From Haliotis rufescens (Eukaryota), in contig NW_025963957.1 in the NCBI RefSeq assembly GCF_023055435.1, positions 6,820,001-6,884,000 of the forward strand: a DNA stretch of 64,000 bases, read 5' to 3'. How positions within the stretch are numbered: the stretch's first letter is position 1; the number at the start of each line of letters is the position of its first letter. The notes below the pieces were generated by a model, which was given only the letters and a program-made list of their open reading frames with translations, searched no databases and had not been told where the DNA came from. Positions 1-64,000 of this stretch are shown here, in pieces. A program made the translations under genes and the position numbers.

Positions 1-3000
1 AAACCAGCTCGGAATGCTGTGACCCCAGTCACTACACTGTGTTACAGGGGGCATACGGCGCCACTCTCTCCCAGACAGGTAACTCTTGTATATGGAGCCA
101 CTCTCTCCCAGACAGGTAACTGTTGTATACGGAGCCACTCTCTACCAGACAGGTAACTGTTGTATACGGAGCCACTCTCTCCCAGACAGGTAACTGTTGA
201 ATACGGAGCCACTCTCTCCCAGACAGGTAACTGTTGTATACGGAGCCACTCTCTCCCAGACGGGTAACTGTTGTATACGGAGCCACTCTCTACCAGACAG
301 GTAACTGTTGTATACGGAGCCACTCTCTACCAGACAGGTAACTGTTGTATACGGAGCCACTCTCTCCCAGACAGGTAACTGTTGTATACAGAGCCACTCT
401 CTCCCAGACAGGTAACTGTTGTATACAGAGCCACTCTCTCCCAGACAGGTAACTGTTGTATACGGAGCCACTCTCTACCAGACAGGTAACTGTTGTATAC
501 GGAGCCACTCTCTCCCAGACAGGTAACTGTTGAATACGGAGCCACTCTCTCCCAGACAGGTAACTGTTGTATACGGAGCCGCTCTCTCCCAGACGGGTAA
601 CTGTTGTATACGGAGCCACTCTCTACCAGACAGGTAACTTTTGTATACGGAGCCACTCTCTACCAGACAGGTAACTGTTGTATACGGAGCCACTCTCTCC
701 CAGACAGATAACTATTGTATTCGGAGCCACTCTCTCCAAGACAGGTAACTGTTGTATATGGAGCCACTCTCTCCCAGACAGGTAACTGTTGTATACGGAG
801 CCGCTCTCTCCCAGACAGGTAACTGTTGTATACGGAGCCACTCTCTACCAGACAGGTAACTTTTGTATACGGAGCCACTCTCTCCCAGACAGGTAACTGT
901 TGTATACAGAGCCACTCTCTCCCAGACAGGTAACTGTTGTATACAGAGCCACTCTCTCCCAGACAGGTAACTGTTGTATACAGAGCCACTCTCTCCCAGA
1001 CAGGTAACTGTTGTATACGGAGCCACTCTCTCCCAGACAGGTAACTGTTGTATACGGAGCCACTCTCTCCCAGACAGGTAACTGTTGTATACGGAGCCAC
1101 TCTCTACCAGACAGGTAACTGTTGTATACGGAGCCACTCTCTCCCAGACAGGTAACTGTTGTATACAGAGCCACTCTCTCCCAGACAGGTAACTGTTGTA
1201 TACAGAGCCACTCTCTCCCAGACAGGTAACTGTTGTATACGGAGCCACTCTCTACCAGACAGGTAACTGTTGTATACGGAGCCACTCTCTCCCAGACAGG
1301 TAACTGTTGAATACGGAGCCACTCTCTCCCAGACAGGTAACTGTTGTATACGGAGCCACTCTCTCCCAGACGGGTAACTGTTGTATACGGAGCCACTCTC
1401 TACCAGACAGGTAACTTTTGTATACGGAGCCACTCTCTACCAGACAGGTAACTGTTGTATACGGAGCCACTCTCTCCCAGACAGATAACTATTGTATTCG
1501 GAGCCACTCTCTCCCAGACAGGTAACTGTTGTATATGGAGCCACTCTCTCCCAGACAGCTAACTGTTGTATACAGAGCCACTCTCTCCCAGACAGGTAAC
1601 TGTTGTATATGGAGCCGCTCTCTCCCAGACAGGTAACTGTTGTATACGGAGCCACTCTCTACCAGACAGGTAACTGTTGTATACGGAGCCACTCTCTCCC
1701 AGACAGGTAACTGTTGTATACAGAGCCACTCTCTCCCAGACAGGTTACTGTTGTATACAGAGCCACTCTCTCCCAGACAGGTACCTGTTGTATACAGAGC
1801 CACTCTCTCCCAGACAGGTAACTGTTGTATACGGAGCCACTCTCTACCAGACAGGTAACTGTTGTATACGGAGCCACTCTCTCCCAGACGGGTAACTGTT
1901 GAATACGGAGCCACTCTCTCCCAGACAGGTAACTGTTGTATACGGAGCCACTCTCTCCCAGACGGGTAACTGTTGTATACGGAGCCACTCTCTACCAGAC
2001 AGGTAACTTTTGTATACCGAGCCACTCTCTACCAGACAGGTAACTGTTGTATACGGAGCCACTCTCTCCCAGACGGGTAACTTCTGTATATGGAGACACT
2101 CAGATACTCAGAGGAAATTCTCTATTGTCATAATGCAACAACTGGCAGTAGTCGTGTCAGTATTCACCATGTTGGTTGTTTTTGCAGACCAAAAAATCCT
2201 AAAGATGATGTTCCTGTATGAGAAGCATGGCAAGGGTCTGAGTGATGCTAGGTATGTACACAGTCAGGACTGCTTCAAACACATAGCCATCCAAGCAACA
2301 TGTACCACCAAGCAAGGGACAGCTCTTGTAGCTCAGTCTCATGCTTTTAGGATGTTAGAAAATCTTCTGCAGTACATTAAGTTTTCTTAACATTGTACGG
2401 TACAATGCCGGAATTCAGATTTCTGGGGAGGTTATGGTGTAGTTATTATCTCTGCAGAGTTACATCCCTTGACATGCCAGAATCTGCTAGGCATGGGTTT
2501 AATTCTAATTAACAACCTTGGTTCTTCAGCACCATATCTGTTGTCATGTCTTTCACCAAGTTAGAGAAATGTCTGCTCCCACCATCACTTTCCATTTTCA
2601 CATGCAGTGATATGGACCAGTGAGGATCCGGGGCAGAATTGGTCTTCAGCAGCCCATGCTTGCTGTAAGAGGCGGCAACGCTTGTTGTAAGAGGCGACTA
2701 ACGGGATTGGGTGGTCAGGCTCCGTGACTTGCTTGTTTCCAAACTGCATAGATCATACTCATGATAAACAACATACAAACAAACACACAAACAAACATGT
2801 AGTGATATACTTGCATCCACGGGAGATCTCACTTATATCGCTTATGGACTCAAGCCATGTAAGGGCAGTTATGCATCGTCTTAAATTATATGTCTTGTTT
2901 TGTTAATATTATTTTAATACTTGTCAATTTTGTATGATCATGTGGGGTTTCTTTTTTGGACATTTGTAGAAGTCATTTAATAATTTTATAATTAAATTCT

Positions 3001-6000
3001 GATGTACAATATACGAATGTGTGTAGGTGATGTTGACTGTAGCTGTTGTACTGTAGGCCGTTCCTGTGGGGTCCGAAGGCGGTTGAGCACTACGCACTGC
3101 GGAAGAGCCTGGCGTCCTCCCTCCTCAAGCAGCCATCGATGGAGCAGATCGTGGAGGCCTTCGATGTCCGCACCATGTACAAGTCAGCTCTGAACTTCCC
3201 CATTGGCAGGAAGCTCATGGTAACCCGCAGTTCTTTTTAATGTCATCAAGTGGTCACAATCTTTGATCTTTGTCTGATTGTTTGTCATAGCTCCTTGTGG
3301 CATGGATCCTTGACTGACTGTGTGTCATGGCACCTGGTGGCATGGATCCTGAGTGAATGTGTCACAGCACCTGGTGGCATGGATCCTTGACTGATTGTGT
3401 GTCATAGCACCTGGTGGCATGGATCCTGAGTGAATGTGTCATAGCCCATGGTAGCATGGATCCTGAGTGAATGTGTCATAGCACCTGGTGGCATGGATCC
3501 TTGACTGATTGTGTGTCTTAGCACCTGGTGGCATGGATCCTGAGTGAATGTGTCATAGCACATGGTGGCATGGATCCTTGACTGATTGTGTGTCTTAGCA
3601 CCTGGTGGCATGGATCCTGAGTGAATGTGTCATAGCACCTGGTGGCATGGATCCTGAGTGAATGTGTCATAGCACATGGTGGCATGGATCCTGAGTGAAT
3701 ATGTCATCGCACCTGGTGGCATGGATCCTGAGTGAATGTGTCATAGCACCTGGTGGCATGGATCCTGAGTGAATGTTTCATAGCACATGGTGGCATGGAT
3801 CCTAAATGAATATGTCATAGCACCTGGTGGCATGGATCCTGAGTGAATGTGTCATAGCACATGGTGGCATGGATCCTGAGTGAATGTGTCATAGCACCTG
3901 GTGGCATGGATCCTGAGTGAATGTGTCATAGCACCTGGTGGCATGGATCCTGAGTGAATGTGTCATAGCACACGGTGGCATGGATCCTGAGTGAATATGT
4001 CATAGCACATGGTGGCATGGATCCTTGTCTGATTGTACTGTGATATAGCTGGAATATTGCTAAATGGTACAAGAAATAATCACTCAGTCAGTGCCATGCT
4101 ACAGAACTGGTCAGCACATGCGTGGCGATGCATCACTTGTGAACATGGCATGCTAATTCAGTCATACAAGCTTATTTCACCTCCTGCAAATATTAAACTA
4201 TTTGTATTGCTTCATTTGTTGTGTACTTGAATGTTTGTGCCTATTGTTCAACACATACTGATCATCTAATTACCGTCATCTCTGTTAGGTTCTTATTTTC
4301 CTCCTCGTAGATTAAGGCACCTGAAGTTTATGTACAGCATTACGTCCCTTGGTTGTGCCAGGATTCACTATTCATTGGTTGCTGTTAACAACTCATGACT
4401 GTGTGTATCTGTCTGCAGCCTGCGGAGGTGATGGAGGCGGAGGAGGTCAAGGCCGCTGTGGATGTGTATGATCCTTGCTTTGTGCTGCCGTTGTTCTGCG
4501 GACTCCTGACATCAGGTACGTCATCGTGTGCAGCTCATAACATCATCGTGTGCAGCTCGTAACATCATCGTGTACAGCTCGTAACATCATTGTGTGCAGC
4601 TCGTAACATCATCGTGTGCAGCTCGTAATATCGTGTGCAGCTCGTAACATCATCGTATACAGCTCGTAACACCATCATGTGCAGCTCGTAACATCATCGT
4701 GTGCAGCTCGTAACATCATCGTGTGCAGCTCATAACATCATTGTGTGCAGCTCGTAACATCATCCTGTGCAGCTCATAACATCATTGTGTGCAGCTCGTA
4801 ACATCATCGTGTGCAGCTCATAACATCATCGTGTGCAGCTCATAACATCATCATGTGCAGCTCGTAACACTAACTTGGATCTGCCAGTTGTCAGTCTTAA
4901 GCAGCAAGGCAGCGAGTTCTCCTGAATTCCTGAAGAAAAATATCTTCACACTCAATCCATACATGAGAGAATTTCCTCCTTGTCTAATGGTAGAAATAGA
5001 TTGTTGTCATGTTTTCTAGCATCGTCCCATGGCTGTCCACTAGCCTACATCAAAGTCTAGTTTCACCCTTAGCTAAAATTTGAGTGGACTATCGCACATA
5101 TCAATAGTCCATATGTGTTTGCTCACATTTAGGACAACATTTTGGTTGGCTCTCTAAGTTTGTGCGTTGATAGAATATGACTCGATCACATGAGAAATGT
5201 TGTGTTTTCATGTATCGCCATCCTCTGTATGTCCAGGGCTGCATTCCGGTAAACCTACACTGACCCCTGGATCCATTTCCGTAGATCTTGCAATCTCCAG
5301 TTAACTTGATTTTCCGTAACATTTTTCTGACCAATCAAATGTCAAGATAAGGAAAAAGAAAATGTGTAAGGGCGTAATTCTTATTGCCTTGAAACCAAAG
5401 CCACTGCAAAGACATCTTTTTCATCAAAAAGATTTTTGAGGGCTTTCTTTTACGTGTCACTGGTCAATGGGACTAGTCAATGGGACTGGTCAATGGGACT
5501 GGCCACCATGTTTTTATAATCCCAACCCAAAATTGAGGCTGGTTTGTAACTAATTGACTAATGAAAATCAAGGTCAGTAATTTGAGATCATGAGAACCAT
5601 GGAAATGGATCCAAGGGTTGGTGTAGGTGTACTGAAGTGCGAGCCCTGGAGATGGAGAGGAGGATGTATCGTGTCGTCTATCACGCCCTCAATGTCCAGG
5701 TACATTAACTATGTTGACAATATATCATCACAGCCATGTTAGGTGATAGTGGAATGGCTGACCTAAAGATACGTTTGATCTCATTATTTTGTTCGTAGAT
5801 TCCCTGGTAGACTGTCGGAAGTTTGTGTCCAGTCACTGCCTTGCGTACACGCTGACTGCCCTGAGCAGCCACGACCCGGGCATACGGAAGGCTGCGTACA
5901 CTATACTGGCTCGCTACGTGGACCACCTGTCGGGCGTCAAGTTCCATGAACGGCTTCAGGTGACCTACCTGCTGGACACATTACGAAACAGTGTCCAGGA

Positions 6001-9000
6001 ACCGAACCAACGTCTGTCTTGTCTCATCTCCCTCTTCCTGGCCCGCGTCTCACGTCTCATGCTACATCCAGGTAATAACAGCAACAATGTAGTCCTTAAT
6101 TAAATATACAGGTAAACACAGTTTATGTACAGGTGCTCATAGTCCTTAATTACGTATACAGGTAAACACAGTTTATGTATAGGTGCTCATAGTTCTTAAT
6201 TACATATACAGGTAAAACCAGTTTATGTATAGCTGCTCATTGTTCTTAATTACATATACAGGTAAAAACAGTTTTTGTATAGATGCTCATTGTTCTTAAT
6301 TACATAAAAGGTAAAAACAGTTTATGTAACACAATTCATATACAGTTTGTTCTGAACAGATATCCAGGTTTAAACAGTTTATGTACTCCTTAATTAGATA
6401 TCCAGGTAGGAACAATTAATGTACAGGTAGTTTGTGTTTGGATTATCTCATGAAAGACGGGTCAAGTTTGATGACCAGACCTATCTAGGTATGACAAGGC
6501 TTGGTTATTTATTGGGGCAATGTTGCTGGAATTTAACCAAATCTGATTACTAGATAGTCCATCATAATAGTTTGATTTGAAGCTAACAAGGTCAAATGTC
6601 CCATAAAACTGATGAGGTCAAGGGACATGTGACAATGACTCAAACTGGCTTAGGACTTATTTCAAGATACTTATTTCAAGAGATTTTGACCCAAATAGAT
6701 GAGATTATATAAGCAACATGTATATTCCAGTATCAGGTAAAACATTTGATGCATTTTTGGGAGTATTTTGAATTTGACACCAAAGTGTTTCTCCCAAGAC
6801 GAGCACATGTACCGGCAGATGAACAACTTCCTGCTGCTGAAGCCGAGCCTTGACACTGTGAACGTACCCGAGTTCTACAAGCTCTTCAACAGCGCCGACC
6901 AACAGGTAACCATGGCATCATTGCAGTGTATTTTAATTTGAAGCTACCTATTGACAGTGATTCCTAAATTTGCCAAAGCTTCAATAATTACATTGAAGTA
7001 ATACTTAATGGAATACTTGACTGTAGTTGAATGTTTCAGCACAGGAAGAAGAGTACATGTGTTACAATGGTGATAATGTCACAACTCAAAAGGGAGGGGA
7101 AACATATTATTTTTGGCTCAGTTCCCGGTGGCATCAGTGTTGGCATTGGCGTCAGTGTTCCCATCCTATTCCAAGCCATGACTTGAAAATCATTCAGTGT
7201 GTTTCAATTAAACCTGACATATACATTGCTCATCAGCTTAATGGGTGCCTTTGGCTATTTTTATTTTTTTCTAAAATTGATTATGTTACATTTCCATGGA
7301 AACAATTTAGACTTAGTCTCAAACAACTCTAGGCTTTGTTTCCAAGCTATAACTCTAAAACTAATGAATATTTTTTTAATGAAACTGTACATGTGATGGT
7401 TGAATGTTTCAGCACAGGAAGGAAAGGACGTGGATTGTGAGTCTTCTGGCGGACGGTCTGCGGGAGATGTCCGACTACAAGACGATGGAGAGAAGGTTCA
7501 CCTTCAAACTGCTGCAGGGATTCTGTGACTCCGCTATGAGCGACCAATTCTCCCAGGTGGGTTGGTGGCAGTTGGCATGGTAGTTCATATCTCATGGTTA
7601 AAGTGTGTGGTGCCAAAGACCAGGATTCCCCACGCTAGTGCAATGTGTAAGCCCGAGATGGTGTCCCCTTCAGGATGATAAATAATGTCAACCTCTTTCT
7701 ACTCCTATATTTGTTACTTCACTCATTTCCCAGAGAATCTGAAGTATAATGAATGAATAGTTTTCGAAAATAAGGCAGGTGTTGCTTGTGTTTCATTATG
7801 CAGTTAAATTTTGTGAATTGTGTTCACAAGTTGCCAGTTTGTTTATGATACCATTGTATTCCGTATTTGCAGAATTTCAAATACCCTGTGTATTCATAAA
7901 ATAAATTGTTCCATCCCAGCACTGTAGTTGTTAAAATAAACAGACACAGTTTCTTTTTTTTACTTGTATTCATCAGCCAACACAATACACCTCCTGCTCT
8001 CACACTGTCTGTCACACAACTGCCAGGCTCAAGCAAACCAAGATGGCCGCCGTAAAGTCATTCCCAAAGGATAGAGGGCAGTTTCGTATTCGAGGGGAAG
8101 TTTCGTATCCACATATTAACAGAAGTGATGCTGTCTTTCAGGTCCGAGTGTTGAGGATAGTTAAAGCAGCGTGTTCGGGTCGGCCGATGGCGGTAGATCT
8201 GGCCAAGAACCACGGCATCCTCACCTGGCTCAGTGGCTTCATCGTGAAACCGTAAGATCCTTGCCGCAGATGGCAACATCACAAATTATCTCTGGTTATT
8301 GGTGGTGGCCTCGACACTGTAGATCAACCTCAGCTGTCTTCCATATACCATGATCTACAGTGATGAAAATAACAAACATACTAAATACACAGGAAAGCAA
8401 TACTGTGTGCTCTCATGATTAGTTGTTACCATACCTTGTCTGTTTATTCTCAAAACTTTCTTCAAAACATCGATAATCTTCTGTTTACTGTATCAGGCAT
8501 TACCGTCTGCTTAAACGGAAAAGTGTCATTTTGTGTCAGCAGCAAATGGATTTCCTCACAGTCCTGCATTGTCATTGGCTAACAGACTTGAATTGTCTTG
8601 TCTCGGTAATGTTAACGTTAGTTTGGCACCAAATTCTGAATGTACTACTTAGGTTTTTGAATGATGGTGGTGCAGTAGCATACCAGCAGTCCTCAATTCT
8701 ACAAACGAGCTGTACAGTACTTGCATTTAAAAAAAATAATTATGTGTCTGATACTTGTCAGTTCTGATAATGACAGTTATCTGGAGCACTGCATGCTGGG
8801 AACCACTTGTTTATCTGGTCCAGATTTGATTACATGTGGTTGTGTGATGTAGTCGGAGTATCGTGAACTGCAGCAGAAACCAGAAATCACTCTCACTCAC
8901 TCACTCACTCAATCACTCACTCACTCACTCACTCACTCACTCACTGCGTCCTTCCAGGCTGCATGACGTGGAGCACTGTGAGCTGCTGGCCTCCATCCTC

Positions 9001-11295
9001 CACGCGCTGTGGTTCACCATGACGGGGGAGGGGGGCAGGATGCTGCCGTCACAGTTTGTGCGAGAGACCCTGCTGTGCTGTAAGAGGCTCATCACTCACA
9101 TCAGGTAGGAGAGAACATTCAGAGCTACTTGGAAAGTAACCCCTATTTACAGGGTGACCATCACGTTATTTACAGGGTGACCATCACGTTATTTACAGGG
9201 TGACCTTCACCTATTTTGAGGATGACCTTTAAGCTATTTAGAGTGTGACCTTTAAACAATTTAGAGGGTGACCTTCATGTGACAAGATGTAAGTATTTGA
9301 AGATAATACTGCAAAAACAATGAAAGAAGGAAAATGAGACAAATCAGTTAGTCTGTTGTTGGAACACTCTAATGGACTGGTCATTTATTAGTGGGGGTAG
9401 AGATTGGTCTTAGGACTGCATCATATTTTGCCCCTCCCCTGATTTTTAACACGATTTCCCAAAAATCTGTGCCCCTCTTATTTGGCATATTATTGTATTT
9501 GTTCCAGACATCATGAGTTCTCTTGCCGCTCCCTCCTGTTGCTAACAGAGACCATGGTGTCTTCCCTCCATCACCTCGCCGATCTCACCGGGGACACAGC
9601 ACATGGGGAGTCCTCTCCCACAGAAACAATCACAGTCAAGGAGGTCCTTCTGCTCCTGCTGAGCTGTAGCCGACTGCAGAAGGACCTTGCAACAGCTGCA
9701 CAGCTGAAGACCTTACTCAGCACTCTGGGTATCCACATACAGGTTGCCAAGGCAACGGTTGAGAAGAAGCGGAAGGACTACCATGAGGAGGAGGTGGAGC
9801 TCATAGAGGAAGAAGCGGAGAAGATGGAGGTGGATGAGGGGGAAAAAATGGCCTCAACTGAGAAATCAAATCCAGAGTCTTTGAAAACAGAAGAAACATC
9901 CGACATTGGTGAAAAGGAGTTAGAAACACGGAATAGAGCGAAGGTATTGAACAGTGTGTGTAGGATTTGTCTGTATTGGACTCCACAGACATGTGTGTCA
10001 TCATCCTTGTCGAGAGGTCAGGACAGCTCCAGCGAGTGTGCAGTGGAGAAAGTACACGTGTCCAGTTCCCTCGTCGCCATGGCCTGGACCCTGCAACACC
10101 AACCTCAGGCCGACAGTCCAAAACTAAAGTCGGACATTCTTTCTTGGGTTTTAAGTATTTTGTGTCATGAAAATGGTTTCGGTCAAGTTTGCAGGAAAGT
10201 CGTTATTGACTTGTCAGATTTCTCATCCCAGTTTTTGTCCAGTTTGTTGTCAATATATAACAGCCTGTTAGACTTGCCTGGTAAGACAGAAGGGAAGCTG
10301 CCCATTGATGTGTCAGAAGATGCATTCCGTGATGCTGGACCAGCAGAGAATACAGACTGTGTACATTCCTCACTGAAACTGCTCAACAAGATTGTTGTGT
10401 GTGTGTTGGAGGGAGCAGGTCGTGGAGGATCGCGACACAAAGCTCTGGACGCAGCTACATCTGTGCAGGAGGATAGTTCATGTAAGTTTCTTTGCTTGTA
10501 AGTAGTTGGGTGCTGGATGTGACCATGTTTAGCAGTGTTCCAGCCAGTTCACAGCTTCACATGTTGTTCTCATGGGAGGAATTGGCAAACAAATATGATT
10601 GTCTATCCTTCAGTGTCCACCGTAGGGGTTAGAATTGGTCCCTAACAACCTATGATGACCAGAGGAGGTGACATAATGGATCAGGTGGATTGTCTGGTTC
10701 AGATTAATTTATTTGCAGGCCACCGTCATATAGCTGGAATATTGCTGAGTGTGATGTTTAACAACAAACAAACAAACACAATCACCTATTGTTCAGTGTC
10801 TTGATGATTGAAGTGTTCTGGACCTGTGAAGATCCAGATTAGAATAGGTCTTTAGCAACCAATGCTTCTCGTAAGAGGCAACTAATGTAATCGGGTGGTC
10901 AGACAATTGATTAGATCGATGCTCATGATGTCAATCACTGGATTATCTGATCCAGACCACCGTCATATAACTGGAATATTGCTGAGTGTGGTGTTAAACA
11001 AACAAATTGTATCGTTCCCTGTCTTCCAGTGTCGTCCCAGGAGAGATCATCGCTGGTCCTGCGGGAGTGTCTGCTGGAGTCAGCTGGTCAGTCTACACCA
11101 AGTGTTACCAGCGCTGGACATGGTACAGCTGTTTCTGATGACAGCATACTGGATGTGACACAGGATGGAAATGAGGCAGGGACAAAAACTCCCAAAAATA
11201 AGAAAAGAAAAAATCAACACCCCCAGAACCTTAACACAAACTCATCACATAAACCTCAGTCTTCTGAAAGTGCAAAGAAGAAAAGGAGAAAATGA
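1..11295 (+). CDS. URB1: Nucleolar pre-ribosomal-associated protein 1 (URB1/NPA1), 3' part; 11 exons in window, 5' end outside window
   Basis: Exons <1-78, 2188-2251, 3057-3219, 4419-4515, 5799-6071, 6799-6905, 7413-7556, 8142-8251, 8958-9104, 9508-10481, 11030-11295 (TGA). All are GT-AG with matching phases, about 806 aa. Peptides GAYGATLSQTDQKIL, FLWGPKAVEH, YDPCFVLPLF, VDCRKFV..ALSSHDP, EHMYRQMNNFLL..VPEFYKLF match the URB1 C-terminal region as I recall it. The C-terminus is basic (KKKRRK). Confidence 0.93.
53..2093 (+). repeat. 37-bp minisatellite, 55 copies, copying the URB1 exon end and 5' splice site
   Basis: Unit ATACGGAGCCACTCTCTCCCAGACAG|GTAACTGTTGT; the GT position recurs at 79+37n up to 2077. 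Confidence 0.97.
3285..4026. repeat. 37/41-bp intronic minisatellite
   Basis: CATAGCACCTGGTGGCATGGATCCTGAGTGAATGTGT, about 19 copies. Confidence 0.95.
4520..4869. repeat. 22-bp minisatellite starting immediately after a URB1 donor
   Basis: CATCATCGTGTGCAGCTCGTAA, about 16 copies. Confidence 0.95.
5233..5649. mobile_element. Palindromic MITE with ~80-bp imperfect TIRs
   Basis: CCAGGGCT...CCTACAC...TGGATCCATTTCC...TTGATTTTC is mirrored by GAAAATCAA...GGAAATGGATCCA...GTGTAGG...AGCCCTGG. Confidence 0.7.
6069..6430 (+). repeat. Degenerate ~50-bp repeat carrying CAG|GTAA donor copies
   Basis: CAGGTAAA at 6109, 6159, 6209 and 6259; ATCCAGGT copies near 6362 and 6400 resemble the exon end CATCCAG|GT (6071). 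Confidence 0.75.
8887..8944. repeat. (TCAC)n microsatellite adjoining an acceptor
   Basis: Seen directly in the sequence. Confidence 0.9.
9143..9276. repeat. 23-bp minisatellite
   Basis: TATTTACAGGGTGACCATCACGT, about 6 copies, decaying. Confidence 0.8.
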
Positions 11296-12377
11296 GCTTG
11301 TACTTCTCTTATGTTGAATTTAAACCGTAGTTATCAGACACACTCATCCAAGGGTTGTTAAGTTAAGGTATGGAACAGGCTGTGGAGAAACTGTTGAGTA
11401 TGGATTTGAACGAAGTCAAATGTTTGCCTTGGATTCGGAATTACACCACAGAGCTTTGGGTGTATCATAGCGCTAAGTGAACAGTTGTTTTGTTCTTGTA
11501 ATAGGCGTGCAGGATGTATGTGCTGCCATCACAGAATATACAGGCACAGTCTGAAGGGACAGACATGTGATTTTGGAAAGATGACAATTGCAATTTGTTG
11601 ACAGTTTCTTCAATTGTTACTAAAAAAATCCTGCACATCTGTGAAGATCCAGGTTAGAATTGGTCTTAAGCAACCTATGCTCCCAGTGAGAAGCAACTAT
11701 GCTTGTCGTAAGAGGCAACTTACGGGATTGGCTAAACTGGCTCGCTGACTTGGTTGATGCATGTCATCATATCTTAATTGCGTAGATCGATACTCATAAT
11801 GTCAATCACTGGATTCTCTAATACGGACCATTGTCATACAGCTGGAATATTGCTGAACACAAAACAAACTTACAGTAAACTCTGCTGATAGCAGTTGCAC
11901 ATGTTCAGTGAGACCCTGCAGCTCTGTGAGGGGGCACCGTCGGGTGGCCCAGTAGTGGAAGGTGTTGCTGCTTCCTGTGCTTCAGGATCCACTGTCAGGG
12001 ATTCGAATGCTGATTCACCTTGATTATTATTTTCAGTCAGTCAGTAACCGTACTTGTGGATATCACCAACACATCACCAGCACACGAGTAAACTTGGATC
12101 AGAGTGTCCAGTTAAGAACTGTAATAGATAATTATTTTACCTACCAGTCACTTGACCCAGACCAGTATTTGTTTGGCCAGTGAGATGCTACTTCCTCTAC
12201 ACCATCCTCTGACAGACATGTGATCATTCTCAGAAGATGAATATATATTATGATATACTCATATAATACAGTTAAGGGACATGGTTACCTTAATTGATTA
12301 AGCATGTTAAAATACACTCACTCAGAAGATATTTAGAATGGATTCTGAGCTGTTAGATATGACAGTTGATGTATGAC

Positions 12378-12383
12378 AATAAA
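12378..12383 (+). promoter_or_regulatory. Candidate polyadenylation signal of URB1
   Basis: AATAAA about 1.1 kb after the stop codon, followed by GT-rich sequence near 12415-12440. Confidence 0.45.
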
Positions 12384-12579
12384 ACAAACGCCCAGTGATT
12401 TCTACCCTTACCATTGTGTGAGTGAATGTTGTTTGCTTGTCGTTTAAGCGTCTAACACTAATTGGATCGAGTGGCCAGGTTCACTGACTTGGTTGATGCA
12501 TGTCATTGTATCCCAATTAGGTAGAACAATGCTGATGATGTCAATTACTGAATTGTGTGGTCCAGACACATTTGTTTAC

Positions 12580-12756
12580 AGTGAGTGAGTGAATGAGTGA
12601 GTATGGTTTCACACAGCGTTAAGCAATATTCCAGCAATATCACGGCGAGGGGACACCAGAAATGGGCTTTACACATTGTATCCATGTCGGGGAATCGAAA
12701 CCGGGTCTTCGGCGTAATGAGCGAATGCTTTAACGAATAGGCTACCCGACCGCCAC
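12580..12756 (-). mobile_element. Short tRNA-derived SINE with (ACTC)n tail
   Basis: tRNA head with GGTTTCGATTCCC B box on the minus strand and a (GAGT)n tail. Relatives at 27279-27465, ~29030-29140 and ~7575-7680. Confidence 0.75.
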
Positions 12757-13397
12757 CATTTATTTACAGACCCCCCTCATAACGACATAGAAACGACAAA
12801 AACAGCTGTATCACTCCCTCGCTACCTCTGTATCACTGCTGCATGTAAATAATCAAGTCTGCACAAACAAGTGATCAATAGCATGAGCAACAATCCAAGC
12901 TATTGGCATGCATACATAGCATGCAGAAGGAGACGGAATGACCATGATAGTTATGGCCGGGATGTTTATACAGAAGGTAACTCAACATACAAAGCATCAT
13001 TCAAGGGCCACAATTTGAATAATCAGTCAGTGGAATTAAACAGATGTGAGAGTTTGACTTGATTTATGAACATACTGTGACTGTGCCAAACAGCAGTATC
13101 CAGGTCTTCAAGTTTCAATGCAGTATTGCCACATATCTGTATACATCGTTCCTTCTACATGGGAAACAGTAAAACAAGTAATTACATACCGTTTTTATAT
13201 GTCCACGTTTCAGCTACTACACATATAATGTTCAATGGAATATACACTCTATTTAATTTGTTTTTGGTAAATTTACATTTTTCTTTCACAAATGAAAATT
13301 CAAGGTGGGACCTCTAACACTGGTGTTGACCTTTAGCCGTTTTAGCAGTGAAGTAACTAATAAGTATGAGTGATGAAGACAAGTGTTCTCGAGAGCA

Positions 13398-16300
13398 TCA
13401 CTTCTTGCGGGAAATCTTGCCCATGTTGCTGGGTCTGGGGGACATCTCGTTCGAATTCCCAGATGAGCTGCTTCGGCGGGACGGAGACTGGTCTCCGAGT
13501 CTCTCTCGACGCTTGCCTTTTGTTTCAACTGGAAATAACATTCAAACTTGGGATTTGAAATTTACTGACATGTCGACATGTTCGAGACGAACTCGAAAAT
13601 ACGCTCTAAGATCAGAACTGTTGCTAAATGTTTTAAGTTAATGATGCTGTAAAGGCTACAAGAAACTGTCCATATAGTCCTTGTTAATTTCACAGATGAT
13701 AAGTTGCCAAGTGACAAACAGGGGTGGAGTCCTAATCGAGATCAATGAGGTCCAAGAGCACTTCAAGATGACAACTGTCCTGGGTGGGGTTTTAAATGAC
13801 CTTAACACGGTGGGTTTAATGCCTAATTGAACAAATGTAAACACACATTTAAAAACTTTATGTGAGCAGTTGGTCTGACAGCCAGTAAAATAGGGTCACC
13901 ATAAAGATCAAAGACACTGGCAAAACTTGGATATGCTTTAACAAACGTGAAGGTGACTCGAATACCCTACCTCTATTACATCATAGCGATGAATTCCTGT
14001 TTTGGGGCTGTCAAACATTCTATTAAACTTTTAGATTTTCAACAGACGTCCTCTTCACTGCCAACAGCTAATAGTTGTAAGGAAAACTATCCTCCGCAGC
14101 TGCGTATGCGCGAGGCGGGAAAACGTCACTTCTTTCCAGTGTCTCCAGATTTAAAACAATCCAAATTTGTTATCGCGTTTGTCATTTTACACTCTAACTT
14201 TTTGAGATTATCTTAAAGTCAAGTTCAGACAAGCTGAGAGCAGATTACAGCCGATCTGGAGTATAAGAAGCAAGATCGTTAACGTAACTAAGTAGTTAGA
14301 AACGTATTGTGGGAGATGGACTCTCCCCTCTCCATCGCCGTCTGTCGTTTGCTATGGGTGCGACAATGATCAACTGACCGGAGATCCACAACAGAGATGC
14401 CAGTCGCGCAGAAAGAGCAGAAAACATTGATAAACTTTCCAAGGCGTTGAGGAATAACCTGGATACAACTAGAAAAACTACATCGGGAAAGAAATCTGAA
14501 GTACCTACTACAACAATTATAGCGAGGGTAGCGTTGCATGAGAAGCTGGTCAGACATTCATACCTACGCTGAATGGAGACACTCCTGCGTCTTCAGGATA
14601 TGGTCTAAGGAGCTGTGGACGAAACCCAACTGTTCCAGGTTCATATCGACTCTGGAATCCAAGGGGGGACCTGCCTGCTGATCAGTATGAGGGATGACGT
14701 GTCTGACACCGGCAGACCTAGGATAAATGTTCATCACCTGTTTGTTGACATCGTCAAGGTTCCTAAACCTTGCCATATCGACAATCATCTTGGTGGACGA
14801 CTTCTTGACTGGTTCTTGGTAATCCCCGTCGATGGTAGGATGCCGTAGGCGTTCTAACTGATGGCAGGAAGGCCGAGTCTAATGTTAGCAACGGTCCCAT
14901 TCATTAGCAGATTAACTATATCTGCATCTAGTTGATGAGGGCTTGAAAGAAGGGACGTTTTCCCGCCTCGCGCAGTTGTATTTCCAGCGGAGGATTGTTT
15001 TTCCTAACAACTGTTAGATGTGTTGGGAGTTAAGAGGACGCCTGTTGAAAATCTAAAACATTTTATAGTGTGATTGGCAGCCAAAACAGGAAATTATGGC
15101 TATGATGTAATAGAGCAGAGACCATATTAGAATTAAACACAGTGATAACTATCGCTTGATTTCAGGATAAAATCTGACAATATTAGTGAATCAAAAGAAG
15201 ACTCAATAGAAGACCCATCAACTGTAAACAGGACAAAATCAAATATCGTCCAAAAGAAAAAACAGGATTTCTTAACCCCTATAAATCTACTTGGTACCTC
15301 TGTGAACTTACTGACAACTTTCTTGGGCTTCTCGGCAGCAGCTGTGTATTGCTTTAACCTTCCTACAACACATTTGGAAAAATCAGTGATGTATATTCTA
15401 GTATGATAAAGAGAGATAACAGTATCTGTCTGTCACTTTTGAAAACATTTCAGTTTTTATTTATCATATGCATTATGAAATCAAGTTGAAAGTCGCTGCC
15501 TATTTCCCATATAGACTGATGAATATAGAACTAACACACTTGTTTTTGTTTTCAATTTCATATTTCACCAGCCAGTTTTAACTGCATTATTTCCTCCATT
15601 AAAGCCCCGGCCGTATATTTTTCACCGAAGTGGTAAACGTCTAAGACCTGCATCACTTGGGGCTTTCCTCCCACATTAAGCTGACACGCTGTGATATGAA
15701 TGGAATACTGTTAAAAGCAGCGTGAAACACAACTCACTCACTTTATTTGAGTAAACTGCACTTGGGCCCATTGTGAGGTGAGGTGGAATGGGGTTTAACG
15801 TCGCGTCCAAGATTATTGCACTTATATATAGCGACGTGCATGCACGTGTATGTGTGGCTGCTTGTACTAGTCCGGACTGATGCCGATTTATAGTGCTAGC
15901 TCACTGAGATACCATGCCGCAGTTTAACATGAATACCCCACTCAGACACAGTATCCTGACTCCGAGCCTGACAGTCCTTGTTTTAGCCCCTTAATGCCGA
16001 GCGCAAGACACGGTAACAACAAGTACCATCTTTTAACGTCTTTTGGTATGACGCGGCTGGGGATCGAACCCCGGACCTTCCGCTCTCCGTGCGGACGCTC
16101 TACCACTAGACCACGGAGGCGGTCCTGGGCCCATGGAGTAAATTTGCTGGTCTGTTTTGACTGAAACCCCGGATATGACAGTAAAGAGTTTTAGTTGATT
16201 GATAGTGTTGATCATCAGGTATATGAAGGTTTGTAGAGCTTACTGTCCAGTGTAGGGTAGGTCTTGTCCCAGTCCACCAGCAGCGGCACGATGCTCTTCA

Positions 16301-19016
16301 TGCTGTCATCCGCTCCCTCTGTGAAGCAAGTGAGGTGGAGATATGAATAAAACGTAATCTCCATCACTGACACATCAAGTGCATGATTACAGATCGGTGC
16401 ATAGTGTTACAGACTGTAGCTATGGAATGTGCAGTCAGCAGTCTTACAGATTCATCCTGGCTGTATTTCCTGGAGCAGGCTGGACATCGTCAGTACTCCA
16501 CCATCTTGTATGCACTACGTTCCTTCTTGAAGGAAGGGCATATTGTATACCAACCCGTGAGGTATTGGCATGGACAGTACTTGAAATGCGTTTGTATTAT
16601 TGAAATACATGTACAGTACAGGTTCAGAGTCCAGATTAAGAAACTACAGCTCAGATAACTGCCACACGCAGAAATGTATGTGATTCACAATTCAATTATC
16701 ATTCTAAGTCATACTTTGGACAGAAGTAGCCGCACGCACGCACGCACACACACGCAGCTTTATCGGTGCAATTATCTTGAACGCCGGTTAAACCACACTG
16801 TACCACCCCCCCCCACCCCCCCCCCCCCCACCCCACAAAATGTACCCAATCATTACGTTGGTAAACGAGTGACATCATGAGCAAGAAGCACGCCATCAGG
16901 ACACACAGTCACCCAAGTCCCATTTTAGTGGGCAGTTAGGTCTTTATCTAGTGTATCCAGAAAACATTTGGATGAGTTCTTTAAATTGTCATGGCAGCAC
17001 CAGGCCAAACATCCTCAGAAAAACATAGTGTGTTGTATTCACATAGAGATCAGCTGACTGGATAATGAAAACAGTCAGTGATTTGAAATTAAGATTTGAA
17101 GGGACATATCCAATATTTCGGTGTATTGCGGCCATACAAAGAGATGGCATGATTACATTAAATGATTTATGCTTTTGTCGTCTCCAGACTGTGTTACTGC
17201 CATTCCCGCCTCTGTGGCTGCCAAAGACGGGTGCAGAAACATTACTGGGCGTTCAGAATACGGCCGCAAGAATTCTGGCAGGAACACCTCACTCCAATAC
17301 TGACTGAAATGGCTGCCAATCCAACAAAGAACGCAATTTAAACTACTCACGCTGAGTTACAAGGCAATACATGACTGGCTTCTGCATACTTACAGGAAGT
17401 GACTTTTCCACACAAGCCAGCGCTTCTCTCTGATCAAAACATCTGACGGTGTACCAAAGTAACATACCGGGGGATATAGCACAGGTCATTTCAGCATGCT
17501 GTACAACTTCTTAATTTGATTTAATTTAACTTAAAGAAAGCCATACTTGAGCAGAAATAAATGTCCACACCACATGTGTGCTGCATATCAGAATGTCTAA
17601 ACCGTATCAAGGAACAATGGGTAAAAGGTTTATGTTTTTATTTTCCGCATGGTGCCTAGGTATCAGATGAGAATTCTAGAAGCCAGTATGTGTAATTGTC
17701 TAGGACCAAAATGCATCCTATTTTACATTTGAGAGTGTAGCAAACCACTCATACACTCGTGCACGCAATCAGATTTTCCTGCAAATGTAGAAGCTGTCAA
17801 TTATCAGATCTAGACAGGGCTTGCCTTGTTCCATCCTTACTTTCTATGAGAACTGGCATGTATGTTGCCCTCGGCACTGTGAGACTGAAGACGTTGTCCG
17901 TTGTGTGCTTGGTGTGGATGTATGCAAGGTTCCCACTTTCATCACACAGATCAATAATAGCTGAAACATAAACTCAGGACAATACATACAACCTCGTTCC
18001 TAGATGATAGCACGAGCTCCCTGTTGTAAAACTGCCTACAATTATACTGAACAGCAGGCGACACATTTAAGGTGTGTGTGCGATCGGGGTAGAATAGGTT
18101 TTCAGCAGCCTATGCTTGCCGTAAAAGGGGACTATGCTTGTCGTAAGAGGCGACTAACGGGATCGGGTGGTCAGGCTCGCTGACTTGGTTGAAGCATGCC
18201 ATCGATCCGAAATTGCGTGGATCGATGCTCATGATATTAATCACTGGATTGTCTGGTCCAGACTCGATTATTTACAGACCGCCGTCATATAACTGTAATA
18301 TTGCTAAGTGCGGCGTAAACCAACAAACCAACAAACCAACCAATCAACCAGTCCTCGTTTTAACTCCTGAATGCCGAGCGCCAGGGAGGTTAACAAGAAA
18401 TACCATCTTTTAACGTCTTTTGGTATTACGCGGCCGGGGATAGGTCCACCAACCTTCCGCTCTCTGTGCAAACGCTCTACCCAATAGACAACGGAAATGA
18501 ATAGCAGACGACAGTAGATTTTTAGGCCAAACAAAATACAGAAGTTCCGATCCCCTGTATCGGTCTAAGCTAGAAACTGAATAATTTGCCCTACCCGTAT
18601 CGTCAAAGGAGCATGTTGCTTTGATGTAGTCGATGAATAATTTGGCTGTGCAGTTCGGATTTACAAGTATCATCTGTTGTTCTGTAAATAAATATGTCAT
18701 GGTGATAAGTGTTCAAGTATCTCGTTGTAACTGCTAGAGATGTTAAACAATAGCCGAGAACTAGTTGGAGAACTATTTTGTATCGACTGATCCATAGTTA
18801 TCCACATCCCAGACTGTAAAAGACCGTTTTATTTATGAATATTTCAGCGCAACATAATTTCATAAGGTGTCTATGAGCCACATTTCTTCTGTTGTGGCAA
18901 TGCGTTTCAAATCAGGTAATTAGAGATTAGTGTTCGAAACATTGACAAATGTACAAATGATCAGGATGTCGAGATTTGTTTTTGTACCTACCGCCATAGA
19001 TAAGACGAATAAACAT
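13398..19016 (-). CDS. CXorf65/C22orf15-family uncharacterised protein, 162 aa, 6 exons
   Basis: Exons 19016-18992, 18681-18595, 17960-17841, 16318-16244, 15362-15312, 13528-13398. All are GT-AG and phase 1, totalling 489 nt. The protein MFIRLIYGEQQMILVNPNCTAKLFIDYIKATCSFDDTAIIDLCDESG...RATYMPVLIE...IVPLL with a basic tail resembles the CXorf65/C22orf15 pattern (MFI..G...LVN.NC...IDLC...G). Confidence 0.85.
13971..15115. mobile_element. Non-autonomous element with ~170-bp imperfect terminal inverted repeats
   Basis: 13971-~14140 (CTCTATTACATCATAGC...GCGCGAGGCGGGAAAACGTC) is the reverse complement of ~14945-15115. The interior is GC-richer and coding-like but has stops. Confidence 0.75.
15790..16125 (-). 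mobile_element. tRNA-derived SINE with Meta/MESC-like central domain
   Basis: Minus strand: A box TGGTCTAGTGG, B box GGTTCGATCCC, then GTCATACCAAAAGACGTTAAAAGATGGTAC...GCGCTCGGCATTAAGGG. Second copy at ~18350-18500. Confidence 0.75.
17150..17510 (+). mobile_element. Decayed L2-clade LINE 3' fragment
   Basis: Frameshifted remnants of the typical L2 ORF2 tail: VQNTAARIL, LTPIL..WLPIQQR.QFKLLTLSYKAIH. Confidence 0.65.
18085..18345 (+). mobile_element. Abundant SINE-like repeat (GTCGTAAGAGGCGACTAACGGGATCGGGTGGTCAGG body, (CAAA)n tail)
   Basis: Best-preserved copy. Others at ~2620-2800, 10620-10780, 10826-11006, 11640-11870, 12460-12580, 50380-50583 and 59370-61250 (interrupted by a minisatellite). 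Confidence 0.75.
18350..18500 (-). mobile_element. Same SINE family as 15790-16125, partial
   Basis: Shares TACCATCTTTTAACGTCTTTTGGTAT and the tRNA-like head. Confidence 0.7.
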
Positions 19017-20089
19017 AATTATCGCACTGAAAAGACCAAATCATGGAAACGGAAACGTCATACGCCACCTACAACTGGTTAGAGTTATCTCCCCTAGCGA
19101 CATTGATTAGCAAGCTCTTTCCCAGCGCGTGACACCTTCGTTACACTTGCTGACATCGCGATAGAGTGCTCTGCGAACGGACCATTACTGTGCTTAGTTT
19201 GCATTGATTCGATCAGGAACTCGATCCAGTCTCGATTATGCTTCTTGGCACCATCAGGTACTTGTTAACAGACATCAGTTAATATTACTGATATTGCAGA
19301 CATCAGTAAATATTGCTAATATTGCAGGTGTATTTACAGTTGAGAAAGTTCACAATCCGGAGATGAAAAATAAATCAAAGAACGTGAGAAAGTCTAATAA
19401 TCATAAGAAGTCGTAAATCGTTCCGAATCACGAAGGTAAACAAACAAATTTCGTCGGCTCCACGTCGTAAGGATTAATTCCCTTTACCTATATAGTATTA
19501 CGACAGCCCATTCGCGCCATACGTTTTCAACATTATAGAGCACATTCTAATCGCAAAATTTAATATGTTCCTCTCATTAGATTTTTCACGACTTTTAGTA
19601 TGTTTGGACTGTTACCAGGATATACTCCTTTGAACGTGTGTTATACGTGGTCGAAAGGTTGACCTTCACCTGTTAATAAACTTTGTAAACTGATTCATAC
19701 TTTTCTGGGTTTCCAACTCTCTACGTACGGTCAAACTCTTAACTGTTGTCCAGCAAATCTCTCGGCCTACTTTTACAATGCATGCTTTGCCGCAAACGTT
19801 ATCAACACGTCACAATACCCTCTGACGTAATTTCTGACATTTTGTTGCCAGCTACACTGGCGGAACAATGCCCTGTGACGTCCATATTAACTCACTCCCT
19901 TACTCACTTCAGGCGATGCGCTAGTCGACTACATTTAATGTACACACACATCTGTTAATGTGCACACTAAACATGAATATTTTCACAGGTTCATTGACAA
20001 GAAAACATTCTTAGTTCTGTTGTTGGTTTCTTAACTTACTCCAGAAATTCATCCAATGTTAGCCTAGCTGGCACTCACGTGTGTTATTA

Positions 20090-21529
20090 TACTTTAAAAA
20101 AAGAAGAAGATTGTGTGGGGTAGGAAAACCCATTTACACGAGGAACCGTACAAGGTATTGGGCCAAAATGTAGTGGAGAGAACACTTGATGATTGCAGTC
20201 ATCTCAGTTATCGGTACATAGGAAAAGTCCAAGATGAAGGTCAGCTACCAGCAATAACGCGTATGTCCCCCCTAGGAATCGATAGCGGCCTGATATCTCC
20301 TGCCCATGGAAGAGACGTGTATGCATGCAGCGAACCACATCCTTGAGAATGGTAGCCCGCTCGGCCTGAAACGCAAAATCCAACTGCTGCAACGTCTGGG
20401 GTTGTGGTTGACGTCGGCGTAGCCGTCTATCCAATTCATTCCACATGTGCTCTATCGGGTTTAAATCTGGGGATCTGGAGGACCAGGGGAGAACATCAAC
20501 ATTATTGTTGTTGTGTAGACAGGCTCTTGTGTTCCGTGCTGCATGTATGCAGTCGAGCGTTGTCCTGCAACACGGTTGGCTGCAATTGGGAGGACGTGTG
20601 GTAGGAGAATTTCGTCGATGTATGGTTGAGCCGTAAGATTGCCCTGGGTATGGACCAAGCCTGTCCTGCCTTGATAAGAGATATCCGCCCACATCATAAC
20701 GCTACCCCCACCAAACCTGTCCACTTCCTGTACGCAGTTCCGGCGTAACGTTCTCCCCGACGTCTGTAGACTCGTGCTCTTCTATCCCCTCGACGGAGGG
20801 GAAATCTTGATTCGTCGCTGAACTAGACATATCTCCATCGCAGTTGAGGCCATACCCTGTGTTGACGACACCATTGCAGTCGTTGTTGACGATGTTGTCG
20901 ACTCAATATGACGCGTCAAACAGGACGTCTTGCTTGTAGACCTGCTGCTCTTAAACGGTTTCATAGGTCTGGTCGGAGATTCTGGGTATTTGGTATCTTT
21001 TCACGTAGGTGGCGCAGTCGGATGCAGCAATCTTGGGCGGGGGTGGTTGCTCTAGGTCGTCCCGACCTTGGCCGATCACGTGTTGACCCATGCTGTTGCA
21101 ACCGGTCCCATAGCCTTGTGATGGTGCTGGGCGCTACATTGAAAACCCTGGCTACAGCTGATCGGGATTCTCCTGCCAGCAAGCGGCCTATGGCGTTGTT
21201 TCTTTGCACTTCTGTTAATCTTGACATGTTGTTGAACTGTCACTGTTCGAATGACGCAGATGCCAGGCAATCAAAAATCCTGCACTTTAATACCGTTCAT
21301 AGTGCTGCTGCACGTGCAGTACGAGCAGCTCCATGGCCCTTTTGTTAATGCACTGGGTGCGCTTTTCCGAATCGTACGTGTTTCCCGACTGATGGTTTGC
21401 ATGTCCTTGTTCTGATCATTTTGACTGACACCATAACACATTAAACCTCTTCATTTTGCACCTCTTGGTCCACTAATTTTGCTTTTATGGCCAAACATAT
21501 CCAATATACGTTTCTTTTTGTGAAGAGTA
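20090..21529 (-). mobile_element. Tc1/mariner (Tc1-type) DNA transposon with disrupted transposase
   Basis: Fragments MSRLTEVQRNNAIGRL...DRPRSGRPRATT (HTH/GRPR, 21227-20961), GGGSVMMWADIS and VLPWSSRSPDLNPIEHMW lie in different frames. Ends TACTTTAAAAAAAGAA and TTTCTTTTTGTGAAGAGTA are degenerate TIRs flanked by TA. Confidence 0.88.
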
Positions 21530-21954
21530 TATATAACAAGACATTTAAATACATGTCTCGTGTAGGTTTTATACACGTTTACACTATGGAGAAACCAGTA
21601 CACGCATTGTGCACCTCTAAACTGGTTCTCAGCCTACTAGATCAGGTAGACAGGAGCCCAGCCTAGGCGCAGCCGCTGACAAACCAAGGATCATAGTAAA
21701 TGAGCTGCAGGGCGAACATGGAATTAGAACTCACGATCAAGGATCCTGCATGCCAAAGAGGAACAACTCAGTGAATTGCAACGCCTGAAACGACTTACAA
21801 GTCCGGTTTTCAGGATATAAACAAGCACGTGACAGTAGTTGGGAGTGTTTTAGCATCATTTGGATGCTCAAAGACGTCAGAAATCAATAATATCCTTTTG
21901 AGAGAAACTAAGAAGTAAACAAGAAAATTCAGATGGCCATATAGCTTCTTTGAG

Positions 21955-24645
21955 ATACCAGGGTTCCTGGTCATGTAGGTTCTATAGGATCCCGGGGATC
22001 CTGATCGTGTTGGTTCTGTAAGATCCCGGGGTTCCTGTTCATATAGGTTCTGTAAGATCCAAAGGTTCCTGGTCATATAGGTTCTGTAAGACCCCGGGTT
22101 ACAGGTCGTGTCGGTTCTGTAAGATCCCAGAGTTCCTGGTCGTATAGGTTCTGTAAGATCCCTGTGTTCCTGGTCGTGTCGGTTCTGTAAGATCCTGGGG
22201 TTCCTGGTCGTATAGGTTCTGTAAGATCCTGGGGTTCCTTGTCGTATAGGTTCTGTAAGATCCCCGGGTTCCGGGTCATGTTGGTTCTGTAAGATCCCGG
22301 GGTTCCTAGTCGTGTTGGTTCTGTAAGATCCTGGGGTTCCTTGTCGTATAGGTTCTGTAAGATCCCGGGGTTCCTGTTCGTATAGGTTCTGTAAGATCCT
22401 GGGGTTCCTGGTCGTATAGGTTCTGTAAGATCCCTGTGTTCCTGGTCGTGTTGGTTCTGTAAGATCCTGGGGTTCCTTATCGTATAGGTTCTGTAAGATC
22501 CCGGGGTTCCTAGTCGTGTTGGTTCTGTAAGATCCCGGGGTTCCTAGTCGTGTTGGTTCTGTAAGATCCTGGGGTTCCTTGTCGTATAGGTTCTGTAAGA
22601 TCCCGGGGTTCCTGGTCGTATAGGTTCTGTAAGATCCCTGTGTTCCTGGTCGTGTTGGTTCTGTAAGATCCTGGGGTTCCTGGTCATATAGGTTCTGTAA
22701 GATCCCTGTGTTCCTGGTCGTGTTGGTTCTGTAAGATCCTGGGGTTCCTGGTCGTATAGGTTCTGTAAGATCCTGGGGTTCCTTGTCGTATAGGTTCTGT
22801 AAGATCCCGGGGTTCCTGTTCGTATAGGTTCTGTAAGATCCTGGGGTTCCTGGTCGTATAGGTTCTGTAAGATCCCTGTGTTCCTGGTCGTGTTGGTTCT
22901 GTAAGATCCTGGGGTTCCTTATCGTATAGGTTCTGTAAGATCCCGGGGTTCCTAGTCGTGTTGGTTCTGTAAGATCCCGGGGTTCCTAGTCGTGTTGGTT
23001 CTGTAAGATCCTGGGGTTCCTTGTCGTATAGGTTCTGTAAGATCCCGGGGTTCCTGGTCGTATAGGTTCTGTAAGATCCCTGTGTTCCTGGTCGTGTTGG
23101 TTCTGTAAGATCCTGGGGTTCCTGGTCATATAGGTTCTGTAAGATCCCTGTGTTCCTGGTCGTGTTGGTTCTGTAAGATCCTGGGGTTCCTGGTCGTATA
23201 GGTTCTGTAAGATCCTGGGGTTCCTTGTCGTATAGGTTCTGTAAGGTCCCGGGGTTCCGGGTCATGTTGGTTCTGTAAGATCCCGGTGTTCCTAGTCATG
23301 TTGGTTCTGTAAGATCCTGGGGTTCCTGGTCGTATAGGTTCTGTAAAATCCCAGGGTTCCGGGTCGTGTTGGTTCTGTAAGATCCTTGGGTTCCTGGTCG
23401 TATAGGTTCTGTAAGATCCCGGGGTTCCGGGTCATGTTGGTTCTGTAAGATCCTGGGGTTCCTGGTCATATAGGTTTGTAAGATCCCGGGGTTCCTGGTC
23501 GTATAGGTTCTGTAAAATCCCGGGTTCCGGGTCGTGTTGGTTCTGTAAGATCCTTGGGTTCCTGGTCGTATAGGTTCTGTAAGATCCCGGGGTTCCTTGT
23601 CGTATAGGTTCTGTAAGATCCCGGGGTTCCTTATCGTATAGGTTCTGTAAGATCCCGGGGTTCCGGGTCGTGTTGGTTCTGTAAGATCCTTGGGTTCCTG
23701 GTCGTATAGGTTCTGTAAGATCCCGGGGTTCCTGGTCGTATAGGTTCTGTAAGATCCCGGGGTTCCTTATCGTATAGGTTCTGTAAGATCCTGGGGTTCC
23801 TGGTTGTATAGGTTCTGTAAGATCCCGGGGTTCCTGGTTGTATAGGTTCTGTAAGATCCCGGGGTTCCGGGTCATGTTGGTTCTGTAAGATCCTGGGGTT
23901 CCTGTTCGTATAGGTTCTGTAAGATCCCGGGGTTCCTGATTGTATAGGTTCTGTAAGATCCCGGGGTTCCTGGTTGTATAGGTTCTGTAAGATCCCGAGG
24001 TTCCGGGTCATGTTGGTTCTGTAAGATCCCGGGGTTCCTGTTCGTATAGGTTCTGTAAGATCCAAAGGTTCCTGGTCAAATAGGTTCTGTAAGATCCCTG
24101 TGTTCCTGGTCGTGTTGGTTCTGTAAGATCCTGGGATTCCTGGTCGTATAGGTTCTGTAAGATCCCGGGGTTCCGGGTCATGTTGGTTCTGTAAGATCCC
24201 GGGGTTCCTGGTCGTGTTGGTTCTGTAAGATCCTGGGGTTCCTTGTCGTATAGGTTCTGTAAGATCCCGGGGTTCCGGGTCATGTTGGCTCTGTAAGATC
24301 CCGGGGTTCCTAGTCATGTTGGTTCTGTAAGATCCTGGGGTTCCTGGTCGTATAGGTTCTGTAAAATCCCAGGGTTCCGGGTCGTGTTGGTTCTGTAAGA
24401 TCCTGGGGTTCCTGGTCGTATAGGTTCTGTAAGATCCCGGGGTTCCTGGTCATATAGGTTCTGTAAGATCCTGGGGTCCTGGGTCGTGTTGGTTCTGTAA
24501 GATCCCGGGGTTCCTGGTCGTATTGGTTCTGTAAGATCCCGGGGTTCCTGGTCGTATAGGTTCTGTAAGATCCTGGGGTTCCTGGTTGTATAGGTTCTGT
24601 AAGATCCCGGGGTTCCGGGTCATGTTGGTTCTAAAGGATCCCAGC
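21955..24645. repeat. 34-bp intergenic minisatellite, about 79 copies
   Basis: GGTTCTGTAAGATCCCGGGGTTCCTGGTCGTATA; a 442-bp (13-unit) higher-order duplication is visible. Confidence 0.97.
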
Positions 24646-24818
24646 ATTCCTCACTCACTCATGTGCTTATGTGATGGCATATTCAGAATGAGTTTGAAAA
24701 AACATACTTCACATTGAAGCGTTCACAAACAAAGTTTGCAATGTGTGACTTGGCTGATGTGTGCACTTGTATCTACTAACCAAGACCATCGATCACCCAT
24801 ACGATCCAGATACAATCA

Positions 24819-25688
24819 CTTACAGGTCCACACAATCAGATGGCGTGTGTTGCTGGTCCACACAATCAGATGATGTGTGTTACAGGTCCACACAATCAGA
24901 TGGCGTGTGTTGCAGGTCCACACAATCAGATGGTGTGTGTTACAGGTCCACACAATCAGATGGCATGTGTTACAGGTCCACCCAATCAGATGGTGTGTGT
25001 TACAGGTCCACACAATCAGATGGTGTGTGTTACAGGTCCACACAATCAGATGGTGTGTGTTACAGGTCCACACAATCAGATGGTGTGTGTTACAGGTCCA
25101 CACAATCAGATGGTATGTGTTACAGGTCCACACAATCAGATGGCGTGTGTTACAGGTCCACACAATCAGATGGTGTGTGTTACAGGTCCACACAATCAGA
25201 TGGTTTGTGTTACAGGTTCACACAATCAGATGGTGTGTGTTACAGGTCCACACAATCAGATGGTGTGTGTTACAGGTTCACACAATCAGATGGTGTGAGT
25301 TACAGGTTCACACAATCAGATGGTGTGTGTTACAGGTCCACACAATCAGATGGTGTGTGTTACAGGTTCACACAATCAGATGGTGTGAGTTACAGGTTCA
25401 CACAATCAGATGGCGTGTGTTACAGGTCCACACAATCAGATGGTATGTGTTACAGGTCCACACAATCAGATGGCGTGTGTTACAGGTCCACACAATCAGA
25501 TGGCGTGTGTTACAGGTCCACACAATCAGATGGTGTGTTACAGGTCCACACAATCAGATGGTGTGTGTTACAGGTTCACACAATCAGATGGTGTGTGTTA
25601 CAGGTCCACACAATCAGGTGGTGTGAATGTATTTCATGTCCACACGATCAGATGGCGTGTGTTACAGGTCCACAAGATCAGATGGTGT
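24819..25688. repeat. 30-bp minisatellite, about 29 copies
   Basis: TTACAGGTCCACACAATCAGATGGTGTGTG. Confidence 0.97.
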
Positions 25689-26386
25689 AAATGTGTTGCG
25701 GACTCTTGTGTTGTGGGTCCGGGAGTAGAGATTTCTCTGGAGAAGAAGTATGAATGAGATGCCTTCCTCATGGTGACTGCAGAACAAGATGTCTCCGCAC
25801 TGCACCTGACTGGTGCTTTCTTCACTTCCCTCACAACTCATTTTGACCCCAATGCTTCGACTAGCAATTAAAAAGTACATCACAAAATATACAGACTACA
25901 AATTCTATTCATTCAGTTCAAAAGTTTATTTACAAATATAAAGTATTCACATGTTTATACAGCCAGATATACAATTCATTGAAAATATTTTATTAAAAGA
26001 AATATTTTCAAAATAACACATTGTCAGCGATATTGATCATCAAAGATATTGTTACTGTTGTAAAGACATTAATCTCCTCAATTTTGTTTTATTTTTTGCA
26101 TGATTATTATCTCATTATATTCACAAAAAGGTAAAAATAGACATGTGGGCAACTGTCATTAATACTGATTCAATAACTGTTAATTTTGCCTCAAAATTCC
26201 AAAAAGGTTTGATCACAAGAATTATCCTTAATCAAGATTCATGTAGTGAGACAACCTTCTCCAGGTCTGATACACATTGAAGATCTTCCTGGAAACCTAC
26301 ATTTATTTATTTTGTAGAAAGAGGCTGGGTGTATAAGATATCCCATTAAGACACTTATATGTAACTATTGTGTGAACTACACAATA

Positions 26387-26541
26387 CCGTATTCGACGTA
26401 ATAAGCACCCACAGCGATATTTGCTAATATATTGGCTTTCAATCTTTCAACTGTTTTTTATCTCACCAAAATTATATTCTAATAAGAGCCCCCTATTTCT
26501 AATTTTGAGAGCACCCTGGGGGCTTATTACGTGGAATACGG
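26387..26541. mobile_element. Short pogo/Tigger-like MITE in the TMEM138 3' region
   Basis: TA-CCGTATTCGACGTAATAAGC...GCTTATTACGTGGAATACGG-TA. Confidence 0.7.
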
Positions 26542-27098
26542 TAATGCTACAAGATATACATGCTGCTACTGTACAAAAGCCATATTAAGTACATTTGGGA
26601 TGTCAGGTCAGGCTAATGTTATACATCTACTGTGGACGGATATACACCTTGTGTGGTAACTTGTGACCGTAGGATTTTTAGTGAATCATTTGCCTTCAAA
26701 TGTTCAATTCCAGTATAACTACCTCATTACAAACACAATGCATTGGACACTAAGGAATGTCATAACATCATGCAGAACACCTACCGAGGTACTATGACCT
26801 TGACATTACCATGATTACGTGTCGTAGATAGCAACTTAATATTCTGTCTTGTCAAAATATCTCTGAGTACCGGTAATACCAAATGCCACATATGTTCTGA
26901 CAAGAATTCATATGCTTCTGTCAAGTTGATACATCTACCGATACCTGAAACCATTCTTATAATCTTGAGACTTTAGGTAGAGATTCTCTTTGTAGTCATG
27001 GACAGAATATCACACTTCTTTCCAAGTCACGAGGGATGGATTGTTTAGTGTCCTATCAAACTGGACCAGAATCTGCTAATTGACAGACACATATCCCA

Positions 27099-30000
27099 TT
27101 ATCTCCTCCTCTCAAACTCCCGTCGGATCCATTCTGAGTCCTGGTAGAACCTTGGGTCACCGAGCTTCAGCGCCGTTCTCTTGTAGAAGAAGTAGTAGAG
27201 GACAGCAACTGCAGGGAGAGACACAGAAGAGTTAGCAGCAGCGTGGGATGAATGGAAGAGTGAACTTCTGAATACATTGAGTGAGTGAGTGAGTGAGTGA
27301 GTGAGTGAGTGAGTATGGTTTTACATCGCTTTCAGCAATATTCCAGCAATATCAAGGCTGGGGACACCAAAATTGGGCTTCACACATTGTACCCATGTGG
27401 AATCGAGTCCGGGTCTTCAGTGTGACGAGTGAACACTTTAACCACAAGGCAACCCCACCGCCCCACTAACCTAGCCTGGGTGTTAGGTGTGTATATTGTT
27501 TACGAAGCGGTCAGCAATATCTCAGAGATGTCACAGTGTAACTGATTAAATCTGTACCAGGAAAACCTATGTTGATGTTGCGAGCAATGTTCCACGCTAT
27601 CGGGGTATGATGACCTCCAATCAGCCATGTCAGCAAGAATGACCATGCAATTTAATCACCTGCTGAGACCAGCATAGAATATGATCAAGTACTGGGTACT
27701 TATTCTGAAAAAGATTACATTTGTTTTTCTGTTTTTTTAGGCATTTTGCATGAGTAATTAACCATCTTAGGAGCCAATGACTTGACATAATCATAACATC
27801 CCCACATCTTAGTGAAAGTAGAGTAAAACAGACCAAGCCTTCTCTTAAAGTTATCAGAAATAACATACCAGTTCTCTGAATGACGAAGAGGATCCGATAT
27901 CCAGTTACATCCCAGATGTACCTGTCAGGGTCGTCCCACCTCAAGGTCTGAAATGTACAGTGAAATACACAACATCGGTCCATCAAGTTGTCAGTGACAG
28001 AAATATGGACCAATGCTATCAAAAAGCTGACCAATCTTATCTATCTGGAAGAAAGACTATTTGGGTAAGTAACACTCACATCTTGTCTAGGAAGCAAGAA
28101 TCAAGCAACACCAGCTTTTGTGAATACTCACAATCGTAGCTCAACATACAAGCAACGCCACATGACAAGGGAATATTGTAGTATAAAGCAAATGGCAGAT
28201 CAAATGTAAGCTTAATGATTGCATAAAAATATTGAAGTGGAGCTCATAATAGTTATATCCATGCAAATGTCAAGTCATCTGCAACAACACAAACAATTCT
28301 ACACATGTAAGATTCATGACTTTATCTATAGCGAGTCAATCAAAATAATTCTCATCGATTCACCATGACAAACTAACCACATCCCAACATCTCTCCCCCC
28401 ACATCCCAACATCCTTCTCATACAGAAGTACACGGCTAATGTAATTGCCAGTCTCAGATCCCTGATCTCCAGTGAACTTCGTTATCATAATTACAGTTAC
28501 CTTGAAAATTTAATATTACTGACACCACAAGAATACAATGGAAAATTTATCTGAAGTTATTTTTCGACCTTTGAAGGAGTTAACAATATTCAAGTCATGT
28601 AACCATGACAACGTATCTTGTGGATACAAGCAGATGAAAGCAGTGGTGGTGTGAAGTGTGCAGCGGTCACCAGGATGAAGTGATGAACAGTGTGCATGGA
28701 GTGAGGAGACAGGGAGGTCTCACGAGGAGCAAGTACGAAATGATGACTGTCAGTATCCTGAGACTTCAGTGCTTCTTATCTCTAAAATTTCTTTTGAGCG
28801 CTGTGAAAGGACTGAGATGAGACACCCATCTAGCAAGACTTGGGCATGGTTTGTTGCAATAATTTGAAAAAGTTTAAATAGATTTATAATAAAACATTGA
28901 TCAATGATTTATCATTTACAGCATTGTTTCTTGTGTGTATGTCTAACAACACAGGACATTGAATACCCAGAAAGAAATGTTCACCGAGATCGGCGAGATG
29001 AATAATACACCTATCATTTATAGGCCACTGTTAGCAATATTTGTGTTGGGGACATCAAATATGAGCTTTACACGTTTTCCCACTGGGATTCAAACTTGCA
29101 GCTTGGTGTAACAAACAGACTATTTACCTGCTGGGCCACCCGTATGACCTCAAACACAGACGGTACAAGATGTCCACACAATCAAACATGGTTCATGGGC
29201 CGGGGTGCAGGATTAATAGCACATTCAAGACATCTATCGTACAAAGTTCAAGTACAACAGAAACACATCTACACAACGTCATCAACACGAAGAATGTCAC
29301 TAGACTACCACGCTGTTAAACAACCTAATCAAACTGACGGGGGAAAATAACGACAACAACATATTGTTAAAGTGATCTGTTTACATTTCAAGATGAAAGT
29401 AAAGTTGCCGAGATTTAAGGTCACATACCATGCTTGCTGGTGTGTGGAGATTACCCTTGTCAGACAGCTGAATATTGTCAATATTTCACCTCATTTACCT
29501 GCGTATGAATATAATCTGGACGATATCTGTCTTCCTATATCAACTTTCAGTAACAAAATGTTAACACTCAAAAATCTCTTTGAGAAACTGAAGTATATTG
29601 GACAAGATGGACAGGTCTACACACGGACAACTGGACAGAATAGTTCCACGGATGTGTAGAATAATTTTATGTTTATTTATTTACAAAACCTATCATCTGA
29701 TCATTTCTTGTACACTGTCATCATGCTCTGCATAGTGTGAACAAACACAGTGTTCACGTTTCCAGTACAGACCAATGCCACATGATCCTAGAGCAAATAT
29801 TCTTAAAAACTACATATCACAAGATTTATTTTTCCCACCTTAAAGATGCTATGTAACAATACCACCTTATGGGGGAAAACTACAACGTGTTGAAACTTGT
29901 CACTTGTTGTGGACCAGGGGACCTGTACATTGATGCCAGGAATCCAGGTTACCATGGTTACTGGTGCAATCTTGTTAGTCAAGTTACTCATCAGTGTAAA

Positions 30001-33000
30001 TGCAGTGTACATATCAAGCCATTACAAACTAATGGAAACAGAAAAAAAATATAAAAAATATTGCAGAAGAAAGTTTTGAATATAACTCCACTGCGTCATA
30101 CAAACAGACCAGCCTTCAGTGTAAATATGTTTCCAATGAAAAAGTGAGTGAAAATAAGTTGGCAAGCATACATATTTGTTATTTGTATCGGTTTGTTTCC
30201 AATGATACACAAGTGAGAACAGTATGGGTACAGAGTGAAGCATTGACAATATTCCAGCTGTGATTCTTGTCTGACAACGTAATCAATGAAAGAAAAAGTG
30301 GAGTACACGAGACAGAAACTGATTTGAAGCTGTGTTGATAGAGTGTTCCAAATAGAACACCTAAAGCCATACCTGTGAGTCAAACAATACCTAGAAATCA
30401 CAAAAACATTTGGGCTATGTATCTATTTTCCAAGGCCATCAAAATCTACATTATCATGGAGATAGACATGAATGTGTTCCTGAACATAAACTAGGCATAC
30501 TGAAAAAAGATTACTTGCAGTACAACGAAAATGATAATTAACTGTGTTGACTGTGTCAGTTGAATTATTTTTAAGACAACAATACTGTAAATCTTGAAAT
30601 TAACGCGAATATGAATTAAATGTGAAAAATGCGAGTGGTCTTTTAACTTCGCATTTATGTCTCCAAATGACTGCCAACAATAAGACGGCCTCACTGCACA
30701 CTTTGGATAGTGGAAATACCAACTTAATCATAAACACAAACACGGTTTATTGAGCAGCAGATGAAACAAGTATATGACAATGTCATTCAAAGAATAGGAA
30801 TTACACAATGGGCATGGGGTGAGTTATCACTGCTGGGGTCAAGAGTTCTACCCACTCATGTCAAGCTTGTTGACACCTTCTCCGCATACCAATCAGTGAA
30901 CTGTTGTTGGATCAATTATTTTATTGCCTTTAAACTTCCTTAATGCCACTCAACAGAGTAAACAAATAAACTGTGGGTTGTTTTTAGAAAAAAACACTGT
31001 TTATTGTTTTTACGGGAGTGCTTTACTCAGCACTAATAAGCAGTGGTATTTGTGTTTGATTGGGTTAAGGTAAGGATGTGTATCCTTCCACTGGGATGGG
31101 GTGGGGAGAGTCACAGTGATATTGAGTTGCTTTTTTGGCAAGCAGTCGTATTAATTTGGAGACGCATTAATTTCCAGATTTACAGTATCATGTTTACCAT
31201 CTTCACAAGATCTTTTATATAGGGACTGTTTATCATGGTTATATACTGCATCATTACATTGCATTCTGGGAAGAGGAGACAACAGGCTGCTATTGTTGTA
31301 TCTGCATTTTTGGACTTGTGTTGGTCAGAATTAGATACAAATAACATAGAAAAGAGAAGTATGTGTATAAAACTGCTTAAAAGGTGCAATTCAAACTACA
31401 TGAATCAAAAGAATGTATTTTAAAAACAATCTTTAAAAATCACTTTATTAGTTATTGAAGTAACTTGTTCCAAAAATATTTATCATTCATATTCACGAAC
31501 AACAACTTATACACAAAAAGATTGCGCAAAGTGGGGTTAATGCCACTTTAAACAGCCATTCAGTATGTCAGTTTAATATCGGGGAAGGTTCAAATAGACG
31601 CAGGTCATAGACGTGCAACCACTGTGGTGATGGCCCTCGTCATGGCAACATGGGACAATGATCATCATCATGTTCAATGTGGGATCTTAACCAATGATCA
31701 GCGGATCCTGCCATGCAAAGGGATGCAACTCTGTACATTACATCGAGGCATCCAAGACATCCATTAAACAAATACAACAAGTATCTGTAATACAACACTG
31801 TCCATGTTGTATGATGGTGATTCCATACCAAGCCAACAAGCCAATAAAAATAGGAAAATGTGAACATACTCAACGAGCATAAATATTACTCTACTTAGTA
31901 ACTTTCTAACAATAATAAAGCACTTGGTTGCTACAGAGAGAAAGATCTATATACTAAACTAGAAACAATCAGTATTATCATATAGAGGTCTTTATCTTGC
32001 TTCTCAATTCTACAACTTAATAGATGTAACAGCATATATCGCTTCAAATAGGCATCACACACGTTACTAATACAGGACATGCAGTATGATAATAAAACAA
32101 AAACATTAAACATGCCAGAAACTTTGTCAAATACAATTCGTGCCATGCAGGTTGAACATATATTGTTTTACTTTGCATGTTTGGCACAATCAACTTTCAA
32201 AAAACCCACATGCAATCAACTCTAAATCATAAAGACTTTATGTTTATTACTGAAAGATGTCTTTGAGATTATGTTATAAATTATGTTACAATTCGAATTT
32301 TGTTAAAAAAATGAATGAGTTCAGTTAGCATCAGCAACATTTCAGCTAAATTCTGCAGGAAATAGCTAAGTGAACACTTACTTACAATAACAACTTAATT
32401 CAAGAGAGCAAATGACAGATGTTATATATAGTAAACTATGGTTATAACGAACTAATTTTAGTTCATAATAGCCGTAGGTCGTTGTAAGCACATAAACAGC
32501 ACACATACAAGAAATGGCCGGGACTAAAAATGAGTTTGTTATATTGGTAAGTTCGTTATATGCGTGTTCATTATAAACAGAGTTTACCGTAATATATCAT
32601 CGATTACAAGTCATTTACTTTAATCAATGCTTTAAAACTGAAGAATCTTACCATTCCCCAGACATGCAGCGCTACATTCAGCATGAAGTAGACGAAGGTC
32701 ACACAGATCGGCACACGGAACTTGTTGACTAGGATATTGACGAGGCCTGCTTGGAAGATGTATGTATTGAAGAACAACAGGAATACCACGATCACTGCGA
32801 ACAGGATGCAGACGTCTTGAATGCTGAAACAATAATTAGAGAGTGATTAGTTTAGACATACACCATGTTGAAGTTTTGTAACTGATTATAAGTTATATCC
32901 CAACATGTCAGCTAATATAGGCGGAAAGCCCTACATGCTGTGCAGGTTACCACTTTGGTGAAACCCACCTGGGCAATTGTTTGATAGGCGTTACTTAGAT

Positions 33001-33695
33001 TTTGACAGATGACAAAGTAGACACAATTTATGGACAACAACTTCTTTATTTACTGGAAACACGACCTTTTCGTTATAGATCCTTATACTGTTGTGGTTCA
33101 GCCTTGCTTGACTACGGTTGCTTGACAACGGTATAAGGATCTGTAGCAAACGTCTCCTTTGCAGTAAATAAAGACGTTGTTATCCACAGATTGTGTCTAC
33201 TTTGCCACCAGTGCAAGACTGGTGCCAACAAACAAAACAATACAATGAGGGGGATTCTGGGACTTCAACTCCTGATCCCATCATGGTTAGGGGAGGCAAC
33301 TCTGCACTGTAAATTGTGTTATGCCTCATACCACTGGGCCCTCCTCCATGCCTCCTTGGAAGTTGAAAACTCATGTTCCATGTTCCAAGCTACTCTATTG
33401 TTGCATTCTCTTGCCATAAACAGGATAAAGATACAATCAAATTCTGGTATCATATCATCTTTTCTAAAACTGAACATTCAGAACTGGAGACACTTTGTTC
33501 ACAAGGTAACCACAATGGATCCATATACATGTTCCTCAGTGAACCAGTCCCAGACACTCCTTCCACTTACACAAACGTGATGAGCAGAATGACATTCTGA
33601 AATCGGAGCATCTCCGTGAAGGAGTTGAGAACCAGATCCACCAACAGCAGCAGGTACTGCAAGTACAGGATCGGCTGGTACCGACTGACATTCAT
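27099..33695 (-). CDS. TMEM138: Transmembrane protein 138 (ciliary), 161 aa, 4 coding exons
   Basis: Exons 33695-33571 ([30 protein letters not shown]...), 32823-32652 (IQDVCILF...[15 protein letters not shown]...LHVWGM), 27947-27869 ([12 protein letters not shown]...FVIQRT), 27208-27099 ([36 protein letters not shown]). GT-AG, phases consistent. Candidate AATAAA (minus strand) at 25925-25930 and 25989-25994. Confidence 0.95.
27279..27465 (-). mobile_element. Short tRNA-derived SINE with (ACTC)n tail
   Basis: Aligns by eye to 12580-12756. Confidence 0.75.
32429..32589. mobile_element. Short Tigger-like MITE
   Basis: TAGTAAACTATGGTTATAACGAAC mirrored by GTTCATTATAAACAGAGTTTACCG; TA flanks. 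Confidence 0.55.
32977..33212. mobile_element. Palindromic Penelope-like terminal-repeat derivative with degenerate hammerhead motif
   Basis: Two inverted arms (GACAAAGTAGACACAATTTATGGACAACAACTTCTTTATT... and its reverse complement). Motif TTGACAAC-GGTATA-AGGATC-TGTAGC-AAACGTC at 33122-33154. Related copies at 39610-39800 and 62626-62800. Confidence 0.6.
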
Positions 33696-34761
33696 CTTGA
33701 CAGCTGATGTACACGGCTACTGCGGGGTAGTTTAAAGCGTCATCACTGGAATACACCCTACCCTTCTCTGCTGTCACGTTAAGGATGCATATGCTTACAT
33801 TGTTGATTCTGAAAAAGACAAAAACAATGATATAACAACATCTGACTTTGATACAATTTGCAACTGCAATTCACAGCATATTCAAATGCCTACTTTCTGT
33901 CCTTCATATTCTTAGCGCCACGATTGTCATAAGTCTATGTTAAAGTACTGGGAGTAATGATCGTCTTAGTGTTAATGTCGCTTTGTGGATCAGGGCCCTG
34001 ACTTCTAATTTTGTTCCATCTGTCCATAGCAATCAAGTTTACAACATCTTTCATCTCTATCAGGAGCAGACTGGGCCTTTAAAATTTGGGCTACGACCAA
34101 AACATCTTGAAGTTAATGCTTCGTCACGAACATTGAGTATGTATCCAATGTATGTGTAAATAAACAATATTGGTTGTTGGGACAACATGACCTGCATCAC
34201 CTAGCTACTACAACATCAAACAAAGAAATAGTGTCAAAGTGAGAGATAATTTCTACAGATGAATATTTATTCCCCCGGAATATTTATATCAGATGTATAT
34301 CTGAGAGTAATTCCTTGCTCACCAGGTCCGGTCACAACATTTCAAGGTGTATGCAAATTTCAATGCTGCGCTCAGATGATTGGGTGCTTTGAGGTTTATT
34401 TGACATGACCGAAAAGAATGGTAACTCTTCCTTAAAGGGACCTTTATTGGTATCTTTGCCTTGAGATTTAACTGACGCCTTCAAATTAGAAGGTATGTTA
34501 TCTCCACACTCAAATCACCAGACACCTCGTAATCAATAACAAGGCAAGAGAGGTAATCCATGGTGTCTTTTCAAAATGGCAGCAATATCACGTACTACAA
34601 ACTTAAAAAGTGCAAAAAAGGAAAGTGTTGTACATTCATCTCCAAATTATTTCTTGCATTAAAGGGACAGGGCATGGACCATTCTGAAGCTTTGTTTGTA
34701 AACAATAGCTGATAACCCCAAGCTAAAAACAGCACTGCTTGCCTTATCTGTTTTTTTTCCA

Positions 34762-34920
34762 GTGACCACACAGCGGGTGTAGGCTTATCACGTGACCACA
34801 CAGCGGGTGTAGGCTTATCACGTGACCACACAGCGGGTGTAGGCTTATCACGTGACCACACAGCGGGTGTAGGCTTATCACGTGACCACACATCGGGTGT
34901 AGGCTTATCACGTGACCACA
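34762..34920. repeat. 30-bp minisatellite, about 5 copies
   Basis: GTGACCACACAGCGGGTGTAGGCTTATCAC. Confidence 0.95.
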
Positions 34921-35240
34921 GACTTTCATCTTGTTTGTAAACAAACACACTTATGCAAGCCTTTCAGTGCACTTTACATGTTGTTTTGCATAATCAAATA
35001 AATATACTATTTCAACTATAACAGTGAGGTGTATGACAATATAACTTTACACCTCAAATTGACCGCATATCGCTAGCTCTTTGTAGGCTTTGATGACAGG
35101 ATGTGGAGGATAAATATGCAAATGAAAATAGTTTTTCATGTTTTAGGATATGTTCTAAATAAAAGGTAAACATTTCATGACATATGTGTAGACTCATCCA
35201 TATGAAACAGATGAAAAACACATGAATGGACTGTGTAAGA

Positions 35241-36827
35241 TAGGGCTTCAAGTGTCCAAAAATATGGACTCGAGTACCCAAGGGGTGAGACTCGGCTCGT
35301 GCTCGAGTACCCGCAATTATACATCAGGTCAATAAAATTGGCAATTATCCTATCGTATACAAAATCAAAGAGTCACAATGACATCGTAGATCACAAAAAA
35401 AACCAATGTGATTGCGTATCCAAAAAAATACCTTTGAAATTTGTATGCTGATTCGCTGAAGCTTCATTGAAATAAGAATTGTCAACTTGGGAAAAGAAAT
35501 TGTTTACATCTCAATGTAACACACATCATGTTCAGGGTGAAAAAAATATTGCACACGTGATGTATGTTGCGATTGGTGATTGGCTGGATTTTGGCGGGCT
35601 GGTTTCTAAGGTATACCCTATATGATTAATAAGATCATTTGATGCCAGTGCCGAAGGAAATTGTCAATAAATGACAAAATATAGATAATAAGTCAAAAGT
35701 AATATTTTAAATATTATCACAAATTTACAAGTCAGTTTTTACCTTTTTCTTAATTGAAAACATTGAAAGATTACTAGGCTTGTAAATTTACATCTTCTCG
35801 AGGCAAGAGAGTTAACTGACTATAAAAGTCCAGTTTCCACCCTTGCCGAACTAGGCTGGTATTATGGAGTTACATTTTGGCTGGACTAACGAGTCTATGC
35901 ATAGTCCAATTAAAATCGCACACCAAAATCGAAATCCGGTTCGTAAACTGTCGTGCAGATTTCAGTCGATTGCAGAATTTGCAAAGCATGTGCACCACCA
36001 ACTCGTTGTCAGCAGATATTTTCCAAATCTTTTCATGTTATTAATCAAGTGCTCACGTGATTTGATGCATTTCACGATGTAAGACCCGTTTTATCACAAT
36101 ATAGATCTTGATTATTGATCAGATCATCTTGACCGGGCACCACCATTTTGTGTGAAGCAAACGCAAGTGATGCGAGAGGTGGAATCTGATTGGTCCATAG
36201 GAGAGGCTAAGAAGGGACATAACTGGTAATAGCCACTGGTGGCGCTACAATTGAGCCCAGTACTTCCAGCCTAGTTCGGCAAGGGTAGAAACTGGGCTTT
36301 TAAAGTCAGTTAACTCTCTTGCCTCGGGAAGATGGTAAATTTATAGTTGACTTATATAACATGTTTTCCCGACATTTGAAGAGATAATTAGAATGTGATA
36401 CAGTAACACAATGTTAATATTCAATAAACTGATGTCCAGTTATAAATATCTTATGAAAATATTGAATTAATAATGATTAACGTTATGACGTTAATTTAGA
36501 ATGAATAGGTCTACTGCTTGCGACAGTTTAATAGTTTCATAAAACATCCCTTTTAAACATGAAATAAAGTACTTTTTTAAACCAGGAACTATCCTTAAGA
36601 AATGGTTGTAAATAAGTGTATTGTCTTGAAACATAACTAAAAGAAAAGCTTTTGACCTTTTTATTTGATTACTCATGAATAAGAAATTTACATAAAGACA
36701 TGTTTCTATTAACTTATTAAAGTTGACCAAATTAGAGTTAACGCACATGGTCGAGTACTCAAGTCCTTCAAACTTGACTCGAGTCCCACTAAACTCGGCC
36801 CGTGCCCGAGTACTCTTTGAAGCCCTA
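35241..36827. mobile_element. hAT-like non-autonomous DNA transposon hosting a nested MITE
   Basis: TIRs TAGGGCTTCAA...TTGAAGCCCTA; perfect 8-bp TSD GTGTAAGA at 35233-35240 and 36828-36835; subterminal CTCGAGT repeats. Confidence 0.85.
35791..36334. mobile_element. MITE with ~70-bp TIRs (CATCTTC...GAAGATG), copy 1
   Basis: Long TIRs; flanking direct repeat GTAAATTTA at 35782-35790 and 36335-36343; closely similar copy at 37590-38094. Confidence 0.88.
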
Positions 36828-37249
36828 GTGTAAGAAGTGACAGGGTTTTCTGTGGCTTTATCGATTATATATATACAGATGACACCAAGACGGCAACAGG
36901 GTGTGAGGCTGATGTTTATTTGTGAATAATCACGATAGACACCCTGTAATAATAAACAACAGATAATATAGTATATGCAGTGACATTGTCGGTTTCACTG
37001 CACAGAGTTCTTTTTGGGGGGTTTGGGAATTCATTTGGGCATGTGCAGATTTCAAGCTTGGAAATTATTTCATGCACGATTTAAAAACACACAGAACCAT
37101 CGAAGTACTGTCCCTCTAAAACTTCGCTCATTTCACCTTGAAGTTTGAGTATGGAAGTTGGTGACCTGATTCACTAGCGAGGGGATGGTTTGATTGGTAT
37201 ACCTGGATCCTTGGCACCGGATCCTCTGATGTCATATCGTAATGAATTG

Positions 37250-38267
37250 CAGAGCTCCAGATAAGCTGCGTATCTGCATAAAATACGCATCAGAAATGCA
37301 GAAATAAGCAGTAAAATAAAATTCAAGCGTATCAAATACGCACAAACATTACAGTGGACTACAAAAATAAAACTTGTGCGTATCATCAAAATATTGTGAA
37401 GTAACCCTGTGTATTCCATTAGCAAATGAGCAACTTATTTTGAAATTATAAACGGGCATTCCGTCAACCTTGCCAAACTCCACGATGACAGTTACATCAT
37501 GATCATTTGCCATCACACTTTCTTGTGGAAGTATTGTAGTATTTTTTAGTCCTATAAAGCTCTCAAACCTATATGACACCAGTTTGCAGCATCTTCCCGA
37601 GGCAAGTGAGTTAACTGACTATAAAAGTCCAGTTTCAACCCTTGCCGAACTAGGCTGGTATTATGGAGTTTCATTTTGGCTGGACTAACGAGTCTATGCA
37701 TAGTCCAATCAAAATCGCGCACCGAAATCGAAATCCGATTCGTAAAGTGTCATGCAAAGCATGTGCACCGCCAACTCGTTTCTAAATCTTTTCATGTTTT
37801 TAATCAAGGTGCTCACGTGATTTGATGCACTTTGCGTTATAAGACTCGTTTTATCACAACGTAGATCATCATTATCGATCAGACCGTCTTGACTGGGCGC
37901 CACCGTTTTGTTTGAAGCAAATACAAGTGATACGAGAGGTTGAATCTGATTGGTCAATAGGAGATGCATAGAAAGGACATAACTCGTAATAGCCACTGGT
38001 GGCGCTACGATCGAGCCCAGGAATTCCAGCCTAGTTCGGCAAGGGTGGAAACTGGACTTCGTAAGTCAGTTAACTCTCTTGCCTCGGGAAGATGGGTTGC
38101 AGGGACTAGATGAATAGTGTTTTTTAAATATTTAACTTAAATACCCACATGTGTAAAAACTAGTGGGTAACAGAAATTTGAATACCCAGATAGAATTACT
38201 GATACCCAATGATTTTAAAATGCATGGGTTAAATGCCCACAACACCAAAAGCTTATCTGGAACTCTG
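37250..38267. mobile_element. TIR element (CAGAGCTCCAGATAAGC...GCTTATCTGGAACTCTG) hosting MITE copy 2
   Basis: 17-bp TIR with one mismatch; GAATTG directly repeated on both flanks. Confidence 0.7.
37590..38094. mobile_element. MITE with ~70-bp TIRs, copy 2
   Basis: Same family as 35791-36334; flanks GTTTGCAG and GGTTGCAG (7/8 match). Confidence 0.85.
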
Positions 38268-38699
38268 GAATTGTAAACTAAATTTGCTAAAAAAAACAAA
38301 ACTTTGCTGCATTTTCCAGATATACTACGTGCTACATCAGCTGTACATGATGATTATGTTCCATGCCTGTGGCAAATCGTAATGTAAGGCCAATGAGAGT
38401 GTAGTGGTCGATATGATAAACGCCAAGTAAATTTTGAGTGAGTACGTATGCCTTGAAATCTGGCGCTGCGTCCAGACCTGCACATATGCCTATGGGCCTC
38501 CGTCTATCATGGACGTTATTAAAGGCAAGTTATAATTCCACTGTCTATCCGCTTTAAAAATTTATATCATTCGCATGTTAAGAGAATAAACAAGTTATCG
38601 AACTGTTAGATCGTTTTGTGAGTAAACAGACTTGAATGAAATAAATCTAAATAACAGAAGATACCCGCCAAATGAAATTCCTACTATCTTGCATGAGTG

Positions 38700-40300
38700 A
38701 GTCACCTTGTGGCATACAAAAGAAAAATATCTGCGAAGATCCTTACCGTATCTCAAAATTTTGTTACTATGAAAATCTATTCGCTGAAACATAAGTTTGA
38801 ATTAATATTGTGATGACAGTTCAGTTGTTAACCGGAATCCGACATGTTTACACTCGAAACGAACCTCTCGTACAATCTCACGAGATCTATATTTAACTGG
38901 TGCCGTTATTGTAATGCGCGACCGCGTTCTCCTTTTTAAATATATATAAGTACAAATGTAAAGCCAAGTCACATTTTTCTTATAAATTCCACAACAATAC
39001 ATATATATTCTTCAGTAGTCTTTACTACACTCCAAATTAGGTTTACAATCAAATTTAGGGGCCTGTTTTCGTTTCACTTAAAGAAGGCAAAACCTAAGAA
39101 CAAATCGGAAATCGGGATCATATCACCCAGACCGGGCCACAAAAATCGGCATTTTAGACCCTAAGTGAGTGAGTCAATTTGGTATTACGCCGCTTTTAGC
39201 AATATGTTCAAGACATATCAAGGGGTGGGGTGTCGGGTTTGGGGGTTGAAGTGAGACGCCAGGATTATTCATTGAGGGTGGGTGTATTTAGCGTTGAATC
39301 AGACATGATTTACTGTGGTAAACACAATATGGAGAGACGGGGTAGACACATTGAGAGGATTGTTTTACCGGGATATGGATGGAATGGCTCCGATGGAATG
39401 ACCTTATAAAATGTGTTTGTACTAGAGACCCGCTACGCAATCAACCAAAAACGATGGAACAGCAGTCATGATTGAGCCAATCAGCATGTAATAAAAGTTA
39501 TATTACTCAAGTGGTTGTCTGTCCGATAGCTCGCTGGCGAAAACGTCAGCGGATATATAAACTTTATATTCTTTAATATCTGTATTCTATTTTAAACTGT
39601 ATGGTATCAGTTGTTTGGTAGCTATTACTTAGAAGTTTACAATTTATGGATAACAACTTCTTTAATTATTGTAAAGGTGACGTCTCGGTATGGATCCTTA
39701 TACCGTTGTCAAGCAAGACTGTATGGTATCAGTGAAGACAGGGTTGATTTGGGGATTTCATCTTACAGGCACAATTTGTCTATTGCCAACTTTGTTGCGA
39801 AAATATAACATTATTTTACATCTGATAGCATATACAGCACGTGCACTGTATATACAACGTCGGGTAATACTATAACTTGGATTTTGTTATCCAAACCTGT
39901 TTTGCTTTAAAATTTCTTTGAATATTCCACTGATCCCAAGATGTTCTCACATGTTTAATACAATCTTTCAAAACAACCATGGTAAACAACTGATCCTTGG
40001 CGATATATTCTTCCGATCAATTCATGATATTATTGCAAAGATACCGTGATAATATGGGGGCTATAACATGTGCTGCAGGACATGTGCGCACGAATTAAGC
40101 CAACATCAAACGTTTTCGTACATGATGGATTTCTATGCTTTTCTCGTGCGGATTTTCCGGATTTTACTGTTAACGGGATAAAACATTGCGCCGGAAACGC
40201 GGGAAAGAAGTTGAAGTTTGACTAACATTGAAGTGATGGTCCCAAATTCCACAGTAATACCTTAGTTTGTGAATTATTGCATTCAGTTCCCATTATTCTA
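38700..40300. promoter_or_regulatory. Probable divergent promoter region between TMEM138 (-) and TUBGCP2 (+)
   Basis: CpG-richer patches with ETS-like CCGGAA (~38832, ~40191), TCTCACGAGA (38876-38885) and E2F-like GCGGGAAA (40199-40206). Minus-strand donor-like sites near 38706 and 38748. Transcription starts are not demonstrable from sequence. Confidence 0.4.
39610..39800 (-). mobile_element. Penelope-like terminal-repeat derivative, second copy
   Basis: Minus strand 39714-39676 reads GC-TTGACAA-C-GGTATA-AGGATC-CATACC-GAGAC-GTC-ACC, followed by AATAATTAAAGAAGTTGTTATCC. Confidence 0.55.
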
Positions 40301-40796
40301 TGGTTAAACTGCACAGACATTTTATTTTGTGATGATCTATTTGTAGAATATTACAGCGTTATCTGTGCAACTACCGATCAAAATATTGTCCCATTTTCGA
40401 TCATAACTTTTTATGCCTTAATTTCCCAAAATATACAACAGGTCGTAAATTTCGTGCATAGCGGACATGACAGCGCTTGAACTATGACCGAAATACGTTT
40501 TTTTTACACATCGCGATTATAATTATTGTTTTCAATTTTCACGAAACGTTTTTATTAAGCGTTAATGACAAAGTATTCCAACAAGACTATTATTTTATGC
40601 AGGAGACCAGGTTCTCGCCAACGACCCTGTTCACAAATGCCTCTATTTGACAGTGGGGAGCCAGTAGGCATGAGTATTCGACGATGAGAACTATATGTCT
40701 ATGCGCTATGAATGTGATTTATTTTCCCTCTATTTTCTTTCCCTAGTTGTCACTGTGAAGTTGTGGTAAAGTGAAGTTCAACATATTTTCTCCACG

Positions 40797-43700
40797 ATGA
40801 GTGAATTCAAGGTACACCACCACGTCAGTGAGCTGATGAACCTCCTTGGGTGAGACATGACACTCTTCTTTTTATCTTCTCAGTTAAAGTATAAGTCAAC
40901 TAGAGGCCCTTGTATTTTGGGAATTGTGTGACCTAGTGCAACGAAGACCTAGTGCAACGAATACCTAGTGCAACGAAGACATAGTACAAAGAACATCTAG
41001 TGCAACAAAGACCTAGTGCAAAGAAGACCTAGTGCAACGAAGACCCAGTTTTGATTTAGCCAAATGTTATGATTACTGGTGTGCTGGAATATTGGAGAAA
41101 GCAGGACAAAAGCATACTCACTGACACATTGTAGAAGTTTTATTTCAGTATTGCAGTGAGGTGGTTGGAGTGCATAGAGTTGGTCTTAGTATTCTTACTT
41201 AGTTTAAGTGAAACAGATTTCTCAGGTTTCTGAGAATTATAGTGGGATATCCTTCTTATGAACATGCTTGATGGAGTGAGTTAGTTAATATTGCTGTCAT
41301 TGACATTTTACAACCAGGGTACTAATGTATTCAGTCATAATTGAGTGCAGAGATTATCCCAATATTGCACACCTGTGTCTGTGAGGTATTTCAGACATCT
41401 TTGATAGCATGGTGATGTTGCTCTCCTTCATGGTTCCAGGGTTCGTTCCACTGACTCTGTGGGAGCTGAGGTGTACACAGAGATGCTTCTGAAGAATACT
41501 ACCCCATACATCACAACACAGGTGCGATATTCAATACTGTATAATACTTCCCTTTATTGCAATAAAGGGTGGCCGAGTGGCCCAGTCTTCTGGGGCGCTG
41601 CAATTTGCTGTGCAGAGTTGCGTACTTTAGGCACACCAGAAACCTATGAATGTGGGTTTGAACCCCGGTTTGCCCTGATTATGTTTTTAGGTTTGTCTGC
41701 ACCATACCCGTGCTTGTGGGTTTCACCAAAGTGGTAAATGTCTAAGACATTCATCACATTAGTCTACGTGGGCTTTCCTCCCACATTAAGCTGACATACC
41801 ATGATATAACTGGAATACTGTTCAAAGTCGTGATATAACTGGAATACTGTTCAAAGTCGTGATATAACTGGAATACTGTTCAAAGTCGTGATATAACTGG
41901 AATACTGTTCAAAGCGACGTTAAGCCCAACTCAATCACTCACTCGAAGTATGTTCATTTCAGCTGATTATTAAGTTACCTTAAATGTCATGATGGCATAA
42001 GACACAAGTTTTTCTTTCCCAGATTGGGATGTACATCCGTGTAGGCAGCAACTTATTCCAGATCATGGAGACTGCAGGGTATTTTATGATATTGATATAC
42101 TGCTATACCAGCAGTGGAACTCACTTGAAGTGTGTTTGTGACAGGTTTCAGCACATCATGCGAAGAGGAAGATTGCAGAGTCAACACAAACTCCTATCGA
42201 GTTCTTTGCTAAATATGACGATATGAAGTCACGGAAGTAAGTGATCACACCATTGAAGTGAAAGTTAGTAACAAGGTGTTATCCCATGGCTATGATTCTG
42301 TCTTATTATCCTCCTAGCCAATCAAAGTTTAATAATTCTCCTCAAAATGCTTTCCGGGTGACTTCTTATTTGTATCTGTTCTGATGCTGCCCTAAGTGTG
42401 TAACGTGGCATTAACTCACAATAGAAGTATACATGCCAGCATTTGATTAGTAAACATAGATCCATTTAGAAATACAGGTATGCAAGTTGACAATGATACA
42501 TAGGGTAACTCTGCAGTGGTGTTATGCCACTGGGTAATGGTGTTATGTTTTGCATACTACGCAAATATGCATCTTTTCTGGAGCTATGGAGATCTGAATG
42601 TACATATTGACTATGGCTGGGACGAGTACAAATTTACCTGCTGTAGGCCTCAAGTTGGGTACCAGGTGTCCAGTTGGTAACTGTTTTGTTGGAACCCTGG
42701 CAAGAAGTATTTAAATACACATATAACACTCTCTGATCATGAATACACTAAAGTTGACTGATCTGTGCTTAAACATATACAGGTCAGAAGGAATGTGTGC
42801 TTAGTCAGAAAGAAATGCGATCATTCATGACTTGTAGCGTAACCATGGAGTTTTATTGTTTTTGTCATTAAACAATATATCACGTGACTAACCACGGGTC
42901 TGGGCAGTCCTGTGGATACCCTGGTTCTACTCAGAACCCACCAGACCCGAGTACCCAAGTTACCTGTCCCAGCCATGATATGGACAAGTAGGAAGTACAT
43001 GGTTTCCTGCAGGGGTAAGTTGTGGGAGGACCTGTGATCTTTAGATACCAACCTTTGTAATACATCTCACCATTACTAAGGAATCAATCTCGTTAAGATC
43101 AAATCTTAGTTCTCGATACAGCTACACAAAGATATGAGGAGATCCCATTACAGGTGACGTCGGCACGACCTTTCATCCGACCAATCAGAGCAGCGCTTAC
43201 CACATCAGGAAAGTGACAGTCGGAATGTGTTTTCTAACCATGCGGCTTTGGAATGTTTAACACAGGTTATTCCGAATGACAGTTATGGACTGGATCCATA
43301 CAATCTAGGCCATCTATTAGCCATGTCATAGTAATTTTGTTGTTCAATTTTCAAAGTTTCAATCAAGAATTGGTTGAGTATGTTTCGAAGCGTAGTTGCC
43401 AGTTTGAAACTAGTCCCGTAAAGCACGAGAGAGCTGCCTTCTGATTGGCTAATGTTGACTTCTTGCCAGTCATCCCATTGGTCGGTCAAAGTTCACAAAA
43501 GGTGACCTGTAAAGGGATGTTCTCAGATCTTTGTTCAGCGAAAGCGAGAACTAAGATCTGATTTTCATGAGATTGGTAGTGCATTTTCTACTGTTGCAGT
43601 GTCCGAGATCTGGATGCACTTGTGTATTTCTTTGCCAAGTTGTGTGAAGAGGACCAGGTAGGAGCTGCAAGATGTCAGGGATTATTAGATGGCCACCGTC

Positions 43701-46700
43701 AGAATGGCAACAAATGATTTAACCCAAGAGCGTGATTGGTAGATGTCTCAACATGCATAGCATGTTTATCTGATGAATATTCTGTACCATTATCACACTG
43801 AAATAACGATTGCTAGATCTTGCCATAGAGTATCTGATCATTTTGAGCATCTCTGGAAAGTCAGGTTAATCTGATGTGATGGAGGTGAGTGAATAACGGA
43901 ATAAAAGCTCCTACGTTTTCTAGACAAAAGAGTTCCTGGCGAAGAATGCCCGAGACAAGGCGGACGCTGCAGGAATGACCCTGTTGCCTCATGGGAAGAT
44001 TACCTCCCAGCTGCCGGCCCCCGGAACCAAGATGACGGAACAGGAGCTGTCGGAGGTAAGGAGTATATTCTGTCTGTCTCAGTTGGAAAGTGCGCTATAC
44101 CGATTCCTGGTATGTACTGTGTTTCACGATGATTGTGCTTCAGATTAAGGACAAGCTGCTGAAAGAAGCCAAGGCAGTGTCGGCAACAACATCGTCCGAA
44201 TTCCTGAGGAAAGCTATCCGAGAAAAGCAAATGAAGAGAAATGGTAAATACCAGTCTTTGGATTATTTGTGTCTTGTTGATGCAAATGTCATAAAGATTT
44301 GTCATGTGGAAATTATCACCGTTTCAGTGAACATTCCGCTGCAGCCTGAGTGGCTGTTTCAGAGACCGTCCTTGACCTTGGACTTCATTGTTGGAGTGGA
44401 TGGACCCACTGATCATGTGAGTGACCTGTTTTATATCGAACATAATATCGAGAACCTGTGAGATGTTTATGTCACACTCTCCATTTGCTGTTGGGGTAAC
44501 TGTGTGGTGGAACGTGTTCCTGTTCCCGCCCACCCTCACCTCACCTCACCTCACCTCACCTCACCTCACCTCACCTCACCTCACCTCACCTCATAATATA
44601 CATAGGAGCATCTCTTGAAGTTCAATATTATCTTAACTGTTTACAATGGGAACACTATATCTTCCTCCTCATGTTTCAGAATATCGTGGCTCTGGGAACA
44701 TTGCCAGTTGCGCTTCAGGAACAAGCCATTTTGGATGATATCCTGTGTTGTATGCAGGTGTGTGGGCATCACGTTCTTGGCTCCGTGTTCAATATGTACA
44801 GCAGAGATTAAAACAAGAAACATCTACTTCATCCTAGAGACCCTAGGGTCCATTTTGTAGGCCAGAAAATGGTTTCTTGTGTTTAAAATAGATTGTCTCG
44901 GCAAAAACACCAAGATGTATGGGAAGACAAATAAATGATTTGAGGTCAATAGCAAAGAAAAAATAAAATTGAAGTTTGATATAGAAACATCAGGAAACTA
45001 TTTGAAACTTATTTTTTTCTTGACAAAGCTTGATGTTACTGTTGATGCTTCCAGGGCATTGAGGGAAAGTATATCCTAGCCCGAGCCCTCACGGAGAGAT
45101 ACGCTCCAAAAGAGTTCATGATAGACCAGAGTCTAGGTGAGTCACTGCAAGATATGTACTGTGTTATTGTGGTTCATGATAGATGAGGGTCTAGGTGAGT
45201 CGCTGCAAGATATGTACCGTGTTATTGTGGTTCATGATAGATGAGGGTCTAGGTGAGTCGCTGCAAGATATGTACCATGTTATTGTGGTTCATGATAGAT
45301 GAGGGTCTAGGTGAGTCGCTGCAAGATATGTACCGTGTTATTGTGGTTCATGATAGATGAGGGTCTAGGTGAGTCGCTGCAAGATATGTACCGTGTTATT
45401 GTGGTTCATGATAGATGAGGGTCTAGGTGAGTCGCTGCAAGATATGTACCGTGTTATTGTGGTTCATGATAGATGAGGGTCTAGGTGAGTCGCTGCAAGA
45501 TATGTACCGTGTTATTGTGGTTCATGATAGATGAGGGTCTAGGTGAGTCGCTGCAAGATATGTACCGTGTTATTGTGGTTCATGATAGATGAGGGTCTAG
45601 GTGAGTCGCTGCAAGATATGTACCGTGTTATTGTGGTTCATGATAGATGAGGGTCTAGGTGAGTCGCTGCAAGATATGTACCGTGTTATTGTGGTTCATG
45701 ATAGATGAGGGTCTAGGTGAGTCGCTGCAAGATATGTACCGTGTTATTGTGGTTCATGATAGATGAGGGTCTAGGTGAGTCGCTGCAAGATATGTACCGT
45801 GTTATTGTGGTTCATGATAGATGAGGGTCTAGGTGAGTCGCTGCAAGATATGTACCGTGTTATTGTGGTTCATGATAGATGAGGGTCTAGGTGAGTCGCT
45901 GCAAGATATGTACCGTGTTATTGTGGTTCATGATAGATGAGGGTCTAGGTGAGTCGCTGCAAGATATGTACCGTGTTATTGTGGTTCATGATGGATGAGG
46001 GTCTAGGTCTGGAATCCGCTGTGGCATATAAACAACATCTATTCAGTCTCGTCCTCCTACAAGAGTACTAATTGATATTATCCTAATGAAATGACAGTTC
46101 TCTTGAAGCGATATATTTATTTGAATAAAGAATGAAATTAATGACATCAAGTGTTTTCATATTGCTGACTAGGGCTGCAACGAATACACTATGAGGTGAA
46201 TACGTTTTGTATCCCGAGTATAGGGTAACGAATATGAATATTAATTCACGAATACAATAACAAGTCAGATGATGTATTATTTGTTATATTCAGTGAATCA
46301 TTAACATAAATCTTTTGACATGGTGTGTTAATTATAAATATATCATACATTTATATACTGCACTTATCCAGGTACTAGTATCTGCTCAAATGTGACAATG
46401 ACCAGTGACCCCAATCCTGTTAAATCAAATATTATCAGAGTGTTGTCTTTGAAGAAATCTATGCATATAATATGTTCTTATGGATATTTTTAGGTACAGG
46501 GTATGTAAATGCACATACTTGCATATTCATAAATATTTGATTCTAGTTGCAATGAATAACGAATTCAATTCATGAATGGATACGGTTCGATTCACCGAAT
46601 ACGCGAGTGAATCGTAACAGTCCTATTGCTGACAATTGCTTCAAAAAGTTGACGTCCGTATTCTTGAGCTGAGTGTGACATGTAGCGTGTCTGTGTTTGT

Positions 46701-49700
46701 CTACAGATCCGTCCCTGCAGGAGCTGGTGAAGCGGGTGCTACCCATGTGCTCCAACTATTCCACTGTAGTCAGGTTTATAGAAGGTAACGTCACTGCTTT
46801 CATCCAGAAGTTCCTGGAGTCACAAGTTAGTTACGTCTTTCATCCAAGAAGCCTCGAAGTATTGTGTATGAAGACAAAAGTTGAAATCCATGTGTCTTGT
46901 GTCAGTTATGTGAAGCTGCTGAATTCGTGATTCCCTGTGTAACCTGCAGTGTCCCATGCAGTGTCCCATCAATGTCCCATACGGTGTCCCATGCAGTGTC
47001 CCATGCAGTGTCCCATACGGTGTCCCATGCAGTGTCCCATGCAGTCTAACCTGCAGTGTCCCATGCAGTGTAACCTGGAGTGTCCCATGCAGTGTCCCAT
47101 GCAGTCTAACCTGCAGTGTCCTATGCAGTGTCCCATCAATGTCCCATGCAGTGTCCCATACAGTGTCCCATGCAGTGTCCAATGCATTGTAACCTGCAGT
47201 GTCCCATGCAGTGTCCCATCAATGTCCCATGCAGTGTCCCATGCAGTGTCCCATACAGTGTCCCATGCAGTGTCCCATACAGTGTCCCATGCAGTGTCCC
47301 ATGCAGTGTAACCTGCAGTGTCCAATACGGTGTCCCATCAATGTCCCATACAGTGTAACCTGGAGTGTCCCATGCAGTGTAACCTGGAGTGTCCCATGCA
47401 GTGTTCCATGCAGTGTAACCTGCAGTGTCCCATATGGCGTCCCATCAATGTCCCATACAGTGTAACCTGGAGTGTCCCATGCAGTGTAACCTGCAGTGTT
47501 CCATGCAGTGTCCCATACAGTGTAACCTGCAGTGTCCCATGCAGTGTAACATGCAGTGTCCCATGCAGTGTAACATGCAGTGTCCCATGCAGTGTAACCT
47601 GCAGTGTCCCATACAGTGTCCCATGCAGTGTAACCTGGAGTGTCCCATGCAGTGTAACCTGCAGTGTTCCATGCAGCGTCCCATGCAGTGTAACCTGCAG
47701 TGTCCCGTACGGTGTCCCATCAATGTTCCATACAGTGTAACCTGGAGTGTTCCATACAGTGTAACCTGGAGTGTCCCATGCAGTGTAACCTGCAGTGTCC
47801 CATGCAGTGTAACCTGCAGTGTTCCATGCAGTGTCCCATGCAGTGTAACCTGCAGTGTCCCGTACGGTGTCCCATCAATGTTCCATACAGTGTAACCTGG
47901 AGTGTTCCATACAGTGTAACCTGCAGTGTCCCATGCAGTGTCCCATCAATGTCCCATGCAGTGTAACCTGCAGTGTCCCGTACGGTGTCCCATCAATGTT
48001 CCATACAGTGTAACCTGGAGTGTCCCATGCAGTGTAACCTGGAGTGTCCCATGCAGTGTAACCTGCAGTGTTCCATGCAGTGTCCCATGCAGTGTAACCT
48101 GCAGTGTCCCGTACGGTGTCCCATCAATGTTCCATACAGTGTAACCTGGAGTGTTCCATACAGTGTAACCTGGAGTGTCCCATGCAGTGTCCCATCAATG
48201 TCCCATGCAGTGTAACCTGCAGTGTACCATGCAGTGTAACCTGCAGTGTTCCATACAGTGTAACCTGGAGTGTCCCATGCAGTGTAACCTGGAGTGTCCC
48301 ATGCAGTGTCCCATGCAGTGTCCCATCAATGTCCCATACGGTGTCCCATGCAGTGTAACCTGCAGTGTTCCATGCAGTGTCCCATGCAGTGTAACCTGCA
48401 GTGTCCCATACGGTGTCCCATCAATGTTCCATACAGTGTAACCTGGAGTGTCCCATGCAGTGTAACCTGCAGTGTCCCATGCAGTGTCCCATCAATGTCC
48501 CATGCAGTGTAACCTGCAGTGTTCCATACGGTGTCCCATGCAGTGTTCCATACGGTGTCCCATGCAGTGTAACCTGCAGTGTCCCATACGGTGTCCCATC
48601 AATGTTCCATACAGTGTAACCTGGAGTGTCCCATGCAGTGTAACCTGCAGTGTCCCATGCAGTGTCCCATGCAGTGTTCCATGCAGTGTCCCATGCAGTG
48701 TCCCATCAATGTCCCATGCAGTGTAACCAGCAGTGTTCCATACGGTGTCCACTGCAGTGTTCCATGCAGTGTCCCATGCAGTGTCCCATGCAGTGTCCCA
48801 TGCAGTGTCCCATGCAGTGTCCCATCAATGTCCCATGCAGTGTAACCTGCAGTGTTCCATACGGTGTCCCATGCAGTGTTCCATACGGTGTCCCATGCAG
48901 TGTTCCATGCAGTGTAACCTGCAGTGTCCCATACGGTGTCCCATCAATGTTCCATACAGTGTAACCTGGAGTGTCCCATGCAGTGTAACCTGCAGTGTCC
49001 CATGCAGTGTCCCATCAATGTCCCATGCAGTGTAACCTGCAGTGTCCCATGCAATGTAACCTGCAGTGTCCCATGCAGTGTCCCATGCAGTGTCCCATGC
49101 AGTGTAACCTGCAGTGTTCCATACGGTGTCCCATGCAGTGTTCCATACGGTGTCCCATGCAGTGTTCCATACAGTGTAACCTGGAGTGTCCCATGCAGTG
49201 TAACCTGCAGTGTTCCATACGGTGTCCCATGCAGTGTCCCATACGGTGTCCCATGCAGTGTTCTCATTCATCACTCTCTTATTCACTCGGGGATGAAAAA
49301 AATATAACATTGACTCTAAGCTTCTGTTTGCCTGTTTTCGGTACAGGTCAGCAATGAGTGCCCTTTGTGAAATGGAGACATTTGATGTTCAGATTTTGTG
49401 CAGTTTGATGAAGGAGTAAGCATATACTCCAAACCCTTGTGTTCCTCTTTATAAATAAGTTGACATCCATAAATTCTCTCTCAAGTCAAATTGGAGGGCA
49501 CTGCCGATCTGCTGGAGTCTAGCTGGAATCCTAACTTCAGGTTGATTGAAAGTGTTCAGTTACCATGGTTTCTGTTTTAGAGTGTGAACCCTTATGTCTG
49601 CTTCAGAGAAGGCTGCATTTGAGTACGGCCTAGTGAACCACGCCCTGAGTGCTGCCATGCGGACGTTAATCAAAGTAGGGAGCTTCTGTCTACAACAAAT

Positions 49701-52700
49701 TACAAACGTCTTGACATCATACCTGAATCAATGCGAATCTGATGAGATTAAGTGAAGAATTCATTCTTGGTTGAGATTATGTATTTGTAACTTGGACATT
49801 AAGGTAGATCTGTAGCATGTTGTCATTGATGCATTTATGTGTAAGGACTTCTGTTTGTCACGCTTGACTTTCTGCTGCAGGATTACATGGTGCTGGTCGC
49901 TCAGCTGGAACACCAGTACAGGCTGGTGAGTACCCCCCTACACCTTGGGTGATCAATGCATGGTCCTCAGATGATCCTTGTGTGATCCATGCATAATGCT
50001 TGTGTGATCCACGTTTGATCAATGCATGGTCCTTGTATGATCCTTGTGTGATCCATGCATAATGCTTGTGTGATCCACGTATGATCCATGCATGGTCCTT
50101 GTATGATCCTTGTGTGATCCATGCATGGTCCTTGTATGATCCTTTTATAATCCATGCATAATGCTTGTATGATCCACATATGATTAATATTTGATCCTTG
50201 TATGATCAATGTTTGATCCATGTATGATCCTTGTATGATCAATGTTTGATCAATGTATGATCCTTGTATGATCAATGTTTGATCCATGTATGATCCATGT
50301 GTGATCCATGTATGATGCTTATATAATCCTTGTATGATCCATGTATGACCCTTGTATGATCCTTGTGTTATAATAAACAGGTGACTGCTTGTCGCAAGAG
50401 GCGACTTTCAGGATTGGGTGGTCAGGCTCGCTGACTTGGTTGATGCATGTCATCGTATCCCAATTGCATGGATCGATGTTCATGATGTCAACCACTGGAT
50501 TGTGTGGTCAAGACTTGATTATTTACAAACCACCGTCTGGAATATTGCTGAGTGTGGCGTTAAACAACAAACAAACAAACAAATCATAATAATCTCTAGA
50601 ATATTTACAATATTTCTATTTTTGCCTTTCCTTAGATTGTCAGTATTATTAACGCTATAGGTCTCGAACTGATACATACCTACCAATACAAACCTATAAT
50701 GTACCAAAATATTATTATCAATCTAAAAATATCTTTCCTAGATACATGACCTTTTCGTAATCTGTTCTGAGTAATGTAAAAGCATCACCTTGACCTTATT
50801 TCCGGTCATAAGGTATATACTTTTCAGCTTTACTTCTGATTTTGGTATTGATAACATTACAACAAATAAGTTTCACAAGTTACAAACTCTAAGGATTGAT
50901 TAAAGTGCATGATAACCACCTAAAACTGACAACCACCATGCTGACTATACCCTGAGCAACATATTCTAATATTTTGCTGATGACGAGATTTGAATGACTG
51001 ACAAATACATACTTTGTAGTGTTCTCACACATGAAACAGTAGTCAATGGTGTAAACATGCCCCAACAGGGCCTCCTGGGGATAGTGTCAGTTGAGAAATA
51101 CCTGAAATAATAAATAATAATAATGATGATCGGATCTGTCACAGATTTATTTCTTTTGACCAAAATGGCGTCAACAGAAATCAGCGTGACGTCATATGCT
51201 TAACCTTATATCACAGCTAGTTGTGACTTGACTATTACATTATCAACCGTCTGTCTATTAACATCTTTACAGGGGGACAAAGTTTGAAAACTAGTAGGTC
51301 CTAATTTCTTAGCTTTAAACCCCTGACAAAATACAACCAGTTTGAAGGGCTAACATATGTGAATCTGCTGTTGGTAACTGGCATTGTCATGACACATTGA
51401 TTAACTGCACACTTGAATGTACGTTGTGCCAGGAAACCATGTCTTGTGTTCATGGATTCTGCAATGACATAAATAATGGAACATCTCACTTTTCTAATCC
51501 ATGCACTTTATTGTATCACTCGTCTATTTGTAGCTCACCTGTCAGAAAGTCCAATAAGGTTATATCATGGCACATTGTCCGTCATCCGCCTTTCCGGTTG
51601 TCCGTCCATCATTAACTTTTGCAATTCCCATCCAATGTTAAACATATCTATAGTGAAACATGGTAATATTCCAGGGCACGTTGAGCCTCCAGAAGCTGTG
51701 GTTCTACATCCAGCCCACGCTGAGGACACTGGAGATCCTGGCATCTGTCTCCAACTCCATCAACAGGGTAAGCAGAAGTCTAATAGTGGAGTCAGCTGGG
51801 GCCCTTCATCACATCATGTGGGAGTCAGCGGGGGCCCTTCATCACATCATGTGGGAGTCAGCTGGGGCCCTTCATCACATCACCTGGGAGTCAGCGGGGG
51901 CCGTTCATCACATCATGTGGGAGTCAGCGGGGGCCCTTCATCACATCATGTGGGAGTCAGCTGGGGCCCTTCATCACATCACCTGGGAGTCAGCAGGGGC
52001 CCTTCATCAGATCATGTTGGAGTCAGCGGGGGCTGTTCATCACATCATGTGGGAGTCAGCGGGGGCCGTTCATCACATCATGTGGGAGTCAGCCGGGGCC
52101 GTTCATCAGATCATGTGGGAGTCAGCGTGGGCCGTTCATCAGATCATGTGGGAGTCAGCGGGGGCTCTTCATCAGATCATGTGGGAGTCAGCGGGGGCCG
52201 TTCATCAGATCATGTGGGAGTCAGCCGGGGCCCTTCATCAGATCATGTGGGAGTCAGCTGGGACTCTTCATCAGATCATGTGGGAGTCAGCCGGGGCCGT
52301 TCATCAGATCATGTGGGAATCAGCGTGGGCCGTTCATCAGATCATGTGGGAGTCAGCGGGGGCCGTTCATCAGATCATGTGGGAGTCAGCCCGGGCCGTT
52401 CATCACATCATGTGGGAGTCAGCGGGGGCTGTTCATCACATCATGTGGGAGTCAGCGGGGGCCATTCATCAGATCATGTGGGAGTCAGCCGGGGCCGTTC
52501 ATCAGATCATGTGGGAGTCAGCGGGGGCCCTTCATCAGATCATGTGGGAGTCAGCGGGGGCTCTTCATCACATCATGTGGGAGTCAGCGGGGGCCGTTCA
52601 TCAGATCATGTGGGAGTCAGCGTGGGCCGTTCATCAGATCATGTGGGAGTCAGCTAGGGCTCTTCATCACATCATGTGGGAGTCAGCGGGGGCCCTTCAT

Positions 52701-55700
52701 CACATCATGTGGGAGTCAGCCGGGGCTGTTCATCAGATCATGTGGGAGTCAGCGGGGGCCGTTTTTTAGATAATGTGGGAGTCAGCGGGGGCCGTTCATT
52801 AGATCATGTGGGAGTCAGCGGGGGCCGTTCATCACATCATGTGGGAGTCAGCGGGGGCCCTTCATCACATCATGTGGGAGTAAGCGTGGGCCGTTCATCA
52901 GTTCATGTGGGAGTCAGCCGGGGCTGTTCATCAGATCATGTGGGAGTCAGCGGGGGCCCTTCATCAGATAATGTGTGAGTCAGCGTGGGCCGTTCATCAG
53001 ATCATGTGGGAGTCAGCGTGGGCCGTTCATCAGATCATGTGGGAGTCAGCGGGGGCCGTTCATCACATCATGTGGGAGTCAGCCGGGGCCGTTCATCACA
53101 TCATGTGGGAGTCAGCGGGGGCCGTTCATCACATCATGTGGGAGTCAGCGGGGGCCGTTCATCAGATCATGTGGGAGTCAGCGGGGGCTCTTCATCACAT
53201 CATGTGGGAGTCAGCGGGGGCCGTTCATCACATCATGTGGGAGTCAGCCGGGGCCGTTCATCAGATCATGTGGGAGTCAGAGTGGGCCGTTCATCAGATC
53301 ATGTGGGAGTCAGCGGGGGCTCTTCATCAGATCATGTGGGAGTCAGCGGGGGCGTTCATCACATCATGTGGGAGTCAGCCGGGGCCGTTCATCACATCAT
53401 GTGGGAGTCAGCGGGGGCCCTTCATCAGATCATGTGGGAGTCAGCGGGGGCCCTTCATCAGATCATGTGGGAGTCAGCTGGGACTCTTCATCAGATCATG
53501 TGGGAGTCAGCCGGGGCCGTTCATCAGATCATGTGGGAGTCAGCGTGGGCCGTTCATCAGATCATGTGGGAGTCAGCGGGGGCCGTTCATCAGATCATGT
53601 GGGAGTCAGCCCGGGCCGTTCATCACATCATGTGGGAGTCAGCGGGGGCTGTTCATCACATCATGTGGGAGTCAGCGGGGGCCATTCATCAGATCATGTG
53701 GGAGTCAGCCGGGGCCGTTCATCAGATCATGTGGGAGTCAGCGGGGGCCCTTCATCAGATCATGTGGGAGTCAGCGGGGGCTCTTCATCACATCATGTGG
53801 GAGTCAGCGGGGGCCGTTCATCAGATCATGTGGGAGTCAGCGTGGGCCGTTCATCAGATCATGTGGGAGTCAGCTAGGGCTCTTCATCACATCATGTGGG
53901 AGTCAGCGGGGGCCCTTCATCACATCATGTGGGAGTCAGCCGGGGCTGTTCATCAGATCATGTGGGAGTCAGCGGGGGCCGTTTTTTAGATAATGTGGGA
54001 GTCAGCGGGGGCCGTTCATTAGATCATGTGGGAGTCAGCGGGGGCCGTTCATCACATCATGTGGGAGTCAGCGGGGGCCCTTCATCACATCATGTGGGAG
54101 TAAGCGTGGGCCGTTCATCAGTTCATGTGGGAGTCAGCCGGGGCTGTTCATCAGATCATGTGGGAGTCAGCGGGGGCCCTTCATCAGATAATGTGTGAGT
54201 CAGCGTGGGCCGTTCATCAGATCATGTGGGAGTCAGCGTGGGCCGTTCATCAGATCATGTGGGAGTCAGCAGGGGCCCTTCATCACATCATGTGGGAGTC
54301 AGCGGGGGCTGTTCATCAGATCATGTGGGAGTCAGCGGGGGCTCTTCATCACATCATGTGGGAGTCAGCGGGGGCTGTTCATCACATCATGTGGGAGTCA
54401 GCGGGGGCCCTTCAGATCATGTGGGAGTCAGCGGGGGCTCTTCATCACATCATGTGGGAGTCAGCGGGGGCCGTTCATCACATCATGTGGGAGTCAGTGG
54501 GGGCTGTTCATCACATCATGTGGGAGTCAGCGGGGGCCCTTCATCAGATTATGTGGGAGTCAGCCGGGGCCGTTCATCACATCATGTGGGAGTCAGCGGG
54601 GGCCGTTCATCACATCATGGTTGAGCCAGCGGGGGCCGTTCATCACATCATGTGGGAGTCAGCGGGGGCCGTTCATCAGATCATGTGGGGCTGCTTCCAT
54701 CTTTTCCTCAGCTCAAACCTAGATGAGGACAACCTCACAAAGTGAATATCCATTCTGTGACTGTAAAACAATTGTTCATAGCGCATTAATAGAAAATTAT
54801 ATCTCTTGGGAAAAGACTACATAACTGCGTGGGTAAGAATTTGTGGGTGTGGGTGGGTGTGTGCGGGCGCACGGTAGAGTGGGTGAATTCAGAATGCCTG
54901 AAATTTGGTTTCTATACATTTAGTTGTATTTTATAAAAATGTTCTTCCTTCCCCATCCCCCTCATGTCTGATTTGTGGGTTTCTGCAGGGTGAGTTAATT
55001 GTTTTTGTTGCAGGGTGAGTTAATTGTTTGTGTTGCTTGTTGCAGGGTGAGTTAATTGTTTTTGTTGCAGGGTGAGTTAATTGTTTGTGTTGCTTGTTGC
55101 AGGGTGAGTTAATTGTTTGTGTTGCTTGTTGCAGGGTGAGTTAATTGTTTGTGTTGCTTGTTGCAGGGTGAGTGTATTGGAGGAGCCGTGCTCAGTCTGC
55201 TGCATGAGAAGACGTCCACGCTGATCGGGTAAACACAGCTCCTAGGCAGGAGAAACATTTGTTGGAATAAGTTGTCTAGTCTTACACTAGGCACACTAAT
55301 AGGCTGATCACCTACCCAGTACCTGACAGCTTCTCAAGTACCACACGAGTCGCCCGGATGGCCCAGTGGTCTAAGGTGCACTTTGTTGGTCCAGGTTCTG
55401 CTGGTCAGGGGTTTGAATCCCGGTTAACCCTGACCATGATCCCTGGTGTTGTCATGTCATGTATCAAAGGAAGCTACAGATCTTATGTTAGTGCAGAGTA
55501 AGCGTAAGTGGATAATAAAAATAAAAGCACCTGTTTACTTGTTTGGATTGGATCCGTTATGTTTCCTGTTTGGTATCTGGGTTTTGGGTGCTTGTTATGT
55601 CGTTTGTGATATTTCTGATGTAAGGATGAAATGGTTTTGTTTGAGATATGTTGTCTTCTCTTCTTGCAGTGATGCTAAAAGTCAAGAGCTGTGCCTCTAC

Positions 55701-58700
55701 CTAACACAGTCGGTGAGTACAGCTTGATCTCGCGAGTCTTCAAACCAGTAAACCCACTTGAATAATGAGAAAGTAAAGAATACAAAGGGGATTTACCCAT
55801 GAGTTGTTAATCTTAATATTTGCTCATCCATTTTTTGGTTGAAGTCACTGTGGTCATCTAAAGCTGTTCCACAGTCAGTAGGGACACCAGTCTGAATGGT
55901 TGTATGGTAGAGTTGTCTTCTTCTTCTTTATGCTGTGGGAACGGTCATTACGGGAATCTTGACATCTCTAACTCCACATGTAGTGACAATTATATTGTTG
56001 TGTATGTCTTCAGGAATGCCATCATAATGGATTTTAAAAACTTTTATGACAAACTTTCTATTTCCCAGATGAATTTAATGTTTTGTTCGTTTAGGCAGAT
56101 TTGTTCGACATTGCACAAATGGAAAAGTACTCCACTTTCCTTGTATATTCTTATTGTACCAGTTACATGACAGTTGAAATAATAGGGACATTTTAATTGA
56201 AAAACAGGAAATAATTTAGTTGGTGTTAAGAGTATTCGGCGTAACGACAGTCATTACATGCTTGTAAACATGACGGTCAGTCGGTTGTGAGTTCAACTCC
56301 AGGCCTGGTTGTAGGCTGCCTAGCACTGTGGGGAGCTGTGAGTGTTGGCAGTGATAGCATAGAGAACTCTGCGAACAGGGTGTCACTGGGGAACTGTGAC
56401 TGGTCGCAGTGATAGCGTAGAGAACTCCGCGAACAGGGTGTCACTGTGAGGAACTATGATTGGTCGCAGTGATAGCGTAGAGAACTCCGCGAACAGGGTG
56501 TCACTGTGAGGAACTGTGATTGGTCGCAGTGATAGCATAGAGAACTCCACGAACAGGATGTCACTGTGGGGAACTGTGACTGGTGGCATTTGTAGCGTAG
56601 AGAACTCCGCGAACAGGGTGTCACTGTGGGGAACTGTGACTGGTCGCAGTGGTAGCATAGAGAACTCCGCGAACAGGGTGTCACTGTGGGGAACTGTGAC
56701 TGGTCGCAGTGATAGCGTAGAGAACTCCACGAACAGGGTGTCACTGTGAGGAACTATGATTGGTCGCAGTGATAGCGTAGAGAACTCCGCGAACAGGGTG
56801 TCACTGTGAGGAACTGTGATTGGTCGCAGTGATAGCGTAGAGATCTCCACGAACAGGATGTCACTGTGGGGAACTGTGACTGGCGGCATTTGTAGCGTAG
56901 AGAACTCCGCGAACAGGGTGTCACTGTGGGGAACTGTGACTGGTCGCAGTGGTAGCGTAGAGAACTCCGCGAAATGGGTGTCACTGTGGGGAACTGTGAC
57001 TGGTCGCAGTGATAGCGTAGAGAACTCCGCGAACAGGGTGTCACTGTGGGGAACTGTGACTGGTCGCAGTGATAGCGTAGAGAACTCCGCGAACAGGGTG
57101 TCACTGTGGGGAACTGTGACTGGTCGCAGTGGTAGCATAGAGAACTCCGCGAACAGGGTGTCACTGTGGGGAACTGTGACTGGTCGCAGTGATAGCGCAG
57201 AGAACTCCGTGAACAGGGTGTCACTGTGGGGAACTGTGACTGGTGGCAGTGGTGGCGTAGAGAACTCCGCAAACAGGGTGTCATTGTGGGGAACTGTGGC
57301 AGTGGTAGCGTAGAGAACTCTATGAACGGCTGTCACTGTGCGGAGCTTGATGCCCTTTGTACCTGCTGCTGTGTATAGTTAAAGGTGTCTCAGTCTTCAG
57401 CAATATGATATGTGAAGTGAAAGGGATCGAAATAAAACCGTTGATGGTTTGTTTACAGGCTTGTGTTCCGTACTTCGAGATCTTGGAGAAGTGGATCTAC
57501 AAAGGCATTATATCCGACCCTTACACTGAGGTTTGTACTTGTCATAGATTATACCTACCTACCTACCTACATACATATATATATCTTTACTCTGACCCTC
57601 CACAGAGATCATGTCAACCAATCATTATGAAACCATTTGGCAATGGCCATTTTGTGTGGTGGATGGCTTGCACTATGGTTTTATTTCTCCAACTCCAGAC
57701 AGTTGTAAGAGTATTGTCCAAGATCACAGTTGAAATATTTTTGAAAGCTGACATCTGATTGGCCCTAAGCCCCACTATTGGTGGTAGAAGTTCCCCTGAG
57801 ATGTGGTGGGTTTGTCAGATGTTCACGGAGAAGGTGAACTATACATCTGATTTTTGAAAAACGACTGAATTCATCTTCAGTGCAATATCTCTAATGGGCA
57901 AGAAATCTGTTGATGTGTGACACAAGCCATATGTGTAGGCTGGGATGTGCCGTGCACCAAGTGTCCTTGTGTTTATGGAGCCGTGCAGCAAGTGGTCTTT
58001 GTTTCAGTTTCTGGTGGAGGAGAACGAGACCATTCAGAAGGAGAAACTACAGGAGGAGTACAACGATGCATATCCTTTCTGGATCTTGTCAAAAAATAAA
58101 AACTTTGAAAATATCATTCCACTATGGAAAAAGCTGAATGAAACAATGTCTGATTTTATTATTCCTCTGAAAACAATGAATAGAATAAGTGAATAAGAAT
58201 ACTTTGTTAAGAACAAATTAAGAAGTGCTCTTTAAGGATGGCAGAACTAAGACTTCTCTATTCCATTCTTTGTGTACGTCAACCTTAAACTTTGTAAGTT
58301 ATTCCAATGTGAGTTTAGGTAATGGTAGGTCTTAGCAAGCCTTCTGGCTAACAAGGGCAAAAGTTGTATTCTGCAACAAGGCGCATACATCACCTTGATT
58401 ATGCTGCATACTGGTACAGTGAAATTGTATAATCACTATACGCAGGAGACTTTGAGTCAGTGCATTAAGCCATGCATACACTTATGTTGAGTGTCCCTTG
58501 TGGTATAAGCCACGTATACACGGGATGTGAGTGTCCCTAGTGCTTTAAGCCACATATACACTGTATGTTGAGTGTCCCTAGTGCTTTAAGCCATGTATAC
58601 ACTGTATGTTGAGTGTCCCTAGTGCTATAAGCCATGTATACACTGTATGTTGAGTGTCCCTTGTGGTATAAGCCACGTATACACTGGATGTGAGTGTTCC

Positions 58701-61700
58701 AAGTGCTTTAAGCCACGTATACACTGTATGTTGAGTGTCCCTAGTGGTATAAGCAACGTATACACTGGATGTTGAGTGTCCCTAGTGCTATAAGCCACGT
58801 ATACACAGTATGTTGAGTGTCCCTACTGTTATAAGCCATGTATACACTACGTTGAGTGTCCCTAGTGCTATACGCCTCTGTCCCTAGTGCTATAAGCCAC
58901 GTATACACTGTATGTTGAGTGTCCTAAGTGCTATAAGCCACTGTCCCTAGTGCTATAAGCCATGTATACCCTGTATGTTGAGTGTCCCTAGTGCTATAAG
59001 CCATGTATACACTGTATGTTGAGTGTCCCTAGTGCTATAAGCCATGTATACCCTGTATGTTGAGTGTCCCTAGTGCTATAAGCCATGTATACACTGTATG
59101 TTGAGTGTCCCTAGTGCTATAAGCCACGTATACACTGTATGTTGAGTGTCCCTAGTGCTATAAGCCATGTATACACTGTATGTTGAGTGTCCCTAACTGT
59201 GCCACCTACTGGGAGCAGCACTACACCATCTGTAGAGAGAGGATCCCTGTGTTCCTGGAGACGATGGCAGACAAGATCCTCAACACCGGGAAGTACCTCA
59301 ACGTGGTCCGACTCTGTGGTAGGTGATCTCACCAGTGATATGTTTACAAAGAAGTTGTGGGTTCTGCCCCCGGTAACCCATGCTTATTGTAAGAGGTGAC
59401 TACATGGACTGGGTGGTCAGGCCCGGAGACATGGCTGATGGCACGTCACTGTACCCGGATGCATGGACTGGGTGGTCAGGCCTAGAGACATGGCTGATGG
59501 CACGTCACTGTATCCGGATGCATGGACTGGGTGGTCAGGCCTAGAGACATGGCTGTTGTCACGTCACTGTATCCGGATGCATGGACTGGGTGGTCAGGCC
59601 GGAGACATGGCTGATGGCACGTCACTGTACCCGGATGCATGGACTGGGTGGTCAGGCCTAGAGACATGGCTGATGGCACGTCACTGTATGCGGATGCATG
59701 GACTGGGTGGTTAGGCCTAGGAGACATGGACTGCGTGGTCAGGCCCGGAGACATGGCTGATGGCACGTCACTGTATCCGGATGCATGGACTGGGTGGTCA
59801 GGCCTAGAGACATGGCTGTTGTCACGTCACTGTATCCGGATGCATGGACTGGGTGGTCAGGCCCAGAGACATGGCTGATGGCACGTCACTGTATCCGGAT
59901 GCATGGACTGGGTGGTCAGGCCTAGAGACATGGCTGATGGCACGTCACTGTATCCGGATGCATGGACTGGGTGGTCAGGCCCGGAGACATGGCTGATGGC
60001 ACGTCACTGTATGCGGATGCATGGACTGGGTGGTTAGGCCTAGAGACATGGACTGCGTGGTCAGGCCCGGAGACATGGCTGATGGCACATCACTGTATCC
60101 GGATGCATGGACTGGGTGGTCAGGCCTAGAGACATGGCTGTTGTCACGTCACTGTATCCGGATGCATGGACTGGGTGGTCAGGCCCGGAGACATGGCTGA
60201 TGGCACGTCACTGTATCCGGATGCATGGACTGGGTGGTCAGGCCTAGAGACATGGCTGATGGCACGTCACTGTATCCGGATGCATGGACTGGGTGGTCAG
60301 GCCCAAAGACATGGCTGATGGCACGTCACTGTATCCAGATGCATGGACTGGGTGGTCAGGCCCGGAGACATGGCTGATGGCACGTCACTGTATCCGGATG
60401 CATGGACTGGGTGGTCAGGCCCAAAGACATGGCTGATGGCACGTCACTGTATCCGGATGCATGGACTGGGTGGTCAGGCCTAGAGACATGGCTGATGGCA
60501 CGTCACTGTATCCGGATGCATGGACTGGGTGGTCAGGCCCGGAGACATGGCTGATGGCACGTCACTGTATCCGGATGCATGGACTGGGTGGTCAGGCCCA
60601 AAGACATGGCTGATGGCACGTCACTGTATCCGGATGCATGGACTGGGTGGTCAGGCCCGGAGACATGGCTGATGGCACGTCACTGTATCCGGATGCATGG
60701 ACTGGGTGGTCAGGCCCAGAGACATGGCTGATGGCACGTCACTGTATCCAGATGCAAGGACTGGGTGGTCAGGCCTAGAGACACGGCTGATGGCACGTCA
60801 CTGTACCCGGATGCATGGACTGGGTGGTCAGGCCGGAGACATGGCTGATGGCACGTCACTGTATCCGGATGCATGGACTGGGTGGTCAGGCCGGAGACAT
60901 GGCTGATGGCACGTCACTGTACCCGGATGCATGGACTGGGTGGTCAGGCCCAGATGCATGGACTGGGTGGTCAGGCCTAGAGACATGGCTGTTGTCACGT
61001 CACTGTATCCGGATGCATGGACTGGGTGGTCAGGCCGGAGACATGGCTGATGGCACGTCACTGTATCCAGATGCATGGACTGGGTGGTCAGGCCTAGAGA
61101 CATGGCTGATGGCACGTCACTGTATGCGGATGCATGGACTGGGTGGTTAGGCCTAGGAGACATGGACTGGGTGGTCAGGCCCGGAGACATGGCTGATGGC
61201 ACGTCACTGTATCCAGATGCATGGACTGTTGCTTATAGCATCAACCACAGTTTTGTGTATTGTCTACATTTTTGACCAGTTTCACTGATAAATACACCCA
61301 ACCTTCATCAACTACATAAAGCTGACACTGTGATGTGGTTGAAATATGATGGACCTGATAGGCATGGGGTTTAGTGAAGAAAGGAGAGGTGTTTTGACTT
61401 AAGGTGTGGAAGTGGTCAGGGTTCAAGATTCTTCTCATTTGAGCCAAGGGTGTAGTTATGGGTAGTTTGTTGTTTTAGATACGTAGTTCCTTTGGCGATG
61501 TTAATCATATGAATGGGGGTACAGGAGGCCCGGTCGTCTAAGACGCCGCATTTCACAGCGTAGAGTTGCGCTCCTTGTGCACTCCAGAAATCTATGGTTG
61601 TGGCTTCAAATCCCGGTTCACCCCGATTATGTTTCTAGGTTTGTTAGCACCATACTCGTGGTTTTACCAAAGTGTTAAACGTCTGAGACCTGCATCACTT

Positions 61701-63077
61701 GGGGCTGTCCTCCCACATTAAGCTGAAATGTCGTGATATGACTGGAATACTGGTCAAAGTGGTTATAAACCCAACTCAATCACATATGGAGCCAGTGATG
61801 AATGTACTTTTGCACATGTGGTAAAAAGCCTGGAAGCTGCTGGCCATATGAATGGCAGTATTGAATTCAGGTATTGAATAGGGTATTAATGAGCTCTGTG
61901 AAAACGAAGGGCAAACCTTCTAAACTATGAGTATTGAGTTAAGAATGTGCATACCTGAACATCCCTATGGGTTCTGCCTCCCAAATAAAATACGTCTGTA
62001 TCCTTGGTATTTGCAGCTCGTGATGTGAAGTGTCCGTATGCCGAGGAGATTGTGTACACTCTGAAGGAGAGGCGGTACTATGACCAGATAGATAAAGCGT
62101 ATCACTACGCCAGCCGCCTCCTGCTCGACCTCCTCATGGAGGAGAAGGAACTCATGGCTCGCATCAGGTGAGGAGGTCACAGACTTTCTGAAGGTCTTCA
62201 AGGCAAGAAATGAGATGTATTTCAGAACGGATCCCAGTGGTCAACAAAGAAAGACGGACTTCCGGTCATCAGCATCAGTTTGGGGTTAAACGATCCGGCC
62301 CCCCCAAAAACCTTTCTTGTTGTATTTCAATTGACCATGTTGACCCACACATTGATACATCTTACATCTAATAGGCGTAAACATTGAACCAAATGAATGC
62401 ACTACTTCCTGCTGTGTTTCAGGTCAATAAAGCACTACTTCCTGCTGTGTTTCAGGTCAATAAAGCACTACTTCCTGCTGTGTTTCAGACCAATAAAGCA
62501 CTACTTCCTGCTGTGTTTCAGGTCAATAAAGCACTACTTCCTGCTGGACAAGGGCGACTTCATGGTGCAGTTCATGGACATGACGGAGGAGGAGATGAAG
62601 CAGAACATCGAAGATATCCTTGACTTGTTTGATAGGCATTACTTGGAAGTTGACGGACGACAAAGTAGACACAATTTTTGGATAATAACTTCTTTAATAC
62701 AGTAAAAGGACATATATAACGGTATAAGGATCTAAACTGAAACATCGCCTTTACAGTATTAAAGAAATTGTTATCCATAAATTCTGTCTACTTTGTCGTT
62801 AACACTTCTTTGAACGGTAGTTGTGTCAAAGTGTTGCAGGACGTAGATATTTACCATTTGGTGAAACTCAGGACTAGAAGCAGTCCCTGTGAAGCAATGT
62901 TTAAAATCAGTATTGTATTTTGTTGCATGTTTAATGTCAGGTGAAGTGTGATATCATTTTGAGATATTAGAATTCCTTAACCCACGTACATATCATGCCG
63001 ACTCGTCTCGAGTCCCTCTTGGAGCTGGCTCTCAGGACAAGCACAGCAAACGTGGACCCCTTCAAGGACGACCTCAG
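40797..63077 (+). CDS. TUBGCP2: Gamma-tubulin complex component 2 (GCP2), 5' 21 coding exons (577 codons), continues past window
   Basis: Exons 40797-40849, 41440-41521, 42145-42236, 43600-43657, 43924-44055, 44144-44243, 44328-44416, 44680-44757, 45055-45136, 46707-46784, 49607-49674, 49881-49925, 51675-51767, 55167-55228, 55670-55712, 57459-57530, 58008-58069, 59206-59318, 62017-62167, 62522-62613, 62990-63077, with phases consistent. Peptides MSEFKVHHHVSEL, FEYGLVNHAL, LSLQKLWFYIQP, PYFEILEKWIYKG, KILNTGKYLNVVR, RSIKHYFLLDKGDF, DPFKDDL are characteristic of GCP2. Confidence 0.96.
40929..41046. repeat. 16-bp minisatellite, about 7 copies
   Basis: GACCTAGTGCAACGAA. Confidence 0.9.
41567..41944 (+). 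mobile_element. tRNA(Leu-like)-headed SINE with internal 29-bp tandem expansion
   Basis: Head GGTGGCCGAGTGG...GGTTTGAACCCC, body CCTCCCACATTAAGCTGACA, (CACT)n tail. TGATATAACTGGAATACTGTTCAAAGTCG x4 at ~41802-41914. Relatives at 61525-61785, 15620-15742 and a head at 55350-55435. Confidence 0.7.
42612..42977. mobile_element. hAT-like MITE
   Basis: Ends TATGGCTGGGAC and GTCCCAGCCATG; 8-bp TSD ATATTGAC/ATATGGAC (7/8). Confidence 0.7.
43085..43575. mobile_element. Palindromic MITE with ~100-bp imperfect TIRs
   Basis: CAATCTCGTTAAGATCAAATCTTAGTTCTCG pairs with CGAGAACTAAGATCTGATTTTCATGAGATTG, and pairing continues inward. Confidence 0.75.
44533..44592. repeat. (CACCT)n microsatellite
   Basis: Seen directly in the sequence. 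Confidence 0.95.
45114..46008 (+). repeat. 58-bp minisatellite, about 15.4 copies, copying a TUBGCP2 exon end and donor
   Basis: GTTCATGATAGATGAGGGTCTAG|GTGAGTCGCTGCAAGATATGTACCGTGTTATTGTG; the first unit is the real exon end. Confidence 0.97.
46170..46625. mobile_element. hAT-like MITE
   Basis: Ends TAGGGCTGCAACGA and TCGTAACAGTCCTA; perfect 8-bp TSD TTGCTGAC; subterminal GAATA repeats. Confidence 0.85.
46937..49262. repeat. Compound 11/12-bp minisatellite
   Basis: Interleaved modules GTGTCCCATGCA, GTGTAACCTG(C/G)A and GTCCCATCAAT. Confidence 0.95.
49949..50368. repeat. Degenerate 11-bp-based repeat
   Basis: TGATCC(A/T)TGTA variants grouped in 33- and 66-bp blocks. Confidence 0.85.
51787..54688. 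repeat. 33-bp intronic minisatellite, about 88 copies
   Basis: GTGGGAGTCAGCGGGGGCCGTTCATCAGATCAT; higher-order duplication with a 1220-bp offset (52761 vs 53981). Confidence 0.97.
54984..55173 (+). repeat. 25/32-bp repeat copying a TUBGCP2 acceptor and exon start (7 copies)
   Basis: GCAG|GGTGAGT at 54985, 55010, 55042, 55067, 55099, 55131 and 55163; the last is the real acceptor. Confidence 0.95.
56325..57340. repeat. 60-bp minisatellite, about 16 copies
   Basis: TGGTCGCAGTGATAGCGTAGAGAACTCCGCGAACAGGGTGTCACTGTGGGGAACTGTGAC; 300-bp higher-order period. Confidence 0.97.
58070..59205 (+). other. U12-type (minor spliceosome) AT-AC intron in TUBGCP2
   Basis: 5' end ATATCCTTT; branch-point-like GTCCCTAAC at 59189-59197; ends in GCCAC. 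Removal restores ...YNDA/YWEQHY... in frame. Confidence 0.9.
58460..59195 (+). repeat. 41-bp minisatellite running into the U12 branch point
   Basis: GTGTCCCTAGTGCTATAAGCCA(T/C)GTATACACTGTATGTTGA. Confidence 0.95.
59403..61228 (+). repeat. ~59-bp minisatellite derived from a SINE body, about 31 copies
   Basis: CATGGACTGGGTGGTCAGGCCTAGAGACATGGCTGATGGCACGTCACTGTATCCGGATG. Confidence 0.95.
61525..61785 (+). mobile_element. Same SINE family as 41567-41944
   Basis: Colinear similarity over the whole length. Confidence 0.7.
62399..62546 (+). repeat. 33-bp in-frame repeat copying a TUBGCP2 acceptor and exon start
   Basis: GTCAATAAAGCACTACTTCCTGCTGTGTTTCAG; acceptor AGs end at 62422, 62455, 62488 and 62521. 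Confidence 0.95.
62614..62989 (+). other. U12-type AT-AC intron in TUBGCP2
   Basis: 5' end ATATCCTTG; perfect U12 branch point TTCCTTAAC at 62973-62981; ends in GTAC. Removal restores ...NIED/IMPTRLESLLELALR in frame. Confidence 0.93.
62626..62800. mobile_element. Penelope-like palindromic element, third copy, inside the U12 intron
   Basis: Inverted arms ACGACAAAGTAGACACAATTT...AAATTCTGTCTACTTTGTCGT; central AACGGTATAAGGATCTAAACTGAAACATCGCC. Confidence 0.6.
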
Positions 63078-64000
63078 GTAGGGACGGAGAGAATGGTTCA
63101 TGTTCAAGGATGACCTCAGGTAGGGAGGGAGAGATTGGTTCATGTTCAAGGATGACCTCAGGTAGTGAGGGAGAGATTGGTTCATGTTCAAGGATGCCCT
63201 CAGGTAGGGAGGGAGAGATTGGTTCATGTTCAAGGATGACCTCAGGTAGGGAGGGAGAGATTGGTTCATGTTCAAGATTGAACTCAGGTAGGGAGGGAGA
63301 GATTGGTTCATGTTCAAGGATGACCTCAGGTAGGGAGGGAGAGATTGGTTCATGTTCAAGAACGAACTCAGGTAGGGAGGGAGAGATTGGTTCATGTTCA
63401 AGGATGACCTCAGGTAGGGAGGGAGAGATTGGTTCATGTTCAAGGATGACCTCAGGTAGGGAGGGAGAGATTGGTTCATGTTCAAGGATGACCTCAGGTT
63501 GGTTCATGTTCAAGGATGCCTTCAGGTAGTGAGGGAGAGATTGGTTCATGTTCAAGGATGACCTCAGGTTGGTTCATGTTCAAGATTGAACTCAGGTAGG
63601 GAGGGAGAGATTGGTTCATGTTCAAGGATGACCTCAGGTAGGGAGGGAGAGATTGGTTCATGTTCAAGGATGACCTCAGGTAGTGAGGGAGAGATTGGTT
63701 CATGTTCAAGGATGACCTCAGGTAGGGAGGGAGAGATTGGTTCATGTTCAAGGATGGCCTCAGGTTGGTTCATGTTCAAGGATGCCCTCAGGTAGGGAGG
63801 GAGAGATTGGTTCATGTTCAAGGATGACCTCAGGTAGGGAGGGAGAGATTGATTCATGTTCAAGGATGACCTCAGGTAGTGAGGGAGAGATTGGTTCATG
63901 TTCAAGAACGAACTCAGGTAGGGAGGGAGAGATTGGTTCATGTTCAAGGATGACCTCAGGTAGGGAGGGAGAGATTGGTTCATGTTCAAGGATGACCTCA
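63061..64000 (+). repeat. 42-bp (some 28-bp) minisatellite copying a TUBGCP2 exon end and donor, about 23 copies, runs off the window
   Basis: TTCAAGGATGACCTCAG|GTAGGGAGGGAGAGATTGGTTCATG. Confidence 0.97.

What the first reader, a model, noticed from the sequence alone, without database searches (positions are those of the whole stretch)
53..64000. Recurrent splice-junction-seeded minisatellites: arrays of decoy splice sites at many exon boundaries
Seen: in two unrelated genes, at least seven tandem arrays or duplications have a unit that straddles a real exon-intron boundary. Donors are at 53-2093, 6069-6430, 45114-46008 and 63061-64000; acceptors are at 7026/7399, 54984-55173 and 62399-62546. 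An eighth array overlaps a U12 branch point (58460-59205), and several others start within about 5-80 nt of a donor (3285, 4520, 9143, 40929, 49949, 51787). The units share no sequence, so this is not one mobile element. In the three large donor arrays the intronic copies are homogenised with each other but differ from the exon copy at a few exonic positions, while most keep the splice signal. Inference: some process favours tandem amplification at exon boundaries (for example transcription- or splicing-coupled breaks, or chromatin boundaries). Splicing must then select the first of up to 55 near-identical donors, or the last of several acceptors. This could be a lineage-wide source of tunable unproductive splicing and intron growth. 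I do not know of a description of it, but I cannot search the literature.
Basis: partly seen in the sequence, partly recalled or inferred. Interest (0 to 1): 0.9.

Follow-up and report, generated by a model that had tools for sequence, protein, structure and literature searches.

The report
Exon-boundary minisatellites in abalone genes
In an abalone-like genome, many intronic minisatellites are tandem copies of the neighbouring exon end plus its splice site, yet the cell still splices at the outermost copy; this matches the 'mirage' repeats described in amphioxus in 2002, here in a mollusc and at high density.

Summary
The window holds the 3' half of URB1 and the 5' two-thirds of TUBGCP2 from a Haliotis-like genome. 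Five arrays strictly span a real exon/intron boundary: donors at 78|79, 45136|45137 and 63077|63078, acceptors at 55166|55167 and 62521|62522. There is also a degenerate donor array, a two-copy acceptor duplication and an array ending in a U12 branch point.

RNA contigs from three studies join exons at the last acceptor copy and the first donor copy. All 122 strong decoy donors would cause premature stops.

I mapped both genes completely, including 60 kb outside the window. On the donor side, 13 of 38 arrays span or start within 25 nt of a donor, against 3.4-4.8 expected (P 7e-6 to 2e-4). This also holds outside the window (6 vs 1.4). The acceptor side is not clearly above chance. A third neighbouring gene has a 56-bp donor array.

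It is the amphioxus 'mirage' phenomenon, and human F7 intron 7 is a tested analogue. I found no mollusc report. First readers of this scan noted about 41 similar cases elsewhere in this genome, all unchecked. Regulatory use is untested.

The parts
1..11295 (+). 3' part of URB1/NopRA1 (exons 24-34 of 34). Window exons: ..-78, 2188-2251, 3057-3219, 4419-4515, 5799-6071, 6799-6905, 7413-7556, 8142-8251, 8958-9104, 9508-10481, 11030-11295.
   Evidence: Pfam NopRA1 hits are collinear. The only library hit is H. asinina URB1-like. Spliced alignment. The whole-gene model is an open 2250-codon frame.
53..2101 (+). Donor array: 37-bp unit x 55, made of the last 26 nt of the exon plus GTAACTnTTGT. The real donor is at 78|79. 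The array fills the intron 79-2187 except for its last 86 nt.
   Evidence: 51 of 54 inner copies keep GT and 43 have the identical 9-mer. Every decoy would give a premature stop.
3283..4025 (+). 37-bp x 20 array starting 63 nt after donor 3219|3220. No decoy donor.
4521..4869 (+). 22-bp x 16 array starting 5 nt after donor 4515|4516. No decoy donor.
6072..6430 (+). Degenerate donor array: 50-bp unit, TRF 6090-6328. It begins at donor 6071|6072 and has 7 decoy CAG|GTAAA-type donors.
   Evidence: Similarity of the first copy to the unit is weak (0.16).
7019..7422 (+). Two-copy acceptor duplication. The 23-nt acceptor context of exon 7413 is repeated exactly 373 nt upstream, giving a decoy exon start at 7040.
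   Evidence: Use of the decoy gives a premature stop.
9143..9277 (+). 23-bp x 6 array, 38 nt after donor 9104|9105.
40797..64000 (+). TUBGCP2 (gamma-tubulin complex component 2), exons 1-20 of at least 28. Window exons: 40797-40849, 41440-41521, (one exon not located), 43600-43657, 43924-44055, 44144-44243, 44328-44416, 44680-44757, 45055-45136, 46707-46784, 49607-49674, 49881-49925, 51675-51767, 55167-55228, 55670-55712, 57459-57530, 58008-58069, 59206-59318, 62017-62167, 62522-62613, 62990-63077.
   Evidence: PDB GCP2 matches. Pfam GCP_N_terminal hits are collinear. RNA joints. Open 834-codon frame over exons 3-28. Boundaries read.
40930..41049 (+). 16-bp x 7.5 array, 80 nt after donor 40849|40850.
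45114..46008 (+). Donor array: 58-bp unit x 15 (23 nt exon + 35 nt intron). The real donor is at 45136|45137. All 14 decoys carry the identical TAG|GTGAGT.
   Evidence: The array is locus-specific in the genome. The exon itself rests on frame continuity and splice consensus only; there was no PDB hit.
49943..50366 (+). 33/22-bp array starting 17 nt after donor 49925|49926. No decoys.
51788..54689 (+). 33-bp x 88 array starting 20 nt after donor 51767|51768. No decoys. Locus-specific.
54984..55173 (+). Acceptor array: 32-bp unit x 6. The real acceptor is at 55166|55167. Six decoy acceptors, each followed by G|GTGAGT.
58070..59205 (+). U12-type AT-AC intron: ATATCCTT at the 5' end and TCCCTAAC 8 nt before the ..AC 3' end. 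It holds the 41-bp x 18 array 58459-59195, whose last unit runs into the branch site.
   Evidence: The flanking exons abut at GCP2 residues 426/427 in PDB alignments. No RNA was laid here.
59403..61228 (+). 59-bp array (about 30 copies) starting 84 nt after donor 59318|59319.
62399..62546 (+). Acceptor array: 33-bp unit x 4.5 (8 nt intron + 25 nt exon). The real acceptor is at 62521|62522. Three decoys are in frame, adding 11 aa each.
   Evidence: RNA contigs of X6, X10 and X19 join 62167|62522.
62614..62989 (+). Second U12-type AT-AC intron, confirmed by RNA.
   Evidence: Joint 62613|62990 with AT..AC ends in three RNA runs, absent from DNA run X7. Sequence.
63061..64000 (+). Donor array: 42-bp unit x 23 (17 nt exon + 25 nt intron), running to 64021 just beyond the window. 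The real donor is at 63077|63078. 15 decoys are identical and 23 are strong.
   Evidence: RNA contigs end the exon at 63077 with the exon-specific letters. The array end and next exon (64278) are.

Best explanation
These are locally born minisatellites of the 'mirage' kind, in a Haliotis-like (abalone) genome that is very rich in minisatellites (about 29% of this window).

Proposed sequence of events:
1. A short tandem duplication of 16-100 bp arises by slippage or repair. It happens to include an exon end plus its 5' splice site, or a 3' splice site plus an exon start.
2. It is tolerated because the spliceosome keeps using the copy attached to the exon. That is the first of a run of donors, as shown experimentally for the human F7 intron-7 VNTR, and the last of a run of acceptors.
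3. Unequal exchange or slippage expands the run and homogenises the inner copies.
4. The exon-attached copy is held by selection on the protein and stays outside the homogenisation.

Inner donor copies stay intact and strong, but all of them would give premature stops, so any use is unproductive. The arrays are the main source of intron length here.

There is also a real excess of arrays at or just after donors (about 3-fold). Its cause is not known. I take it to reflect a mutational or retention bias at the 5' end of introns.

Shown: the anatomy, the exon boundaries, the site choice for two arrays, the enrichment, and the local origin.
Inferred: the mode of birth and expansion, neutrality, and the cause of the donor bias.
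For: - Arrays and units.
- Organism and gene models.
- Exon copy versus homogenised inner copies, and intact decoys.
- RNA contigs from three studies use the last acceptor (62521|62522) and the first donor (63077|63078). The joints are absent from the DNA run.
- An independent DNA run has contigs running from unique flank into both arrays.
- Arrays are single-locus in the 1.33-Gb genome.
- Enrichment. Strict spanning: 8 vs 3.0 expected. Donor side within 25 nt: 13 vs 3.4 expected, or vs 4.8 under a per-intron null. Replicated outside the window: 6 vs 1.4.
- More cases outside the window, in URB1 exons 2, 10 and 21 and in a third gene, a cation channel with a 56-bp unit holding 50 nt of exon.
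- Precedents: mirages and first-donor scanning in F7.
Against: - Site choice is shown by RNA for only two arrays, and from assembled contigs, which hide minor isoforms.
- Copy-number polymorphism, a hallmark of mirages, could not be tested.
- The acceptor-side association is not above chance.
- Seven donor-abutting arrays carry no decoys and show no similarity to the junction, so a simple 'duplication of the boundary' does not explain them.
- A tolerance filter alone cannot produce an excess over uniform placement, so part of the mechanism is missing.
- The genome-wide extent rests on unchecked first-reader notes. My own random sample was too small.
Confidence: 0.75

Rival explanations
1. Chance geometry. 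Minisatellites are so common, and the unique parts of the introns so short, that arrays touch exon boundaries without any preference.
For: Unique intron sequence is only 39-900 nt in most array-bearing introns. The collapsed null already predicts 3-5 boundary arrays per side out of 38. The acceptor side fits it (7 vs 3.4-4.8, P 0.05-0.19).
Against: Donor side: 13 vs 3.4-4.8 expected, P 7e-6 to 2e-4. This is replicated in DNA outside the window (6 vs 1.4, P 0.002). Units with strong donor 9-mers: 6 of 28 vs 1.4 expected from shuffled units.
Confidence: 0.1
2. A mutational hotspot at 5' splice sites, for example breaks or slippage coupled to transcription, splicing or chromatin, actively seeds and anchors arrays at intron starts.
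For: The donor-side excess covers both arrays that span the donor and arrays that start 3-20 nt after it. The asymmetry between donor and acceptor sides fits it. In this window arrays look denser in the genes than in the 29-kb spacer (rough count, not tested).
Against: There is no direct evidence for any break or slippage process. The asymmetry could equally come from selection, since decoy acceptors lie upstream of the real one and are more harmful. Only three genes were examined.
Confidence: 0.3
3. The decoy arrays are maintained by selection as regulators. They would act as tunable unproductive splicing, U1-binding platforms, or, for the 32-bp unit, recursive-type sites.
For: Decoys stay intact and as strong as the real site: 43, 14, 15 and 24 identical 9-mers in four arrays. 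All donor decoys lead to premature stops.
Against: RNA contigs show only the canonical joints. Intact decoys are expected anyway from recent homogenisation (inner copies up to 99.9% identical). Older arrays have lost their sites. The 32-bp unit has an extra G between acceptor and donor, so it is not a true recursive site.
Confidence: 0.08
4. Assembly artefact, or repeats carried by a mobile element.
For: Long near-identical arrays are hard to assemble, so the copy numbers may be inexact.
Against: Contigs of an independent DNA run (X7) pass from unique flank into the arrays and from the exon copy into the next copy. Units contain the host gene's own exon sequence. The three arrays queried (one spanning a donor, two not) occur only at their own locus in the genome.
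Confidence: 0.03

Closest known systems
[quoted passage not shown] Reported for Adh3 (Canestro et al. 2002, as cited), the globin genes BflGb6/9 (PMC3087553) and PGBD5 and troponin C (PMC3902484).
   Same: - The tandem unit holds an exon end or start plus its splice signal.
- Both 5' and 3' boundaries are affected.
- Copies keep AG/GT, yet normal splicing is undisturbed.
- Inner units evolve in concert and the boundary unit is excluded.
- Units are unrelated between loci.
   Different: - The host is a mollusc, not a cephalochordate.
- Arrays are much longer, at 15-55 copies against 2-6 in the globins.
- There are several per gene.
- A quantified donor-side excess is added here.
- Length polymorphism and somatic instability, shown for Adh3, were not testable.
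Human F7 intron 7 37-bp VNTR (PMC1557585).
   Same: The first repeat spans the exon/intron boundary. The authentic donor is followed by identical pseudo-donors that stay silent. The most upstream site is chosen.
   Different: It is a single locus with a handful of repeats. The selection rule was proven by minigene mutagenesis, whereas here it is only inferred from RNA contigs and reading frames.
Variable internal tandem repeats at exon-intron boundaries of human segmental-duplication genes (PMC2812944).
   Same: Tandem repeats overlap splice junctions and can alter intron structure.
   Different: Those repeats often create new introns or alternative transcripts in young paralogues. Here single-copy housekeeping genes keep their ancestral splicing.
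Recursive splice sites (juxtaposed 3'/5' splice sites). Cited from general knowledge, not from a paper read here.
   Same: The 32-bp acceptor unit carries CAG followed by GTGAGT.
   Different: One extra G separates the two signals, so re-splicing would add a base per cycle. There is no evidence of use.

Membership tests
Mirage minisatellites (tandem duplications of exon/intron boundaries) | Head-to-tail repetition of a short unit (about 10-160 bp) inside a gene. | tested here: met
   TRF. Units of 16-97 bp and 2-55 copies.
Mirage minisatellites (tandem duplications of exon/intron boundaries) | The unit contains a real exon/intron boundary, that is, exon sequence plus the splice signal. | tested here: met
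   Boundaries come from homology, RNA and frame continuity. There are five strict cases in the window and three more in URB1 outside it. A further case lies in a third gene. The exon part of the unit is 7-50 nt.
Mirage minisatellites (tandem duplications of exon/intron boundaries) | Both 5' and 3' boundaries can be duplicated. | tested here: met
   Donor arrays at 53, 45114 and 63061. Acceptor arrays at 54984 and 62399, plus the 7019/7399 duplication.
Mirage minisatellites (tandem duplications of exon/intron boundaries) | Regular splicing is kept although the copies carry GT/AG. | tested here: met
   RNA contigs of three runs use 62521|62522 and 63077|63078. For the other arrays this is inferred only, from open reading frames and collinearity with H. 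asinina URB1.
Mirage minisatellites (tandem duplications of exon/intron boundaries) | Inner units evolve in concert and the boundary unit is excluded. | tested here: met
   Inner copies are 97% and 99.9% identical to their consensus. The exon copy differs at 2 and 5 positions.
Mirage minisatellites (tandem duplications of exon/intron boundaries) | Length instability, seen as allelic copy-number polymorphism. | not testable with these tools
   Only assembled contigs of short-read runs were available, and they break inside the arrays.
U12-type AT-AC intron | 5' end /ATATCCTT, a TCCTTAAC-like branch site about 8-15 nt before the 3' end, AT..AC termini, and an exon join seen in RNA. | tested here: met
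   62614-62989: sequence, and the AT..AC joint in three RNA runs. 58070-59205: sequence only, with the flanking exons abutting in PDB alignments.
Recursive splice site | A 3' splice site directly abutting a 5' splice site (..CAG|GTRAGT). | tested here: not met
   The 32-bp unit reads CAG-G-GTGAGT, with one extra base.
Satellite carried by a mobile element | The same unit is present at many dispersed loci. | tested here: not met
   Own-genome searches of three arrays return only the array itself, plus weak matches of about 68% identity.
TUBGCP2 / URB1 (host genes) | Collinear matches to GCP_N_terminal and solved GCP2 chains. Collinear matches to NopRA1 and a URB1 orthologue. | tested here: met

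The most novel reading that the evidence does not exclude
Abalone genomes have a genome-wide process, tied to transcription or splicing, that seeds or anchors minisatellites at 5' splice sites. A large share of intronic arrays, about a third here, would then be donor-anchored, and hundreds of genes would carry ladders of tens of identical intact decoy donors. That would be a main route of intron growth in this lineage. It would also be a natural, massively parallel test of how the spliceosome picks one site among identical ones. It may have arisen convergently with amphioxus in highly polymorphic broadcast spawners.
Probability: 0.25. Interest if true: 0.75.

Novelty: new member of a known kind. 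Interest (0 to 1): 0.5.

Why it matters
- It extends 'mirage' repeats from a few amphioxus genes to a mollusc, which suggests they are a general by-product of minisatellite-prone genomes.
- It gives, as far as I could find, the first test against a proper null. Part of the boundary association is geometry, the donor-side excess is real, and the acceptor side is not clearly enriched.
- Ladders of 14-50 identical, strong 5' splice sites in housekeeping genes are natural substrates for testing first-site (scanning or exon-definition) rules and NMD surveillance.
- They show how introns can grow several-fold (here up to about 20-fold) from their own boundary.
- In practice, such arrays will mislead gene predictors and short-read aligners in abalone genomes.

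Tried and rejected
- My first guess was amphioxus. It was rejected because the only library relative of the URB1 exon is Haliotis asinina.
Following the tool's own advice I laid a part with fewer copies (60700-63480). The 37-bp and 58-bp donor arrays therefore have no RNA test.
I redid the step using coordinates only.
- PDB gave no match for the URB1 exon 5762-6100 or for the GCP2 exon 45055-45136. That exon rests on frame continuity and splice consensus.
- One GCP2 exon between 41522 and 43599 was not located.
- I tested whether donor-abutting arrays without decoys are decayed junction copies. There was no signal.
Their 9 arrays are too few (1 donor-like unit vs 0.7 expected), and the one candidate (L015) has no recognisable exon beside it.
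- Rfam and tRNA scans of the window found nothing.
- The original Canestro 2002 paper is not held, so it is cited only through PMC3087553 and PMC3902484.
- Literature searches for abalone or mollusc reports of boundary minisatellites found only an ordinary intronic minisatellite in H. discus hannai TSSK1-like.
- The joined spliced models were never sent to any search tool. They were used only locally, to count stops.
Full report
**What the window is.** The 352-codon open frame at 9443-10498 has a single relative among 1.8 billion representative proteins. It is XP_067675055.1, 'nucleolar pre-ribosomal-associated protein 1-like' of Haliotis asinina, at 70% identity. Other exons are 88-94% identical. 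The window is G000:C179:6820001-6884000 of a 1.33-Gb assembly. It therefore comes from an abalone or a close relative, not from amphioxus as I first guessed.

The first gene is URB1/NopRA1 (Pfam NopRA1, collinear hits). The second is gamma-tubulin complex component 2. Its exon pieces match solved GCP2 chains and Pfam GCP_N_terminal in collinear order.

**Exon maps.** I aligned the H. asinina protein to the window and to 30 kb fetched upstream. This gives 34 URB1 exons that join into an unbroken frame of 2250 codons ending in a stop.

For GCP2 I read the boundaries from the sequence, guided by the PDB and Pfam matches. Exons 3-28 form an unbroken 834-codon frame. One small exon between 41522 and 43599 was not found. 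The joined models were used only locally to count stops and were not sent to any search.

Boundary-spanning donor arrays:
- 53-2101: 37 bp x 55, exon ends at 78.
- 45114-46008: 58 bp x 15, exon ends at 45136.
- 63061-64021: 42 bp x 23, exon ends at 63077.

Boundary-spanning acceptor arrays:
- 54984-55173: 32 bp x 6, exon starts at 55167.
- 62399-62546: 33 bp x 4.5, exon starts at 62522.

Other claims:
- The 50-bp array at 6072-6430 starts at the donor with a degenerate first copy and carries seven good decoy donors.
- The acceptor of exon 7413 is repeated exactly (23 nt) 373 nt upstream.
- The 41-bp array 58459-59195 ends inside the TCCCTAAC branch site of an AT-AC intron.
- The six 'near-donor' arrays start 5-80 nt after donors.

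Inner copies are 97% (37-mer) and 99.9% (58-mer) identical to their consensus, while the exon copy differs at 2 and 5 positions. 51 of 54 and 14 of 14 inner copies keep GT. I built a donor weight matrix from the 58 real GT donors of the two genes. With it, 122 decoy donors score at least 6 bits, and 96 of them have exactly the real 9-mer. Every one would lead to a premature stop. The three decoy acceptors of the 33-bp array are in frame, adding 11 residues each.

Contigs of three runs from three studies, recorded as probable RNA, give three results:
- They join 62167|62522 with GT..AG ends, which is the last acceptor copy.
- They join 62613|62990 with AT..AC ends, confirming a U12-type intron.
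- They end the next exon at 63077 with no mismatch, which is the first donor copy with its exon-specific letters.

None of these joints is in the DNA run. Contigs of that independent DNA run pass from unique flank into the acceptor array, and from the exon copy into the second donor copy. The arrays are therefore not an artefact of this assembly. Contigs cannot exclude rare use of inner sites.

**Is it more than chance?** About 29% of the window is minisatellite. The unique part of many introns is only 40-900 nt, so some boundary contact is expected.

I used a null in which each array is collapsed to one unit and that unit is placed uniformly along the collapsed gene, excluding placements wholly inside exons.
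- Strict spanning: 8 observed vs 3.0 expected (P 0.006).
- Donor side, spanning or starting within 25 nt, over both complete genes (38 arrays): 13 observed vs 3.4 expected (P 7e-6).
- Acceptor side, same 38 arrays: 7 observed vs 3.4 expected (P 0.05).
- Strictest null, conditioning on each array's own intron: donors 13 vs 4.8 (P 2e-4), acceptors 7 vs 4.8 (not significant).

Thus roughly a third of the association is geometry, the donor-side excess is real, and the acceptor side is unproven.

Two classes must be kept apart. Arrays whose unit carries the junction are true decoy ladders. Arrays that merely begin 3-20 nt after a donor carry no decoys and show no residual similarity to the junction.

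**More cases nearby.** Outside the window, URB1 has several further arrays:
- a 38-bp x 30 donor array with 31 nt of exon;
- a weak 16-bp donor array;
- a 97-bp two-copy acceptor duplication;
- arrays starting at -1 and +3 of donors.

The rest of GCP2 has arrays starting at +3 and +18 of donors, and one ending 4 nt before an acceptor.

A third gene on the opposite strand is an Ion_trans/PKD-like channel. One of its exon ends is followed by about 30 copies of a 56-bp unit, of which 50 nt are exon.

First readers of this scan noted 41 findings with similar wording in this genome. These are unchecked. My own random sample was too small to test genome-wide frequency.

**Origin.** Units are unrelated to one another. 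Three arrays searched against the whole genome match only themselves. The spanning units contain the host gene's own exon sequence, so they arose in place and not from a mobile element.

**What is known.** The phenomenon has a name.
- Tandem repeats spanning exon-intron boundaries in amphioxus Adh3 were called 'mirages' (Canestro et al. 2002, cited in PMC3087553 and PMC3902484; the original is not held).
- The globin paper reports both boundary types, intact AG/GT signals, undisturbed splicing, allelic copy-number differences, and concerted evolution with exclusion of the boundary copy.
- PGBD5 and troponin C are further cases.
- In human F7 a 37-bp VNTR spans the exon 7 boundary. Mutagenesis showed that the pseudo-donors are functional but that the most upstream site is chosen by a 5'-to-3' scanning-type process.
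- Human segmental-duplication genes also carry variable repeats at exon-intron boundaries.
- I found no description in abalone or other molluscs, only an ordinary polymorphic intronic minisatellite in H. discus hannai.

**Verdict.** The feature is real and striking in scale: up to 55 copies, about 120 strong decoy donors in two housekeeping genes, and introns expanded several-fold, up to about 20-fold. It belongs to a known kind. New here are the host lineage, the density, and the quantified donor-side bias.

The best reading is neutral or slightly harmful local minisatellites, tolerated because the exon-attached site wins. The cause of the donor bias and any regulatory role remain open.

Noticed in passing
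L010:5046-6877 (G000:C179:6904001-6914000), minus strand: A third, unrelated gene (Ion_trans/PKD-like cation channel) has an exon end followed by about 30 tandem copies of a 56-bp unit, made of 50 nt of exon plus GTAAAG. An in-frame TAA follows each donor.
   Followed up: partly
window 58070-59205 and 62614-62989: There are two U12-type AT-AC introns in one gene (TUBGCP2). The second is confirmed by RNA joints. The exon between 62990 and 63077 has a U12 acceptor and a 23-copy donor ladder.
   Followed up: yes
window 61537-61815 and 62560-62838: Two very high-copy dispersed elements, with summed contig depth of 10^4-10^6 in every run. The second is a palindromic, MITE-like element inside the U12 intron. 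Similar SINE-like pieces recur at about 2690-2900, 18150-18560, 41550-41730 and 50380-50660.
   Followed up: no
window 54984-55173: Each 32-bp unit carries an acceptor directly followed by G and a consensus donor (CAG-G-GTGAGT), because the real exon starts with the conserved Gly-Glu-Cys codons. It resembles a recursive splice site but is offset by one base.
   Followed up: partly
window 62399-62546: The 33-bp acceptor unit contains AATAAA, and its decoy acceptors are in frame (+11, +22, +33 residues). This is the only array where use of an inner site would yield an intact protein.
   Followed up: partly
window 8892-8945, 44534-44593; big coordinates 106527-106560: Microsatellites (CTCA)13, (CCTCA)12 and (ATG)11 lie 12-90 nt upstream of acceptors. 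CTCA/ACTC-type runs recur across the region.
   Followed up: no
window 20207-21239, minus strand: Open frames there look like a decayed Tc1/mariner-type transposase, judged by eye from the translation. They lie in the 29-kb spacer, next to two large arrays (21940-24632 and 24820-25688).
   Followed up: no
window 11296-40796 versus the two genes: Minisatellites look several times denser in the two genes than in the intergenic spacer. This is a rough count from one window, not a test.
   Followed up: no
window 41522-43599: One small GCP2 exon of about 30 codons, expected from the length of solved GCP2 chains, was not located.
   Followed up: no

What the first reader, a model, noticed from the sequence alone, without database searches (positions are those of the whole stretch)
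45114..46008. Fourteen perfect decoy GTGAGT donors behind a TUBGCP2 exon, all leading to a stop
Seen: CTAG|GTGAGT recurs every 58 nt from 45137 to 45949. The copies are nearly identical to each other but read GATGAGGGTCTAG where the exon has GACCAGAGTCTAG. That change creates the TGA reached in frame on read-through, so any decoy use gives a premature stop. The decoys have the same U1 complementarity as the real site.
Basis: seen in the sequence. Interest (0 to 1): 0.7.

Follow-up and report, generated by a model that had tools for sequence, protein, structure and literature searches.

The report
Splice-donor minisatellite in abalone TUBGCP2
A 58-base repeat has copied the end of one exon of an abalone gamma-tubulin-complex gene, splice signal included, 14 extra times into the next intron; the two RNA-like assemblies examined join at the first, true signal, so it is likely a tolerated repeat of a kind already known from human and lancelet genes rather than a splicing switch.

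Summary
A 58-nt minisatellite (45114-46008) starts 23 nt inside coding exon 9 of abalone TUBGCP2 and repeats its donor 14 times; read-through meets TGA at 45184. The implied function does not hold. Two RNA-like assemblies from two studies join the first donor to acceptor 46707, and no decoy junction was seen (contigs drop rare forms). The stop is incidental: every decoy tested still gives a premature stop with the exon's own letters, about 81% of random arrays would too, and two of the three changed letters already sit in the single spare copy of a related species that has no array. Two other species carry that spare copy only, so the array is likely a recent expansion. DNA runs from two other studies hold it. 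It is a new member of the F7/CBS/lancelet 'mirage' class; this scan has reported many such arrays elsewhere in this genome. Side result: in 396 kb of kinesin and myosin genes, minisatellites lie at exon edges 2-3 times more often than chance.

The parts
44680..44757 (+). TUBGCP2 coding exon 8
   Evidence: exact match to P0002; joined to exon 9 in X15 and X18
45055..45136 (+). TUBGCP2 coding exon 9 (82 nt, aa 229-255); its last 23 nt begin the array
   Evidence: EFMIDQSLD is kept in all 7 Haliotis records and 4 other mollusc records
45137..45142 (+). authentic 5' splice donor TAG|GTGAGT
   Evidence: RNA-like contigs of X15 (depth 73.6) and X18 (7.67) leave here for exon 10
45114..46008 (+). 58-nt minisatellite, 15.4 copies; unit = 35 nt of intron start + 23 nt of exon-end-like sequence
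   Evidence: unit contig in DNA runs X7 and X2
45184..45186 (+). in-frame TGA met on read-through of the true donor
45195..45954 (+). 14 pseudo-donors TAG|GTGAGT, 58 nt apart, identical to the true donor from -6 to +7
   Evidence: no junction from them seen in X15 or X18 contigs
45984..46012 (+). terminal spare exon-end copy with a weak GTCTGG donor; corresponds to the single spare copy in organisms B and C, the likely seed
   Evidence: X13 and X14 contigs run from the exon end through one unit into the post-array flank; donor score 3.7 bits
46707..46784 (+). TUBGCP2 coding exon 10
   Evidence: covered at depth 73.6 by the same X15 contig, with no extra contig

Best explanation
This is a 58-nt intronic minisatellite that begins inside exon 9 of abalone TUBGCP2 and repeats the splice donor 14 times; it likely grew recently by slippage or unequal exchange from an older spare copy of the exon end, and is likely silent because the first donor after the exon's acceptor is chosen. 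Shown: the anatomy; first-donor use in two RNA-like assemblies; a single spare copy and no array in two other species; stops that do not depend on the changed letters. Inferred, origin: the ancestral intron held exon end, 35 nt of intron, then a diverged 25-nt exon-end copy with a weak donor. Mispairing of exon end with spare copy, resolved in their shared GTCTAGGT, put spare-type exon ends in front of the strong donor; one slightly mutated unit then amplified while the boundary halves kept ancestral letters. Inferred, silence: exon definition or first-site choice as shown for human F7, with nonsense-mediated decay clearing any rare leak as a by-product.
For: X15 (study P6) and X18 (study P7) join exon 9 straight to exon 10. 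On the far flank, X15's depth over 45900-46004 is accounted for by the 88-nt unit contig alone, and exon 10 has exactly 73.6, so no decoy-junction contig was laid. X13 (organism B) and X14 (organism C) run through one unit only and share the first unit's letters at 45956 and 45972; C matches the last unit at the listed sites 45993, 45994 and 45997. Stops remain in the counterfactual for 4 of 4 decoys tested. Chance of a stop on first-decoy use is 0.81 in 2106 simulated cases, and 14 of 27 other TUBGCP2 introns have an in-frame stop in their first 58 nt. Such arrays are common here: 6 of 26 arrays in TUBGCP2 and the URB1-like gene span a splice boundary, and 6 of 110 kinesin or myosin exon hits elsewhere have a donor-spanning array. 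A stop-free in-frame acceptor array in the same gene leaves no insertion in 7 of 7 Haliotis protein records. PMC1557585 shows only the most upstream of identical F7 donors is used, including against copies that would give no stop (abstract, Introduction, one Results section and Discussion read).
Against: X15 and X18 are RNA by the tool's guess. X15 holds the unit at depth 6.1 against 73.6 spliced: about 0.6-0.9% per copy if it is whole intron or DNA carry-over, but up to about 8% if each molecule held one unit. All 8 donor arrays first examined give a stop or frameshift on first-decoy use (one read by eye; about 0.19 by chance), and 6 of 8 have a stop before the first decoy against 44-52% expected, a lean that is not significant. 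In F7, a perfect CAG|gtgagt copy did compete with a weaker first site, and this donor is one letter from that. Polarity rests on two unnamed species whose relationships I did not establish. Scanning was shown in mammalian cells, not molluscs.
Confidence: 0.85

Rival explanations
1. Leaky decoys act as a copy-number- or stress-dependent dimmer: some transcripts splice at downstream copies, meet the TGA and are destroyed, so longer alleles or heat lower GCP2.
For: Decoys equal the true donor in score and are no more folded (unpaired 0.24-0.32 against 0.22-0.30). Decay would hide the products. Human 6-16 and CBS arrays do use their first two pseudo-sites (PMC1557585 Introduction). Heat shock activates latent donors in human cells (PMC3510495, abstract and outline only). 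Unit-to-flank depth ratios of 8.6 (X7) and 9.5 (X2) against 13.3 expected hint at length variation (the tool warns depth is no copy number).
Against: No decoy junction in 2 of 2 RNA-like runs. The array is absent in organisms B and C, so it is not a conserved control element. Similar arrays sit on about 5% of sampled exons, which argues against a gene-specific device.
Confidence: 0.08
2. The decoys are silent because of the upstream in-frame TGA (suppression of splicing at latent donors), and the changed letters were kept because they make that stop.
For: The TGA lies 11 nt before the first decoy and precedes all 14. 6 of 8 donor arrays have a stop before decoy 1. The model is in print (PMC1524910, start of abstract in a search listing; PMC3510495 abstract).
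Against: The changes predate the strong decoys: the lone spare copy in B and C precedes a weak donor, and B has no TGA. Two arrays (URB1-like 53-2101, kinesin L114) have no stop before decoy 1. 6 of 8 is within chance. The F7 study reports stop-free pseudo-sites unused (given there as unpublished data).
Confidence: 0.05
3. The array is an assembly artefact, or far shorter in real animals.
For: Depth ratios (8.6, 9.5) are below the 13.3 expected from the assembly. No read or contig spanning the whole array was seen.
Against: DNA runs X7 (study P4) and X2 (study P2), neither marked as the source, hold the unit contig at about 130 and 113 against flanks of 15 and 12. Single-letter variants in units 1, 3 and 15 include letters shared with other species.
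Confidence: 0.02

Closest known systems
Human F7 intron 7 37-bp VNTR (Borensztajn et al. 2006, PMC1557585; abstract, Introduction, Results section 9 and Discussion read)
   Same: First unit spans the exon-intron boundary; identical pseudo-donors follow the true one; only the first is used.
   Different: Here 58 nt x 15 with 23 exonic nt, against 37 nt x 5-9 with 4; the donor is stronger (TAG|GTGAGT); the pseudo-sites' ability to function and length polymorphism are not shown here.
Human 6-16, CBS intron 13, LAMIN B2 and PDGF intron 4 minisatellites (known to me only through the Introduction of PMC1557585)
   Same: 10-25 reiterated donors behind the authentic one; LAMIN B2 and PDGF use only the first.
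   Different: 6-16 and CBS also use two pseudo-sites; no such use was seen here at contig level.
Lancelet 'mirages' in Adh3, troponin C, globins BflGb6/BflGb9 and PGBD5 (PMC3087553 and PMC3902484, passages read)
   Same: Minisatellite-like duplications of intron-exon boundaries in a marine invertebrate, on donor and acceptor sides, reported not to disturb splicing; boundary units escape homogenisation.
   Different: A mollusc; here the pre-expansion state is visible in two related species, and a rough rate (about 5% of sampled donors) is estimated.
Latent 5' splice sites and suppression of splicing (PMC3510495, abstract; PMC1524910, search listing)
   Same: Intronic donor matches preceded by an in-frame stop and normally unused.
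   Different: Those are scattered chance matches; these are exact tandem copies of the true donor, and stop dependence is untested.

Membership tests
Junction-spanning minisatellite (F7 type, 'mirage') | Head-to-tail array of minisatellite-sized units | tested here: met
   58 nt x 15.4, 99% matches
Junction-spanning minisatellite (F7 type, 'mirage') | First unit spans a real exon-intron boundary | tested here: met
   starts 23 nt inside exon 45055-45136; junction used in RNA-like contigs
Junction-spanning minisatellite (F7 type, 'mirage') | Pseudo-sites match the authentic site | tested here: met
   identical from -6 to +7, same matrix score
Junction-spanning minisatellite (F7 type, 'mirage') | Normal mRNA uses the authentic site | tested here: met
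   2 of 2 RNA-like runs, contig level only
Junction-spanning minisatellite (F7 type, 'mirage') | Length varies between alleles | tested here: inconclusive
   differs between species; within the species only depth ratios 8.6 and 9.5 against 13.3
Junction-spanning minisatellite (F7 type, 'mirage') | Boundary units excluded from homogenisation | tested here: met
   first and last units carry letters shared with organisms B or C; 12 internal units are identical
Junction-spanning minisatellite (F7 type, 'mirage') | Pseudo-sites become active when the first is lost | not testable with these tools
   needs a minigene
Regulated unproductive splicing (poison donor coupled to decay) | The stop-bearing isoform is made | tested here: inconclusive
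   none in contigs of X15 and X18, but contigs drop rare forms and no raw mRNA reads were listed
Regulated unproductive splicing (poison donor coupled to decay) | The alternative site is conserved in related species | tested here: not met
   organisms B and C have no strong decoy, only one weak spare site
Latent donors under suppression of splicing | In-frame stop upstream of the latent donor | tested here: met
   TGA 45184; also true of 14 of 27 other introns at this length
Latent donors under suppression of splicing | Silence depends on that stop | not testable with these tools
   needs a stop-removal minigene

The most novel reading that the evidence does not exclude
Abalone minisatellites are born preferentially at exon edges, so thousands of introns carry ladders of exact decoy donors whose length varies between animals; long alleles or heat stress leak splicing into those decoys and into decay, making this array a length-dependent dimmer of an essential microtubule-nucleation gene. 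The first half alone (birth biased to exon edges) I put at about 0.55, from 13 of 26 and 15 of 72 arrays at edges; the probability given is for the whole claim.
Probability: 0.07. Interest if true: 0.65.

Novelty: new member of a known kind. Interest (0 to 1): 0.18.

Why it matters
On its own it matters little: it is one more silent splice-junction minisatellite. It is a clean example, because the pre-expansion state survives in two related species and shows that the stop-making letters came before the decoys. The wider pattern is more useful. If about 5% of abalone donors carry such ladders and arrays do arise near exon edges, the genome offers a large natural test of how the first of many identical donors is chosen, and a hint that splice-site neighbourhoods are prone to tandem duplication.

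Tried and rejected
PDB sequence search with the 27-aa exon found nothing; identity came. RNA folding does not mask the decoys more than the true donor. A 12-nt in-frame microexon (TAG at 45240, then decoy) would give a stop-free DEGL insertion, but its acceptor scores 3.4 bits against a median of 10.6, and the RNA-like contigs show no insertion. An old full 58-nt duplicate as seed is not supported: the post-array flank resembles the intron start no better than random intron (24% score as well). A seemingly stop-free in-frame donor array in L103 was a wrong frame; the true frame stops at once. The first edge test used higher-order periods and gave no excess of spanning arrays (5 against 4.2, p 0.42); the first kinesin test gave 5 against 2.4-3.7 (p 0.09-0.30). 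X2 had no cover just past 46005, which shows nothing. Loci L026-L085 and L010-L025 were fetched but not used in the edge tests. Paper searches for abalone minisatellites at splice sites, and for enrichment at exon boundaries, found nothing on point; the library lacks most subscription journals. No supplements were read.

Full report
Observation. The array is there as described: 45114-46008, period 58, 15.4 copies, 99% matches. CTAG|GT recurs every 58 nt from 45137 to 46007. The first site is the true donor, 14 more read GTGAGT, and the last is a weak GTCTGG. Twelve of 15 units are identical. The unit matched only this locus in G000 (15 of 15 matches).

Gene. A neighbouring exon matched Haliotis gamma-tubulin complex component 2 at 100% (P0002). 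Thirty exons across the window and adjacent G000 stretches splice to exactly that protein. The exon in question is coding exon 9, 45055-45136, and its acceptor partner is 46707. EFMIDQSLD is kept in all 7 Haliotis records and in 4 other mollusc records, so the repeat's GATGAGGG is the derived form.

The stop. It is not what makes decoys unproductive. With the exon's letters put back in silico, decoy 1 frameshifts to a stop 79 nt into exon 10, and decoys 2-4 stop within the array (4 of 4 tested). In 2106 simulated pairings of real intron starts with real array periods, 81% gave a stop or frameshift on first-decoy use. Fourteen of 27 other TUBGCP2 introns have an in-frame stop in their first 58 nt.

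RNA. Runs X15 and X18 (RNA by the tool's guess; two studies) each gave a contig joining exon 8 to 9 and leaving at the first donor for exon 10, at depths 73.6 and 7.67. On the far flank, X15 showed only that contig on exon 10 and an 88-nt repeat-unit contig at 6.1, with no room in the depth table for a decoy-junction contig (only 15 of 50 joints were printed). The unit contig is about 0.6-0.9% of spliced depth per copy if it is whole intron or DNA. Contigs drop rare forms, and no raw mRNA run was listed, so low-level leak is untested.

DNA and origin. X7 and X2, from studies other than the possible source, hold the unit contig at about 130 and 113 against flanks of 15 and 12, so the array is real. 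The ratios 8.6 and 9.5 are below the 13.3 expected from the assembly, a rough hint of shorter alleles. Organisms B (X13) and C (X14) have no array: their contigs run from the exon through one unit straight into the post-array flank. Both share the first unit's letters at 45956 and 45972. C matches the last unit at the three listed sites; rows unique to C were not all printed, so its TGA is likely, not shown. B differs at 45993, 45994 and 45997, which removes the TGA, yet keeps two of the three letters that separate the unit from the exon. So a diverged 25-nt copy of the exon end with a weak donor likely predates the array. Mispairing of exon end and spare copy, resolved in their shared GTCTAGGT, would create the strong decoys; amplification of one unit would give the rest. 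This route is inference.

Why the first donor wins. Score and predicted folding do not separate true from decoy donors, which leaves position. In human F7, identical pseudo-donors are functional but only the most upstream is used, and stop-free copies are also ignored (PMC1557585; abstract, Introduction, Results section 9 and Discussion read). A perfect CAG|gtgagt copy did compete there with a weaker first site, so the analogy is close but not exact. Lancelet 'mirages' are the invertebrate counterpart and are reported not to disturb splicing (PMC3087553 and PMC3902484, passages). In this gene a 33-nt acceptor array reads in frame without a stop, yet none of 7 Haliotis protein records carries the insertion; these are predicted records, so this is weak support.

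How common. In TUBGCP2 and the upstream URB1-like gene (name recalled, not from a call; exons read by eye and checked as one open frame), 6 of 26 minisatellites span a splice boundary (expected 2.5-3.6, p 0.03-0.14), and 13 of 26 span or lie within 25 nt (expected 4.3-5.3, p under 0.001). That set includes the finding itself and the threshold was chosen after looking; a first version with higher-order periods showed no spanning excess. As an independent test I took 110 of the 246 kinesin and myosin exon hits, those inside 40 fetched stretches (396 kb). Of 80 arrays, 8 touching stretch ends were dropped. Six of 72 spanned a donor (expected 1.2-1.9, p 0.001-0.01), none spanned an acceptor (expected 1.2-1.9), and 15 of 72 spanned or lay within 50 nt of an edge (expected 5.3-6.5, p 0.0002-0.001). 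Exon edges there are estimated from domain hits and can be drawn into arrays, and the null is not GC-matched (arrays 45% GC, the rest 40%), so the 2-3-fold excess is suggestive. All 8 donor arrays first examined are unproductive on first-decoy use and 6 of 8 stop before decoy 1; neither departs clearly from chance.

Prior notes. This scan has 61 notes fitting this look-up elsewhere in the genome; the 8 shown reached the same kind of verdict. They are unchecked AI notes: they gave me the 'mirage' label and papers, and are not counted as support. Searches for a published account in abalone, or of enrichment at exon edges, found none, in a library that lacks most subscription journals.

Verdict. 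A real, likely recent and likely silent splice-donor minisatellite: a new member of a known kind. The stop codon is a by-product. Interest 0.18.

Noticed in passing
window 63061-64000 (continues to 64021 in L006): Second donor array in TUBGCP2: 42-nt unit, about 23 copies of CAG|GTAGGG after exon 21; read-through stops at once.
   Followed up: partly
window 62399-62546: 33-nt acceptor array before exon 20; upstream copies would add 11 residues each with no stop, but none of 7 Haliotis protein records shows it.
   Followed up: partly
window 54984-55173: Acceptor array before exon 14 whose unit holds CAG|G|GTGAGT, an acceptor and a donor-like motif one base apart.
   Followed up: no
window 53-2101: 37-nt array, about 55 copies of CAG|GTAACT, behind an exon of a URB1-like gene (name recalled); no stop before the first decoy, frameshift on use.
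   Followed up: partly
window 58070-59205 and 62614-62989: Two AT-AC introns in TUBGCP2 with ATATCCTT donors, likely minor-spliceosome type; the 41-nt array at 58459-59195 ends at the likely branch site.
   Followed up: partly
window 46168-46625: High-copy element in the same intron (thousands of contigs lay on it); an organism B contig skips 46159-46624, so it is likely a recent insertion.
   Followed up: partly
L088, L093, L103, L104, L114, L115, L125 (G000 kinesin and myosin genes): Further donor-duplicating arrays; with the edge test they suggest minisatellites cluster at exon edges 2-3 times more than chance.
   Followed up: partly
window 49881-51680, exon 12/13 junction: The three H. rubra records read YSPCML where the others read YRL at this junction; cause not examined.
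   Followed up: no

What the first reader, a model, noticed from the sequence alone, without database searches (positions are those of the whole stretch)
62399..62546. Four in-frame acceptors could insert 11, 22 or 33 residues into GCP2; the unit also carries AATAAA
Seen: the 33-nt unit is the first 25 exon bases plus TGTTTCAG and is stop-free, so upstream acceptors add R(S/P)IKHYFLLCF repeats to a conserved segment. The pyrimidine tract of the real acceptor is itself copied exon sequence. Four AATAAA hexamers interleaved with TGTGTTT also resemble an intronic poly(A) site, just upstream of a U12 intron. This is the one array here where every decoy can change the protein without a frameshift or stop.
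Basis: partly seen in the sequence, partly recalled or inferred. Interest (0 to 1): 0.7.

Follow-up and report, generated by a model that had tools for sequence, protein, structure and literature searches.

The report
Abalone GCP2 splice-acceptor "mirage" repeat
A 33-base piece spanning an intron end and the next exon's start is repeated in an abalone microtubule-nucleation gene, and although the spare copies could add 11-33 amino acids on paper, the assembled RNA joins to the normal last copy, so it is likely a tolerated repeat of a kind already known from lancelets and humans.

Summary
The sequence observation holds. A 33-nt unit (8 intron + 25 exon bases, 4.5 copies) spans the exon-20 acceptor of abalone (Haliotis) TUBGCP2. 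It gives four in-frame, stop-free acceptors, followed by a spliced U12 AT-AC intron. The proposed functions lack support. In 5 of 5 RNA-like runs laid (3 studies) the spliced contig joins 62167 to 62522, and no join to a spare copy or poly(A) end is listed. AATAAA is the exon's own Ser-Ile-Lys codons. None of 7 annotated Haliotis GCP2 proteins carries the insert, and 125 of 126 homologues have no indel there. Five of the gene's 58 splice sites carry such arrays; one being in-frame and open is expected by chance (about 0.72). Copy number probably varies between individuals. One point stays open: 2 of the 5 runs hold a low-depth repeat-only contig. It fits unspliced RNA (about 3%) or minor insertion isoforms (about 3-5%, at most about 9-12%), and contigs cannot separate the two. 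This is a new member of the lancelet "mirage" class and close to human CBS 844ins68. This scan's notes report the same kind at other loci of this genome and in at least 10 genomes.

The parts
62017..62167 (+). TUBGCP2 exon 19; ends in phase 2 inside Arg518; donor CAG|GTGAGG
   Evidence: spliced contigs
62168..62521 (+). Intron 19 (354 nt, GT-AG, U2 type), removed whole in every spliced contig seen
   Evidence: joint 'skips 354, GT..AG' in X1, X2, X4, X9 and X2, X3
62399..62546 (+). 33-nt tandem array, 4.5 copies; unit = last 8 intron nt + first 25 nt of exon 20
   Evidence: unique in the genome; array pieces also present in DNA-like runs X15 and X16
62421..62422 (+). Spare acceptor 1 (exon start 62423, +33 aa if used)
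   Evidence: no joint seen
62454..62455 (+). Spare acceptor 2 (62456, +22 aa if used)
   Evidence: no joint seen
62487..62488 (+). Spare acceptor 3 (62489, +11 aa if used; variant AG|ACC copy, seen in X15, no contig in X16)
62498..62513 (+). Pyrimidine tract of the used acceptor; identical to exon bases 62531-62546
   Evidence: sequence; 13 of 17 pyrimidines at -20..-4, against 7-15 at the gene's other acceptors
62520..62521 (+). Used acceptor AG (exon 20 starts at 62522)
   Evidence: gene model 922/922 identical to P0002
62426..62497 (+). Three intronic AATAAA copies (62426, 62459, 62492)
62525..62530 (+). Exonic AATAAA within the Ser519-Ile520-Lys521 codons; the template of the copies
62522..62613 (+). 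TUBGCP2 exon 20 (92 nt), near the start of the GCP C-terminal domain (PF04130, residues 513-867)
62614..62989 (+). Intron 20, U12-type AT-AC (ATATCCTT donor; TTCCTTAAC branch at 62973-62981)
   Evidence: joint 'skips 376, AT..AC' in 4 of 4 runs; same intron with the same signals in L006
62990..63077 (+). TUBGCP2 exon 21; its donor is itself amplified by a 42-nt array (63061 onward)

Best explanation
This is a tandem duplication of the intron-19/exon-20 border of abalone TUBGCP2, a likely neutral and probably length-variable "mirage" minisatellite, and the spliced RNA contigs use only the last, native acceptor. Shown: the anatomy, the in-frame potential, the join 62167 to 62522, the spliced U12 intron, and four further splice-site arrays in the same gene. 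Inferred origin: slippage or unequal crossing-over copied 33 nt across the border. The 5' edge starts mid-unit, so the ancestral pyrimidine tract was likely lost or overwritten, and the exon's own TTC CTG CTG codons now serve as the tract. Inferred selection: the last acceptor likely wins by exon definition, because only it is followed by the full 92-nt exon and lies closest to the U11 donor at 62614, while each spare copy carries only 25 nt of exon. Any use of the spare copies is likely at noise level (a few percent). The frame and the AATAAA are likely by-products of a 33-nt unit made mostly of coding sequence.
For: Spliced contigs join 62167 to 62522 in 5 of 5 RNA-like runs laid (X1, X2, X3, X4, X9; studies P1-P3); the 2 DNA-like runs show no such joint. 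In one search every record was listed (2 per RNA run), and the only loose ends were the upstream exon. 0 of 7 annotated Haliotis GCP2 proteins have the insert, although the same annotations do list alternative last-exon isoforms. 125 of 126 full-length homologues have no indel in residues 500-545; the exception is P0001, a model with three insertions in this stretch, and another record for the same species (P0008) has none. 5 of 58 splice sites of this gene carry spanning arrays, and 21 arrays fill 18.0 of 38.2 kb of intron. A random acceptor-spanning duplication of 20-60 nt is in frame and open in 23% of cases (30% if exon-rich), so the chance of at least one among five is 0.72. k-mer depths in X15 and X16 fit alleles with 2-4 acceptors better than the window's allele alone. 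Literature: lancelet mirages do not disturb splicing and vary in length (PMC3087553, PMC3902484); in human CBS 844ins68 the distal copy of a duplicated acceptor is chosen; the minor and major spliceosomes bridge exons upstream of minor introns (PMC8034651).
Against: X2 and X3 each hold an isolated 63-nt contig on 62399-62461 (depth 6.72 against 73.6, and 3.8 against 59.2), while their spliced contigs skip the unique part of the intron. Some RNA molecules therefore carry at least two units. This fits unspliced RNA at 2.5-3.5% but equally a 62423-type isoform at 3-5%. Branch-point-like YTRAY motifs lie only upstream of the first spare acceptor (-52 to -89), and none lies within 100 nt of the used one, so simple first-AG scanning predicts the wrong site; however, 11 of 29 acceptors in this gene lack the motif within 60 nt. 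In human donor arrays (6-16, CBS intron 13) the nearest pseudo-sites are used as well as the true one (PMC1557585 passages). Only contigs were available, tissues are unknown, and 5 of 14 RNA-like holders were laid. The ancestral abalone intron end was not available, so the origin story is untested.
Confidence: 0.83

Rival explanations
1. Productive alternative acceptors: the spare copies give GCP2 isoforms with 11, 22 or 33 extra residues at the start of the C-terminal domain, at a level that matters or is regulated, and copy-number alleles would tune the isoform set.
For: All three spare acceptors are in frame, open, and share the same 23 nt upstream, so they would escape nonsense-mediated decay. 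A repeat-only contig is present in X2 and X3. The best branch-point motifs precede the first copy. Because the insert repeats residues 518-526, it can be placed after Leu526, in the predicted loop 525-529, rather than mid-helix (model).
Against: No alternative joint appears in 5 runs. A one-unit isoform alone cannot make the full 33-k-mer cycle, and if all repeat k-mers came from isoforms the ceiling is about 9% (X2) or 6% (X3) for a 62456-type and 12% or 8% for a 62489-type isoform. 0 of 7 Haliotis proteins carry it, and 125 of 126 homologues are indel-free here; S519, K521, Y523, F524 and D530 are invariant in 105 sequences. The splice point lies inside predicted helix 513-524 (pLDDT about 93). 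Being in frame is expected by chance.
Confidence: 0.07
2. Recursive rescue: copies 1, 2 and 4 read AG|GT, so splicing to a spare acceptor would regenerate a donor (CAG|GTCAAT) that re-splices to 62522 and gives the normal mRNA. The copies would be used but leave no trace in mature RNA.
For: The regenerated site matches 8 of 11 positions of the U1 consensus, equal to the native intron-19 donor. The residual introns would be 99 and 66 nt, and the gene's shortest introns are 84 and 88 nt. The copy only 33 nt from the end is the one lacking GT. This would reconcile the upstream branch motifs with the distal outcome. Tandem duplication of AGGT is an accepted route to new splice pairs (PMC3443670 passages).
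Against: The site lacks both +3 purine and +5 G; 0 of the gene's 27 GT donors lack both. Most described recursive sites are in long introns (PMC10156609 introduction). One-step splicing explains the data as well. No direct evidence.
Confidence: 0.06
3. Intronic polyadenylation: the repeated AATAAA with TGTGTTT elements truncates some transcripts in intron 19, perhaps coupled to slow splicing of the U12 intron downstream.
For: Three intronic AATAAA, each with a GU/U-rich element 15-60 nt downstream. The repeat-only contig in X2 and X3 is not excluded as part of such ends.
Against: The hexamer is the Ser-Ile-Lys codon string. The identical hexamer sits in the coding exon of every full-length mRNA, and in an unrelated animal's exon (L008). 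15 of the gene's 22 intronic AATAAA meet the same downstream criterion. No poly(A) loose end occurs in X2 or X3, where all records were listed. The site is about 260 nt behind a U1 donor, where premature cleavage is normally suppressed (recalled, no call).
Confidence: 0.04

Closest known systems
Lancelet 'mirage' minisatellites (Adh3, troponin C, globins BflGb6/BflGb9, PGBD5); PMC3087553 and PMC3902484, passages read
   Same: Tandem copies of an intron/exon border; BflGb6 repeats the intron 3' end plus the exon 5' part, as here. The unit length falls within the Adh3 range (10-72 bp). Splice signals are kept, normal splicing is undisturbed, and copy number differs between haplotypes.
   Different: Mollusc rather than cephalochordate. 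The unit is three-quarters exon, so every copy is in frame and open, and the real acceptor's pyrimidine tract is made of copied codons. The exon is bounded downstream by a U12 intron.
Human CBS 844ins68; passages of PMC2630376 and PMC1802585; the primary paper (Romano 2002) was seen only as a citation
   Same: Duplication of an intron/exon junction gives two identical 3' splice sites close together; the distal one is chosen and the mRNA is normal.
   Different: One 68-bp duplication rather than a 4.5-copy array. There, G runs between the sites promote distal choice; this unit has no G run.
Human junction-spanning VNTRs (F7 IVS7 37 bp, LMNB2, PDGF, 6-16, CBS intron 13); PMC1557585 abstract and passages
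   Same: Polymorphic minisatellite that reiterates a splice site; the site next to the true exon dominates.
   Different: These are donor arrays; in 6-16 and CBS intron 13 the nearest pseudo-sites are also used.
Intron gain by tandem duplication of AGGT; PMC3443670 passages
   Same: The duplicated unit holds AG|GT, which could serve as both acceptor and donor.
   Different: Here the intron position is old (same position in L006 and L008) and no new intron is shown.

Membership tests
Mirage (intron/exon-border minisatellite) | Head-to-tail repeats whose unit spans an exon-intron border | tested here: met
   33-nt unit = 8 intron + 25 exon nt, 4.5 copies
Mirage (intron/exon-border minisatellite) | Copies keep the splice signal | tested here: met
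   3 of 3 spare copies keep TGTTTCAG
Mirage (intron/exon-border minisatellite) | Regular splicing undisturbed | tested here: met
   62167 to 62522 in 5 of 5 RNA-like runs; use below about 10% is not excluded
Mirage (intron/exon-border minisatellite) | Length instability between alleles | tested here: inconclusive
   The variant unit is seen in X15 and not in X16, and k-mer depths fit 2-4 acceptors; no read spans the array, and contigs can drop variants
Alternative 3' splice sites (productive) | Joints to more than one acceptor in mature RNA | tested here: inconclusive
   None seen in 5 runs; the repeat-only contig in 2 runs is of unresolved origin; contigs drop rare forms
Alternative 3' splice sites (productive) | Isoform present in annotation or tolerated in homologues | tested here: not met
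   0 of 7 Haliotis proteins; 125 of 126 homologues indel-free
Intronic polyadenylation site | AATAAA with a downstream GU/U-rich element | tested here: met
   3 of 3 intronic copies, but also 15 of 22 intronic AATAAA in this gene
Intronic polyadenylation site | Cleaved, polyadenylated RNA ends | tested here: inconclusive
   No poly(A) loose end in X2 or X3; contigs cannot show RNA ends
Recursive splice site | Acceptor AG followed directly by a usable donor | tested here: inconclusive
   AG|GT present in copies 1, 2 and 4; the donor lacks +3 purine and +5 G
Recursive splice site | Splicing intermediates or lariats from the regenerated donor | not testable with these tools
   Needs nascent or lariat reads
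U12-type AT-AC intron (intron 20) | ATATCCTT donor, TCCTTAAC branch close to an AC end, spliced in RNA | tested here: met
   same intron in L006

The most novel reading that the evidence does not exclude
The repeat-bearing RNA seen in X2 and X3 is real spliced message. A copy-number-variable acceptor array makes NMD-proof GCP2 isoforms with 22-33 extra residues in an otherwise indel-free segment of the gamma-tubulin ring complex, so a minisatellite allele tunes the protein. Alternatively, the AG|GT copies act as short-range recursive splice sites that erase their own use.
Probability: 0.1. Interest if true: 0.55.

Novelty: new member of a known kind. Interest (0 to 1): 0.15.

Why it matters
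As it stands this is an ordinary example of a described repeat class. Its modest value is as a natural test case: three acceptors with the same upstream 23 nt and no frameshift or stop penalty are passed over, and decay of faulty messages cannot hide their use. Raw reads here would therefore measure acceptor choice directly, including the role of exon definition through a U12 donor. If the isoforms were real and abundant, it would link a minisatellite genotype to the structure of a core microtubule-nucleation subunit. Paper searches found no description of mirages in abalone; most subscription journals and all supplements were outside what I saw.

Tried and rejected
1) Run search: no holder is on record as RNA. 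The 14 'RNA?' rows are guesses; the 5 I laid contain intron-skipping contigs. 2) Zero depth on the spare copies in X1, X4 and X9 is not taken as proof of absence: at depths 12-30 a 3% form would fall below assembly thresholds. In one search, 3 joints, 147 loose ends and 936 pieces were not shown. 3) I tried to assign the 63-nt contig to unspliced RNA or to isoforms by k-mer content. This excludes only a single-unit isoform as the sole source. Graph cleaning would give the same isolated cycle either way (assembler behaviour recalled, no call). 4) Enrichment of arrays at splice sites in this gene: 5 of 21 against a null mean of 2.3, P = 0.06 in a crude within-intron shuffle; not claimed. 5) A degenerate fifth unit at 62366-62398: its local score of 14 is below the mean of other intron windows (18.9); rejected. 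6) The first structure model (13 sequences) had pLDDT under 50 at the site and was discarded for the 105-sequence model. The insertion isoforms were not folded. 7) The metagenome scan for the ancestral abalone intron returned 3 loci, none abalone-like. 8) The idea that the short C-terminal isoform arises from the exon-30 acceptor array: it maps to a separate exon at G000:C179 about 6,896,867; rejected. 9) The look-up of earlier notes near this place found nothing. 10) U12 literature search: none of the 20 papers listed mentions TUBGCP2.

Full report
Observation. The array is real: 62399-62546, period 33, 4.5 copies, 96% matches. It gives four acceptors with exon starts at 62423, 62456, 62489 and 62522, all in frame and stop-free. 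The unit is the last 8 nt of the intron plus the first 25 nt of the exon. The array begins 9 nt into an exon copy, so every acceptor, the real one included, has copied exon sequence as its pyrimidine tract. A 23-nt core occurs 4 times in the 1.33-Gb genome, all here. AATAAA occurs four times, but the fourth is in the coding exon, within the codons TCA ATA AAG.

The gene. The upstream exon is 100% identical to P0002, a Haliotis gamma-tubulin complex component 2. A 30-exon model built from the window and the adjoining genome translates 922/922 identical to P0002. The array lies at the acceptor of exon 20. Introns 17 and 20 are U12-type AT-AC. Three metagenome loci from other animals have a single acceptor at this exon. 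In two of them the upstream exon is in view and the intron position is the same, and one also keeps the U12 intron. One of them (L008) carries AATAAA in the same codons with no array.

RNA evidence. Five RNA-like runs from three studies were laid, out of 14 listed. Each has a long contig that joins 62167 to 62522 with no mismatches, and the four laid across it also join 62613 to 62990. No joint to a spare acceptor is listed. In the narrower lay all records were shown, and the only loose ends were the upstream exon. Against a clean result, X2 and X3 each hold an isolated 63-nt contig that is exactly one cycle of the unit's 31-mers, at depth 6.72 against 73.6 and 3.8 against 59.2. Converted by expected multiplicity, this is 3.5% and 2.5% if unspliced RNA, 4.6% and 3.2% if a 62423 isoform, 9% and 6% for a 62456 isoform, and 12% and 8% for a 62489 isoform. 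The last two cannot supply the whole cycle alone. Unspliced background of this size exists in these libraries: X1 holds an intron-20 contig at 2.3 against 29.8, and X4 an intron-18 boundary contig at 4.93 against 12.5. Contig depth is a rough measure, and the two origins cannot be separated. The fair reading is that 62522 dominates, with any other use at most about a tenth and probably a few percent or nil.

DNA evidence. X15 and X16 hold the intron and array pieces and show no joint. The variant third unit is present in X15 (depth 33.2) and has no contig in X16. For X15, allele pairs with fewer copies fit the k-mer depths better (rms 2.0-4.8) than the window allele on both chromosomes (7.0). 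For X16, a two-plus-three acceptor pair fits the flank depth. Length variation is therefore likely but not proven; these runs differ from the window at 5 of 469 bases and may be another population or species.

Protein evidence. None of the 7 annotated Haliotis GCP2 proteins has the insert. They differ only in the last exon and, in one species, by 3 residues near position 319. Of 126 full-length homologues spanning residues 505-540, 125 have no indel in 500-545 (4 proteins under 400 aa were dropped from the 130 held). The site is at the start of Pfam PF04130. In a 105-sequence AlphaFold2 model the splice point lies within helix 513-524 (pLDDT about 93), followed by a short loop and helix 530-538. 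Because the insert repeats residues 518-526 it could loop out after Leu526, so the model does not prove it destructive; conservation only says nothing like it has been kept.

Is the in-frame property special? The gene has 21 tandem arrays covering 47% of its intron bases, and 5 of them span a splice site: donors 9 and 21, acceptors 14, 20 and 30. In-frame open copies number 0 of 14 (donor 9), 0 of 5 (acceptor 14), 3 of 3 (acceptor 20) and 0 of 19 (donor 21). The 15 spare copies at acceptor 30 all meet a stop within 2-4 codons. But simulated border duplications are in frame and open 23% of the time at acceptors and 22% at donors, which gives 0.72 for at least one among five. No selection is needed.

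Poly(A) signal. The hexamer is a coding accident copied with the unit. The gene has 22 intronic AATAAA, 15 of them with a GU/U-rich element downstream. No RNA end supports use here, though contigs cannot show ends.

Mechanism. Shown: the structure and the dominant use of the last acceptor. Inferred: origin by slippage or unequal exchange, and choice by exon definition, since only the last copy is followed by the whole exon and lies next to the U11 donor. [quoted passage not shown] First-AG scanning alone would predict the first copy, which has the branch-like motifs; this is the weak point of the account. It is also why recursive re-splicing through AG|GT is kept as a minor rival (PMC3443670 passages; PMC10156609 outline and introduction).

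Comparison with known systems. It works like, and meets the tested features of, the lancelet 'mirages' (PMC3087553 and PMC3902484, passages; the original Adh3 paper was not read). Human CBS 844ins68 is the closest single acceptor case (PMC2630376 and PMC1802585, passages; the first calls the sites 'donor', the second 3' splice sites). Human donor VNTRs show that nearest pseudo-sites are sometimes used (PMC1557585, abstract and passages). The term 'mirage' reached me through earlier notes of this scan, which report the same kind at several other loci of this genome and in at least 10 genomes; I checked the cited papers but not those loci. Searches found no paper on such arrays in abalone. No supplements were read; those of the lancelet papers may show in-frame cases.

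Verdict. Observation confirmed; interpretation partly supported (the potential is real, use is not shown). A new member of a known kind, interest 0.15. The one open item is the low-depth repeat-bearing RNA in two runs, which raw reads would settle.

Noticed in passing
window 58070-59205: A second U12-type AT-AC intron (intron 17) in the same gene. A 41-nt array (58459-59195) runs right up to its branch sequence, and the last repeat supplies the first bases of TCCCTAAC.
   Followed up: partly
window 45114-46008, 54984-55173, 63061-64000; L003 8734-9630: Four more splice-site-spanning arrays in TUBGCP2 (donor 9, 58 nt; acceptor 14, 25/32 nt; donor 21, 42 nt; acceptor 30, 31 nt). All their spare copies are frameshifted or meet a stop.
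   Followed up: yes
window 62620-62800: A high-copy element inside U12 intron 20 draws summed contig depths of thousands to about 31,000 in the RNA-like runs, with some joints between opposite strands; probably a SINE or MITE. It starts about 7 nt behind the U12 donor.
   Followed up: no
L003, about 4867 (G000:C179 about 6,896,867): An alternative last exon encoding a 5-residue C-terminus matches the short annotated isoform, which is also listed for two other Haliotis species.
   Followed up: partly
P0019, P0020, P0023, residues 318-321: The Haliotis rubra annotations carry a 3-residue insertion near the exon 12/13 border that the other three species lack; possibly a shifted splice site or a model error.
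   Followed up: no
L007 216-750: In another animal's GCP2 gene, the stretch matching abalone exon 21 and its donor is followed by at least two degenerate copies of about 150 nt; an independent duplication at the donor that carries the 42-nt array in abalone. This gene also lacks the U12 intron 20.
   Followed up: partly
window about 5700-15400: Exons of a URB1-like gene (Pfam NopRA1 hit at 5762-6070), with intronic arrays at 53-2101, 6090-6328 and 9143-9277 whose units hold AG|GT or AG|G motifs; not checked against a gene model.
   Followed up: partly
window 24820-25688: A 30-nt array (28.9 copies) that is open in several frames for 120-310 codons; not assigned to any gene.
   Followed up: no
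window about 20200-21350: Minus-strand reading frames resembling a broken Tc1/mariner transposase (resemblance recalled, not searched).
   Followed up: no
P0025: A sea-slug GCP2 model holds an exact internal duplication of about 183 residues covering this region; possibly an assembly or model artefact.
   Followed up: no
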